A stretch of 32,000 bases of DNA from assembly GCA_001766815.1 (NCBI GenBank), contig LYOS01000001.1, positions 270,001-302,000 on the forward strand, written 5' to 3'. Under the pieces are notes generated by a model. That model had not been told where the DNA came from. It did not search any database and saw only the letters and a list, made by a program, of their open reading frames with translations. Numbering within the stretch: position 1 is the stretch's first letter; every line of letters starts with the position of its first letter. Below are positions 1 through 32,000 of the stretch, piece by piece. A program made the translations under genes and the position numbers. The DNA is from Candidatus Syntropharchaeum caldarium (lineage in GTDB: Archaea; Halobacteriota; Syntropharchaeia; Syntropharchaeales; Syntropharchaeaceae).

Positions 1-522
1 ATCGCCCTCAAAAGATGTCCATGCGCACCCAATCTCAAAACCTGCGTGTGCATCACTCCCGCCAACAGTGGCAATTTCTTCCCGTCGTCCAAATGCTGCC
101 GCCTCTCTGTTGAATCTATCAAGAACACACCTTGCATTTATCGCCTCGATCGCGTCAATTCTGTCTCTGAATCGAGAAGGATCAATTCCCTTTCTGAACC
201 GATCGAATGGATGAGGCACAATTACTATTCCACCCTGATCTTTTATCGCGTCAATCACCTCTTCGGTGCGATTTGATCCATCGATCTCTTCTGTTAAAAA
301 TAACCCGATAACCTCTCCATGATCTGTTGCAAACTCACATCCACAGATTATCTCAAGATCAGGGACCTTAAGGCGTTCTGCAAGCGTTCCACCTCTTATT
401 GTGTTGTGATCTGTTATTGCAATGCCATCAAGCCCCTGCCTCAATGCAATCTCGATAATCTCTTCAATCTCAAGCCTGCCATCTGGTGAATACTTCGAGT
501 GGATGTGAAGATCGTATCTCAT
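1..522 (-). CDS. PHP-domain metal-dependent phosphoesterase (3' end runs off the window)
   Basis: Absent from the ORF track because it is open at the window edge. Hand translation of the minus strand from the ATG at 522-520 gives 174 codons with no stop down to base 1: MRYDLHIHSKYSPDGRLEIEEIIEIALRQGLDGIAITDHNTIRGG...VPHPFDRF...GGSDAHAGFEIG. The HxH, ITDHN and SDAH motifs are typical PHP-family metal ligands. The start overlaps the upstream gene's stop in an ATGA (519-522). Confidence 0.75.
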   Translation of the reverse strand, partial: MRYDLHIHSKYSPDGRLEIEEIIEIALRQGLDGIAITDHNTIRGGTLAERLKVPDLEIICGCEFATDHGEVIGLFLTEEIDGSNRTEEVIDAIKDQGGIVIVPHPFDRFRKGIDPSRFRDRIDAIEAINARCVLDRFNREAAAFGRREEIATVGGSDAHAGFEIGCAWTSFEGD

Positions 523-1610
523 AGGCGTATCTGATCAGATGGAAAGTTAGTAAGGTTCTCAGATCCGTTTGCTCGCACAAGAATCATATCCTCGATCCTG
601 ACACCACCCACAGACGGAATGTAAAGTCCTGGTTCAATCGTTATGACATTTCCGGCCTGGAGTGTATATTCGTTTTCACCGATAACGGGATCTTCATGGA
701 GCGACAACCCAACACCATGACCTGTCAAATGTATAAAACCCGATCTTGACTTTTTCCGGAGTGTTCCATACCCCCTTGCTTCAAACGTGTCATTGACAGT
801 ACTGTGTATCTCTGAAGCGTCAACACCTGCCTTTACCATTCCAATTGCACGCTTTTTTGCATCAAGCACCGTCTCATACATCTCGAGCACCTCTTTTGCA
901 GGCTCACCCACGAGAACTGTTCTTGTCATATCTGCGTGGTAACGAGTGCGCATATCACGTGGAAATATATCGATAACGATCGGTTCATTCAACAATAGCT
1001 TGCCTGAGCCTGTTGAGTGGGGGTCTGCTGCATCTCTCCCGCATGCCACGATCGGTTCCTCTGACTCACAACCCTCATCTATCAGAATATGCAGGATCTT
1101 CTTTTTCACCATCTCTGAGGTCAGAAGACCATCTCGCATCTTTGATGAGCCGATGAGTTCAATTGCAGCCTTCATGGCGATCGTTGTTGCCTGCTGTACG
1201 CTTTTTATCGATTCAATCTCATCCTCGCGCTTTACCGCCCTCTGTTCTTTCATCAGATCTGAAATAATAAGTTTTATCCCGGCATCGCGTAGTTTGTCGC
1301 CAAGATAGATCGAAAAGTTCTTTTCCACGAAAACATCACTGAGACCCTTTTCTTCAAGGAGTTTCACGATCACAGACCCGATATCATGATGCTTTACGTC
1401 AGCGTAGTCTGAGATTGAGCGTACATCTTTGATGCGTGACTCTTTCTCTGCTCGACCAAATTCAAGGGTGGAGACGATAATTATTTCTTCATCCTTCCCA
1501 TCGCCAAGATAGATAAATGGGTCTGCTGCGAGAAAGTGTGTGAGGTAATACATATTCTGGTTGTGGATGCTATCTCCAAACAGGAGCATCCATTTTCTTT
1601 CTTTGCTCAT
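519..1610 (-). CDS. M24-family Xaa-Pro aminopeptidase/dipeptidase (creatinase/prolidase fold)
   Basis: 363-aa ORF. The C-terminal half carries M24 metal-ligand motifs (DIFPRDMRTRYHADMTRT, HLTGHGVGLSLHEDP, ITIEPGLY, GGVRIEDMILV). ATGA start/stop overlaps at both ends (1607-1610 and 519-522) indicate translational coupling. Confidence 0.85.
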   Translation of the reverse strand: MSKERKWMLLFGDSIHNQNMYYLTHFLAADPFIYLGDGKDEEIIIVSTLEFGRAEKESRIKDVRSISDYADVKHHDIGSVIVKLLEEKGLSDVFVEKNFSIYLGDKLRDAGIKLIISDLMKEQRAVKREDEIESIKSVQQATTIAMKAAIELIGSSKMRDGLLTSEMVKKKILHILIDEGCESEEPIVACGRDAADPHSTGSGKLLLNEPIVIDIFPRDMRTRYHADMTRTVLVGEPAKEVLEMYETVLDAKKRAIGMVKAGVDASEIHSTVNDTFEARGYGTLRKKSRSGFIHLTGHGVGLSLHEDPVIGENEYTLQAGNVITIEPGLYIPSVGGVRIEDMILVRANGSENLTNFPSDQIRL

Positions 1611-2209
1611 ATGTGATCCAGCCTGACTCTTTTTAGTTCGTAGTTTAAAAGATCGATCTTTATCGCATCCGGGGCAAAAAGTGGATGCCCTATCCCTGTT
1701 AAAAGTTTGACCGCTTCAAACGACTGGATCGATCGCATCATAGAGGTCAAAGAAGGGTTTAGAATGATCGGATCCGGTATATCCACCTCCTCAAAGCGCA
1801 TGCCATCTGGCAGGAATGTGGTAATAAGTCCTGCGGTTATAAATGGAATGCCGAGCTCCCGTGTTGCAATTGCGGCACGTCTCTGATTGCAGAATCCGAT
1901 CACAAGATCTACGCCACGCAGTTCATGCTTGAACTCATCAACGGTATCTGGCATCTTTCTCACCTTTATGCATATCTTCTCAGTGAGTGGTTTGTACGTG
2001 GCGAACCTTCCGAGATCCTCTTTTTTGAAGAAAGTATCCATGTAGATGTGATTTAACTCAACTACAACGTCGAGTACCCTTATCTCCTTGAAATACCACC
2101 GCTGGAGAAGTTCCACGATGACCCCACCACCGATAACGCCCACTCGTGCATTCTTGAGATAGTGTAGCTGCTTCGGTGTTAGGCTTGAGACAAACTCCTT
2201 CTCATACAT
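1607..2209 (-). CDS. Rossmann-fold protein, ThiF/E1-like (function uncertain)
   Basis: The ORF-track entry 1607..2266 is trimmed to the internal ATG at 2209 (MYEKEFVSS...) because the first 19 codons overlap a tRNA. A Shine-Dalgarno AGGAGA lies 7 nt upstream of 2209. The glycine-rich loop ARVGVIGGGVIVELL suggests a dinucleotide-binding fold. I could not assign a family. Confidence 0.5.
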   Translation of the reverse strand: MYEKEFVSSLTPKQLHYLKNARVGVIGGGVIVELLQRWYFKEIRVLDVVVELNHIYMDTFFKKEDLGRFATYKPLTEKICIKVRKMPDTVDEFKHELRGVDLVIGFCNQRRAAIATRELGIPFITAGLITTFLPDGMRFEEVDIPDPIILNPSLTSMMRSIQSFEAVKLLTGIGHPLFAPDAIKIDLLNYELKRVRLDHI

Positions 2210-2229
2210 CGTGTATCTCCTGAAAGGGA

Positions 2230-2301
2230 TGGACCGGTCGGGATTTGAACCCGAGGCCTCTACCATGCCAAGGTAGCGATCTACCCCTGATCTACCGGCC
2301 C
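2230..2301 (-). tRNA. tRNA-Ala (anticodon GGC)
   Basis: The minus-strand sequence GGGCCGGTAGATCAGGGGTAGATCGCTACCTTGGCATGGTAGAGGCCTCGGGTTCAAATCCCGACCGGTCCA folds by hand into a 72-nt cloverleaf. It has a 7-bp acceptor stem with the G3:U70 alanine identity pair, a GATC/GATC D stem, a CTACC/GGTAG anticodon stem, the loop TTGGCAT and a TCGGG/CCCGA T stem with TTCAAAT. CCA is not encoded. Confidence 0.92.
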
Positions 2302-2311
2302 TTTGATGGGA

Positions 2312-3922
2312 TTACGCACCCATCACCTGTTCACGCTCTTTGAAGAGATCGACGATCTTCTCTGGTGGACCGATCTCAATGAGCTTCCCCCCACTCATCA
2401 GTATCGCACGATCGCAGACTCGTTTCACAAAGTCTGTGTCATGGGACATGATGATGTAGGTCTGATTTAACTCTTTCCTTGACCGGAGGATCGCTTTTAT
2501 TACATCGTTCAGTGTGATTGGGTCGATTGTGCCTGTTGGTTCATCCAGGATCAGGATTTCTGGCTCGGTCATAAGCCCCCGTGCAAGGGCTATCCTGTGC
2601 TGCTCACCGACACCAAGCTCATCTGGCATTGCATCCAGAATGCTATCGATTTTATTTTCATCAAATCCAACCATCTTCAGGATCTCGCCTGCCTTCATAC
2701 GTGCGATCTCTGCTGGCAGCTTGATTCCGATCGAGTCAGTCAGATTTTTAACAACGGTGCTGTGCGGGTAAAGCCCATATTCCTGATGAAGTATAGAGAT
2801 GTAGGGGGTTGCCCTTCCTCGCCCATATTCACCAGGTATGTTCATATCGATCCAGTCGTCCCCGATGCGCACCAAAATCCTACCCGAGGATGTTGTCTGC
2901 AGCCCTGCAATCATCTTGCCAAGTGTGGTTTTTCCTGCACCGCTCACACCAACGATCCCGAATATCTCACCCTCGTTGATCGTCAGATTAAGATTGCTGA
3001 CTGCATGAACCATGCCACCACGATCCGCAACATAGAAGCTCTTGCTACAATTTTCTATCTTCACCTTCGGCAGTTCAGAAACAACCGCCCCCCGCTCAAA
3101 CTCCTCCTGATCGCCCATGAGCATGCCAGATATATCAGTTGTCCTGCCAGCAGCAATGATCTTTCCATCCTGCAGGACAATTCCGTGATCGGTCAGTTCT
3201 TCGAGTGCATGCAACCAGTGAGATGTTACGACCATTGTCATTCCATTCTCAATCTCCTGCCTGAGGACACGGTGGACGGTATCAGCGGTGATCGGATCGA
3301 GCGTGCCTGTTGGTTCATCAGCATAAAGTGTGATCGGATCGAGTGCGAGCGCTCTTGCAAGCACCACCCGTTGTTTTTCACCACCGCTGAGATCCCTTGC
3401 AATGTGAAGACTCCTGTGAACAAGTTCAACACGCTTTAAAAGCTGCATTATCTTCAAAACACGCTTTTCTTTTGGATAATTGATATCTTTGAGTGCTTCC
3501 TCGATATTCCTGATGACGGGCGACTCGCCATAGATTGCGAACGTGCGCTGGGTCATCATTGAGAGGCGATTGTGGAGGTTATGATAAAGCTGTTTGTCAC
3601 AGCCCCAGAGGTCTATTTCTTTGTACTCAAGTATCCTGCCACACTTTGGACACGCTTCTCCTACCCTGCTCGGTGGTTCAATCCATCCACATTCACTATG
3701 GGGGCATATCGCAACGTTATAGATGATGCTTCCTTTTTCTGGTTTGTATTCTTTTGTACCACGCATTGCATGCATCAAAACAGACTTACCTGATCCGCTT
3801 TTTCCAAGTATCCCAAAACCTTCACCCTCTCTAATCGTAAAATTAATATCATCAAGGACCGGTGAATCTCCCATCTGGATGTGCAATCCTTCGACCCTGA
3901 TAAAATCATTATTTTTTGACAT
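2312..3922 (-). CDS. atwA: Methyl-coenzyme M reductase system component A2 (tandem ABC ATPase)
   Basis: 536 aa with two ABC ATPase domains (Walker A GKSGSGKS and GVSGAGKT; signatures LSGGEKQR and LGVGEQHR). The first domain contains a Cys-rich insertion (CPHSECGW...CPKCG). From memory, size and layout match the component A2 family (TIGR03269). A GGAGGA Shine-Dalgarno sits upstream. Confidence 0.72.
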   Translation of the reverse strand: MSKNNDFIRVEGLHIQMGDSPVLDDINFTIREGEGFGILGKSGSGKSVLMHAMRGTKEYKPEKGSIIYNVAICPHSECGWIEPPSRVGEACPKCGRILEYKEIDLWGCDKQLYHNLHNRLSMMTQRTFAIYGESPVIRNIEEALKDINYPKEKRVLKIMQLLKRVELVHRSLHIARDLSGGEKQRVVLARALALDPITLYADEPTGTLDPITADTVHRVLRQEIENGMTMVVTSHWLHALEELTDHGIVLQDGKIIAAGRTTDISGMLMGDQEEFERGAVVSELPKVKIENCSKSFYVADRGGMVHAVSNLNLTINEGEIFGIVGVSGAGKTTLGKMIAGLQTTSSGRILVRIGDDWIDMNIPGEYGRGRATPYISILHQEYGLYPHSTVVKNLTDSIGIKLPAEIARMKAGEILKMVGFDENKIDSILDAMPDELGVGEQHRIALARGLMTEPEILILDEPTGTIDPITLNDVIKAILRSRKELNQTYIIMSHDTDFVKRVCDRAILMSGGKLIEIGPPEKIVDLFKEREQVMGA

Positions 3923-3964
3923 TCAAAAGTCCTCCATCTATTCACCAAAAATAACAGGAAAGTT

Positions 3965-3980
3965 CTACATAAACTTTTGG
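3965..3980 (-). promoter_or_regulatory. Candidate BRE/TATA promoter for atwA
   Basis: The minus strand reads CCAAAAGTTTATGTAG about 45 nt upstream of the ATG at 3922. It matches the AAAA-N-TTTAT core seen upstream of other genes in this window. Confidence 0.4.
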
Positions 3981-4016
3981 ATTTATCTCGATTCACAACC
4001 CAATTGGAAGGTTCTT

Positions 4017-4033
4017 CAAAAGATATTTATACC
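4017..4033 (+). promoter_or_regulatory. Candidate BRE/TATA promoter for the LeuA/CimA-family gene (possibly leaderless)
   Basis: CAAAAGATATTTATACC. The ATG at 4055 lies about 25 nt downstream of the TATA element, where an archaeal transcription start is expected, and no Shine-Dalgarno lies between them. Confidence 0.45.
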
Positions 4034-4054
4034 GCCACGGTGAACTAATCCAGT

Positions 4055-5531
4055 ATGAGGGATCGCTTTATTTGTTGAATCTGTCAGATTCTTTGATACA
4101 ACACTAAGAGACGGTGAACAGACACCCGGTGTTACACTGGTCGCAGAGGATAAGGTCAAAATCGCAACAGCTCTTGCAGATATCGGTGTCGATGTGATAG
4201 AAGCAGGTTCTGCTGCAACATCAGCCGGGGAGCGGGATGGAATCAAAGCAGTGGTTGAAGCGGATCTTGGTTGCGAGATCTCGACCTTCACACGAATGCT
4301 GAAAAAGGACGTGGACTATGCCCTGGAGTGTGATGTGGATTCGATACACCTTGTTGTGCCCGTATCAGATCTTCACATAAAAGAGAAGCTCAGAAAGGAT
4401 CGGGATTATGTGATTGCTGTTGCAGGAGAGGTTGCTGATTATGCAAGAGATCATGGGCTGCTCGTTGAACTTAGCGGAGAAGATGCGTCAAGAGCAGATC
4501 TGGGATTTGTGGGTGAGCTTTTTAGAACCGTTAAATCCGATCGGATTTGCTTCTGTGATACCGTTGGAATTCTCACGCCTGAACGGGTCGATGAGGTGGT
4601 CGATGCACTCAAGGGGATTGCCCCGCTCAATCTTCACTGTCACAACGATCTTGGACTTGCAACTGCGAACTCTGTGAGGGCGATCCTCAAAGGTGCAAAT
4701 GGGGTTCATGTAACGGTCAATGGGATTGGAGAGCGTGCTGGAAACGCCTCGCTCGAAGAGGTTGTCATGGTACTAAAGAAACTCTATGGTATTGAGACTG
4801 ATATCAAAACTGAGCACCTTTATCACCTCTCAACGCTTGTTAGCAGGCTCACAAAGGTGACACCATCTCAAAACAAACCGATCGTCGGTGATAACGCCTT
4901 CACACATGAGTCGGGAATCCACGTCCATGCGATAATGGCGGATAGCGCAACATACGAGCCAATAAACCCAGAAGAAGTTGGAAGAAAGCGTAGATTCGTC
5001 TTCGGAAAGCATACTGGGCGAAAGTCAATCGAGATGGCAGTGAAAGAGCTTGGAATAGATGCAGATACAGATGAACTGGATGAGATACTTCAGCGGGTGA
5101 AGGAACTTGGGGATCTTGGTAAGCGAGTGACAGATGCAGACCTTCAGGTTATTGCAGAAGCGGTTACAGGTGTTACAAGAGATCCAAAAGTGATACTGGA
5201 GGATCTTACAGTTGTTTCAGGCAATCGGATAACCCCTACTGCATCGGTGAGGTTACTGATCGACAGAACGGAGGTGCTCGAGGCGGGAACTGGTGATGGG
5301 CCTGTCGATGCTGCGATGAATGCACTTCGGCGTGCACTTGGGAATATGGCAGAGTTCAAGCTTGAACAGTACCATGTAGATGCAATAAGTGGTGGAACGG
5401 ATGCGCTTGTTGAGGTCAGGGTCACGTTGAGCAAGGGTGACCGTGTGATAACTGCAAGTGGGGCACGTACGGACATAATAATGGCATCACTTGATGCGAT
5501 GATTGAGGGGATAAATAGACTCTATCGGTGA
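4055..5531 (+). CDS. 2-isopropylmalate / (R)-citramalate synthase family (LeuA/CimA) with a frame break near the 5' end
   Basis: The ORF-track entry 4194..5531 starts at a GTG. The same frame stays open back to 4059 and there encodes the essential N-terminal motif VRFFDTTLRDGEQTPGV. Other family features are HCHNDLGLATANS, HESGIH and a C-terminal LeuA-dimer-like region. The only upstream ATG (4055) is in another frame and stops at 4076-4078. Removing one T from the T-runs at 4067-4073 would give MRDRFIVESVRFFDTTLRDGEQ. Confidence 0.8.
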
Positions 5532-5550
5532 GTTTTCTTCCCGCCTGAGG

Positions 5551-5565
5551 AAAAACTATTTATTC
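5551..5565 (+). promoter_or_regulatory. Candidate BRE/TATA promoter for the PRC-barrel gene
   Basis: AAAAACTATTTATTC lies 36 nt upstream of the ATG at 5601. Confidence 0.35.
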
Positions 5566-5600
5566 ACGTCTGCAGTGTATGGTAATAGTGGGGTTTTAGA

Positions 5601-5861
5601 ATGCAGATTGAGCTTACAAATCTCTATGGGCTTAACGTCTACACAGATCGTGGTGTTAGAGTTGGTCAGGTGAACGATGTTGCGATTGATGTCAACGAAC
5701 GCAAAGTCTCTGGTATCGCAGTTGGAAATGTGAACCGAGATCTATTTGACATAGGCGGGGAAAGAGGTATCATAATACCGCATCGCTGGATCGTAGCGGT
5801 CGGTGATATCGTACTCGTACGACACATGAGTATGAGGGTGGAGAACGAAGCTACGACATAG
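5601..5861 (+). CDS. PRC-barrel domain protein
   Basis: 86 aa. The pattern LYGLNVYTDRGVRVGQVNDVAIDVNERKVSGIAV...IIIPHRWIVAVGDIVLV is typical of small archaeal PRC-barrel proteins. Confidence 0.7.
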   Translation: MQIELTNLYGLNVYTDRGVRVGQVNDVAIDVNERKVSGIAVGNVNRDLFDIGGERGIIIPHRWIVAVGDIVLVRHMSMRVENEATT

Positions 5862-5917
5862 TATACATTCTGATCGTCTTCGAGTGAGGTAACAGCGGGC
5901 GTACTAATTTTCTAAAG

Positions 5918-8209
5918 TTATTGCACTTTGATTCTAAGATATACCACCCCGACAAGCCCGGCCAAAATCAGACCGATAACGATAAGCACCACAGACCAGC
6001 TCATATGAGGCATTTCTGGTTTTTCACTGATTCCATCTGCTACTGCGGTCGCTGTCGGAGTGGCTGAGGCAGTAGCTGTAGGTGTAGGAGTCCAGGCAGG
6101 CGTAGACGTTGGTGCTGGAGTAGAGGTCACAATGGGAGTTGGTACAACAATATTGAACGTATCTGTATCTGTGTGTCCATTTTGATCATCCACCTCCACG
6201 GTGTAGGTGCCTGTTACAGCTTCCAGGGTCTCAAAGACTGCCATGAATCTGCCATTTTTAACTTCAGCGAGCTTTTTTCCAAGATCCATTGTACCATAGA
6301 CTCTGACCGCAACCGAGTACCCCTCTCTATTTGAAGATCCTGTTACAACTATATCATCGCCGATCACAACATCATCGATCGGATCAAGCTCAACCGAACT
6401 CTCCCTAACCTCAATCTCAATCATCTTCATGATGTCATCGCTTCCAGCTCCTGAGGTTATATCCCTTATTATCGCATCAAGCTCATCCTGCATCTTTCCG
6501 GCTAAGTTCATAAGATCTCCGCCGGCATATCTATCCTTTAGACCATCAAGAAGATAGGATGATCCTGTTCTACCATAGACCCCATCTTTTCCAGGAACAA
6601 GGACAAAGATAAGATATTCTCCCTCGTCTGCATCATCCTGAATATCGATCTCAAACGAGAACCTGCTATCTTCATCTGATGTTGATTCGATGTAGTGTGT
6701 GATCCCAGTTGGGAGTCCATCGAGACCTGAATCAGAAGGATTTAAACCATCTCCACCACCACCCTCAGGCGAGATCGCAATGAGATCAACAGCATCAAAG
6801 CCCGGTGCATAACCTGTGAGCTTCAGTGTATCACCGCGTGCGATAAGTGAAGGGTGATCATCCAGACTCAGATCTCCTTCAACCATCGTAACGATACCCA
6901 TGCCATCCTCGCTCAGATCTTTCACATTATCGCCCACCGCAAGCCCTTCATCGATGAATACGCGAATTTCAATATCACCCTCTACGGTTGTCCCATGTGT
7001 CTGGGGCGTTGGAAGTTCCTCACTGAACCTTCCGCTGCTATCAACCGGGATATCGGTCATAACAACAAGATCCTCGATCGCTATGTCAACCGTATTTCCA
7101 GCATTAACTGTCCCGTTGATCCTGAGATCCTCACCGATCACACAGGTATCTGGTAGATCCAGAACTGCCTTCTTTTTAACAACCGATACATCCAGAGAAT
7201 CCATCTCACCGCTCGTTAAATCCTGAACCTCAATCGTGTATGAGCCAGACCTCGTAAAGTAGATTGAGTACACATTCTCACCATCAACATCATCAAGCTC
7301 ATCCGTGAAAGACCCGATCATCTCCTCGTGTGGGTTATCATTGACACCCGGTGGGAATATGGCAAACTCACCACCTCTTCCAACCGAGATGTTTATACTA
7401 TTATCAGGCGCACCTGTCACGGTCAGCTTGAACCTCTCAAGTTCTGCAACTTTCTCCCGCTCTGTTTCAAGTTTGATCTCGCTCTTCACAATCTCAAGCT
7501 TCTTTACATCGCTCTTCTCTGAGAACCCCCGTGCGTACTCCTCCTCAGTAAGGATCCTGAACTCATACTCACCAAGATCCCATCCTGTTGTATTTATCAG
7601 AAGATCCTCAAGGTGCTCAACATTCACATGATCGAAGACCGTTCCATCTGCAGGATTTGTCTTTAATATATCGCCTGTTGGATTTTTAACCTCAAGGGTC
7701 ACACCATCATACGGATCTAGTGAATTTTTGAAATCTATCGTGAAACCTGTACCCTGCGGAAGCTTCTTACCAGCGACCGATTTTGTTCCACGCTTGAGAT
7801 CCAGTTTGAAGGATGTACCTGTGACCTTGATCGTTGTGGGTTTGCATCCATCACAATCTGCAGTTGCGTTGTACTTACCTGTCTCCATATCTTCAGTTAC
7901 ATCAGTACCGAGCACACCATCAGCATCCGACTCCTCGCTCTCATCCTCTGCATCCCCGCTCAATCCCTCAAGGTTTACAATTCCACAGGGATAGCCCGTC
8001 TCATTAAAAAAGTGCACCTCCTGACCCTTGATGATCGTTGCATCCTCTCCATCAAGATAGACTGTAACATTATCTTGATTCACTCTGAAGTATGTTCCCT
8101 GGCTCTCTATCACCTGTGTTTCTGGAATTATGGATGCAGATGCCACCATGGGAGTTAACAGTATAAATATTATGATCAAAAGCAATATGGCTCTCTGTAT
8201 TTTTATCAT
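5918..8209 (-). CDS. Large acidic secreted surface protein (S-layer-like) with a Thr/Pro linker and C-terminal membrane anchor
   Basis: 763 aa. It has an N-terminal signal peptide (MIKIQRAILLLIIIFILLTPMVASA) and a very acidic, Asp/Glu/Gly/Thr-rich body. Next come a PTPIVTSTPAPTSTPAWTPTPTATASATPTATA linker, the motif HMSWS, a transmembrane helix and a basic tail. I did not recognise an enzymatic motif. Confidence 0.7.
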   Translation of the reverse strand: MIKIQRAILLLIIIFILLTPMVASASIIPETQVIESQGTYFRVNQDNVTVYLDGEDATIIKGQEVHFFNETGYPCGIVNLEGLSGDAEDESEESDADGVLGTDVTEDMETGKYNATADCDGCKPTTIKVTGTSFKLDLKRGTKSVAGKKLPQGTGFTIDFKNSLDPYDGVTLEVKNPTGDILKTNPADGTVFDHVNVEHLEDLLINTTGWDLGEYEFRILTEEEYARGFSEKSDVKKLEIVKSEIKLETEREKVAELERFKLTVTGAPDNSINISVGRGGEFAIFPPGVNDNPHEEMIGSFTDELDDVDGENVYSIYFTRSGSYTIEVQDLTSGEMDSLDVSVVKKKAVLDLPDTCVIGEDLRINGTVNAGNTVDIAIEDLVVMTDIPVDSSGRFSEELPTPQTHGTTVEGDIEIRVFIDEGLAVGDNVKDLSEDGMGIVTMVEGDLSLDDHPSLIARGDTLKLTGYAPGFDAVDLIAISPEGGGGDGLNPSDSGLDGLPTGITHYIESTSDEDSRFSFEIDIQDDADEGEYLIFVLVPGKDGVYGRTGSSYLLDGLKDRYAGGDLMNLAGKMQDELDAIIRDITSGAGSDDIMKMIEIEVRESSVELDPIDDVVIGDDIVVTGSSNREGYSVAVRVYGTMDLGKKLAEVKNGRFMAVFETLEAVTGTYTVEVDDQNGHTDTDTFNIVVPTPIVTSTPAPTSTPAWTPTPTATASATPTATAVADGISEKPEMPHMSWSVVLIVIGLILAGLVGVVYLRIKVQ

Positions 8210-8255
8210 CTACATACGCCTTCCATTATTTTGTAGAATGGTCTTATACCTCTTT

Positions 8256-8270
8256 ATTAATAAGTTTTTT
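8256..8270 (-). promoter_or_regulatory. Shared promoter cassette, minus-strand copy driving 5918..8209
   Basis: The minus strand reads AAAAAACTTATTAAT 46 nt upstream of the ATG at 8209. It is a mirror-image partner of the plus-strand copy at 8302-8316. Confidence 0.5.
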
Positions 8271-8301
8271 GATTTTAGTAAGATTAAATAAATCATAAAC
8301 C

Positions 8302-8316
8302 AAAAACTTTATTAAT
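8302..8316 (+). promoter_or_regulatory. Shared promoter cassette (BRE/TATA) for the anchored cohesin gene
   Basis: Exact 15-mer AAAAACTTTATTAAT. TAAGAGG starts exactly 26 nt after its last base, followed by a GAGGTG Shine-Dalgarno and the ATG at 8361. Confidence 0.55.
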
Positions 8317-8360
8317 AAAATAGATACGTTTAGAATTATGATAAGAGGTATGAGGTGCTG

Positions 8361-9575
8361 ATGATGCGAAAAGTTGGAAAGAATTTCATTATTATATCTG
8401 CTGTGCTTATATTGTTCATCACACAGTTCTCAGTAGCACTGGCAGAAGATACAAAGGTGAGTGTGAGTGCACCCGATGAGGTAAAGCCGGGTGATGTATT
8501 CAGTGCGTATATCATGATAGAGGATGTTACGGATTTTGTTGCAGGACAGTTTGATCTGAGCTTTGATTCGGATGTCATTACCGTGGTTGATGTTAAGAAC
8601 GGTGAGATAGAGAGTCAGGATGTTCCGATTCTTGCATGGAACTTCAAACCTGGAACTGATAACTATCTCAGGGTTGTATATGATCTTCCAGGTGCTGATG
8701 GTGTGAGTGGTTCAGGATATCTTGCAGAGATCATCTTTGAGGTTAAGGGTGCTGATGGGGATACAAGCAGCATAGAGATCTCAAATCTACAGCTCGGTAA
8801 CAAGAATGCAGAGGAGATTACAGCAGACTGGTCGAGCGGTGAAGTTAAGGTGGATGCCTCTGCAACACCCCAGCCAACAACAATTCAGGAGTCAACCTAT
8901 CAGGGAAGTTCTGGATATGCATTCAATGAAACTGAAACGAGCGGTGAGGCGACGATCACAACGAGTGAAAAAGTCACAAGATCGATTCCGGCTATTCAGG
9001 CAGGAACAAAGACCTCTGTTGTATTCAGTGATATGGATATCTCGATGATTACACTTGAGGTGGATCAGGATCTTTCCAATATTGAACTTTCGATGCAACC
9101 TCGGGATCTGCCCAGAGAGATACCTGAACCTGACGGAGTACTCTATAGCTCTTACGAGATAAAAGCAGAAGAGCTGGATGGAGTAGAAGTAACCGCAACG
9201 ATCGATTTCAGGGTTTTAAAGTCATGGATTGAAGAAAACAGTATAGATAAGGCAACGATCACGCTGAACCGCTATCACAATGGTAAGTGGCAGGAACTTC
9301 CAACTTTCATGGCAGGAGAAGATGAGAATTTTGTCAACTACCAGGCAGAGAGTACTGGTTTCTCGTACTTTGCGATAACAGGGGAGGTGGTTACCGGATC
9401 AGAGATGACACCTGCATCAAGGGATGCCACATCAACACCGATACCCACGACAACATCCCTCGAAGCAGAATCGACTGCTGGAACTGAGATAACGTGGGGT
9501 GTGATTATTGCAGCTATTCTTCTAACTGCTGTGATCTGTGCGGCAGTATTCATATTCCTCTCAAAGAGAAAGTAG
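8361..9575 (+). CDS. Membrane-anchored cohesin protein (signal peptide, one cohesin, PGF-pre-PGF-like domain, Thr-rich linker, C-terminal TM)
   Basis: The ORF-track entry begins at GTG 8355. ATG 8361/8364 behind the GAGGTG Shine-Dalgarno is the more likely start. Cohesin-like module at about 8445-8858 (GQFDLSFDSDVITVVDVKNGEI...LPGADGVSGSGYLAEIIFEVKGADGDTSSIEISN). Domain at about 8973-9387 ending ITLNRYHNGKWQELPT...ESTGFSYFAITGE, which from memory resembles the archaeal PGF-pre-PGF domain. C-terminus: STPIPTTTS...EITWGVIIAAILLTAVICAAVFIFLSKRK. Confidence 0.8.
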   Translation: MMRKVGKNFIIISAVLILFITQFSVALAEDTKVSVSAPDEVKPGDVFSAYIMIEDVTDFVAGQFDLSFDSDVITVVDVKNGEIESQDVPILAWNFKPGTDNYLRVVYDLPGADGVSGSGYLAEIIFEVKGADGDTSSIEISNLQLGNKNAEEITADWSSGEVKVDASATPQPTTIQESTYQGSSGYAFNETETSGEATITTSEKVTRSIPAIQAGTKTSVVFSDMDISMITLEVDQDLSNIELSMQPRDLPREIPEPDGVLYSSYEIKAEELDGVEVTATIDFRVLKSWIEENSIDKATITLNRYHNGKWQELPTFMAGEDENFVNYQAESTGFSYFAITGEVVTGSEMTPASRDATSTPIPTTTSLEAESTAGTEITWGVIIAAILLTAVICAAVFIFLSKRK

Positions 9576-9586
9576 AGTGGTGAGGG

Positions 9587-9625
9587 TTTTTTTTTGCTTT
9601 TTCTTTTTATTTTTTATTATATGTA
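9587..9625 (+). terminator. Oligo-T terminator region
   Basis: Directly after the TAG at 9575 there is a run of nine T followed by further T tracts (TTTTTTTTTGCTTTTTCTTTTTATTTTTTATTAT). Archaeal RNA polymerase terminates at oligo-T. Confidence 0.5.
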
Positions 9626-9691
9626 AACCCTGGTATTTTTAATGAGTATCTTATAATAGATAAAAATCAAAGACTTAATGTTACCAAATCC

Positions 9692-9706
9692 GAAAAGTTT
9701 ATTAAC
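9692..9706 (+). promoter_or_regulatory. Shared promoter cassette for the scaffoldin operon
   Basis: GAAAAGTTTATTAAC. TAAGAG starts exactly 26 nt after its last base, followed by a GGAGGAG Shine-Dalgarno (9741-9747) and the GTG at 9753. Confidence 0.5.
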
Positions 9707-9752
9707 TAATAAGTTGATTCGAAATACATTTTAAGAGTTAGGAGGAGTATAT

Positions 9753-11654
9753 GTGATAAAAGGTAAGATAGATGCAGTGGTGCTTGTGGCAGTTATGCTA
9801 CTTGCGCCAGTGGCGTATGCAGGTATGATGGGGAGCGTTGCAGCAACGAATATCCCAACAGTTACAGTCAGCGTGCCCGAGTATATCTCCGGAAGCTTCG
9901 AGGCAACGATCGAGGTGGAGGATGTTTCCAATCTCAACTCAGGGCAGTTTGACCTGACATTTGATCCGACCGTGATCAATGTGACAGATGTACTTGATGG
10001 TGAGATCGATGGTGTGACGATCCCGATCGATATGTGGGAGTTTATGAGTGATGATACGGTAAGGGTCCTCTTCAAGTTACCCGATGTTGATACTGCGAGT
10101 GGCTCAGGGTACCTTGCAAAGATCAGTTTCAAGGTGAAAGGGGAAGACGGTGATGCGAGCGAGCTTGAGATCTCAGAGGGATTGCTGGTTGACGTGGAGG
10201 CAGAAGATATCAACTCGGAATGGAATGATGCTGCGGTAACTGTTCTATGGCCGACGGTGCGTGTTAACACTCCCGAATATGTAACCACGAGCTTCGATAC
10301 CACAATCGAGGTGGAGGATATTTCTAATCTCAACTCAGGGCAGTTCGACCTGACATTTGATCCAGACGTGATCAATGTGACAGATGTACTTGATGGTGAG
10401 ATTGATGGCGTGACGATCCCGATCGATATGTGGGAGTTTATGAGTGATGATACGGTAAGGGTCCTCTTCAAGTTACCCGATGTTGATACTGCGAGTGGTT
10501 CAGGGTACCTTGCAAAGATAAACTTTGAGGTGAAAGGAGAGAATGGTGATACAAGTGAGCTTACAATCTCAGAGGGATTGCTGGTAGACTATGATGGGGA
10601 GGGAATGGATGCAAACTGGAATGGCGCTGCACTCACCGTTGCAATGGGTCCCTCAGTAACGATCAACGCTCCAGCAGCAGCATCAGATAGCTTTGAGGTT
10701 CAGGTCGAGATAGATGATGTGGAAGATCTCGATGCAGCCCAGTTTGATCTGAGCTTTGATCCGAATCTGCTCGCGGTTACATCCGTAAGCGATGGTGAGA
10801 TAGATGGTGAAGCTGTACCTGTTAAAAAGTGGAGCCTCGACCCGGCTGATCCAGGCAAACTCAGGGTGGTTCTCGATCTTCCAGGCGTTAAAGGTGTGAG
10901 CGGTTCAGGTGTGCTTGCAAGAATCGGTTTCGATCCTGTAGGGGATGGTGTGAGCGAGCTTGTACTCGATAATGTGACGCTGGGCGATATCAATGCAGAT
11001 GATATCAAAGGGGTACGGCTTGAAAGCTCAACAGTGGAGGTTACTCTACCCAGACCCGGTGGAACGGTCATATCAATCAGTGATATTGCAGCCATAGGGA
11101 CGATCACAGTACCGATTACAATCGAGAACGCCACGAATGTCGGCTCATGCGATCTGACTTTGAGTTATGATCCTACGATCGTTATCGTATCAGATGTTGG
11201 GGGAGGTGAGTTCGATAGCCTTCAGGCAAACCTTGAGGATGCATCTGATGGTATCATCCGAATCGGTACATACCAGACATCAAGCCCGGGCCTCAATGGC
11301 GACGTCGTACTTGCAGAGGTTACCCTCATGACAATGGGTGATATAGAGTCATCCACCACGCTTGATCTTGAGGTTACAACCCTGAAAGACGCAACGCCCG
11401 AATGCAACCCAATTCCATGCCTTGTCGAGGATGGAAGCTTCACCGTGCTTTTGAAGGGTGATGCAAACGGTGATGGCAGGATAGATATGGCAGATTGTAT
11501 GTATCTTGCGAAGAATATCCTGGGTATCAGCGGTTTTGAGCAAATCGTTGAGGCGGCTGTGGATGTCAACGGTGACGGTGAGATCGATATGGCAGATTGC
11601 ATGTATCTCGCAAAACACATCCTCGATATTGCTGGGTTTGAGGAGCTTAAGTGA
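9753..11654 (+). CDS. Secreted scaffoldin-like protein: four cohesin modules plus a C-terminal canonical dockerin
   Basis: 633 aa with a signal peptide. Modules 1 and 2 (about 9855-10250 and 10251-10646) are near-identical. Module 3 (about 10647-11036) is related to them; all three share the hallmark [SA][GA]QFDL[ST]FDP...DGEIDG...SGSG.LA.I.F. Module 4 (about 11037-11440) belongs to a different class (NVGSCDLTLSYDP...LKDATPECNPIP). The C-terminus (11454-11651) has two dockerin repeats: GDANGDGRIDMADCMYLAKNILGI and VDVNGDGEIDMADCMYLAKHILDI. Confidence 0.85.
   Translation: MIKGKIDAVVLVAVMLLAPVAYAGMMGSVAATNIPTVTVSVPEYISGSFEATIEVEDVSNLNSGQFDLTFDPTVINVTDVLDGEIDGVTIPIDMWEFMSDDTVRVLFKLPDVDTASGSGYLAKISFKVKGEDGDASELEISEGLLVDVEAEDINSEWNDAAVTVLWPTVRVNTPEYVTTSFDTTIEVEDISNLNSGQFDLTFDPDVINVTDVLDGEIDGVTIPIDMWEFMSDDTVRVLFKLPDVDTASGSGYLAKINFEVKGENGDTSELTISEGLLVDYDGEGMDANWNGAALTVAMGPSVTINAPAAASDSFEVQVEIDDVEDLDAAQFDLSFDPNLLAVTSVSDGEIDGEAVPVKKWSLDPADPGKLRVVLDLPGVKGVSGSGVLARIGFDPVGDGVSELVLDNVTLGDINADDIKGVRLESSTVEVTLPRPGGTVISISDIAAIGTITVPITIENATNVGSCDLTLSYDPTIVIVSDVGGGEFDSLQANLEDASDGIIRIGTYQTSSPGLNGDVVLAEVTLMTMGDIESSTTLDLEVTTLKDATPECNPIPCLVEDGSFTVLLKGDANGDGRIDMADCMYLAKNILGISGFEQIVEAAVDVNGDGEIDMADCMYLAKHILDIAGFEELK
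9855..10646 (+). repeat. Tandem 396-bp (132-codon) duplication: cohesin modules 1 and 2
   Basis: ATCGAGGTGGAGGAT occurs at 9909 and 10305, an offset of 396 nt. By eye there are about 9 mismatches over the next 215 nt or so, including a perfectly identical run of about 89 nt (GTGACGATCCCGATCGATATGTGGGAG...GATACTGCGAGTGG). Confidence 0.85.
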
Positions 11655-11661
11655 GGTGGTT

Positions 11662-12816
11662 ATGAAGATAGTAGCTTTCCTGTTTGCTATCTGCCTGCTG
11701 GGGTTATCTATAGGCACGGTGGCATCAGCAGGTGAGTGCAGGGTTGTGGTGGAAGATCTCAGAGTGACATCAGAGACTGTTAATATTCCTGTGAGGATTA
11801 TGGACGCAGAGAAGATCGGTTCATGTGACCTGATTCTCACCTTCAACCCATCCTCCTTCATTGTAACAGATATCACAGCAGGGGATTTTGATACGACCAT
11901 CTGGAACCTTGAGACTGCAAACTCAGGTCAGGTGAGAATCGGTGGATTCCAGACCACAAGCGATGGACTTGATGGAGAAGTTCTCGTTGCGACGATCGTC
12001 TTCGAGCGTGTGGGGGGAGACTCAACTCCAATCAACATTCAGGTTAAAACCCTGAAGGATGCAACACCTGCCTGCAATCCGATCCCCTATACGATCGAGA
12101 ACGGGAGACTATTCACAGGAGGATCCGACTACATCGGAAGCAGAGGGTACGGAGATCTTCCCATCTCAACCCACAGCATCAATACGACAGAGGTTACAAG
12201 ACGGATTCCCCTGATCGAGGCTGGCAGGGAAGCTTCTGTGATCTTCAGGGATATGGTAATCTCGATGATAACGATCCTGACAGAAGAGGATCTGAGGGAT
12301 ATTGCACTATCTCTTCAGGAGTTTGATGGAAAGCCACCTGTTACATCTACTCCTGATGCTATTCCCTATGCCTACTTTGAGATAGAAGCGGATGGCTTGA
12401 ACACAGCAGACGTAAAGGCAGGGATCAGTTTCAGGGTTCCACAGTCATGGATCTATGAGAACAAAATCGATGCGCAAACGATCACGTTGAACCAATACAA
12501 TGGCGGATGGATCTCGCTTCCAACTGTCAGGATCGATGACGATGATGAGTTTATTACATTCAAATCAGAGACGAGTGAGTTCTCCTACTTTGTGATAACA
12601 GGTGAGAGGATGGAATCAACTGGACAGGTTGAATCATCAACTGAGATTGACAGAAGCAATACAGTAACTTCCAGGCCAACACCGATGACAGGCGAGGCGG
12701 GGGCAACTCCTGCACAGCCAGCATCTTTGAGCTGGAGCTATGTGCTCCTTGCTGTAATCGGAACGATACTTGTATGTGGAGCGATATTCCTTGCGATCTC
12801 AAGAAGGAGGAGATAA
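11662..12816 (+). CDS. Membrane-anchored cohesin protein, second class (signal peptide, one cohesin, PGF-pre-PGF-like domain, C-terminal TM)
   Basis: The ORF-track entry 11506..12816 is trimmed to ATG 11662 (MKIVAFLFAICLLGLSIGTVASA), which has a GAGGTGG Shine-Dalgarno and lies 7 nt after the scaffoldin stop. The cohesin (about 11731-12115: KIGSCDLILTFNPSS...LKDATPACNPIP) matches scaffoldin module 4. The domain at about 12190-12606 (ITLNQYNGGWISLPT...ETSEFSYFVITGE) parallels the one in 8361..9575. C-terminus: SLSWSYVLLAVIGTILVCGAIFLAISRRRR. Confidence 0.8.
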   Translation: MKIVAFLFAICLLGLSIGTVASAGECRVVVEDLRVTSETVNIPVRIMDAEKIGSCDLILTFNPSSFIVTDITAGDFDTTIWNLETANSGQVRIGGFQTTSDGLDGEVLVATIVFERVGGDSTPINIQVKTLKDATPACNPIPYTIENGRLFTGGSDYIGSRGYGDLPISTHSINTTEVTRRIPLIEAGREASVIFRDMVISMITILTEEDLRDIALSLQEFDGKPPVTSTPDAIPYAYFEIEADGLNTADVKAGISFRVPQSWIYENKIDAQTITLNQYNGGWISLPTVRIDDDDEFITFKSETSEFSYFVITGERMESTGQVESSTEIDRSNTVTSRPTPMTGEAGATPAQPASLSWSYVLLAVIGTILVCGAIFLAISRRRR

Positions 12817-12822
12817 AACGAT

Positions 12823-12845
12823 CCGGGCGGAATCCCGGTTTTTAT
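12823..12845 (+). terminator. Hairpin plus T-tract after the cohesin operon
   Basis: CCGGG (12823-12827) pairs with CCCGG (12834-12838) around a 6-nt loop, followed by TTTTTATTT. Confidence 0.45.
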
Positions 12846-12876
12846 TTAATTTGAATGAAGTAAGGAGGTATGGCGA

Positions 12877-13139
12877 ATGAATCTGAATAAGATTGGTAGT
12901 TTAGCGATGGCAACTTTGATAGTCCTTGCGTCTGTTACGCTTCTGAGCATTGTGCCAGTATCGGCATCAGATGATTTCACATTGGGCATCTATGGCAATG
13001 CAAACCAGGATGATACAATCGATATGCGGGATGTCACAAAGATCGCACGGATGATCTGCTGGCTCGAGGATGAGGTGGATTTAGCAGATGCAAAGTACGA
13101 TGGGAATATAAATGTGCTTGATATAATCCAGACCGAGCT
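12877..13139 (+). repeat. Signal-peptide plus dockerin cassette, copy 1 (subtype 1)
   Basis: I count 6 mismatches in 263 nt against 18902-19164. Similarity ends abruptly after GAGCT, where the binding-protein domains begin. Confidence 0.9.
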
Positions 13140-14157
13140 GACCATTCTGCGGAGAGATAAAACTCTGACGGTAATCGATGATACCGGAGAGGCAGTAACA
13201 CTATCCAAGCCGGTAGAGAGCTTTGTGTATCATGGACATAACTCATACGTCTATGAAACACTGCGTGCAATCGGTGTAGCAGACAAGATCGTTGGTACCA
13301 GCGATCGATTCGTCACACCAGGCAAGTGCAGATATAGCGAGGCTTATTACCCCGAGCTCTGTGGTTTTACGAATGTTGGCATACTTAAATCACCTGACTA
13401 CGAAGTGGTAAACACGCTGAGACCGGATCTCGTGATTAGCGATGCAGAGGAGTACTACGACCGTACAAAGACGCCAGACATTCCTGTTATAGCCCTAGAT
13501 GTGAGACTTTCAAACTTCAGAGAGGCAACGATGAAATTCGGGTACATCTTCGATAGCGTGGAGAAGGCAGAGGAGTACATCAACTGGTATGACGGTTGGG
13601 AAGAAACGGTCAATGAGAAAGTCGAAACGATTTCAGATGATGAGAAGCCGCTGGTACTCATCTGTTACTACAAGCCAGGTACAACGTCATTCTCGATACC
13701 TGTCAGGGACCATTACAGAAGCGTGATGGTTCATGCAGCAGGAGGGAAATGCGTGGGAGATGAATTTGATGGTACGGGCTACGTTAAGGTAGATGCCGAA
13801 TGGGTGATAGACCGAAATCCAGATGTCATCATATTTTCAGGGGCAAACCAGTATGTCGGATATGATATCGAGGATCCATCAGATGCAATCGCACTGATAA
13901 ATGACTTCACAAGCCAACCTGAGCTTGCTGAGGTCAATGCGGTAAAGAACAACAGGGTGTATCTGGTAAGTCATTCGTTTATCCTTTGTGGGGGTGCAAG
14001 CGGTCTCATAGGCACGGTATACTACGCAAAATGGATGTATCCTGAGCTTTTCGCAGATATGGATGCACAGGAGATGCAGCAGGAGTTCGTGACAGACTTT
14101 CAGCATCTGGATCTGAATGTAGAGAACTGCTACTGTGTATATCCACCACCGGCCTGA
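12877..14157 (+). CDS. FecB/BtuF-type (iron-chelate/corrinoid class) ABC substrate-binding protein with an N-terminal dockerin
   Basis: 426 aa. Signal peptide ending VPVSA/SDD with no lipobox Cys. Dockerin at about 12991-13149 with two Ca-loop repeats (NANQDDTIDMRD..., DAKYDGNINVLD...). The remainder resembles the periplasmic-binding-protein type 2 fold (TLTVIDDTGEAVTLSKPVESFV..., RPDLVIS, DRNPDVIIFSG). An FecCD permease and an ATPase follow directly. Confidence 0.85.
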   Translation: MNLNKIGSLAMATLIVLASVTLLSIVPVSASDDFTLGIYGNANQDDTIDMRDVTKIARMICWLEDEVDLADAKYDGNINVLDIIQTELTILRRDKTLTVIDDTGEAVTLSKPVESFVYHGHNSYVYETLRAIGVADKIVGTSDRFVTPGKCRYSEAYYPELCGFTNVGILKSPDYEVVNTLRPDLVISDAEEYYDRTKTPDIPVIALDVRLSNFREATMKFGYIFDSVEKAEEYINWYDGWEETVNEKVETISDDEKPLVLICYYKPGTTSFSIPVRDHYRSVMVHAAGGKCVGDEFDGTGYVKVDAEWVIDRNPDVIIFSGANQYVGYDIEDPSDAIALINDFTSQPELAEVNAVKNNRVYLVSHSFILCGGASGLIGTVYYAKWMYPELFADMDAQEMQQEFVTDFQHLDLNVENCYCVYPPPA

Positions 14158-14161
14158 AGCT

Positions 14162-15238
14162 ATGAGTGCAGCAGAGATAACCGTGACGGATAGCGGTGCC
14201 CAGGAGGAATATAAAAAGTACATCGGGAGGAAGATTACATTTATCCTTTCCTCCTTCCTTCTTTTAATTCTCATCTTTGGCATATCCGCATCACTTGGAT
14301 CGGCAGATATAACGATATGGGATGCGTATGCTGCATTTCTTCATAGATTTTTCCCGGATCACTTCCATACAAGCTGGCTTGCAGATACATGCGTCTGGAA
14401 TCTGAGGCTTCCTCGCATCATGCTTGGCATCATCGCCGGTACCGGTCTTGCGATAGCAGGATCTGTGATGCAGGGGGTACTCAAGAATCCTCTTGCAAGT
14501 CCCTATACGCTTGGGATTTCAGCAGGTGCCGGTTTTGGCGCATCTCTTGCTATAATCGCAGGCGCAGGTTTTGTTGGAGGGGAGTATCTCATAATAGGAA
14601 ATGCTTTTGTCTTTGCAATCTTATGTTCATTCATCATCATCGGTTTTGCAAGCAGAAGAGGGGCGACACCTGAGACGATGATCCTTGCAGGTATCGCAAT
14701 TCTCTATATATTCTCTGCATCCACAACACTACTCCAGTACTTTGGCGAGGAGGAGGCTGTGGCACAATCGGTATTCTGGATGGTTGGTGATCTTGACAGG
14801 GCATCGTGGGGCAATGTAACGATGGCTGGTATCGTGGTTGCAGCCTGTGTCCCTTTACTTATGATAAAATCATGGGATCTCAATGCGCTGACTGCTGGTG
14901 ATGAGGCAGCACAGAGTATGGGTGTAAATGTTAAGCGTGTCAGAGTATTTACCATGCTGCTTGTAAGCCTTCTCGTTGCCAGCATCGTCTGCTTCACAGG
15001 TACGATCGGTTTCATAGGGCTTGTTGCACCGCATATAACGCGCATTGCCATTGGGGGGGATAATAGATTTTTACTTCCGGCATCAGGTCTGGCGGGTGCA
15101 GTGTTACTTGTTGGAGCGGATATCGTAGCAAGAAGAATTATTGCACCGGTTATTATCCCTGTGGGCGCGATTACAGCCTTTATGGGGGGTCCCCTGTTTT
15201 TGTATCTTATAATGAGAATGAGGAGGGAGTACTTTTGA
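14162..15238 (+). CDS. FecCD/BtuC-family ABC permease
   Basis: Polytopic membrane protein with the family-typical C-terminus GADIVARRIIAPVIIPVGAITAFMGGPLFLYLI. The start is trimmed to ATG 14162, 4 nt after the binding-protein stop. The ORF-track start 14135 would overlap that gene. Confidence 0.85.
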   Translation: MSAAEITVTDSGAQEEYKKYIGRKITFILSSFLLLILIFGISASLGSADITIWDAYAAFLHRFFPDHFHTSWLADTCVWNLRLPRIMLGIIAGTGLAIAGSVMQGVLKNPLASPYTLGISAGAGFGASLAIIAGAGFVGGEYLIIGNAFVFAILCSFIIIGFASRRGATPETMILAGIAILYIFSASTTLLQYFGEEEAVAQSVFWMVGDLDRASWGNVTMAGIVVAACVPLLMIKSWDLNALTAGDEAAQSMGVNVKRVRVFTMLLVSLLVASIVCFTGTIGFIGLVAPHITRIAIGGDNRFLLPASGLAGAVLLVGADIVARRIIAPVIIPVGAITAFMGGPLFLYLIMRMRREYF

Positions 15239-16008
15239 AACTTAAAGTAAACAATGTTGAATTCAGCTATAATAGCACGCCAGTTCTTGAAGATGTATCT
15301 ATGGAACTGGATCGATCAGAGATGCTCGGGATCGTTGGTCCGAATGGTGCTGGCAAATCCACGCTGATCCGGTGTATAGATAGGATCTTAAAGCCAACAC
15401 AGGGGAGCATTCATCTTGACGGGCAGGAAATAGAGGAGATGGGCATGATGGAGATCGCAAGGCACATCGGATATGTGCCGCAGAGTTATTCTGGTGTGTT
15501 TCCAGCAACGGTCTTTGATACGGTTCTTGTGGGCAGGCGCCCTCACATCGGATGGCGGAGCAGTGAATCAGACGAAGATAAGGTATGGGCGATACTGAAG
15601 ATGATGGGAATCGAGGATCTCGCCATGCGGGACTGGAGCGAGCTCAGCGGTGGTCAACAGCAGAAGGTGTTGATTGCAAGAGCGCTTGCCCAGGAGGCGG
15701 GCACGCTCTTACTCGATGAGCCCACTTCAAACCTTGACATAAGACACCAGATCGAGGTGATGGAAATCCTGAAGGATCTCGTGGAGAAAAAGGGGATCTC
15801 AGCGATAATGGCAGTCCATGACCTGAACCTTGCATCAAGATACACGGATCGTGTGATCATCATGAAAAACGGCAGAATATTTGACGCAGGCAGTCCCCTG
15901 GATGTCCTCACGCCTGAGAATATCAGATCGGTCTATGGCGTCGAGGTTGAGGTGGTCAACAGTAGCAGTGGAAAGCCACATATCGTGCCTGTGAGGTCTG
16001 TAACATAG
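15235..16008 (+). CDS. ABC ATPase, iron-chelate/cobalamin (FepC/BtuD) type
   Basis: Walker A GPNGAGKST, signature LSGGQQQK, Walker B LLLDEPTSNLD. The TTG start overlaps the permease stop (TTGA at 15235-15238), with an AGGAGGGA Shine-Dalgarno upstream. Confidence 0.9.
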   Translation: MKLKVNNVEFSYNSTPVLEDVSMELDRSEMLGIVGPNGAGKSTLIRCIDRILKPTQGSIHLDGQEIEEMGMMEIARHIGYVPQSYSGVFPATVFDTVLVGRRPHIGWRSSESDEDKVWAILKMMGIEDLAMRDWSELSGGQQQKVLIARALAQEAGTLLLDEPTSNLDIRHQIEVMEILKDLVEKKGISAIMAVHDLNLASRYTDRVIIMKNGRIFDAGSPLDVLTPENIRSVYGVEVEVVNSSSGKPHIVPVRSVT

Positions 16009-16044
16009 AAATGGGTCTGAGAGAATATCTGGGGGAAGTGAATC

Positions 16045-16854
16045 ATGGAAAAAGAAAAAGGAGAAATCGAATCTGATTGGGTAAAGGAGAAGATAAAAGA
16101 ATACTGGGATCTTACAAAGGAGCATGCTTTCTTCAAGGATGATGAGGAAGAAAAGGCATGGAGAAACTTTCTCTATGAAGAGTTTGGTGTAGAAAAACTA
16201 AAAATACTGGATGTTGGCACTGGTAACGGCTCTCTGGCACTTCTTCTTTCCGAGATAGGGCATGATGTTGTGGGAATTGACATATCAGATGGAATGTTAT
16301 CCGTAGCGAGAACGAAGGCAGAGGAGAGAGGAGTTAATCCAGATCTAAGGATTGGTGATGCTGAATCACTGGAATTCGAGGACGAAAGCTTCGATGCAGT
16401 CGTTAGCCGGATCGTCCTCTGGACACTCCCACATCCTGAGAGGGCTATAGCTGAGTGGAAGCGGGTGCTTAAGCCCGATGGGATGGTGTACACGTTTGAG
16501 ATCGATTCATCCGGCAGAAGGAGGCCCGGGTGGATTAAGAGAAATCTGGGACTTTTCTTGATTACCTTATCTGAGCGAAAGAATGCATGGAAGAGGTCAA
16601 ATTACAGCAAAGAAGTGAACGAAAAACTGCCGCTTGGCTTCGAGAAACCTTCTTCAACTATCATCAATAAGGTGGAACTTTTCAGGAAGGGTGGATTTGA
16701 GGATGTCTCGGTCTTTGCGATGGAAGAGGTGAGCGAGATATCCCGGAAGAATCGGGAGGACGTTTCACTGGGATATAAACTTGCACGGGGTGACATTGGC
16801 AATCATGCATGGTACTACATCAGGGGCTGTAAACCCGAGCAGGTGATGATATGA
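16045..16854 (+). CDS. Class I SAM-dependent methyltransferase (paralog 1)
   Basis: SAM motif I ILDVGTGNGSLALLL, then DVVGIDISDGML, GDAESLEFEDESFDAVVS and WKRVLKPDGMV. Starts 36 nt after the ABC ATPase gene. Confidence 0.85.
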   Translation: MEKEKGEIESDWVKEKIKEYWDLTKEHAFFKDDEEEKAWRNFLYEEFGVEKLKILDVGTGNGSLALLLSEIGHDVVGIDISDGMLSVARTKAEERGVNPDLRIGDAESLEFEDESFDAVVSRIVLWTLPHPERAIAEWKRVLKPDGMVYTFEIDSSGRRRPGWIKRNLGLFLITLSERKNAWKRSNYSKEVNEKLPLGFEKPSSTIINKVELFRKGGFEDVSVFAMEEVSEISRKNREDVSLGYKLARGDIGNHAWYYIRGCKPEQVMI

Positions 16855-17633
16855 ACAATACGAAGAATATGATAAAGGACTACTGGAATGGTAGATCATC
16901 GACCTTTGACAACTCTCCAGGGCACGTCATTGCCAATAGACGAGAAGAAACAGCATGGAAGTCTCTTCTTCAAGAAAAAATCGGTGAAACCGCTAAGAGA
17001 GTCCTTGACATAGGCACTGGTACAGGTTTTCTCTCGATTATGCTTGCTGAGATGGGATATGAGGTTGTTGGGCTTGATATATCAGAGGAGATGCTAAAAA
17101 GAGCAAATAAGAAGGCAATGGATCGGGGTGTTGAACTTGAGTTCAAACTGGGCGATGCTGAGAATCTTCCCTTTGAAACCGGATCATTCGATGCGATCGT
17201 GAATAGAGCGGTTCTATGGACGCTTCCAGATCCGAAGAATGCACTTACTGAGTGGAGACGTGTCCTGAAACCCGGCGGAAAACTCTGCTTCTTCCTTCAT
17301 GAACCGCATCCAGATGGAATGAGCCATCGAGTTCGAAAACAGATTGGAAACCTGTTCATCCTCATTTTTGAGAGAAGAAATCCATGGAACTCACTCTATG
17401 ACAGCGGGAAATTGGGGATAGAGCTTCCGTTCGGGGGTGGTGTGGAGCCGTCTGTGATAATTGAGCTTTTAGAAGAGACTGGATTCAGGCAGGTCTCTGC
17501 TGAGCCGATGGTAGAGATAGGCAGGTTAAAAAGAGAGGGTATACCTCTGTATCATAAAATAGCAACCAGCAAACACGTTCAGTACTGTTATACCGCTCTT
17601 AAACCGAATGGAGATGAACTTTCACAGGCGTAA
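16851..17633 (+). CDS. Class I SAM-dependent methyltransferase (paralog 2)
   Basis: VLDIGTGTGFLSIMLAEMGYEVVGLDISEEML, GDAENLPFETGSFDAIVN, WRRVLKPGGKL. ATGA overlap with paralog 1 (16851-16854). Confidence 0.85.
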   Translation: MNNTKNMIKDYWNGRSSTFDNSPGHVIANRREETAWKSLLQEKIGETAKRVLDIGTGTGFLSIMLAEMGYEVVGLDISEEMLKRANKKAMDRGVELEFKLGDAENLPFETGSFDAIVNRAVLWTLPDPKNALTEWRRVLKPGGKLCFFLHEPHPDGMSHRVRKQIGNLFILIFERRNPWNSLYDSGKLGIELPFGGGVEPSVIIELLEETGFRQVSAEPMVEIGRLKREGIPLYHKIATSKHVQYCYTALKPNGDELSQA

Positions 17634-17832
17634 AGGTAAAAGATAGATCATATTACAATTTGGATCCTCTGAGATGGAATTTCCTTCGTGATGGATGTAA
17701 GGCTTGTGAATAGAAGGAAATAATAAATATGGAAACGACAAAAACTGAACTGAGGATAGGGGGCATGAGATCTGGCTTGAAAAACTGAAAAACAAAGGTT
17801 CAAGGGAATGCAGAAAGAGGTGAAGTGATAAG

Positions 17833-18780
17833 GTGAACCCAGGCAATATCATCTTTGAGGCGCTTGAGATCTTCAAGCTGGTTCTACCTTTCATGTTTTT
17901 TGGACTGTTTTTAGCCAGTCTCATCCGCCTCTCGCCTTATTTTAAGCATATTGGATTGCCTATGTCACGTCTTGCATCAACCTCAAATCTCTCTGCGGAG
18001 TGTTCAACAGTGCTCACAATGTTCTTTGTTAACAACTGGGCCACGCTTGCAATGCTCTCTGATTTCTATCGAAAAAAGCTGGTAAGTGAAAAAGAGGTAA
18101 TTATAACGATGCTCGTTGGCTTTCTTCCAAAAGGGGTGCATGTTACCCTATTTTTCATGGCACCCATTGCAATCCCGGTACTCGGTCTTTCAGTTGGAGG
18201 GGTATACATATTGATGGAACTTTTAATCTATCTCGGAATCACCGCGGTTGGAATAGGACTGGGGAGGCTATGGCTCTATCCACAGATGCCTGGAGAGTTT
18301 GAGGATGGGAATCGCGAGGCGACCGCATGGCCGGAGAGATTGAAGATAAGCCTTACGGAGAGCGTGACTCAGTTCAAAAAGATAGTTGTGGTCTTGATCC
18401 CTACTGTGATAGTGGTCCTGTTACTTCTTGATCTTGGGCTGCTTGACCCGATCACCGAAGCCTGTGGCCCACTCTTAGATTCAGTGGGCCTTCCTTCTTC
18501 AAGCATGATAGTCATCGCTGCAAGCCTTATGAGCCAGATGGCTGCCATAGGAGCGGTCGGTACACTTCTCGGGAGTGGGTTGATCTCCCCTCTACACTGT
18601 TTGATCTTATTATTTATGGCACACTTCCTCCACATGGGTATAGGATGTATCAGACTGGGGCTTCCGATGAACATCTCACTCTTTGGCAGGTCACTGGGGT
18701 TAAAAGCTACGCTGATAACTTATTCGATGCTGGAGCTTGGCACCGCACTCGTCATCTTTTCGCTTGCTGGATTGCTCTGA
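17833..18780 (+). CDS. Polytopic membrane protein, possibly nucleoside-recognition (Gate/FeoB-C-like) domain
   Basis: 315 aa with a GTG start and multiple hydrophobic helices throughout. The resemblance to Gate-domain membrane proteins is an impression only. The coding call is well supported by length and hydrophobic periodicity; the function is not. Confidence 0.55.
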   Translation: MNPGNIIFEALEIFKLVLPFMFFGLFLASLIRLSPYFKHIGLPMSRLASTSNLSAECSTVLTMFFVNNWATLAMLSDFYRKKLVSEKEVIITMLVGFLPKGVHVTLFFMAPIAIPVLGLSVGGVYILMELLIYLGITAVGIGLGRLWLYPQMPGEFEDGNREATAWPERLKISLTESVTQFKKIVVVLIPTVIVVLLLLDLGLLDPITEACGPLLDSVGLPSSSMIVIAASLMSQMAAIGAVGTLLGSGLISPLHCLILLFMAHFLHMGIGCIRLGLPMNISLFGRSLGLKATLITYSMLELGTALVIFSLAGLL

Positions 18781-18837
18781 GAGAGTTCAAATGGTTTCAC
18801 TTAACAAGTTTTGATACTATTAAATAACACCAAAACC

Positions 18838-18852
18838 AAAAACTTTATTAAT
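18838..18852 (+). promoter_or_regulatory. Shared promoter cassette for the second SBP block
   Basis: Exact AAAAACTTTATTAAT. TAAGAGG starts exactly 26 nt after its last base, followed by a GGAGG Shine-Dalgarno and the ATG at 18902. Confidence 0.55.
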
Positions 18853-18901
18853 TAAGAATCCAATTCAATCACAATCTTAAGAGGAATGGAGGCTTTATTG
18901 A

Positions 18902-19164
18902 ATGAATCTGAATAAGATTGGTAGTTTAGCGATGGCAACTTTGATAGTCCTTGCGTCTGTTACGCTTCTGAGCATTGTGCCAGTATCGGCATCAGGTGAC
19001 TTCACATTGGGCATCTATGGCAATGCAAACCAGGATGATACGATCGATATGCGGGATGTCACAAAGATCGCACGGATGATCTGCTGGCTCGAGGATGAGG
19101 TGGAGTTAGCAGATGCGAAGTACGATGGGAATATAAATGTGCTTGATATAATCCAGACTGAGCT
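18902..19164 (+). repeat. Signal-peptide plus dockerin cassette, copy 2 (subtype 1)
   Basis: Near-identical to 12877-13139 (6 mismatches counted by eye). Confidence 0.9.
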
Positions 19165-20167
19165 TGTTATACTTGGAAGAGAGAAGGAGTTAACGGTTCT
19201 TGATTCTGCTGACAGGACGGTGACGGTTAAGGAGCCAGTTGAGAGGGTGGTTCCCCTTCACATGCGCCATGCAGGAACAGTCTGCGTGCTGGGTGCGGAT
19301 GATAAAGTGGTTGGCGTAGATAGTACGGTGATCTCACGCGGAAGGCTTTTTCCGGAACTCAGCACGCTGCCTTCCATTGGGACAGTACGGGTACCTGACC
19401 TGGAGCAGATATTGATGCTTAACCCGGATCTGATCATTACGTTCACAAACTTCCCTGACCCCGCCTCTCTTGAGGATAAGCTACCTGACACGGTATCTGT
19501 TATCCGTATGGACCTCTCAAGGGCAGATGATATACCAAGGGAGATGAAGATGCTTGGCTACATACTCGGCAGAGTCTCTGTGGCAGATGATTATATTGCC
19601 TGGTATGACGGGTATGTAGATGCGGTGAAGGAAAGGGTCTCAGCAATTCCAGCAGAGGAACGGGTCAACGTCTTTATGGAAAGGGAAAAGAAGACAGGGA
19701 AAGACCCACTTGTTCGATGGGCCTATGCATCAGGGACGGGATACACTGACCTATGTGCTGTGGCAGGTGGTATAAACATCGCGGAGGATTATATCGACTA
19801 TCACGGCGATGTCGAGACGGAATGGGTGGTTGACCAGAATCCAGATGTTATCATCGGATTATCCTACAAAGGTGGGTATGAGGTGGATGATGATACAGCG
19901 ATGAGGGAGTATTACGAGGAGATAATTGGTCTGCCAGGCTTTGAGAACGTCACCGCGGTTAAAGATGATCGAGTTCATATAATCTCGGGTGACTTCTCAA
20001 TCGGAGCACAGCTGCCCATCGGGATTGTAACGGTTGCAAAATGGTTCTATCCAGATAAATTCGAGGATCTTGATCCGGATGAGATTCACGAGGAGTTTCT
20101 CACGGAGTTTATGCAAATAGAGTACGATCTTGACGAATGGGGCGTGTTTGTGTACCCTGATATCTGA
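18902..20167 (+). CDS. Second FecB/BtuF-type ABC substrate-binding protein with an N-terminal dockerin (no adjacent permease)
   Basis: 421 aa. The first 88 aa or so are almost identical to 12877..14157 (signal peptide plus dockerin). The binding domain is diverged (ELTVLDSADRTVTVKEPVERVVPL..., NPDLIITF, DQNPDVIIGLS). Confidence 0.85.
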   Translation: MNLNKIGSLAMATLIVLASVTLLSIVPVSASGDFTLGIYGNANQDDTIDMRDVTKIARMICWLEDEVELADAKYDGNINVLDIIQTELVILGREKELTVLDSADRTVTVKEPVERVVPLHMRHAGTVCVLGADDKVVGVDSTVISRGRLFPELSTLPSIGTVRVPDLEQILMLNPDLIITFTNFPDPASLEDKLPDTVSVIRMDLSRADDIPREMKMLGYILGRVSVADDYIAWYDGYVDAVKERVSAIPAEERVNVFMEREKKTGKDPLVRWAYASGTGYTDLCAVAGGINIAEDYIDYHGDVETEWVVDQNPDVIIGLSYKGGYEVDDDTAMREYYEEIIGLPGFENVTAVKDDRVHIISGDFSIGAQLPIGIVTVAKWFYPDKFEDLDPDEIHEEFLTEFMQIEYDLDEWGVFVYPDI

Positions 20168-20208
20168 AAGATGCGATTAATTTGAATGAGGTAAGGAGGA
20201 ATTATTGA

Positions 20209-21948
20209 ATGAATCTGAATAAGATTGGTGGTTTGGCGATGGTAACTTTGATGGTGCTATCGATTCTACTGCCATTTACAGTTATGCCCGCGTCTGCAAC
20301 ACTCTTCGGTGATGCGAACACTGATACAACGATCGATATGCGGGATGTGACAAAGATCGCACGGATGATCTGCTGGCTCGATCCAGAGACAGACGCTGCA
20401 GATGCAAATAACGATGGATCTGTGAATGTGCTTGATATAATTTATACAGAGCTTATCATCCTTGAACGAGTGCCGTTTCCAGGTGGTGAACTCAGGGCAG
20501 CGATGATATTTGGGCCCAAAAGTGATTCACTCGATCCAGCTTACTCGTGGACAGGATGGTATGTGAGAAAAGCCGGGATTTACGAGACACTCTTCAGCTA
20601 TGACGAGAATATGAGACTTCAAGATGAGCTTGCAACAGGTTACAGCCAGATCAGCGATACCGAGTGGAGGATATACCTGCGAGACGGTGTCAGGTTCCAT
20701 GACGGCACACCACTAAACGCTGATGCCGTGATCTACTCCCTTGAGCGGGTGATGGATCCTTCAAACAGCAGGCACACACAGTACGACTTTATTGAGTCTG
20801 TATCAAAGTTTGATGAACACACGGTGACAATCATAACAAAAGAACCTTATGCCCCAACGATCGCAAGTTTGACAGATCCTGTGGTCTCGATCGTGAGTCC
20901 CGCGGCAAACGATCTCGCTCATAACCCTGTAGGTACAGGTCCGTTCAAGTTTGTCGACCATGAACAGGGTGTGAGTTTAACTGTTACAAGAAACGATGAC
21001 TACTGGGGTGGGGCTGTCAAGCTCGAGGGTGCGATCTTCTACTATGTGAGCGATCCATTGACAAGGTCACTCATGCTCGAGGGTGATGATGTCGATATCG
21101 CACGGGGTATACCACAGAGTGAGTACAATGAGATCGAGGATGATCCCGATCTCGAGGTTCTGACCAAAGAGACGCTTCGGACCTACTTCATGTATGTGAA
21201 TACGAGGAAAGCACCGCTTGATGATGTGAGGGTTAGACAGGCTATAAACTATTGCATCGATCGTGAAGAGATCGTTGATACAGCACTTGAAGGTGTCGGT
21301 GGCACGCCTACAAAGAGTGTCTTCCCATCGATTTTACCATGGTCTGCAAATGACGAGCTGGAGGGATACACGTTCAATCAGGCAGAAGCACTATCGCTAC
21401 TTGAAGCGGCTGGTATTACAGACACCGATGGCGATGGCTGGCTTGATTATAATGGTGAGACCTTTGAGCTTACGATAAAGACCTACACCAAGCGACCTGA
21501 GCTCCAGCCAACTGCTGAAGTGATGGTGAGCCAGCTTGAGGATATCGGGATCAAGGCAAGTGTGATTATCCTTGAAACAGGTGCTCTGAAGGCTGATATG
21601 AATGACGGTAACTTCGATCTTGCGCTCTATGCATGGGGTACCGCCCCGACAGGAGATCCGGACTACTTCCTCTCGTACCACTTTGAGTCAACAGGAAAGT
21701 ATGCGGGATGGACAGGTTATTCAAACCCTGATGTGGATAACTGGATAGAGCTTGGACGGAGAACGATGAACGAGGACGATCGATATGAGTACTATGCCAA
21801 TGTACAGGAGCAGATACTCGAGGACTCGCCAGAGATCTTTGTATTCTATCAGAACGAACTTGTAGGAGAGAATACACGGGTAATCGGCTATGAGATATTC
21901 CCGAACGAGATATCTTTCCTGACAAAGGATGTGTACATTGGAAAATAG
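20209..21948 (+). CDS. Family-5 (NikA/DppA/OppA-type) ABC substrate-binding protein with an N-terminal dockerin
   Basis: 579 aa. The signal peptide starts with the same MNLNKIGxLAM. Dockerin at about 20305-20469 (DANTDTTIDMRD..., DANNDGSVNVLD...). A typical family-5 core follows (LRDGVRFHDGTPLNADAVIYSLERV, NPVGTGPFKF). AAGGAGG Shine-Dalgarno upstream. Confidence 0.85.
   Translation: MNLNKIGGLAMVTLMVLSILLPFTVMPASATLFGDANTDTTIDMRDVTKIARMICWLDPETDAADANNDGSVNVLDIIYTELIILERVPFPGGELRAAMIFGPKSDSLDPAYSWTGWYVRKAGIYETLFSYDENMRLQDELATGYSQISDTEWRIYLRDGVRFHDGTPLNADAVIYSLERVMDPSNSRHTQYDFIESVSKFDEHTVTIITKEPYAPTIASLTDPVVSIVSPAANDLAHNPVGTGPFKFVDHEQGVSLTVTRNDDYWGGAVKLEGAIFYYVSDPLTRSLMLEGDDVDIARGIPQSEYNEIEDDPDLEVLTKETLRTYFMYVNTRKAPLDDVRVRQAINYCIDREEIVDTALEGVGGTPTKSVFPSILPWSANDELEGYTFNQAEALSLLEAAGITDTDGDGWLDYNGETFELTIKTYTKRPELQPTAEVMVSQLEDIGIKASVIILETGALKADMNDGNFDLALYAWGTAPTGDPDYFLSYHFESTGKYAGWTGYSNPDVDNWIELGRRTMNEDDRYEYYANVQEQILEDSPEIFVFYQNELVGENTRVIGYEIFPNEISFLTKDVYIGK
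20305..20469 (+). repeat. Dockerin cassette, subtype 2, N-terminal copy
   Basis: Shares an identical 53-nt run (ATCGATATGCGGGATGTGACAAAGATCGCACGGATGATCTGCTGGCTCGATCC, from 20332) with 27389 onward, plus further similarity up to the ...TACAGAGCTTATCAT end. Confidence 0.85.
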
Positions 21949-21964
21949 AAGAAATGGTTTGATC

Positions 21965-22000
21965 AGAGCAAAATGGCTTTATGCAGAGCTGTTTTGCTTT
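21965..22000 (+). terminator. Possible hairpin/attenuator after the SBP gene
   Basis: AGAGCAAAA (21965-21973) can pair with TTTTGCTTT (21992-22000), including one G:U pair, around a loop of about 18 nt (16 nt if the flanking T:G wobble also pairs). ACCATTTTTATTTAAT follows. The T/A-rich tail could instead be a TATA box for the next gene. Confidence 0.3.
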
Positions 22001-22034
22001 ACCATTTTTATTTAATCTTCAATCTGGTGTTCTT

Positions 22035-22790
22035 ATGGACGTAAAAGGTGTTATTGCAGACTACTGGGATAAAAGAAGCCATACATACCACAACGATTTA
22101 AATAAGCTTCGGGCAGATGAGCATTCGATCTGGGTGGGTGCACTTAAAGATGTCTTGAATGGTGGTGAGCATCTGAAGATACTCGATCTCGGAACAGGTC
22201 CTGGTTTTCTGGCACTGATCCTTGCAGAGATAGGACATGAGGTGACAGGTCTTGATATCTCGGAAGGCATGCTTGAGAAAGCGAGATACAATGCCAGAGC
22301 AAGAAATTTAATGATAGATTTCTGCCTGGCTGATGCAGAGAACCTTCCGTTTCAGGATGAAGACTTTGACCTTGTTGTGAGTAAATACCTCCTCTGGACG
22401 TTACCGCATCCGGAAAGAGCGGTGGACGAATGGAACCGTGTATTAAAACCGGGTGGTAAGGTTGTTTTAATCGATGGGGTCTGGTTTGATCCCGCCATAA
22501 ATAGGTGGCTTCGCCGCAACCTCTCAACCCTTCTTGCAATCGTTACTGAACGGAGAAATCCATGGAGATTTAAACGGTACTATAACCCGATAAAAGATAG
22601 ACTGCCGTTTTACAGCGGTGTGAAACCTCACGAACTTTACACCCTCTTCAATGAGGCTGGGCTTACAAATGTATCACTCAAACCCCTGAGCGAGGTGCAG
22701 GAATTTTATATGAACTGTGGATCGCTGTCTCGAAAGATAATACATAAAGAACCAAACTTTATTTTAACAGGTGAAAAAATAAGGTGTTAG
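22035..22790 (+). CDS. Class I SAM-dependent methyltransferase (paralog 3)
   Basis: The ORF-track entry 21981 is trimmed to ATG 22035 (MDVKGVIADYWDKRSHTY...), which aligns with the N-termini of paralogs 1 and 2 (IKEYWD / IKDYWN). ILDLGTGPGFLALILAEIGHEVTGLDISEGML, ADAENLPFQDEDFDLVVS, WNRVLKPGGKV. Its TAG stop abuts the permease ATG at 22791. Confidence 0.8.
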   Translation: MDVKGVIADYWDKRSHTYHNDLNKLRADEHSIWVGALKDVLNGGEHLKILDLGTGPGFLALILAEIGHEVTGLDISEGMLEKARYNARARNLMIDFCLADAENLPFQDEDFDLVVSKYLLWTLPHPERAVDEWNRVLKPGGKVVLIDGVWFDPAINRWLRRNLSTLLAIVTERRNPWRFKRYYNPIKDRLPFYSGVKPHELYTLFNEAGLTNVSLKPLSEVQEFYMNCGSLSRKIIHKEPNFILTGEKIRC

Positions 22791-23738
22791 ATGCTGTGGT
22801 ATATACTTAGAAGAGTCCTGCTCCTTCTTCCTACCCTGTTTTTAGTATCTATCATCAGCTTCTCTCTGATATACATAACTCCTGGGGATCCTGCAGAGAT
22901 ACTTCTAACAGGTCCGGGAGGGGGAGCAGATCCGAAAGCTGTCGAGGAGTTCAGGGTCAGGATGGGGCTTGATCAACCTTTCTATATCCAATACCTGAGA
23001 TGGCTAAATGACGTTCTGCATGGAGACTTTGGATATTCCTATATGACAGATCAGCCTGTAGCCGATACGGTTTTTGATAGTTTTCTCTCCACCCTGAAGC
23101 TTGCAGCGGTGAGTATGGTGATAGCACTTCTTATCGCAATTCCATTCGGTATCCTCGCCGCGATGAAGCACAACACGATAATAGACGATCTTAGCAGGTT
23201 GACAGCACTTATTGGTGTCTCTATCCCGAATTTCTGGCAGGGCTTTCTCCTTATTCTGATATTCTCCATATATCTTGGCTGGTTTCCGGTTGCAGGATAC
23301 GGCGATGGAGGAGATCTTAAACATATAATCCTGCCTGCAGTTACACTTGGAACAAGCTCTGCCGCGGTTACGATGAGATTGATGCGATCAAGCATGTTTG
23401 AGGCACTGGAACAGGATTACATAATAACTGCCAGGGCAAAAGGGTTACATGAGAGGGTTGTTATTGGAAAACATGCGTTAAAAAATGCGTTAATTCCGGT
23501 TGTAACGATGATAGGTTTGAACGCTGGATTTCTCCTGAATGGATCTCCGATCATTGAGGTGATATTCGCCTGGCCTGGAATCGGAAGACTTGTTGTATCC
23601 TCAATATACCAGCGAGATTATCCGATGATACAGGGCTCGATTCTCTTTGTTGCGATCATATTTCTTACTGTAAATTTTATTGTCGATATATTATACACAT
23701 ACATAAATCCGAGGATAAGATATGAGGCAGGTGATTAG
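22791..23738 (+). CDS. ABC permease, DppB/NikB/OppB type
   Basis: 315 aa. The N-terminus MLWYILRRVLLLLPTLFLVSIISFSLIYITPGDP and the motif ARAKGLHERVVIGKHALKNALIPVVT are typical of this family. Confidence 0.9.
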   Translation: MLWYILRRVLLLLPTLFLVSIISFSLIYITPGDPAEILLTGPGGGADPKAVEEFRVRMGLDQPFYIQYLRWLNDVLHGDFGYSYMTDQPVADTVFDSFLSTLKLAAVSMVIALLIAIPFGILAAMKHNTIIDDLSRLTALIGVSIPNFWQGFLLILIFSIYLGWFPVAGYGDGGDLKHIILPAVTLGTSSAAVTMRLMRSSMFEALEQDYIITARAKGLHERVVIGKHALKNALIPVVTMIGLNAGFLLNGSPIIEVIFAWPGIGRLVVSSIYQRDYPMIQGSILFVAIIFLTVNFIVDILYTYINPRIRYEAGD

Positions 23739-24552
23739 GAATCCAGGCATCCTCTTTGGAACTGCTGTAATCGTCTTTCTAATCTTTGTAGCCGTATTTG
23801 CAGGTTTTATCGCACCCCACGATCCAACAGAGACACATCTGAAAGATAGGTTGAGTTCACCATCATCAAAATATCCGCTTGGGACTGATCATCTTGGCAG
23901 GTGTATCTTAAGCAGAATCATCTATGGCACAAGGATCTCGCTTTCTGTTGGTGTTCTTGTGATAGGTGCATCGCTTCTTCTCGGGCTTCTTCTTGGTACG
24001 ATTGCAGGCTACTATGGTGGGATAATCGATGATCTGATCATGCGCATCGTCGATGGATTTCTGGCGTTCCCGAGTATGTTTCTTGCACTGGCTATAGCCG
24101 GCGCTCTTGGGCCCAGTCTGACCAATTTAATGATCGCACTCATCGTTGTGGAGTGGACAAGCTATGCGAGGGTTGTGAGGGGTTCTATACTTTCTATAAA
24201 AGATCAGATGTTTGTAGAGGCTGCAAGAGGACTTGGTGCAGGGGATATTTATCTTCTTACCCGTCACGTCCTTCCAAACATTCTCTCACCACTTATCGTG
24301 ATGGCAACGCTCGGGGTTGGCTACATCATACTCACAGCAGCGGGCTTGAGCTTCTTAGGATTGGGTGTACAGCCACCAACGCCAGAATGGGGGGCGATGT
24401 TGAATGACGGGCGCCTCTTCATGCGAAGTGCACCGCATATCATGATCTTTCCAGGGCTTGCAATAATGATAACGGTTCTTGCTTTCAACTTCCTTGGAGA
24501 CGGGCTGAGGGATGTGATGGATCCAAGGTTGAAGCAGGAAGTGATAGAATAG
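23722..24552 (+). CDS. ABC permease, DppC/NikC/OppC type
   Basis: 276 aa. FIAPHDP, PLGTDHLGRCILSRIIYGTRISL and VEAARGLGAGDIYLLTRHVLPNILSPLIV. Overlaps the preceding permease gene by 17 nt. No ATPase gene follows. Confidence 0.9.
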   Translation: MRQVIRNPGILFGTAVIVFLIFVAVFAGFIAPHDPTETHLKDRLSSPSSKYPLGTDHLGRCILSRIIYGTRISLSVGVLVIGASLLLGLLLGTIAGYYGGIIDDLIMRIVDGFLAFPSMFLALAIAGALGPSLTNLMIALIVVEWTSYARVVRGSILSIKDQMFVEAARGLGAGDIYLLTRHVLPNILSPLIVMATLGVGYIILTAAGLSFLGLGVQPPTPEWGAMLNDGRLFMRSAPHIMIFPGLAIMITVLAFNFLGDGLRDVMDPRLKQEVIE

Positions 24553-24583
24553 ATTGAATAGTAGCATTTGGTAATACTAAAAC

Positions 24584-24598
24584 AAAAAGTTTATTAAT
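24584..24598 (+). promoter_or_regulatory. Shared promoter cassette for the cooC-like / second Nik-type operon
   Basis: AAAAAGTTTATTAAT. TAAGAGG starts exactly 26 nt after its last base, followed by an AGAGGT Shine-Dalgarno and the ATG at 24646. Confidence 0.55.
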
Positions 24599-24645
24599 TA
24601 ATAGCTTGATTCTACCATGACCTTAAGAGGAACAGAGGTATAATC

Positions 24646-25404
24646 ATGAAGATCCTGATATGCGGTAAGGGCGGCAGTGGAAAGAGCACCGTATCAGCGC
24701 TTCTTGCAAGATCGATGGCAGGAAGGGGGAGAAAGGTTCTTGTGATCGATACGGATGAGTCAAACTTCGGACTGCATAGACAGCTTGGGATGGAACTCCC
24801 CCCTGACTTCATGAACCGCTTTGGTGGAAAGCAGGCGATGACCGAGAGGCTGAGAGAAGCGTTTCGTAGGGGTGAAGCGGTCAACGTCTTTGATCAGAAG
24901 TGGGAAGTTGATTCCATACCTGATGATTACATCCATACAAAGGACGGGGTAAAGTTGCTGGCGATCGGTAAGATCCATGACTTTGGTGAGGGATGTGCCT
25001 GCCCGATGGGTGCACTTTCGCGTGAGTTTCTCAAAAATCTTGAACTTAAAGACGATGAGGTTGTGATCGTTGACACCGATGCCGGGATCGAGCATTTTGG
25101 GAGGGGTGTGGAGGATGGGTGTGACCTGATCATCGTTGTTGTGGATCCATCCTATGAATCGCTCAAGCTCTCTCTAAAGATAGAGGAGTTAGCGGTCAGT
25201 ATCAAAAGACCTGTCTATTTCATTCTCAACAAAATTGACGATGAGAGCAGGGGCATAATGCTCGAATCATTGAATCAAGAGAGAGTTGCAGGAGAGATTC
25301 CATCAAACCGCGAGATCTTCAAAGCCTCCCTTGAGGGAAGAGAGCTTGATATGCGACTGGATGAGATTGAATCGCTCGTGGATAAGCTAAGTATGGAAAC
25401 ATGA
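24646..25404 (+). CDS. cooC: CooC-type (MinD/ParA-class) P-loop ATPase, putative nickel-insertion accessory protein
   Basis: Deviant Walker A ICGKGGSGKST, the Cys-x-Cys metal-bridging motif GEGCACPMG, and DTDAGIEHFGRG. The size of about 250 aa and these motifs match CO-dehydrogenase maturation factor CooC. Confidence 0.75.
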   Translation: MKILICGKGGSGKSTVSALLARSMAGRGRKVLVIDTDESNFGLHRQLGMELPPDFMNRFGGKQAMTERLREAFRRGEAVNVFDQKWEVDSIPDDYIHTKDGVKLLAIGKIHDFGEGCACPMGALSREFLKNLELKDDEVVIVDTDAGIEHFGRGVEDGCDLIIVVVDPSYESLKLSLKIEELAVSIKRPVYFILNKIDDESRGIMLESLNQERVAGEIPSNREIFKASLEGRELDMRLDEIESLVDKLSMET

Positions 25405-25787
25405 TTGTTATCAATATCCCATCCATCGATCTTGTGGATGCGGTTATGATCTGCTCAAAGAATTATCCAAAAGATGTGGATGAGTTTGAGGAGGCTAAAC
25501 TTACGGTCAGAGAATCAGAGAAGGTTAAAGCTCCATCTATCGCAGAATGCATCGGATGGATGGAGTGTGTTCTGGAAAAGGAAGTGGTTGAAGAGGGGAA
25601 ATATGCGATCATCATCGGAAAGGTGGTGTATCTCGAGGTGGATGATCAGTACCTCACAGTAGATGGTGCTATCGACCTTGAGAAGGCGAGGCCGCTCTCA
25701 ATGATGCCTGGGAAGGATGGAATGCAGTACACATATCCCAGGCCAATCGGAGAGGAGCGGCGTTATGCCGAGATGTCTATAAAGTAA
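25401..25787 (+). CDS. Flavin-reductase-like domain protein, apparently N-terminally truncated
   Basis: 128 aa with an ATGA overlap with cooC. EKVKAPSIAECIGWMECVLEKEVVEEGKYAIIIGKVVYLEVDDQYL...IDLEKARPL resembles only the C-terminal half of the FMN-binding split-barrel flavin reductase domain. No room exists upstream for the missing half. Confidence 0.45.
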   Translation: MIVINIPSIDLVDAVMICSKNYPKDVDEFEEAKLTVRESEKVKAPSIAECIGWMECVLEKEVVEEGKYAIIIGKVVYLEVDDQYLTVDGAIDLEKARPLSMMPGKDGMQYTYPRPIGEERRYAEMSIK

Positions 25788-25801
25788 GGAGGCTGTAAAG
25801 A

Positions 25802-27532
25802 ATGAGAAAATTGCTGGTCTTTCTGATGCTGGCAGCACTTCTTGCAAGTGGGTTTGCAGGGATGCCGGCAGCAGCAGAAGATAAGAAGGTCTTGAAGATC
25901 GAAGGAGGAGATTACGGTTACCCATCCCCCTTCACATTCTATTCAAGAGGTCCGGGGTACATCAGGATGAGCCTCATCTTCGATACCTTGACATGGAAGG
26001 ATGATGAGGAGATAATACCGTGGCTTGCAAAGAGCTGGAAGTCTGAGAATGGCGGTATGAAATGGACGCTGTATCTCGAGGATGATGTGAGGTGGCATGA
26101 TGGCGAGCCGCTAACGGCAGATGATGTGAAGTTCACATACGAGTATATCAAGGATCATAGTGGAACCCCTCTCTTCAAATGGTTCAGTGTCCTGAACTAT
26201 ATGGATCATGTGGAGGCTCCCAATGATCGAACGGTTGTTGTAACCTTAACAGATCCGTTGCCATCCTTCTTGACCGACTTTGCTGGCTGCATCCCGATAA
26301 TTCCGGAGCACATCTGGAAGGATGTTTCAGATCCAACCAGATTCACAGATCCGGAAGCGGTTATCGGAAGTGGACCTTTCAAGCTTGCTGAGTACAACAA
26401 GGCTGAAGGTTACTACCTCTATGAGGCAAATGAGGACTACTTCAAGGGAGTGCCCCTCGTTGATGAGCTAATCCTCCTTGAGGTGGGTGATCCCGCACTT
26501 GCACTAAGCGCCGGGGAGATCGATGAGGCGAGCTTCTGGGGTAGTGAGATTGATGCGGTTGAGACGTTTGAAGCGGATCCGAACTTTGAGGTGATATCTG
26601 GTCCAAGTTTCTGGGTGCTGAAGACGATCTTCAACTGCGAGAAGTACCCGACAAATATACCGGATTTCAGAAGAGCAATAGCATACGGGATAGACAGGGG
26701 TGAAATCATCGATCAGGTGGTGCACGGTGGTGCGATAGTCGCAAACACAGGTATTCTTCATCCGGACTCAAGCTGGTATATGCCAGGCCTTCCGGATTAT
26801 GCGAAGAATGATGCAGTGGCAAATCAACTCCTCGATGATCTTGGCTTCATAGATACAGATGGTGATGGTATAAGAGAGTATCCATCTGGTGAAGATCTTG
26901 AGTTTGAGCTTTTGACAGGAGACAGGTTCGCACGTGAGGCAGAACTTATACAGGAGCAGCTTGAAGCGATCGGGATAAAGACGACCGTCAAGGCGATGAG
27001 TACAAAGACGCTTGACGCTATCCTCAAGGAGGGTAACTTCTACATTGCGGTATCAGGACATGGAGGGGTCGCAAATCCAAACCTGCTGGAGACACCAAAC
27101 TGGCCAGGGGACACGTATCATAACGACAGTTACGATTCGATCTTTCTGGAGCAGGAGACTGAGATGAACCATGCAAAGCGAAAGGATCTTGTGAATCAAC
27201 TGCAGGAAACGATCGCAAACGATTTACCTGTCTACACACTCTACCATCCGTTGATGTGGTCTGTTTACAATCCGGATAAGCTTGACAGGTGGTTCTATAC
27301 ACTGGATGGCGTCGCAACGGGCATACCGATTGAGATGAACAAGCTCATATTCTTTGCAAGGTTTGGCGATGCAAACGAGGACGGTGATATCGATATGCGG
27401 GATGTGACAAAGATCGCACGGATGATCTGCTGGCTCGATCCTGAGGCAGACGCTGCAGATGCGAACCGTGATGATAAGCTTAATGTGCTTGATATAATCT
27501 ATACAGAGCTTATCATACTTGGAAGGGTATAG
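25802..27532 (+). CDS. Family-5 (NikA/DppA/OppA-type) ABC substrate-binding protein with a C-terminal dockerin
   Basis: 576 aa. Signal peptide MRKLLVFLMLAALLASGFAGMPAAA with no Cys. Family-5 core (LEDDVRWHDGEPLTADDVKFTYEYI, IGSGPFKLAEY). The last 56 aa or so (27362-27529) are a dockerin: GDANEDGDIDMRDVTKIARMICWLDPEADAADANRDDKLNVLDIIYTELIILGRV. AAGGAGG Shine-Dalgarno upstream. Confidence 0.85.
   Translation: MRKLLVFLMLAALLASGFAGMPAAAEDKKVLKIEGGDYGYPSPFTFYSRGPGYIRMSLIFDTLTWKDDEEIIPWLAKSWKSENGGMKWTLYLEDDVRWHDGEPLTADDVKFTYEYIKDHSGTPLFKWFSVLNYMDHVEAPNDRTVVVTLTDPLPSFLTDFAGCIPIIPEHIWKDVSDPTRFTDPEAVIGSGPFKLAEYNKAEGYYLYEANEDYFKGVPLVDELILLEVGDPALALSAGEIDEASFWGSEIDAVETFEADPNFEVISGPSFWVLKTIFNCEKYPTNIPDFRRAIAYGIDRGEIIDQVVHGGAIVANTGILHPDSSWYMPGLPDYAKNDAVANQLLDDLGFIDTDGDGIREYPSGEDLEFELLTGDRFAREAELIQEQLEAIGIKTTVKAMSTKTLDAILKEGNFYIAVSGHGGVANPNLLETPNWPGDTYHNDSYDSIFLEQETEMNHAKRKDLVNQLQETIANDLPVYTLYHPLMWSVYNPDKLDRWFYTLDGVATGIPIEMNKLIFFARFGDANEDGDIDMRDVTKIARMICWLDPEADAADANRDDKLNVLDIIYTELIILGRV
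27362..27529 (+). repeat. Dockerin cassette, subtype 2, C-terminal copy
   Basis: Shares the 53-nt identical run with 20332 onward. The same module that is N-terminal in three other SBPs sits here at the extreme C-terminus. Confidence 0.85.
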
Positions 27533-27537
27533 CTTCA

Positions 27538-27575
27538 GGAGAGGGTAAATAAAACCCTTTTCTTCATTTTTTCAG
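27538..27575 (+). terminator. Hairpin plus T-tract between the SBP and permease genes (terminator or attenuator)
   Basis: GGAGAGGGT (27538-27546) pairs with ACCCTTTTC (27554-27562), including G:U pairs, around the loop AAATAAA. TTCATTTTTTC follows. Confidence 0.45.
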
Positions 27576-27585
27576 GATAATAACG

Positions 27586-28566
27586 ATGCACCACCTGACA
27601 AAGATCACCGCGTATATTCTTATCATCTTTGTAGCCATCTCTATCAATTTCGCGCTTCCAAGGATGATGCCGGGCGATCCGATAACCTCCCTGACAGATG
27701 ATCCAACGACAGGGATGCCTGTGATCATGGATGAGGATCTAAAAGAAGAGATTCGCTCATACTACGGGCTTGACAAACCCATATCCGAACAATTTACAGG
27801 TTACCTGAAGGATATTCTGAAATGCGATCTCGGGTGGTCGATATACTACAACGCCCCGGTTGCTGAGGTGATCTTTGAGCGATTGAAGTGGACCCTGCTT
27901 CTTGTTGGAACGTCCACACTGATCTATATGATTCTGGGAATCTTTCTCGGAGCGGTATCGGCATGGAAGAGGGGTGAGAGAGGCGATCTTGGCCTTCTTG
28001 TATCGGTCTTATCTATCGGTTCATTTCCCTCATTCTTCCTCGCGATGCTCTTTATCATTCTGTTTGGGGTAAAGCTTGACATCTTTCCAATATTTGGTGC
28101 AACCACACCATTTATGGAGTATTCAAGCACTTTTGATGCGTTCAAGGATGTTCTGTATCACCTGATTCTCCCGGCATCAACCCTTGTTTTAACCTCGATC
28201 GATGGACCCTATCTCCTGATGCGAAACTCGATGCTTGGTGTACTTGGGGAAGATTATATCGTGACCGCAAGGGCGAAAGGGCTCACAGAGTGGGCAATAC
28301 TCAAGGATCATGCGATAAAGAATGCTCTGCTTCCGATCACCACGGTCATCGCTATTCGGATGGGTTTTATGATATCCGGGGCGATATTTGTTGAGACCGT
28401 CTTTGCATATCCTGGTATTGGGAAGTTACTCTATGATGCGGTCTCTTTCTCTGACTATCCGCTCCTGCAGGGTGCATTCCTGATCATAACCCTGATAATA
28501 ATTGCTGCGAATTTTATTGCGGATATGACCTATTTATATCTGGATCCAAGGGTGAAACATGGATGA
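27586..28566 (+). CDS. ABC permease, DppB/NikB/OppB type
   Basis: 326 aa. INFALPRMMPGDP and ARAKGLTEWAILKDHAIKNALLPITT. Confidence 0.9.
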   Translation: MHHLTKITAYILIIFVAISINFALPRMMPGDPITSLTDDPTTGMPVIMDEDLKEEIRSYYGLDKPISEQFTGYLKDILKCDLGWSIYYNAPVAEVIFERLKWTLLLVGTSTLIYMILGIFLGAVSAWKRGERGDLGLLVSVLSIGSFPSFFLAMLFIILFGVKLDIFPIFGATTPFMEYSSTFDAFKDVLYHLILPASTLVLTSIDGPYLLMRNSMLGVLGEDYIVTARAKGLTEWAILKDHAIKNALLPITTVIAIRMGFMISGAIFVETVFAYPGIGKLLYDAVSFSDYPLLQGAFLIITLIIIAANFIADMTYLYLDPRVKHG

Positions 28567-29414
28567 GGGAAGCTCTCAAATCCGGGAATGTTTTTTGTAA
28601 AAACCGAATAGGCGTTACAGGACTCGGCATTCTGAGTGTTTTTATCCTGACCGCGATCTTTGCGCCGTTTCTCGCACCCTATGATCCGTGTGAGATGTTT
28701 GAGCCGATGGCACCTCCTGATTCTCAGCACGTACTTGGAACAAATGACATTGGTCAGGATATCTGGAGCGAACTGATCTATGCCAGCAGAATCTCACTAT
28801 TTATCGCCTTCACGACATCCATCATAGCAACGTTCATCGGAACTTTATCTGGCCTTTTTTCGGGCTACTATGAGCGTTTCGGGTTTTTTGTGATGCGGGT
28901 CGTGGATCTCTTCCTTGCGCTGCCAAGGCTCCCACTGATCATCATACTTGCGGTATTTATGCCAACGAGCATCTGGAATCTTATTATTATATTTGTCTTA
29001 TTTGGATGGCCCATCACGACACGTATCATACGATCAGAGGTTTTAACGCTTCGAACCCGACCATATATCGATTCTGAAAGGATGATGGGTGCGGGAGATC
29101 TTTATATTCTGGGGCGTCACATTCTCCCAAATATCTTTCCACTGGTTGTTGTCCAGTTTGTGATGGAGGCACGGCATGTGATACTTGCAGAGGCGGGTTT
29201 GAGCTTCCTGGGCCTTGGTGATCCAACATCAAAGAGCTGGGGGATGATGCTCCACTACGCGTTCGAGTATCCGACAATCTTCATATCAGAGGTATGGAAA
29301 TGGTGGATGCTGCCTCCAGGTCTCTGCATCGTTGTTGTGATACTTGCACTTGTATTTGTTGGTTTTGCACTTGAAGAGATATTAAATCCAAGGTTGAGGA
29401 GAGAGATAGTATGA
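28563..29414 (+). CDS. ABC permease, DppC/NikC/OppC type
   Basis: 283 aa. FLAPYDP, VLGTNDIGQDIWSELIYASRISL and MGAGDLYILGRHILPNIFPLVV. ATGA overlaps with the neighbouring genes at both ends. Confidence 0.9.
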   Translation: MREALKSGNVFCKNRIGVTGLGILSVFILTAIFAPFLAPYDPCEMFEPMAPPDSQHVLGTNDIGQDIWSELIYASRISLFIAFTTSIIATFIGTLSGLFSGYYERFGFFVMRVVDLFLALPRLPLIIILAVFMPTSIWNLIIIFVLFGWPITTRIIRSEVLTLRTRPYIDSERMMGAGDLYILGRHILPNIFPLVVVQFVMEARHVILAEAGLSFLGLGDPTSKSWGMMLHYAFEYPTIFISEVWKWWMLPPGLCIVVVILALVFVGFALEEILNPRLRREIV

Positions 29415-30346
29415 ATCTCCTTAAAATCAAAGCTCTCAGGGTCTACTTCCCAACCGATGATGGCATCGTGAAAGCGGTGGATGGGGTTGATCTAAATATA
29501 AAAAGGGAAGAGATACTGGGGCTTATCGGAGAGACGGGGTGTGGAAAGACGGTTCTTGGCATGTCGATCATGCGATTGATCCAGTCCACCACGCTAACAG
29601 ATGGTGAGATAATCTACAAAGACAGAGATCTTCTTTCCTTGAGCGATGATGAGATGCGAAAGATCAGGGGAGGTGAGATCGCGATGGTCCTCCAGAACCC
29701 GATGACCTCTTTGAATCCAGTCATAAGGGTTGGTGAACAGATCGCAGAGACGATCAGACTCCATCAGGGACTGGATAAAAAAGCTGCAAGAAAGCGTGTC
29801 ATCGAGATGCTGCGTGATGTGAGGATTCCAGATCCTGAAAAATCGGTCGATTCATATCCTCATCAGCTAAGCGGTGGGATGCAGGAACGGGTGATGATCG
29901 CGATGGCACTTGCATCCGATCCTGAGCTTATCATCGCAGATGAGCCGACTAAGGGGCTGGATGTGACGGTTAAGAGAGAGATAATCAGGCTTATGAAGGA
30001 AGTGACAGCTAAAAGATCGATGCTATTCATAACACACGATCTCGGGGCTGCAGCAGAGATCTGTGATAATATTGCTGTGATGTATGCCGGAGAGCTTCTT
30101 GAACATGCCAGTGTAGATTCTATATTCAGTGAGCCGCTGCACCCTTACTCAGAAGGACTACTGAACTCTCTTCCAGAAAGAGGTCTAAAACCGATAAGAG
30201 GTATCAGTCCGTCGCTTATCGATACGCCACAGGGATGCAGGTTTCACCCGAGATGTGATTATGCGATGGAGATATGCAGGGAAAAGCATCCTGAGATGGT
30301 TAAATTAGAGGATGGACGTGCTGTGAGGTGTTTCCTGTATGCTTGA
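29411..30346 (+). CDS. ABC ATPase, DppD/OppD/NikD type
   Basis: Walker A GETGCGKT, signature LSGGMQER, Walker B IIADEPTKGLD, and the oligopeptide-type C-terminal extension (PLHPYSEGLLNSLP...GCRFHPRC). Confidence 0.9.
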   Translation: MNLLKIKALRVYFPTDDGIVKAVDGVDLNIKREEILGLIGETGCGKTVLGMSIMRLIQSTTLTDGEIIYKDRDLLSLSDDEMRKIRGGEIAMVLQNPMTSLNPVIRVGEQIAETIRLHQGLDKKAARKRVIEMLRDVRIPDPEKSVDSYPHQLSGGMQERVMIAMALASDPELIIADEPTKGLDVTVKREIIRLMKEVTAKRSMLFITHDLGAAAEICDNIAVMYAGELLEHASVDSIFSEPLHPYSEGLLNSLPERGLKPIRGISPSLIDTPQGCRFHPRCDYAMEICREKHPEMVKLEDGRAVRCFLYA

Positions 30347-31100
30347 AGTTAAAGGCCTCAGCAAGTATTTTTCTTCAGGAATATTAAGAAAGCGTTACAC
30401 AAAAGCCGTGGATGATGTAAATTTCAGTATAAAGAGGGGTGAGACGCTCGGGCTTGTGGGGGAGAGTGGATGCGGTAAAACAACGCTCGGGAGATCCATC
30501 CTGCGGCTCATTGAACCAACCGCTGGGAAAGTCCTCTTCGATGGTATAGATATACTAAAACTGAATAAGAAAGAGCTTAGAACTTTCAGACCCAGGATGC
30601 AGATGATCTTTCAGGATCCCGATGCATCGCTGAATCCCAGAATTAAGATCAAAGAAAGTATTGCAGAGCCATTGAAGCTTCAGAGGGTGGAAAAATGTGA
30701 GATTGAGGGAAAGGTTCAGGAACTTATGGAAAAGGTGGGATTGAGTCCTGAGCATGCAAACCGCTATCCACACCAGTTGAGCGGTGGACAGAATCAGAGG
30801 GTCGTTCTTGCAAGGGTACTTGCTCTAAATCCTGATTTTATCGTTGCAGATGAGCCTACTTCCGCCTTAGATGTCTCTGTTCAGGCGCAGATCTTGAATC
30901 TGATACAGGATCTAAAACGTGAGCTTAACCTGACGCTTCTTTTTATATCGCATGATCTTGAGGTTGTGCGGTATATGAGCGACAGGATCGCGGTGATGTA
31001 TGGTGGTAAGATCGTTGAGATGGGGGATGTGGAAGATATATTCAATAACGCAAAGCACCCTTATACAAAGCTGCTCGTGTCAGGAAAGGAGGTGGTATGA
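30339..31100 (+). CDS. ABC ATPase, DppF/OppF/NikE type
   Basis: Walker A GESGCGKTT, signature LSGGQNQR, Walker B IVADEPTSALD, and HPYTKLL near the C-terminus. Confidence 0.9.
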   Translation: MLEVKGLSKYFSSGILRKRYTKAVDDVNFSIKRGETLGLVGESGCGKTTLGRSILRLIEPTAGKVLFDGIDILKLNKKELRTFRPRMQMIFQDPDASLNPRIKIKESIAEPLKLQRVEKCEIEGKVQELMEKVGLSPEHANRYPHQLSGGQNQRVVLARVLALNPDFIVADEPTSALDVSVQAQILNLIQDLKRELNLTLLFISHDLEVVRYMSDRIAVMYGGKIVEMGDVEDIFNNAKHPYTKLLVSGKEVV

Positions 31101-31918
31101 TCAGAGCCATAGACTGGAACAAACGCTGGATGGAAGCGATGGAGAATAGTTCATTGAGAAGATGTCGTGAGAATATGACAGCATTCTGGAACAGAAGAGC
31201 CAGGCGATATAACGAAGCGGTGAAACGTAATAATCGTTCGATGGAGATGATATCGAAGTTAGATATCGATCCAGCGTACACTGTACTTGATATTGGTGCA
31301 GGACCTGGCACGCTAACGATTCCACTTGCAAAGCGGGTGAAACATGTAACGGTCGTAGAGCCCTCCAGTGGGATGCTCGTCTGTCTGAAGGAGAATGCAA
31401 GAAGTGAGGGATTGAAAAATATAACCTGCATAAACAAGAGATGGGAGGATATCGTCCCTGGAGTCGATCTTGATGAGCACGATCTTGTGATAGCATCCTA
31501 CTCGCTCGCGATGCTGGATATGAAAGAAGCACTCTCGAAGATGAACAGGGTTGCAAGACGATCTGTTTATCTATTTGACTTTGCAGGAGGTCGTATGAAG
31601 GGCTACAGTGAACTCTGGCCCAGGCTGTACGGTGAGGAATTTCGAGCAAGGCCTGATTACATCTATCTCTACAACATCCTCTATGAGATGGGGATCTATG
31701 CAAACGTTGAGATCTCAAAGACCGAGTTCAAAGAGCGATTTTCAAGTCTAAATGAGGCGATAGAGGAATGGAAGGAGAATCTTGGTGTATCAACGCCAGA
31801 AGCAGAGGAAGTGATAAGAACCTATCTCTCAGCGAATCTGGTCGAAGAAGACGGTGCGTTCTACTTGAAGAATGAAATAAAGTCTGCGATGATCTGGTGG
31901 AAGAAAACAGACGGATAA
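31097..31918 (+). CDS. SAM-dependent methyltransferase (fourth; a family distinct from paralogs 1-3)
   Basis: SAM motif I VLDIGAGPGTLTIPLAKRVKHVTVVEPSSGML. ATGA overlap (31097-31100) with the stop of the ABC ATPase gene. Confidence 0.7.
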   Translation: MIRAIDWNKRWMEAMENSSLRRCRENMTAFWNRRARRYNEAVKRNNRSMEMISKLDIDPAYTVLDIGAGPGTLTIPLAKRVKHVTVVEPSSGMLVCLKENARSEGLKNITCINKRWEDIVPGVDLDEHDLVIASYSLAMLDMKEALSKMNRVARRSVYLFDFAGGRMKGYSELWPRLYGEEFRARPDYIYLYNILYEMGIYANVEISKTEFKERFSSLNEAIEEWKENLGVSTPEAEEVIRTYLSANLVEEDGAFYLKNEIKSAMIWWKKTDG

Positions 31919-31985
31919 AGTGCTGATCTTGAAGAAAGGTAGTTTTACTGAACAATTTTTGATCTTATCTAATATTACTAATATC

Positions 31986-32000
31986 AAAAACTTTATTAAT
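31986..32000 (+). promoter_or_regulatory. Shared promoter cassette at the window edge (downstream gene not visible)
   Basis: Exact AAAAACTTTATTAAT, preceded by TATTACTAATATC. This resembles the TACTAA element upstream of the 8256(-) and 24584 copies. Confidence 0.45.

Follow-up and report, generated by a model that had tools for sequence, protein, structure and literature searches.

A probable non-covalent surface display system for the receptors of ABC importers is encoded in the genome of Ca. Syntrophoarchaeum caldarius, an alkane-oxidising archaeon. In the stretch of 32,000 nucleotides that was analyzed (LYOS01000001.1:270001-302000, called the window here), six cohesin modules are spread over three neighbouring genes (G1, G2 and G3), and four genes downstream encode substrate-binding proteins (SBPs) carrying a dockerin, a tag by which, judging from the sequences, the binding proteins are probably plugged onto the cell surface. 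A sequence-only reading of the same DNA had proposed that the SBPs are tethered to the envelope by docking on a membrane-anchored scaffold. Its gene coordinates were right, and the features are as follows.

8355..9575, + strand: G1, anchor protein (published annotation: ATG start at 8361)
8454-8852 (aa 34-166), + strand: class-A cohesin of G1 (Pfam Cohesin E 4.7e-13, 50 bits, cut-off 24.1)
aa 228-343 of G1, + strand: PGF-pre-PGF domain (TIGR04213 E 1e-24)
aa ~377-400 of G1, + strand: C-terminal transmembrane (TM) helix (hydropathy peak 3.11 at aa 375-388)
9753..11654, + strand: G2, scaffoldin (four Cohesin stretches, Pfam E 2.8e-41, 141 bits)
9852-10250, 10251-10649 and 10650-11048, + strand: class-A cohesins 1-3 of G2
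11061-11438, + strand: class-B cohesin 4 of G2
11448-11651, + strand: C-terminal dockerin of G2, internally symmetric (Dockerin_1 E 1.9e-12, 54 bits)
11662..12816, + strand: G3, second anchor protein (Pfam Cohesin 26 bits, cut-off 24.1)
11734-12117 (aa 25-152), + strand: class-B cohesin of G3
aa 187-314 of G3, + strand: PGF-pre-PGF domain (TIGR04213 E 4e-23)
12877..14157, + strand: SBP1, with signal peptide, dockerin (aa 37-93, nt 12985-13155) and Peripla_BP_2 core (PF01497 E 5e-23)
14135-15238, + strand: FecCD permease, partner of SBP1 (Pfam FecCD E 1e-89)
15235-16008, + strand: ABC ATPase, partner of SBP1 (Pfam ABC_tran E 7e-36)
18902..20167, + strand: SBP2, with signal peptide, dockerin (nt 19010-19180) and Peripla_BP_2 core (PF01497 E 5e-26)
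20209..21948, + strand: SBP3, with signal peptide, dockerin (nt 20299-20469) and NikA/Opp-type SBP_bac_5 core (PF00496 E 3e-95)
22791..24552, + strand: OppB-like and OppC-like permeases, downstream of SBP3 (Pfam BPD_transp_1, OppC_N)
25802..27532, + strand: SBP4, with signal peptide, SBP_bac_5 core and C-terminal dockerin (nt 27356-27529) (PF00496 E 9e-77)
27586..31100, + strand: OppB, OppC, OppD and OppF, partners of SBP4 (Pfam)

The three genes and six cohesins described earlier were all recovered with the Pfam Cohesin profile (PF00963), which matched G1 once, G2 four times and G3 once, each protein scoring above the 24.1-bit cut-off. G1 consists of a signal peptide, the cohesin, a PGF-pre-PGF domain, a Ser/Thr/Pro-rich stalk, the TM helix and a KRK tail. 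G3 is organized in the same order and ends with a stalk, a C-terminal TM helix detected by hydropathy and an RRRR tail, so the membrane anchors attributed to both proteins correspond to C-terminal hydrophobic helices. G2 is composed as described (four cohesins, one dockerin); it carries a signal peptide but no membrane anchor. Its cohesins 1 and 2 represent a DNA duplication and are 88% identical. The modules fall into two classes, A (G1 and G2 cohesins 1-3) and B (G2 cohesin 4 and G3), and the dockerins likewise form two classes. The G3 cohesin is 42% identical to cohesin 4 of G2 and 20-30% identical to class A. By sequence, the best solved structure for the class-B cohesins is 2xdh, a cohesin of A. 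fulgidus (E 2.2e-3 and 3.2e-3). The AlphaFold2 model of G2 displays four all-beta modules (beta-sandwiches), whose pLDDT is about 80-95 in modules 1-3 and lower, at 70-80, in module 4, and a Foldseek search with this model returned the cohesin dyad 3l8q as best match, along with 2xdh (TMt 0.79) and 6kgc; the predicted fold of G2 agrees with the nine-stranded beta-sandwich of cohesins. The G2 dockerin was for the most part modelled with low confidence (pLDDT below 50 at residues 567-611 and 628-633), and the model is uninformative on docking. An S-layer-like protein is encoded divergently upstream of the cohesin genes (Pfam, NCBIfam).

The family assignments of the four SBPs were also confirmed. 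SBP1 and SBP2 are ABC-importer SBPs of the Peripla_BP_2 (iron-chelate/TroA-like) class, and SBP3 and SBP4 belong to the SBP_bac_5 (NikA/Opp) class, with Opp permease genes adjacent. No permease gene adjoins SBP2, and the SBP3 locus lacks ATPase genes. The AlphaFold2 model of SBP2 has a pLDDT of 92 and its Foldseek matches are YiuA, FepB and TroA-like iron-chelate SBPs; its sequence matches a Ca. S. caldarius protein at 100% identity. The best NCBIfam match of SBP3 is Opp5A_nikA. The NikA equivalog models scored below their cut-offs for the SBP_bac_5 proteins, so that a nickel ligand is at most tentative. In agreement with the earlier reading, none of the SBPs contains a lipobox cysteine or, by hydropathy, a hydrophobic segment besides the N-terminal signal peptide. 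In all seven proteins (G1-G3, SBP1-SBP4) the signal peptide ends with an AXA-type site, with small residues at -3/-1 as read by eye. The dockerin is found just after the signal peptide in SBP1, SBP2 and SBP3, and at the extreme C-terminus of SBP4, as had been noticed.

The earlier reading had placed a dockerin on every SBP. With the Dockerin_1 profile (PF00404, Pfam cut-off 22.9 bits), this assignment stood for G2 and for SBP3, which scored 27.4 bits as an isolated segment and 23.8 bits on the whole protein, but the isolated segments of SBP4 (20.7 bits), SBP2 (16.8 bits) and SBP1 (15.4 bits) remained below the cut-off. The modules of these three proteins are 69-84% identical to the SBP3 dockerin. 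The genuine dockerin of G2 can be aligned in register with all four, which have its Ca-loop D/N residues in common (hhalign probability 94%), and a dockerin of one common subtype appears to be present on all four SBPs. When a profile of the SBP dockerins was compared with the Protein Data Bank, the best matches were nearly all dockerins, type I dockerins first. Each SBP dockerin comprises two tandem segments of an EF-hand-like Ca loop and a helix, and residues 37-95 of SBP2 were modelled by AlphaFold2 as two loop-helix units (helices 50-60 and 80-91, pLDDT 83-98). A Lys at position 3 of Ca-loop 2 in SBP1 and SBP2, like the three low profile scores, counts against the docking model. Pairwise identity between the SBP dockerins is 69-95% (95% for SBP1 and SBP2, 84% for SBP3 and SBP4), and the four copies are visible as DNA repeats with 76-93% nucleotide identity, whereas the SBP cores share 30-36% identity inside each fold family and show no relationship across the two families. 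Near-identical dockerins on dissimilar or unrelated cores point to selection for a common partner.

To survey related genomes, 73 loci (L006-L078) were fetched with an SBP alignment, and 28 of them contained a cohesin ORF; L006, which lies on the same contig as L002, and L023, whose SBP has no detected dockerin, were set aside. In 22 of the 26 loci left, from about 18 genomes, a cohesin gene is located on the same strand within 300 bp of a dockerin-SBP gene, the dockerin frequency of this sample being biased by a retrieval pattern that contains the dockerin motif. These 22 independent loci belong to ANME-1, ANME-2, ANME-3, GoM-Arc1 and one bacterium, and the cohesin gene is upstream in 21 of them. 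Many of the cohesin proteins in these loci are reduced to a recurring minimal module of ~190-250 aa, in which a single class-A cohesin is flanked by a signal peptide and a C-terminal TM helix; dockerin-SBP genes come next. When 78 cohesin domains from other lineages, all with a dockerin-SBP gene as neighbour, were compared with those of the window, mean identity was 40-49% to class A and only ~25% to class B. Neither the class-B cohesin nor the G2-type dockerin was encountered without the other, and both were encountered in Syntrophoarchaeum-type loci only. Distances between adjacent cohesins correlated with distances between the neighbouring dockerins (Mantel r 0.78, 23 loci), as they did after controlling for SBP-core distance (partial Mantel r 0.66, p about 2e-4, 23 loci), a value that shared ancestry can inflate. 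The SBP dockerin subtype is for the most part confined to SBPs: its 150 best 50%-identity clusters include 110 of Peripla_BP_2-like and 2 of SBP_bac_5-like proteins, and of the 119 homologues closest to the SBP2 core, 113 carry the dockerin. As a counter-example, Methanothrix harundinacea has a dockerin-SBP gene alone, with neither a cohesin nor a permease as neighbour. In Desulfospira joergensenii, a bacterium available in culture, the genes follow one another as TonB-dependent receptor, methyltransferase, TM-anchored cohesin, two dockerin-SBPs, FecCD and ATPase; with its anchored cohesin placed within a full uptake operon of the iron-chelate type, this arrangement links the cohesin to transport. 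Taken together, the common dockerin, the 22 further loci and the Desulfospira operon support the tethering of SBPs by docking, which is the best explanation of these comparative data.

In the mechanism that we propose, all seven proteins would be exported via their Sec signal peptides and G1 and G3 would be kept in the cytoplasmic membrane by their C-terminal helix, the PGF-pre-PGF domain and the Ser/Thr/Pro-rich stalk holding each cohesin off the membrane. Two tiers can be inferred. The common dockerin would bind the class-A cohesins (one in G1, three in G2) and so retain the SBPs between membrane and S-layer, and G2 would be fixed through its own, different dockerin to the class-B cohesin of the anchor protein G3. 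The G2 dockerin might also bind cohesin 4 of another G2, generating chains. As an outcome, metal-chelate and nickel/peptide-type receptors would be clustered at high local concentration near the permeases, which may benefit uptake. A point against such an arrangement is its geometry, as a receptor held on an extended scaffold would still have to contact its permease.

This assignment of partners may be questioned, since G3, of class B, lies directly upstream of SBP1 with a 60 bp gap and fits the general order of cohesin then SBP. The SBP dockerins could then bind the class-B cohesins (G3 and cohesin 4 of G2) and the G2 dockerin class A, which would lead to a branched network where each G2 holds a single SBP. 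Outside Syntrophoarchaeum, however, class-B cohesins were not found beside SBP-type dockerins, the adjacent ones being class A, and we hold this reversed pairing to be unlikely. The SBPs might also be anchored by an uncleaved N-terminal segment, with dockerins that only gather or regulate them, given that a run of about 20 hydrophobic residues lies at the N-terminus of each and that cleavage was inferred solely by eye from AXA motifs. The small residues at -3 and -1 in all seven proteins make such anchoring very unlikely, as does SBP4, whose signal peptide is short and of classic form and whose dockerin lies at the opposite end of the protein.

Two further possibilities concern the function of the SBPs themselves. 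The network could build an intercellular matrix or contact a sulfate-reducing partner, the SBP-like proteins acting as adhesive or sensing modules. Such roles have been proposed for ANME and SRB cohesin/dockerin proteins, which are reported to be highly expressed in consortia (PMC5244752, PMC10553843); the neighbouring S-layer-like protein would be in keeping with them, as would the dockerins of the same subtype found on some Ig, PKD, cadherin or SLH proteins. Against adhesion, the SBP genes of the window are grouped in the manner of operons with genes for FecCD or Opp permeases and ATPases, the operon of Desulfospira encodes an entire uptake system, the SBP2 core retains an intact YiuA/FepB-like fold in its model, and SBPs account for 112 of the 150 best dockerin clusters; a role in adhesion or partner recognition is highly improbable. 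Finally, the SBPs could be freed into the matrix as soluble scavengers and return loaded to dock, in a hemophore-like manner. Many lineages possess long runs of paralogous dockerin-SBPs with few permeases (seven paralogs in locus L048), and SBP2 is itself without an adjacent permease. Yet characterised cohesin-dockerin pairs have nanomolar or tighter affinity, which favours permanent attachment over shuttling, and no sign of regulated release was seen in the sequence, leaving the shuttle highly improbable.

The proposed tethering system resembles the cellulosome of Clostridium thermocellum (type I/type II) in its working. A multi-cohesin scaffoldin (G2) is accompanied by an anchoring tier (G1 and G3) and bears a dockerin of a different specificity class, which would plug into a cell-bound anchoring cohesin, while the cargo carries a single dockerin type. 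It is no cellulosome: the cargo is made of ABC-transporter receptors instead of glycoside hydrolases, and the anchor is a C-terminal TM helix instead of SLH domains or a sortase. As the earlier reading had stated for hydrolases, the major ORFs of the window yielded no glycoside hydrolase, and they yielded no carbohydrate-binding module either. Lipoprotein SBPs, PGF-CTERM-anchored SBPs (TIGR04281, weakly matched by SBP1 and SBP2 in NCBIfam) and permease-fused substrate-binding domains (SBDs; GlnPQ, OpuA) similarly keep a receptor near its permease without an outer membrane, and fused multi-SBD importers increase the local receptor concentration. Unlike these covalent tethers, the one proposed here would be a non-covalent, multivalent plug common to unrelated receptor folds.

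The window matches the ANME-type system, in which scaffoldin-like proteins that combine a single dockerin with as many as five cohesins, and dockerins on NikA/OppA-type and TroA-type SBPs, were described by Chadwick et al. 2022 (PLoS Biol, PMC9012536). Pattern and idea have been published (PMC9012536, PMC13452462), and the core idea is therefore already known. S4 Data of PMC9012536 includes the genome of the window and lists G1 (as LYOS01000001.1 278361-279575), G2, G3 and SBP3; it does not contain SBP1, SBP2 and SBP4 with their dockerins. The main text of that paper deals with ANME, as opposed to Syntrophoarchaeum here, and its passages on these proteins make no statement on gene clustering, cohesin/dockerin classes or anchor replacement. 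New support is brought here by the dockerins of SBP1, SBP2 and SBP4, the 22-locus neighbourhood, the co-variation of cohesins and dockerins and the Desulfospira joergensenii operon. According to PMC9012536 (citing its refs 167 and 168), binding has been demonstrated for archaeal cohesin-dockerin pairs of A. fulgidus, which speaks for docking. The archaeal non-cellulosomal cohesin 2xdh of Archaeoglobus fulgidus is the nearest solved structure to class B, but with match E-values of only ~2e-3, and neither SBP cargo nor a multi-cohesin scaffoldin is reported from that organism.

More broadly, the cohesin-dockerin pair could be a general, exchangeable ABC-receptor plug in anaerobes, with one scaffold serving dozens of paralogous receptors, scaffoldins linked through their class-B cohesin and their own dockerin into a chained, multi-receptor metal-harvesting antenna between membrane and S-layer, and the same plug in the periplasm of a diderm bacterium. 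We regard this extension as doubtful; if true, a physiological role would be defined for the first time for cohesins and dockerins that are not cellulosomal. To our knowledge, what these modules do apart from cellulose breakdown has been a question ever since their discovery in Archaeoglobus in 1999. The minimal operon of Desulfospira joergensenii DSM 10085 and the set of six cohesins by five dockerins make the hypothesis directly testable. If the modules tether receptors, much of the rich cohesin and dockerin repertoire of archaea that oxidise methane or alkanes would be explained, and these organisms would be seen to invest heavily in the capture of scarce metals (Ni, Co, Fe) for their cofactor-rich metabolism.

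The gene map drawn from the sequence alone was borne out by the ORF listing and by profile searches, which also placed three ABC importer loci downstream of the cohesin genes. Cohesin modules gave Pfam matches above the cut-off in each of the proteins G1, G2 and G3.

Cohesin genes and importer loci (window positions)
G1, 8355/8361-9575: signal peptide, one cohesin (Pfam, E 5e-13), PGF-pre-PGF domain, Ser/Thr/Pro-rich stretch, C-terminal hydrophobic helix and basic tail
G2, 9753-11654: signal peptide, four cohesin stretches (Pfam, E 3e-41) and a canonical dockerin (E 2e-12); membrane segment absent
G3, 11662-12816: architecture as G1; cohesin at 26 bits, just above the Pfam cut-off of 24.1
Importer locus 1: substrate-binding protein SBP1 (Peripla_BP_2, 12877-14157), FecCD, ATPase
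Importer locus 2: SBP2 (Peripla_BP_2, 18902-20167), SBP3 (SBP_bac_5, 20209-21948), OppB, OppC
Importer locus 3: SBP4 (SBP_bac_5, 25802-27532), OppBCDF

Dispersed among the importer genes are those for four class-I SAM methyltransferases, a Gate-domain membrane protein, a CooC/CbiA-like ATPase and a flavin-reductase-like protein. The CooC/CbiA-like P-loop ATPase gene and the flavin-reductase-like gene, which is truncated, separate the two Opp-type loci (24646-25787); the first of these (SBP3, OppB, OppC) lacks ATPase genes. Profile searches detected no glycoside hydrolase in any major ORF of the window, and a cellulosome was rejected since no degradative enzyme is encoded there. Divergent from G1, on the minus strand (5918-8209), lies a gene whose 763-aa product is secreted, has a TM helix at its C-terminus and weakly matches an S-layer glycoprotein model (NF041431, E 7e-14); the position of this gene is conserved in two further Syntrophoarchaeum-type assemblies (L001, L002).

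The sequence-only reading had assigned a dockerin to each of the four SBPs. With the Dockerin_1 profile this held for SBP3, whereas SBP4 (20.7 bits), SBP2 (16.8) and SBP1 (15.4) fell under the cut-off of 22.9. All four modules could nevertheless be aligned with the G2 dockerin in register, the Ca-loop positions being conserved (hhalign probability 94%), and the best matches of their joint profile among solved structures were almost all dockerins, type I dockerins leading. AlphaFold2 modelled residues 37-95 of SBP2 as two loop-helix units (pLDDT 83-98). A full HMMER search with the same profile retrieved 983 clusters at E<=1e-3, and 22 of the 27 scanned non-SBP members matched Dockerin_1 at E<=1e-3. 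On these alignments, searches and the model, we accept all four modules as predicted dockerins of one subtype. As had been proposed, the SBPs carry no other anchor, that is, no hydrophobic segment past the signal peptide and no lipobox cysteine; in 7 of 7 proteins the sequence itself shows a plausible cleavage site with small residues at positions -3 and -1.

Main-text statements in Chadwick et al. 2022 (PMC9012536) describe ANME proteins that combine one dockerin with as many as five cohesins, and name SBPs of NikA/OppA-type and TroA-type ABC transporters as common dockerin-bearing proteins in these archaea. The central idea of SBPs docked on a cohesin scaffold is therefore already in print as a genomic inference, and our literature search found no experimental test of such tethering. 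SBP2 has 100% identity to a protein of Ca. Syntrophoarchaeum caldarius, and an exact look-up of G2 in the contig collection gave no match. For the genome containing LYOS01000001.1, the S4 Data table of that work lists G1, G2, G3 and SBP3, at coordinates offset from those used here by 270,000, which places the window at LYOS01000001.1:270001-302000; SBP1, SBP2 and SBP4 are missing from it, probably owing to their sub-threshold scores, so that published tallies of dockerin-bearing SBPs may be too low.

Sequence comparison separated the cohesins into two classes. Class A comprises G1 and cohesins 1-3 of G2 (mutual identity 37-80%); class B comprises G2 cohesin 4 and G3, with 42% identity between the two and 20-30% to class A, their nearest solved relative being the Archaeoglobus fulgidus cohesin 2xdh. 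Two dockerin types were also distinguished: the four SBP dockerins share 69-95% identity, and the internally symmetric G2 dockerin is 36-39% identical to them. Within either fold family the SBP cores reach only 30-36% identity, and across the two families they are unrelated.

The DNA contains four copies of the dockerin segment (76-93% identity), and the ribosome-binding site and signal-peptide region is common to SBP1, SBP2 and SBP3. A 6,025-bp block (12875-18900) containing SBP1, FecCD, ATPase, two methyltransferases and the Gate-domain protein is flanked by direct repeats of 300 nt that are 92% identical and form the 5' portions of the SBP1 and SBP2 genes. It is missing in a syntenic Syntrophoarchaeum sp. 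contig, where the SBP2 orthologue directly follows G3, and it looks like an insertion or duplication via the shared dockerin-coding sequence. Cohesins 1 and 2 of G2 (9876-10571) represent a recent tandem duplication (88% nucleotide identity); a G2 orthologue in another Syntrophoarchaeum assembly has three cohesins only (499 aa).

Scanning species-representative genomes with the dockerin-SBP alignment gave 211 relatives, from which 73 loci were kept; the pattern used for the search biases how often dockerins occur among them. They derive from Syntrophoarchaeum, ANME-1, ANME-2c and other Methanosarcinales assemblies, ANME-3, Ca. Argoarchaeum, Ca. Ethanoperedens and the bacterium Desulfospira joergensenii. 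A cohesin ORF was found in 28/73 loci, reduced to 26 by setting aside L006 (same contig as L002) and L023 (SBP without detected dockerin). In 22 of the 26 loci a cohesin gene and a dockerin-SBP gene were at most 300 bp apart on the same strand, with the cohesin upstream in 21 of these 22. L001 and L002 are syntenic with the window, one of them having a three-cohesin scaffoldin, and scaffoldin genes likewise adjoin dockerin-SBP genes on ANME-2 and ANME-2c contigs. A recurrent minimal form is a ~190-250 aa protein consisting of a single class-A cohesin plus a TM helix at the C-terminus, its gene followed by at least one dockerin-SBP gene. Distances of adjacent cohesins and dockerins were correlated (r 0.78, 23 loci), and after control for SBP-core distance the partial r was 0.66 (permutation p ~2e-4), values that shared ancestry can inflate.

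An ANME-1 locus (CONS3730B06UFb1, L048 3497-17523) encodes a four-cohesin scaffoldin and a single-cohesin protein, then seven same-strand dockerin-Peripla_BP_2 paralogues, six consecutive and the seventh ~2 kb downstream; this receptor number is far beyond the needs of any single permease. A restriction of the fusion to syntrophic alkane oxidisers was rejected, as Peripla_BP_2 homologues from Methanothrix, Methanocrinis, Methanosuratincola and Desulfuromonadales have the dockerin (L079 8001-9236, P0331, P0392, P0401). On L079, a Methanothrix harundinacea-type contig, neither a cohesin gene nor a permease gene adjoins the dockerin-SBP gene.

The evidence best supports a reading in which the dockerins would stand in for a covalent anchor of the SBPs. 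SBP dockerins would plug into the class-A cohesins of G1 and G2, and the dockerin of G2 into the class-B cohesin of G3; G2 might also chain via its cohesin 4. Mean identity to the neighbouring cohesins of other loci is 40-49% for the class-A cohesins of the window and ~25% for class B. Because the class-B protein G3 is encoded immediately upstream of SBP1, the reverse pairing, with SBP dockerins on class-B cohesins, keeps a small probability and we consider it unlikely. Class B and the G2-type dockerin were found solely together, in Syntrophoarchaeum-type loci, which fits a lineage-specific second tier. The full-length AlphaFold2 model of G2 was uninformative on cohesin preference, with pLDDT <50 for most of the dockerin. 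As to possible ligands, the SBP2 core groups with YiuA, FepB and TroA-like iron-chelate receptors (Foldseek) and SBP3 is nearest to NikA/Opp5A models, with scores under their cut-offs; we infer that the SBPs may capture metals.

In Desulfospira joergensenii DSM 10085 (NZ_ATUG01000002.1 1651693-1672850, locus L077, coordinates 5007-13004) a TonB-dependent receptor gene is followed by those for a methyltransferase, a TM-anchored single cohesin, two dockerin-SBPs, FecCD and an ATPase, so that the cohesin lies within a complete uptake operon. Class-I SAM methyltransferase genes also stand amid the uptake loci of the window (16045-16854, 16851-17633, 21981-22790, 31097-31918), and methyltransferase-like ORFs occur in 25/81 fetched loci. 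The product of 31097-31918 shares 47% full-length identity with that of L077 7037-7891, directly upstream of the Desulfospira cohesin, and its gene just precedes a further dockerin-Peripla_BP_2 gene (LYOS01000001.1 302050-303336, published table).

Judged from the genes and their relatives, the predicted feature is real, was correctly read, and belongs to a published class predicted from genomes. Added here are three dockerins new to the catalogue, a proposed assignment of the classes to two tiers, the conserved order of cohesin then dockerin-SBP and the co-variation of adjacent cohesins and dockerins. The minimal system in a cultured diderm bacterium suggests transfer between domains, and makes Desulfospira joergensenii a cultured organism in which the tethering idea can be tested.

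Follow-up and report, generated by a model that had tools for sequence, protein, structure and literature searches.

The window analysed here is a stretch of 32,000 nucleotides from Candidatus Syntropharchaeum caldarium (contig LYOS01000001.1, positions 270,001 to 302,000), and it carries a cluster of surface-protein genes built from cohesin and dockerin modules, all on the plus strand and given below in window coordinates. We scanned the window in six frames with HMMs made from its own modules and counted exactly six cohesins and five dockerins; these counts cover the window, and the true partners may be other dockerins or cohesins elsewhere in the genome. Four of the cohesins, named A, c1, c2 and c3, belong to one class (class I), and two, c4 and B, belong to another (class II). 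Behind its signal peptide, anchor protein A (8355..9575) carries a single class I cohesin (8448-8855) and a PGF-pre-PGF domain (about 9036-9383); a Thr/Pro-rich linker then leads to the C-terminal TM helix, which has a basic tail. The protein scored 50 bits with Pfam Cohesin (PF00963; cut-off 24.1 bits), 87.2 bits with TIGR04213 (PGF-pre-PGF; cut-off 28 bits) and 216 bits with the class I HMM. The scaffoldin (9753..11654; 633 aa) consists of a signal peptide, three class I cohesins (c1, 9852-10247; c2, 10248-10643; c3, 10644-11051), the class II cohesin c4 (11055-11450) and a C-terminal symmetric dockerin (11451-11651). Its Pfam scores were 141 bits for Cohesin, spread over four stretches, and 47.6 bits for Dockerin_1 (cut-off for dockerin type I, PF00404, 22.9 bits), and two orthologues of 631 aa, P0002 and P0003, have the identical layout of three cohesins, one further cohesin and a dockerin.

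Anchor protein B (11662..12816) starts 7 nt after the scaffoldin stop (junction TGA-GGTGGTT-ATG) and has a signal peptide that precedes a class II cohesin (11734-12117) and a PGF-pre-PGF domain (about 12220-12603), from which a linker leads to the C-terminal TM helix with its RRRR tail. B scored 26 bits with Pfam Cohesin, 82.1 bits with TIGR04213 and 234 bits with the class II HMM. An exact copy of this protein is recorded in SRR3669912. At the C-terminus, A and B each have an ordinary hydrophobic helix whose tail reads KRK or RRRR; a PGF-CTERM archaeosortase signal was absent from both, as no NCBIfam PGF-CTERM model matched at E <= 1e-3 and no PGF motif was present. The motifs and modules that an earlier note on this DNA had quoted were all found in place.

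A promoter-like BRE/TATA element (AAaCCaAAAAsTTTATTAA ... TAAGAGG; direct-repeat families D4 and D9) lies at 9687..9746 (+), and further copies precede A (8297-8356), the gene of the second solute-binding protein (18833-18892) and a CooC-like gene (24579-24638); the repeated element may be an archaeal promoter. On the 3' side of B, a hairpin followed by a T-run (12823..12848, +), terminator-like only in matching the consensus, possibly marks the end of a scaffoldin-B transcript. The CooC-like gene is located 5' of the gene of the fourth solute-binding protein, and an S-layer gene adjoins the locus.

Clustering of the modules by pairwise identity and HMM cross-scores gave two groups of cohesins and two groups of dockerins. 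The division of the cohesins into two classes, as the earlier note had proposed, was borne out: identity was 36-80% within class I and about 41-42.5% between c4 and B, versus 21-27% between the classes. In leave-one-out HMM comparisons, the class I model gave 110-204 bits for the class I cohesins and 31-33 bits for those of class II, and the class II model gave 102-105 bits for the class II cohesins and 25-35 bits for those of class I; A scored 131.7 and 27.2 bits with the class I and class II models, respectively. The classes also differ in their strand-3 and strand-8 signatures, c4 and B having GSCDL...TLKDATPxCNPIP in common. We modelled one of the cohesins, c4, together with the adjoining dockerin using AF2, and obtained for c4 a confident nine-stranded beta jelly-roll cohesin fold, all-beta over residues 1-131. 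When this model was compared with the PDB using Foldseek, the top 50 matches were essentially all cohesins, the best being that of A. fulgidus (2XDH; TM 0.78, 27% identity, phmmer E = 5e-4), followed by type I cohesins. Structurally, c4 resembles type I cohesins and that of A. fulgidus (TM 0.72-0.79) more closely than those of type II or III, with TM values of 0.5-0.56 for cellulosomal type II.

Four solute-binding proteins (SBPs), with cleavable signal peptides and one dockerin each, are also encoded at the locus. SBP1 (12877..14157) is of the FecB/BtuF type (Peripla_BP_2) and SBP2 (18902..20167) of the FecB type (Peripla_BP_2), with N-terminal dockerins at 12979-13158 and 19004-19183, respectively; SBP3 (20209..21948) is NikA/Opp5A-like (SBP_bac_5) with an N-terminal dockerin at 20299-20472, and SBP4 (25802..27532) is NikA-like (SBP_bac_5) with a dockerin of the same type placed C-terminally (27356-27529). 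Domain searches found no CBM or glycoside hydrolase domain at the locus, its cargo being these four ABC-transporter SBPs, and their nickel-type and iron/corrinoid-type folds make trace metals or cofactors the likely substrates. None of the four bears a lipobox, a TM helix or a PGF-CTERM anchor. SBP1 and SBP2 are 95.7% identical over signal peptide and dockerin versus 35.4% over their cargo domains, and SBP3 and SBP4 are 81% identical in the dockerin versus 29.6% in the cargo. Such conservation of the dockerins (81-96%) next to diverged cargo (30-35%) is as expected if they share a partner.

A type I dockerin has two repeats of roughly 22 residues in which a helix follows an EF-hand-like DxNxDG loop, and both repeats were recognisable in all five dockerins. 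Against PF00404, the SBP3 dockerin scored 23.8 bits and that of SBP4 17.3 bits, the latter under the cut-off; the dockerins of SBP1 and SBP2, in whose second repeat loop position 3 is K instead of N, had no Pfam match. When a profile of eight SBP dockerins was compared with the PDB, the top matches were dockerins only, with C. thermocellum first (E = 1.6e-4 to 1e-3). The earlier note had distinguished three dockerin classes. The scaffoldin dockerin is indeed distinct: it differs from the SBP dockerins at every canonical recognition position, and 19 of 24 positions match between its two repeats, compared to 5-6 of 24 in the asymmetric SBP dockerins. The FecB-type and Nik-type dockerins, however, are subtypes of a single class, as they are 67-72% identical to each other (81-96% within a subtype, 67-96% overall) and cross-score at 89-99 bits, versus 14-23 bits to the scaffoldin dockerin. 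Their first helix, IDMRDVTKIARMICWL, is identical in all four, and they agree at the canonical recognition positions of each repeat (10, 11, 17 and 18; MR/AR, VL/EL), so that a three-way split into specificities is not supported. These comparisons show two major dockerin classes, one of them with two subtypes.

We consider it fairly probable, judging from the sequence, that these genes encode a two-level, membrane-anchored cohesin-dockerin assembly that holds the SBPs of four ABC importers at the archaeal surface. The SBP dockerins would plug into A and c1-c3, the class I cohesins, probably with just one mode of binding via the conserved second helix, NVLDIIxTELxIL, and B would receive the scaffoldin dockerin in its class II cohesin. 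In this manner, as many as three SBPs would be tethered to the membrane by a scaffoldin seated on B, and A would hold one SBP directly. The host is an alkane-oxidising archaeon, and the proposed assembly is placed on a cell without an outer membrane. The earlier note had matched the four class I cohesins to the four SBPs, and given the exact module counts of the window this is numerically right; the match is not conserved between loci, however, with class I cohesins and visible SBPs numbering 4 and 2 in L003, 3 and 4 in L009, and 3 and 3 in L002.

The two levels of this hierarchy receive comparative support by guilt by association. Homologous class I arrays were found in ANME-1, ANME-2 and Methanosarcinales, and in two ANME-2 loci (L008 and L009) such arrays adjoin dockerin-bearing SBPs, with no class II cohesin in either locus. 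Conversely, a gene ending in a class II cohesin-dockerin unit has a class II anchor gene (signal peptide-class II cohesin-TM) as its downstream neighbour, at distances from an overlap to 14 nt, in the window and in L003, L004, L010 and L011, and this pair is kept in L011 even though the cargo cohesins there are of another class. Moreover, of 24 representatives whose class II cohesin is not accompanied by a dockerin, 22 are signal peptide-cohesin-TM anchors, and no SBP domain occurred in any of the 43 class II/dockerin proteins. The ANME-2 arrays, the gene pair kept in L011 and the lack of SBPs among the 43 proteins also speak against a crossed pairing, in which the SBP dockerins would bind class II (B and c4) and the scaffoldin dockerin class I, forming a branching network with few SBPs. 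Partners cannot be assigned from sequence alone, and A, which is also a membrane anchor, could hold the scaffoldin; yet four SBPs would then have to share two sockets, and we regard the crossed arrangement as very improbable. Equally slight, in our estimation, are the chances that all five dockerins bind all six cohesins, the classes reflecting ancestry and not specificity. R. bromii Sca3 and Sca4, which bind all four GH13 dockerins, set a precedent for such promiscuity, but the dockerin classes of the window differ in their recognition positions and in symmetry, the cohesin classes differ in their strand-3 and strand-8 signatures, and the SBP dockerins stay constant while their cargo diverges.

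In C. (Acetivibrio) thermocellum, the scaffoldin CipA carries cargo cohesins and a dockerin of second specificity, SdbA, OlpB and Orf2p provide the matching anchors, OlpA is a cargo-type anchor, and the genes are clustered. The locus described here has this hierarchical architecture, namely a multi-cohesin scaffoldin with a second-class dockerin and a separate class II anchor, its specificities being predicted, and its layout resembles that of CipA, SdbA and OlpA, with transporter receptors as cargo in place of enzymes. It differs from the cellulosome in that the cargo consists of SBPs and not glycoside hydrolases, with no CBM; in that anchoring involves a C-terminal TM helix and a PGF-pre-PGF domain and not SLH domains or sortase; in that a cohesin and not an X-module precedes the dockerin; and in that the scaffoldin itself carries an anchor-type cohesin, the class II cohesin being structurally type I-like.

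Closer relatives are found within the wider archaeal group to which the host belongs. ANME genomes were already reported to encode scaffoldin-like proteins, as well as dockerins on NikA/OppA and TroA SBPs, with domain architectures given and pairings left open (Chadwick et al. 2022, PLoS Biol, PMC9012536). As in those systems, one dockerin and several cohesins reside in a single protein here, and dockerins are found on NikA/OppA- and metal-type SBPs. In contrast to them, the dockerin of the present scaffoldin is C-terminal and follows a second cohesin class, with the matching TM anchor encoded alongside, while in the ANME-2 relatives that we examined the dockerin is N-terminal and of another type, and their loci contain no class II cohesin.

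The final part of the scaffoldin is a class II cohesin-dockerin cassette (11055..11651, +), a socket-plus-plug end piece in which c4 is fused to the dockerin without a spacer (junction SFTVL-LKGDANGDG). Among 67 representative proteins whose class II cohesin is strong, 36 have such a cassette, and in most of these 0 +/- 1 aa separate the two modules. A sequence-based case for head-to-tail chaining of the scaffoldin is plausible: c4 would accept the dockerin of another scaffoldin or cassette protein, and units would stack outward from B, which we rate, with lower confidence than the hierarchy, as rather less likely than not. In the NJ tree, the cassette and anchor class II cohesins interleave. 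The cassette and anchor cohesins of L010 and L011 are 72% and 76.5% identical, respectively (81% and 95% over 300 nt of DNA), and at such identity they should accept the same dockerin. In the window, the corresponding pair, c4 and B, is just 42.5% identical (38.6% in L003), no higher than in comparisons between genomes, so that shared specificity is not assured here and the partners may differ.

This divergence also leaves room for a hierarchy that does not chain, in which the scaffoldin dockerin binds B and specificity has split, c4 either recruiting some other dockerin protein that is encoded elsewhere or serving as a rigid support for its own dockerin, in the manner of an X-module. The conserved linker-free junction resembles the tight X-Doc unit of type II X-dockerins, and the AF2 model of c4-dockerin (pLDDT 93.1, pTM 0.74) suggests a partly fixed orientation of the two domains, though its pTM is compatible with a rigid didomain, a cis-docked state or a loose tether. 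However, c4 retains a complete cohesin fold and the B-type signature, the cassette and anchor cohesins of L010 and L011 are near-identical over strands 3-8, which is hard to fit with a purely structural role, and Foldseek returned 0 matches spanning both domains of the model. We treat the non-chaining hierarchy as possible but doubtful. The cis-docked state would correspond to a closed unit, the dockerin occupying its own neighbour c4 until displaced by B. Both modules do lie in one chain, and the intermediate pTM would suit a packed state, but the gap of 0 +/- 1 aa conserved in most cassettes probably leaves the dockerin little freedom to fold onto the binding face, and we give this closed unit scant credence. 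Returning to chaining, a precedent exists in the amylosome protein Amy4 of R. bromii, which joins cohesin and dockerin in one protein and for which self-recognition was demonstrated (PMC4611034). Both systems have the two modules in one polypeptide, and both could in principle multimerise and dock to an anchor on the cell surface. They differ in that self-binding, demonstrated for Amy4, is predicted here, and in that the Amy4 modules do not form a conserved linker-free cassette and their cargo is an amylase. In both structure and sequence, c4 is matched best by the 2XDH cohesin of A. fulgidus, though distantly; the archaeal cohesin-dockerin pair of that species is functional and was used in designer cellulosomes. 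A. fulgidus proteins also join cohesin and dockerin in one chain, and we know of no SBP cargo in that system.

Transporter receptors need a tether in archaea that have just one membrane. A plug-and-socket scaffold that replaces a lipid or TM anchor would let the cell concentrate, exchange and perhaps extend its receptors for scarce metals and cofactors; nickel and cobalt demand is high where several MCR-type enzymes run. The locus also brings six cohesins and five dockerins together in a small space, making partner rules directly testable. ANME and their relatives encode very many cohesin and dockerin domains (Timmers 2017; Chadwick 2022, PMC9012536). Roles in adhesion were proposed by Chadwick et al. 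(PMC9012536) and Timmers et al., and the class II/dockerin layer could accordingly serve adhesion to a sulfate-reducing partner, the matrix or the S-layer, its proximity to transporter genes being incidental. Adhesion-type domains (FlgD_ig, Big_5, CARDB, PKD, LTD and NosD) are indeed the cargo of other cassette proteins, and there is the adjoining S-layer gene; nevertheless, the cassette of this scaffoldin carries three class I cohesins as its cargo, and the SBPs lack any other retention device, which together make a purely adhesive layer unlikely here.

A tentative extension of chaining, which we rate as a minority possibility, is that the cassette is a general module of ANME and alkane oxidisers that supplies a fresh, identical socket with each docked protein, generating open-ended chains into which viruses may plug or which they may remodel. 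In virus-like contigs, the same cassette adjoins tail-fibre-like beta-helix genes. The module is widespread and seems so far undescribed, while the kind of scaffold that bears dockerin-SBPs was already known from methane-oxidising relatives. If cassettes do stack, they would offer a simple natural way to display proteins on a scaffold that extends itself, together with a thermostable building block for synthetic scaffolds, and could explain extracellular matrices and virus attachment in syntrophic consortia. The proteins that could be stacked under such a general module include SBP scaffoldins, adhesins of the Ig, PKD and CARDB types, and NosD-like beta-helix proteins.

Between 8.3 and 31.9 kb, nearly all genes of the window lie on the + strand. 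According to Pfam and NCBIfam, the cohesin genes encode protein A (8355-9575, +), with a signal peptide, one cohesin, PGF-pre-PGF, a Thr/Pro-rich linker and a C-terminal hydrophobic helix with a basic tail; a scaffoldin of 633 aa (9753-11654, +), with a signal peptide, four cohesins (c1-c4) and a C-terminal Dockerin_1; and protein B (11662-12816, +), with a signal peptide, one cohesin, PGF-pre-PGF, a linker and a transmembrane (TM) helix with an RRRR tail. The scaffoldin stop codon is separated from the B start codon by 7 nt, with a Shine-Dalgarno-like GAGGTGG, and a hairpin and T-run lie 3' of B. Downstream of these genes are four ABC-importer operons with one dockerin per solute-binding protein (SBP): SBP1 (12877-14157, +) and SBP2 (18902-20167, +) are Peripla_BP_2 (FecB/BtuF-like) proteins with an N-terminal dockerin, SBP3 (20209-21948, +) is an SBP_bac_5 (NikA/Opp5A-like) protein with an N-terminal dockerin, and SBP4 (25802-27532, +), also SBP_bac_5, carries its dockerin at the C-terminus. 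A six-frame scan of the window with HMMs built from its own modules returned six cohesins, five dockerins and nothing further. Inspection of all four SBP sequences revealed no lipobox cysteine, TM segment or PGF-CTERM signal, leaving the dockerin as the sole visible means of holding these receptors at the cell. For the FecB-type SBPs, the closest NCBIfam families include one whose name describes it as PGF-CTERM-anchored.

In our view the most likely mechanism, and a reasonably probable one, is that transporter receptors are displayed at the cell surface by a two-level scaffold. Class I cohesins, on A and on the scaffoldin, would receive the SBPs, and a second cohesin-dockerin specificity would attach the scaffoldin itself to anchor B; who binds whom is what we infer from the comparisons below.

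The two cohesin classes proposed in the earlier note were borne out. Pairwise identity is 36-80% within class I (A, c1, c2 and c3) and 41-42.5% between the class II members c4 and B, versus 21-27% between the classes. In leave-one-out HMM comparisons, class I members scored 110-204 bits to their own class and 25-35 to class II, and class II members scored 102-105 bits to theirs and 31-33 to class I. The same observation was otherwise sound but over-split the dockerins, which do not fall into three classes of equal rank. The dockerins of SBP1-4 are 67-95% identical to one another, and the FecB and Nik subtypes cross-score at 89-99 bits, versus 14-23 bits against the scaffoldin dockerin. Dockerin specificity is usually set at positions 10, 11, 17 and 18 of each repeat, and these hold the same residues (MR/AR, VL/EL) in all four SBP dockerins, whose first helix, IDMRDVTKIARMICWL, is also identical; the two subtypes diverge in their Ca loops, in the linker between the repeats and, within helix 2, at positions 15 and 19. 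The repeats match each other at 19/24 positions in the scaffoldin dockerin and at 5-6/24 in the SBP dockerins. Symmetric repeats go with dual-mode binding and asymmetric ones with a single binding mode. Pfam missed the dockerins of SBP1 and SBP2 and placed that of SBP4 under its cut-off; a profile of eight SBP dockerins searched against the PDB reached C. thermocellum dockerins first (E = 1.6e-4), and on this ground we accepted the SBP modules as divergent dockerins.

That the SBP dockerins bind class I cohesins is suggested by a recurring neighbourhood. The best 120 scaffoldin homologues, from ANME-1, ANME-2, Methanosarcinales and Syntropharchaeales, are nearly all tandem class I cohesin arrays, many with an N-terminal dockerin, and on two ANME-2 contigs (L008 and L009) such an array lies near dockerin-bearing SBPs without a class II cohesin. 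In L008, the dockerin sits at the C-terminus of a Nik-type SBP and belongs to the SBP class (69.5 bits); the contig also encodes the ABC genes of this SBP, a cohesin protein of 404 aa and a scaffoldin bearing four cohesins of class I. In L009, the scaffoldin has three class I cohesins, and after it come four FecB-type SBPs in tandem; all four carry the dockerin N-terminally, and the second helix of these dockerins (INMQDVTQIELIILG) agrees with that of the window's SBP dockerins. The N-terminal dockerins of the two ANME-2 scaffoldins (L008 8770-9984; L009 9983-11428) fit neither class of the window, and the cohesin of the 404-aa protein, encoded 5' of the L008 scaffoldin, fits class I weakly (23 bits). 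Anchoring on these contigs may rely on a third cohesin-dockerin specificity in the role of the window's class II.

For the other level, operon structure, a recurring gene pair, a profile search and the attached cargo together suggest that the scaffoldin dockerin binds class II cohesins. A gene ending in a class II cohesin and a dockerin (hereafter the cassette), followed by a gene for a signal peptide-class II cohesin-TM anchor, recurs in L003 and L004, from another Syntrophoarchaeum-like lineage with a scaffoldin 81% identical, and in the related loci L010 and L011; the spacing of the two genes ranges from overlap to 14 nt. L011 has cargo cohesins of a different class (YGAQYELNFDP) but retains the cassette with its type of dockerin as well as the class II anchor. 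A homologue search with B's cohesin alone gave no matches and was superseded by a class II profile search of 1.84 billion representative proteins, which yielded 148 matches at E < 1e-30. Strong class II cohesins were present in 67 representatives: 36 of these carry a directly fused dockerin (gap from -5 to +4 aa, usually 0), 7 carry one farther downstream and 24 have none; all but two of the last group (22/24) are short proteins in which the cohesin comes straight after the signal peptide and is followed by a C-terminal TM helix and a basic tail. Upstream of the cassette, the cargo consists of Ig-like, CARDB, PKD, LTD or NosD/beta-helix domains or more cohesins, and none of the cassette proteins checked carried an SBP.

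The earlier note had also raised the possibility of a self-polymerising scaffold. If c4 and B took one and the same dockerin, scaffoldins could stack head to tail outward from B. Loci other than the window's lend this idea some weight. Identity between the cassette cohesin and the anchor cohesin is 76.5% in L011 (300 nt at 95%) and 72% in L010 (300 nt at 81%), positional counterparts across different loci are far less alike (36-55%), and cassette and anchor cohesins interleave in an NJ tree; such within-genome homogenisation argues for one common specificity in the L010 and L011 organisms. There is also a precedent in R. bromii Amy4, a protein with both a cohesin and a dockerin for which self-recognition has been demonstrated (PMC4611034). 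In the window, c4 and B keep a common signature (GSCDL..., TLKDATPxCNPIP), yet their identity is only 41-42.5% (38.6% between cassette and anchor in L003) and no DNA repeat joins them among the window's direct-repeat families, which seems to count against chaining here. On balance, we regard outward stacking via c4 as a tentative proposal, rather less probable than the two-level display itself.

An AF2 model of c4-dockerin scored well as a single chain (pLDDT 93.1, pTM 0.74), figures that do not place the dockerin relative to c4. The best PDB match of its c4 part is the A. fulgidus cohesin 2XDH (27% identity, TM 0.78); this part resembles type I cohesins (TM 0.72-0.79) more than type II or III (0.5-0.56), and a fold search found no PDB chain aligning over both c4 and the dockerin. 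Class II is thus not the cellulosomal type II, an equation ruled out by these fold comparisons, and has no X-module. We also considered P0125, a 229-aa protein consisting of a signal peptide, a class II cohesin and a dockerin, as a minimal chaining protein and dropped it as evidence: its N-terminus is that of the L011 anchor and its C-terminus that of the L011 scaffoldin (compare L011 1729-3399 and 3406-4233). We therefore read this protein, encoded on a contig of 1.6 kb, as a probable chimera that arose when the near-identical L011 cohesins were assembled.

The match between four class I cohesins and four dockerin-bearing SBPs is true of the window but is no general rule: L003 has four class I cohesins versus two dockerin-SBPs within the 19 kb read, and L009 has three cohesins versus four SBPs. 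The sole genome match, a Candidatus Syntrophoarchaeum MAG (L002; scaffoldin 89-92% identical), has three of each, one cohesin and one SBP operon fewer than the window. Its 499-aa scaffoldin (10001-11500; compare window 9753-11654) begins with a c1/c2 chimeric cohesin, and its single FecB-type SBP (12724-13989) is an SBP1/SBP2 chimera, with a 6-kb block missing (12877-18780, within window 12877-20167). Each difference coincides with direct repeats (300 nt, 88% and 92% identical) and is best put down to deletion by recombination or to assembly; we rejected covariation of cohesins and SBPs because of these repeats, the chimeric genes and the other loci that break the count. The short scaffoldin form is common to three MAG proteins (P0004, P0006 and P0007). 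B has an exact copy in Logan assembly SRR3669912, on a 2.4-kb contig that breaks inside the repeated cohesins; an exact look-up of the scaffoldin returned no record.

Within the SBPs, the dockerin modules are far more conserved than the cargo domains. Between SBP1 and SBP2, identity is 95.7% for the signal peptide with the dockerin and 35.4% for the cargo domain; for SBP3 and SBP4 the values are 81% (dockerin) and 29.6% (cargo). Repeats in the DNA, 162-300 nt long and 76-93% identical, underlie this conservation, and from these comparisons the signal peptide-dockerin unit appears to behave as a mobile cassette. The SBP1 and SBP2 units are 92% identical in DNA (12875-13174 versus 18900-19199), SBP3 has a ribosome-binding site and signal-peptide start (20188-20258) in common with them, and a dockerin of the SBP1/SBP2/SBP3 type recurs at the C-terminus of SBP4 (27364-27525).

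A scan of the window for bacterial sigma-70 promoters was discarded as meaningless for an archaeon. A promoter-like element (AAACCAAAAACTTTATTAAT ... TAAGAGG) occurs at 8297-8356, 9687-9746, 18833-18892 and 24579-24638, that is, 5' of A, the scaffoldin, SBP2 and a CooC-like gene upstream of SBP4; the A and SBP2 copies have an extra 47 nt in common upstream (8273-8319, 18809-18855). This common element suggests that the scaffold genes and the transporter operons are regulated together.

Systems of this general type are on record for ANME, and the one in the window is a variant of them. ANME-1, ANME-2a and ANME-2c are reported to have proteins that combine a single dockerin with as many as five cohesins; in these groups frequent dockerin carriers are periplasmic components of ABC transporters of the NikA/OppA and TroA types and the cohesin-dockerin pairings were still to be determined (Chadwick et al. 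2022, PMC9012536); cohesin and dockerin domains had also been found to be abundant (Timmers et al. 2017). In light of these reports the general kind of system was already known, but its partner logic was not. In the literature searched, we found no description of a linker-free conserved class II cohesin-dockerin cassette, of its dedicated TM anchors, of concerted evolution between cassette and anchor cohesins, or of the cassette on virus-like contigs.

Three such contigs encode cassette homologues of ~340 aa (L005 10001-11026, L006 9940-10947, L007 4753-5760) in which a class II cohesin and a symmetric dockerin accompany a divergent cohesin-like domain; identity to the cassette at window 11055-11651 is 45-50%. 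Their neighbours include Terminase_6C, Phage_Mu_F, Gp77, Gp3-like, HNH and ERCC4 genes, and a NosD/beta-helix gene lies directly 5' of each cassette gene; a 2026 ISME J paper describes a NosD-like gene beside a dockerin domain on one viral contig. An IMG/VR scan with the cassette alignment gave no confirmed match and a BFVD fold search nothing informative, so the viral context comes solely from the neighbour genes in these three metagenome contigs.

Other genes accompany the system. On the - strand, as the divergent neighbour of A, 5918-8209 encodes a 763-aa surface protein with a signal peptide, Ig-like repeats, a Thr/Pro-rich linker and a C-terminal TM helix; it resembles an S-layer glycoprotein family weakly (51 bits, far under cut-off), no cohesin or dockerin was found in it by Pfam or the six-frame module-HMM scan, and the gene is kept in L002 and L003. 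L003 has a DUF2330 gene (6030-7271) between A and the scaffoldin that is absent from the window and L002. Upstream of SBP4 lie genes for a CbiA/CooC/MinD-type P-loop ATPase (24646-25404) and a small flavin-reductase-like protein (25401-25787), a pair (24646-25787) with its own copy of the promoter-like element, which may serve metal or cofactor handling tied to the Nik-type transporter. Finally, each SBP/ABC-transporter unit contains one or two Methyltransf_11-type SAM methyltransferases (16045-16854, 16851-17633, 21981-22790 and 31097-31918), and the order SBP, methyltransferase, permeases is also found in L003 and L004.

Follow-up and report, generated by a model that had tools for sequence, protein, structure and literature searches.

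Methyltransferase genes coupled to Nik-type and FecB-type ABC importers in Candidatus Syntropharchaeum caldarium and in distant relatives

Importer units and methyltransferase genes in the window

Based on the open reading frames of the 32,000-nt stretch of DNA analyzed here (the window), three ABC-importer transcription units, of the nickel type (Nik) and the siderophore/B12 type (FecB/BtuF), contain four class I SAM methyltransferase (MT) genes. These MT genes, the importer genes and their neighbors are as follows:

12877..14157, + strand: FecB/BtuF-type substrate-binding protein (SBP) 1 (Peripla_BP_2) with an N-terminal dockerin module (Pfam PF01497, E 4.9e-23; dockerin-coding repeat at 12993-13154)
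14135..15238, + strand: FecCD/BtuC-type permease (best NCBIfam models FhuB, BtuC and FecCD permease, all below cutoff)
15235..16008, + strand: FecE/BtuD-type ABC ATPase (best NCBIfam match 'corrinoid ABC transporter ATPase', 251.6 bits against a cutoff of 537, then heme and FecE models)
16045..16854, + strand: MT1, class I SAM MT, a divergent MT1-3 family paralog without the SPGH motif (Pfam Methyltransf_11, E 2.3e-28)
16851..17633, + strand: MT2, canonical member of the MT1-3 family (Pfam, E 1.3e-30)
17833..18780, + strand: Gate-domain (PF07670) polytopic membrane protein (Pfam Gate, E 2.3e-10)
18902..20167, + strand: FecB-type SBP 2 with dockerin (Pfam PF01497, E 5e-26; dockerin repeat at 19018-19179)
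20209..21948, + strand: NikA/Opp5A-type SBP 1 (NikA1) with an N-terminal dockerin (Pfam SBP_bac_5, E 2.8e-95, and Dockerin_1; best NCBIfam match Opp5A_nikA, 320.9 bits against a cutoff of 600; nickel-binding proteins among its PDB neighbors)
22035..22790, + strand: MT3, of the MT1-3 family, encoded between NikA1 and the permeases (Pfam, E 8.7e-29)
22791..23738, + strand: NikB-type permease 1 (NikB1; NCBIfam NF045470 'nickel ABC transporter permease', 378.1 bits, above the cutoff of 350)
23722..24552, + strand: NikC-type permease 1 (NikC1; translation matches NikC genes of related loci)
24646..25404, + strand: CooC-family P-loop ATPase with a CxC motif (best PDB match CooC1, 3kje, E 7.2e-24, full length)
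25401..25787, + strand: Flavin_Reduct-like split-barrel gene, N-terminally truncated (Pfam PF01613, E 3.4e-13)
25802..27532, + strand: NikA-type SBP 2 with a C-terminal dockerin-like module (Pfam SBP_bac_5, E 9.2e-77; dockerin repeat at 27364-27525)
27586-28566, + strand: NikB2 permease (best NCBIfam match the Opp2B nickel permease model, 250.5 bits, under the cutoff of 350)
28563-29414, + strand: NikC2 permease (open reading frame)
29411-30346, + strand: NikD ATPase (best NCBIfam models OppD, DppD and NikD)
30339-31100, + strand: NikE ATPase (translation, and matches to second ATPase genes of related Nik loci)
31097..31918, + strand: MT4, class I SAM MT of a second, distinct family (Pfam Methyltransf_25, E 2.7e-13)

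The MT genes are joined to neighbors in their units by ATGA overlaps or by spacers of 0 or 36 nt, and each junction was as the first-pass annotation had described it. MT1 starts 36 nt after the stop of the FecE-type ATPase gene (16008), and its own stop overlaps the ATG of MT2 in an ATGA. MT3 is separated by an 86-nt gap from the stop of the NikA-type SBP gene (21948), and its TAG abuts the ATG of the NikB-type permease at 22791 in a TAGATG junction (0 nt); an in-frame ATG at 21981 is a possible alternative start, with the family alignment favoring 22035. The stop of the last ATPase gene (NikE) and the ATG of MT4 again overlap as ATGA.

Both SBP classes occur together in the operon SBP2-NikA1-MT3-NikB1-NikC1 (18902-24552), which is headed by SBP 2, is preceded by a BRE/TATA-like motif and has no ATPase gene after NikC1. 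The unit ending in MT4 begins with the CooC-family ATPase gene, whose translation contains a GCACPMG motif and which overlaps the split-barrel gene in an ATGA. The latter covers only profile positions 58-136 of PF01613 and lacks ~70 residues found in the homologs at loci L107 and L118.

Two methyltransferase families and their structural relatives

All four MTs matched the Pfam class I models Methyltransf_11 or Methyltransf_25 far above threshold (E 1e-13 to 1e-30), which bears out, together with the coordinates, the first-pass placement of four such genes inside transporter loci. MT1-3 are 39-43% identical to one another (39% for MT1 against MT2, 43% for MT1 against MT3), whereas the similarity of MT4 to them is confined to the SAM-binding Rossmann core (about 28% over 85-135 residues). 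MT4, although a class I SAM MT, is therefore not a fourth paralog of that family. Judged by these sequence comparisons, two MT families are present, that of MT4 being separate and well populated: MT2 has 649 homologs at E<=1e-10 and 931 clusters (50% identity) at E<=1e-30, MT4 has 721 homologs at E<=1e-8, and the best homolog E values reach 1e-165 and 1e-177.

Alignment of 16 sequences of the MT1-3 family bore out the motifs singled out earlier as distinctive. Invariant are, among others, W12 of YW[DN], LWTLP.P and, in EW.RV, W135 and R137. Further conserved are ERRNPW (nearly invariant) and the invariant LP that opens LPF.GG, neither of which was on the earlier motif list. The SAM-binding motifs are invariant in the family alignments, family-specific invariant motifs also occur outside the SAM site, and neither the MT1-3 nor the MT4 alignment contains an invariant cysteine.

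In an NCBIfam scan every match of the MTs was far under its cutoff, and no curated family fits them. The best match of MT3 and MT4 was CpaM (corrinoid-protein-associated MT), followed for MT4 by CbiT, which was also the best PDB profile match of the MT4 family; all of these were below cutoff, and the CpaM and CbiT matches span the SAM-binding core alone. AF2 models of MT2 (pLDDT 87.8) and MT4 (pLDDT 86.3) predict capped Rossmann folds like those of small-molecule MTs, and PDB and Foldseek searches returned generic small-molecule MTs only, with the thiol methyltransferases TmtA and GtmA among the structural neighbors. Among proteins of solved structure, the best match by sequence was the peptide carboxyl MT LahSB (E 1.4e-26 over profile positions 44-236). 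Profile and structure searches thus placed the enzymes in no characterized family with an unrelated substrate. Neither sequence nor models pointed to a methyl acceptor or a methylated atom, and the initial judgment that a substrate cannot be assigned from sequence still holds.

Conservation, regulation and partners of the pairing

Relatives 33-76% identical to the window genes were looked up in Methanosarcinales, Methanothrix, Methanotorris, Archaeoglobus, ANME-1, Thermincola and Clostridia, and in 11 of the 11 look-ups the MT gene lay within or beside an importer operon of NikABCDE/Opp or FecB/BtuF type. The adjacency spans at least five orders of archaea, with methanogens and methane oxidizers among them, and several lineages of anaerobic Firmicutes; in full-length relatives at greater distance it drops to 10/22 and 12/52, and it is not universal in the wider families. 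Because strong homologs exist and the adjacency recurs in distant lineages, we conclude from gene order that the pairing is not chance. The functional link between MT and importer proposed in the first-pass annotation is upheld by this conservation, which is not unique to the present genome. A literature search found no description of the MT-importer pairing.

For the MT1-3 family, a Methanosarcinaceae locus (L081) has two MT pairs amid Nik genes plus an MFS gene, and includes a 73%-identical MT1 ortholog in tandem with an MT2 ortholog. Methanothrix-like loci (L084-86) have the order FecB-FecCD-ATPase-MT-Gate, and the NikA-MT-NikB-NikC order of MT3 is repeated in L005 (51% identity) and L015 (44%). 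The adjacency was also found in Methanotorris (L087), Archaeoglobus (L088), Methanoregula, Methanospirillum, a clostridial locus (L101) and Thermincola, there beside CooT (L090), as well as in Bacillota, Dialister, Veillonella, Lachnospiraceae, Oscillospiraceae and an actinomycete. The MT4 family shows it in Methanosarcinales (L092), a Firmicute (L095), ANME-1 (L097), L099, L100 and metagenome loci. Coupling to FecB-type importers is seen for MT4 relatives from Methanosarcinales, ANME-1 and Firmicutes, and MT2 orthologs couple to FecB-type or Nik-type ones; that orthologs of a single MT occur with either transporter class, and both SBP classes in one operon, argues for a common kind of acceptor. 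The MT gene itself varies in position, lying before the SBP gene, between SBP and permease genes, or after the ATPase gene.

Riboswitch control ties the MT modules to metal-cofactor supply. Each of the three bacterial MT4-family loci (L095, L099, L100) opens with a cobalamin riboswitch (106-119 bits), immediately followed by the MT gene and then by BtuFCD-like genes; L095 has a second riboswitch ahead of a surface protein with faint Cobalamin_bind matches. A Moco riboswitch precedes two distant MT4-like operons (L179 and L170), the former containing FmdE-zf, MobB, Peripla_BP_2, FecCD, ATPase and MT genes. At only 26-27% identity to MT4, the Moco-linked MTs may act on another substrate. The riboswitch search found none at bacterial MT1-3-type loci, and metal specificity there therefore rests on the Nik annotation and CooT. 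A nickel context is indicated by NikB1, which exceeds the nickel-permease cutoff, by the CooC-family ATPase in the MT4 operon, and by CooT in L090.

Recurring partners of the MTs are split-barrel flavoproteins, the CooC-like ATPase and the Gate-domain membrane protein. Besides the window gene, split barrels occur in L042, L092, L097, L101, L107 and L118, those of L092 and L097 being PPOX-class. CooC-family homologs (52% identical) adjoin MT4-like genes in L107 and L118, and MT2 orthologs in L003 and L084-86 are followed by Gate-domain homologs (43-46% identical). L088 and L118 contain more distant Gate-domain homologs. An M20 peptidase and an AstE/AspA deacylase are encoded in L054, BchU-like Methyltransf_2 genes in L097 and L099, and NifH/D/K-like genes follow the MT4 family gene in L092. 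Among the top 150 family representatives, about 29 are MT~MT tandem fusions, which mirror the MT1-MT2 gene pair of the window; both arrangements suggest two methylation steps or a heterodimer. Six unusual architectures other than tandems were checked; in these the MT is fused to enzymes or to PepSY_TM, as in MT-AstE/AspA-MT (P0269) and PepSY_TM-MT (P0305), and none showed a fusion to an ATPase or permease.

Candidate roles of the methyltransferases

Regarding the acceptor, chemistry and purpose of these enzymes, we infer, with a probability of roughly 0.45, that they are cytoplasmic small-molecule methyltransferases processing an organic carrier (chelator or cofactor scaffold) brought in by chelate-type importers. 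Both families would be dedicated accessory enzymes of NikA/Opp-type and FecB/BtuF-type importers serving trace-metal cofactor supply, for Ni in the window and for Co/corrinoid or Mo/W in relatives. The metal would enter through the importer on an organic carrier, which could be a chelator derived from amino acids or peptides or, in the case of some members, a cofactor scaffold such as a corrinoid, and translational coupling would set MT and transporter production in fixed proportion. In the cytoplasm the MT may methylate the carrier, a donor group (for example a carboxylate) being the most plausible site, and would act together with the split-barrel flavoprotein (for reduction) and sometimes with deacylases or peptidases; the metal would be freed, or the ligand trapped or tailored, and the metal handed to chaperones, CooC here and FmdE and MobB elsewhere.

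Of the acceptors suggested at first pass, an imported organic ligand, i.e., a metal chelator or corrinoid-type cofactor, is favored because of the cobalamin and Moco riboswitches of bacterial relatives, the flavoprotein and deacylase partners and the PepSY_TM fusion; the split barrels, M20 peptidase, AstE/AspA deacylase and fusions are partners typical of chelate processing. A metalloid is disfavored, and a transporter or scaffold protein found no support. Since the contexts cover Ni, Co/B12 and Mo/W, a single ligand class is an assumption. The limited spread of the adjacency in the wider families and the truncation of the flavoprotein gene in the window also weigh against the carrier reading. 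We know of no metallophore in methanogens or in the Firmicutes carrying these loci, and of no characterized precedent for chelator methylation in metal release.

It is possible, though unlikely, that the importers salvage whole cofactors (corrinoids via the FecB/BtuF-type, possibly other tetrapyrroles), which the MTs modify afterwards, perhaps by methylating the lower ligand or ring substituents or, with SAM, flavoprotein-reduced Co(I). The cobalamin riboswitches before the MT-BtuFCD-like operons and the surface-protein gene, the BchU-like, PPOX-class and NifH/D/K-like neighbors, the CpaM and CbiT matches and the corrinoid-type best match of the window ATPase are all consistent with such tailoring. 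However, cobalamin riboswitches also govern cobalt-ion uptake genes and so do not prove a corrinoid cargo, and the CpaM and CbiT matches are confined to the SAM-binding core. Tailoring would leave unexplained the FmdE- and MobB-containing operons behind Moco riboswitches, the nickel contexts marked by Nik-type genes, CooC and CooT, in one of which MT4 itself lies, and the AstE/AspA, M20 and PepSY_TM partners.

Doubtful, and somewhat less probable, is that the MTs make or finish a small secreted chelator, which leaves via the neighboring MFS or Gate-domain protein and returns as a metal complex through the adjacent ABC importer. Staphylopine operons are similarly arranged, in that SAM-using biosynthetic enzymes are encoded alongside an Opp/Nik-family importer and an exporter. 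The MFS gene between the two MT pairs of L081, the Gate-domain gene after MT2 in the window, L003 and L084-86, the multi-step chemistry suggested by tandem and fused MTs, and the presence of the module in regulons for Ni, Co and Mo/W, which a broad-spectrum chelator would lead one to expect, would fit. Nevertheless, most loci consist of one MT and an importer without an exporter or further biosynthetic enzyme, and adding one methyl group to a common metabolite would probably not yield a good chelator. In Pfam the window MTs match canonical methyltransferase models best and no nicotianamine synthase or CntL-type family, and the AstE/AspA and M20 hydrolases suggest breakdown instead of synthesis.

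That the MT binds the ABC ATPases, methylating a transporter component or serving as a SAM-sensing regulatory subunit, appears improbable. MT4 is translationally coupled to the last ATPase gene, with similar coupling in L084, L090 and L170, and a single MT family serves two otherwise unrelated classes of transporter that have just the ATPase fold in common; against this stand the variable position of the MT gene, fusions that join MTs to enzymes or PepSY_TM, and fold neighbors that are capped small-molecule MTs, not protein MTs. Marginally more improbable still is detoxification, in which the MTs, like ArsM, TehB or TPMT, would methylate toxic metalloids or analogues (As, Se, Te or thiol-reactive species) that leak in through promiscuous importers. 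The MTs have weak generic matches to ArsM, TehB and TPMT models and the thiol MTs named above as structural neighbors, but score 55-67 bits against the ArsM cutoff of 263; ArsM chemistry requires conserved cysteines, and the ArsM-like route is disfavored because neither family has an invariant one. In addition, B12 or Moco riboswitch control would raise expression in cofactor shortage, not in toxic stress, and to our knowledge chelate-type importers are not routes for As, Se or Te oxyanions. The least probable and strongly disfavored reading is that the many class I MT genes of Methanosarcinales simply ride in convenient operons: such MTs are very abundant (269,435 representatives at E<=0.001) and the adjacency fades in the wider families, yet the 11 look-ups agree, gene orders (NikA-MT-NikB; FecB-FecCD-ATPase-MT-Gate) are kept, riboswitches lead directly into MT genes in three bacterial loci, and the invariant motifs outside the SAM site are family-specific.

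With no published description found, the pairing of these methyltransferases with chelate-type importers probably represents a step of trace-metal or cofactor uptake that has yet to be studied.

Importer units and methyltransferase genes of the window

Three ABC importer units lie on the + strand of the window between 12877 and 31918, and four predicted SAM methyltransferase genes (MT1 to MT4) are placed within them.

Genes of the three importer units (SBP, substrate-binding protein)
12877-14157, +, unit A, FecB/BtuF-type SBP
14135-15238, +, unit A, FecCD permease
15235-16008, +, unit A, ATPase
16045-16854, +, unit A, MT1
16851-17633, +, unit A, MT2
17833-18780, +, after MT2 of unit A, Gate-domain membrane protein
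18902-20167, +, first gene of unit B, second FecB-type SBP
20209-21948, +, unit B, NikA-type SBP
22035-22790, +, unit B, MT3
22791-23738, +, unit B, NikB
23722-24552, +, unit B, NikC
24646-25404, +, first gene of unit C, CooC-family ATPase (best PDB match CooC1, E 7e-24)
25401-25787, +, unit C, truncated Flavin_Reduct-like gene
25802-31100, +, unit C, NikA2, NikB2, NikC2, NikD and NikE
31097-31918, +, unit C, MT4

The tight gene junctions described in the first-pass annotation were borne out, with a 36-nt gap 5' of MT1, ATGA overlaps at MT1/MT2 and NikE/MT4, and a TAG-ATG junction at MT3/NikB. Operon limits were drawn from gene spacing and promoter-like motifs. A BRE/TATA-like motif, AAAA[CG]TTTATTAA[TC], is present in five nearly identical copies (window ~8300, ~9710, ~18845, ~24590 and ~31985), located 5' of two cohesin genes, unit B, the CooC-led unit C and the next gene past MT4; this suggests strong promoters under common regulation, and the copies help to place the operon starts. 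Unit B is devoid of ATPase genes and carries FecB-type and NikA-type SBP genes together, which are predicted to be co-expressed from a single operon. The Gate-domain protein has no relative that we could find in the PDB. The Flavin_Reduct-like gene covers profile positions 58-136 only and, when compared with its 48–49%-identical homologs in two relative loci (L107, L118), is missing ~70 N-terminal residues; it may be a decayed copy. Elsewhere in the window there is a tRNA gene (2230-2301, - strand; Rfam RF00005, 65.6 bits), with the genes at 1607-2266 and 2312-3922 on either side.

Metal specificity of the window importers was judged from family models and the CooC gene. Among the nickel-importer models, NikB1 scored above the cutoff (378 bits vs 350), while NikA1 (321 vs 600), NikB2 (251 vs 350) and NikD (229 vs 319) scored below. 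The BtuFCD-type models gave 230 bits for the permease (cutoff 461) and 252 for the ATPase (cutoff 537), the SBPs fell under every curated cutoff, and the PDB neighbours of the SBPs did not define their ligands.

Three cohesin-domain surface proteins are encoded 5' of the importers (8355-12816). Based on the translations, one consists of four cohesins and a dockerin, and the other two of one cohesin each with an apparent C-terminal membrane anchor. A 162-nt dockerin-coding module is present once in each of the four SBP genes (12993-13154, 19018-19179, 20307-20468 and 27364-27525), placed N-terminally in three SBPs and C-terminally in NikA2, and the four SBPs are probably presented on a scaffold of cohesins. 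Within the large cohesin protein there are internal direct repeats: two 300-nt cohesin-coding copies are 88% identical (9876-10571), and the dockerin halves are a duplicated 81-nt segment (11460-11642).

Two families of class I methyltransferases

By profile, motif and predicted fold, MT1 to MT4 are predicted class I (Rossmann-fold) SAM methyltransferases. All four proteins matched the Pfam models Methyltransf_11/Methyltransf_25 with 41–106 bits against cutoffs of 21–27. MT1-3 are mutual paralogs with 39–43% identity, and MT4, which can be aligned to them over the SAM-binding core only, represents a second family. A word-indexed search recovered 649 homologs of the MT1-3 family (E<=1e-10) and an exhaustive search 931 clusters at 50% identity (E<=1e-30); for the MT4 family, 721 homologs were found at E<=1e-8, with Methanosarcinales and ANME-1 as their main sources. 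Homologs 74–80% identical to window proteins occur in Methanosarcinaceae and Methanococcoides assemblies.

The invariant SAM-site residues of the MT1-3 alignment are D53, G55, G57, G59, D76 and D102-A103-E104, corresponding to the GxGxG motif I, the acidic residue after strand 2 and the D/E-A motif III; those of the MT4 alignments are D65, G67, G71 and P89, with S90 nearly invariant. The distinctive motifs that had been noticed in MT1-3 were recovered in the family alignment, where W12, W36, LWTLP.P, W135 and R137 are invariant beyond the SAM site; L192-P193, opening LPF.GG, is also invariant, and ERRNPW nearly so. The MT4 family has invariant residues of its own, i.e., W7, W11, E117 of a WED motif and N193 in YLYN, and a nearly invariant W116. 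No invariant or nearly invariant cysteine was present in the alignments of either family (A1, A2 and A3).

Confident AlphaFold2 models of MT2 and MT4 (pLDDT 87.8 and 86.3) had class I methyltransferases as all of their top Foldseek matches (probability 1.00) and resembled capped small-molecule methyltransferases, a generic likeness only at TM 0.5–0.68. The structural neighbours included a M. mazei structural-genomics methyltransferase, LahSB, phosphoethanolamine methyltransferases, MitM, Tam, TmtA/GtmA, BioC and JHAMT. For both families, PDB sequence and fold searches returned generic small-molecule methyltransferases only, which did not indicate a substrate.

None of the four proteins reached a curated NCBIfam model. 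The best matches (CpaM, the DVU_1556 family, UbiE/MenG, ArsM, BioC and CbiT) were two- to five-fold under their cutoffs, and UbiE, ArsM, CpaM, DVU_1556, BioC, CbiT and TehB were all rejected as assignments, being far under cutoff. The UbiE/MenG quinone methyltransferase model (TIGR01934, cutoff 158) gave 72–80 bits for MT1-3 and 29.7 for MT4, and the "UbiE" labels carried by homologs in the source databases are generic. ArsM arsenite methyltransferase gave 55–67 bits against 263, and no conserved cysteine of the kind that ArsM needs for catalysis appears in the family alignments. CpaM (NF043040) gave 41–80 bits against 180, and a corrinoid-protein gene was found neither among the scanned genes of window 8355-31918 nor in the loci looked up. 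For CbiT, the cobalt-precorrin-6B C15 methyltransferase, MT4 scored 36.8 bits against 78.3, and its PDB profile match to the CbiT structure 2yxd is limited to residues 49-126. A nicotianamine synthase/CntL-type identity was also rejected, as MT1-MT4 had no NAS match in Pfam at E<=0.01.

Conservation and context of the pairing

The first-pass annotation had considered the pairing of methyltransferase and importer unusual and suggestive of a functional link, and that proposal passed the neighbourhood check: in every look-up of a closer relative, a methyltransferase (MT) gene was located within a chelate-type importer operon or next to it.

Methyltransferase–importer loci in relatives (MT1-3 family unless marked as MT4)
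L081, Methanosarcinaceae: NikABC, NikABC, MT1-MT2, MFS, MT4-like, MT3-like, NikABCDE
L084-86, Methanothrix-like: FecB-FecCD-ATPase-MT-Gate, in the order of unit A
L087, Methanotorris: NikABCDE-MT
L088, Archaeoglobus: MT-NikABCDE
L090, Thermincola potens: CooT, NikAABCDE-MT, then FmdE-MT-FmdE-Nik...-MT
L101, cellulolytic clostridium: split barrel, MT~MT fusion, NikABCDE
L092, Methanosarcinales (MT4 family): FecB x2-FecCD-ATPase-MT-PPOX-class split barrel-...-NifD/K/H-like genes
L097, ANME-1 (MT4 family): three FecB SBPs, MT, FecCD, ATPase, followed by another four MTs plus a split barrel
L095, spore-forming Firmicute: MT4-family locus
L099 and L100: further MT4-family loci
L179, 90-5843, distant relative: Moco riboswitch; FmdE-zf, MobB, NTPase, Peripla_BP_2, FecCD, ATPase, MT4-like MT
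L170, 1229-3947, distant relative: Moco riboswitch; MT4-like MT, double ABC ATPase, molybdopterin oxidoreductase fragment

When every ORF in the retrieved loci was compared with the window proteins, further loci emerged from Bacillota, Dialister, Veillonella, Lachnospiraceae and Oscillospiraceae, as well as from Methanoregula, Methanospirillum, Methanotrichaceae and one actinomycete. The gene order of unit B, NikA-MT-NikB-NikC, recurs exactly in L005 and L015; both methyltransferase families share a single locus in the window, L015 and L081; and orthologs of a given methyltransferase are found with either transporter class. Among the matches listed, the pairing was present in six of eight loci with >=41% identity to MT4 and, by a rough count of distant full-length relatives, in 10 of 22 for MT1-3 and 12 of 52 for MT4. 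A profile search of contigs with the MT1-3 alignment listed mostly distant relatives, and its Streptomyces and Bradyrhizobium matches, which cover the SAM domain only and serve as a negative contrast only, had no transporter beside the methyltransferase. A random gene might flank such an operon ~1% of the time, a rough guess and not a computed value; set against this, these rates, with the pairing in 11 of 11 look-ups of closer relatives, indicate that the link belongs to orthologous groups and weakens with divergence. Coincidental adjacency is unlikely.

Two of these loci have additional features. In L092 (5851-10821), the genes that come after the MT4 ortholog encode a split barrel of the PPOX class (F420-type), an ABC ATPase, two NifD/K-like proteins and one NifH-like protein, the last of which scored above the cutoff of a "nitrogenase reductase-like protein" model. 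L097 (3591-12302) is an unusually methyltransferase-rich uptake locus, in which a FecB-type importer and its three SBP genes are followed by three MT4-like genes, a PPOX-class split barrel, a TPR protein, and two Methyltransf_2 genes with dimerisation domains whose best match is BchU, far under its cutoff.

Several partner genes recur. FMN split-barrel proteins of the Flavin_Reduct or PNPOx/PPOX class are encoded in the window, L042, L092, L097, L101, L107 and L118; MT2 orthologs repeatedly have the Gate-domain membrane protein beside them; FmdE-zf is found in L090, L135 and L179; and L054 encodes an M20 peptidase, a radical SAM protein and an AstE/AspA protein. L109 encodes DUF364/DUF4213, a family already tied to rare-metal ABC transporters (PMC2954201). 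MT~MT tandems make up about 29 of the 150 top-ranked MT1-3-family representatives, paralleling the MT1-MT2 gene pair, and three further representatives are fused to other domains: P0269 (MT-AstE/AspA deacylase-MT), P0305 (PepSY_TM membrane module-MT) and P0318 (cytochrome P450-MT).

Riboswitches and partner genes associate the loci with three metal-cofactor contexts. A cobalamin riboswitch (RF00174, 106–119 bits) is located immediately 5' of the methyltransferase gene in all three bacterial MT4-family loci (L095, L099 and L100), leading operons of the order MT-Peripla_BP_2-FecCD-ATPase. Moco riboswitches precede two distant MT4-like operons (26–27% identity; L179 and L170), and their predicted gene content implies that FecB-type importers take part in Mo/W cofactor supply. 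The nickel context comprises NikB1 with its score above the nickel-permease cutoff, the CooC-family gene within the MT4 operon and CooT 5' of the Thermincola operon; a CooC-like and Flavin_Reduct-like pair also adjoins MT4-like genes in L107 and L118. No riboswitch was detected in the window or in bacterial MT1-3-type loci, an nhmmer model built from four cobalamin riboswitches found no extra copies across 181 loci, and NikR-like hexamers in the window were scattered single matches with no paired site 5' of the operons.

In L095, a second cobalamin riboswitch (11898-12060) precedes a gene (12420-16822) for a 1867-aa surface protein with faint Cobalamin_bind and prenyltransferase-repeat matches and a surface Ig-like domain, which may be a Gram-positive corrinoid-capture protein. 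A C6G6 palindrome, ATCCCCCCGGGGGGCTTCC, occurs just 5' of the -10 region of MT-Nik operons from two gut Firmicutes, Dialister (L030 ~9826) and Oscillospiraceae (L035 ~9862), with a second copy in the Oscillospiraceae contig (L035 ~15774). It looks like a common operator, recalling the G/C-tract type of CsoR/RcnR; a CsoR/RcnR-type regulator gene was not found near these operons.

Possible roles and relation to known systems

We favour, at a probability of about 0.45, the reading that the methyltransferases process an organic carrier after import by methylating it. It is favoured because the Ni, Co/B12 and Mo/W contexts have in common a chelate-type importer with cytoplasmic enzymes that could act on an organic ligand, followed by metal chaperones. 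A carboxylate is a reasonable but unproven guess for the methyl acceptor, given the likeness to LahSB, Tam, BioC and JHAMT, the conserved Arg/Trp residues and the deacylase/peptidase partners. Cytoplasmic ligand-processing enzymes are known from chelate-uptake operons, such as the siderophore esterases Fes and IroD, the ferric-siderophore reductases FhuF, ViuB/YqjH and FoxB (a PepSY_TM protein), and CbiZ from archaeal loci for corrinoid uptake. As in all of these, the enzyme gene lies within, and is predicted to be co-expressed with, a FecB/BtuF-type or related importer and presumably acts on the ligand after uptake, and flavin reductase-like and PepSY_TM partners occur here too. Unlike in siderophore-type loci, the enzyme is a SAM methyltransferase, Nik/Opp-type importers are served besides FecB-type ones, and the contexts are Ni, B12 and Moco, not iron.

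LahSB (PDB 6uak), which methylates the C-terminal carboxyl group of lanthipeptides, ranks first by profile among the relatives of MT1-3 with a solved structure (E 1.4e-26, profile positions 44-236) and second by Foldseek; it has a capped class I fold, and its target is the carboxylate of a peptide. However, identity is ~19% and TM ~0.5–0.56, and no MT locus has RiPP genes, so the likeness is a lead to the chemistry and not proof of the same substrate.

The main alternative, which we consider rather unlikely, is that the enzymes tailor salvaged cofactors, especially corrinoids. The cobalamin-riboswitch loci, the BchU-like methyltransferases, the PPOX-class proteins and the nitrogenase-like genes all fit such a role; however, the Moco and Ni contexts do not, and cobalamin riboswitches govern cobalt uptake too. 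A reading restricted to tetrapyrroles was demoted once the Moco-riboswitch operons were found. CpaM, a hypothetical equivalog defined by its association with corrinoid biology, is likewise a class I methyltransferase and is the top NCBIfam match for MT3 and MT4 and within the top three for MT1 and MT2, but the window enzymes are not members and no gene for a corrinoid protein adjoins them in the window. The transporter parts of the modules are putative members of the BtuFCD corrinoid or NikABCDE/Opp2-Opp5A nickel importer classes, and the bacterial MT4-family operons resemble btuFCD in their cobalamin-riboswitch control. They differ from described BtuFCD and Nik systems in the methyltransferase component and, in the window, in SBPs with dockerin modules.

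We give less credence to metallophore biosynthesis of the cnt type. In Staphylococcus aureus, staphylopine is made by CntKLM, exported by CntE, and its Ni, Co and Zn chelates are taken up by the Opp-family importer CntABCDF. The clustering of SAM-using enzymes with a Nik/Opp-family importer, the presence of several methyltransferases, and possible exporters nearby (MFS in L081 and the Gate protein in the window) would agree with this role. By contrast, most loci lack an exporter or a further biosynthetic gene; no nicotianamine-synthase-like or opine dehydrogenase gene is present in them, the enzymes fit canonical methyltransferase models, and CntA is only a distant match to the window SBPs (125 and 94 bits vs a cutoff of 800). 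Roles in detoxification or as a transporter subunit are unlikely.

In the literature, of which our coverage is incomplete, we found no account of a SAM methyltransferase that partners Nik/Opp-type or FecB/BtuF-type importers, and a description elsewhere is possible. The accessory ligand-processing enzyme in a chelate-uptake operon is already known; a methyltransferase in that place, across three metal-cofactor regulons, appears to be new.

Ni, Co and Mo/W are in very high demand in methanogens, ANME archaea and those Firmicutes that are acetogenic or oxidise CO, yet sulfide keeps these metals scarce where they live. To our knowledge, the metal acquisition of these organisms is poorly understood, and we know of no metallophore for them. 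An importer-coupled enzyme, which in some bacteria is under riboswitch control, gives a concrete entry point to trace-metal uptake, and the identity of the methyl acceptor would reveal the importer cargo (free chelate, corrinoid or other cofactor) and its processing. It is a doubtful proposal that both families mark a widespread, undescribed trace-metal pathway of strict anaerobes, from methanogens and ANME archaea to Firmicutes of gut and sediment. Ni, Co and Mo/W would enter as complexes with an organic carrier, and SAM-dependent methylation of this carrier, often two-fold and flavoprotein-coupled, would be the metal-freeing or carrier-recycling step. If true, it would constitute a new way of freeing metal from an imported chelate and would imply a metallophore not yet described in methanogenic and methanotrophic archaea. 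Many "UbiE-like methyltransferase" labels would need re-annotation, with 931 clusters in the MT1-3 family alone. The module may also bear on how trace metals are dosed in anaerobic digesters and, through its presence in Dialister, Veillonella and Lachnospiraceae, on the cobamide and nickel economics of the gut microbiota.
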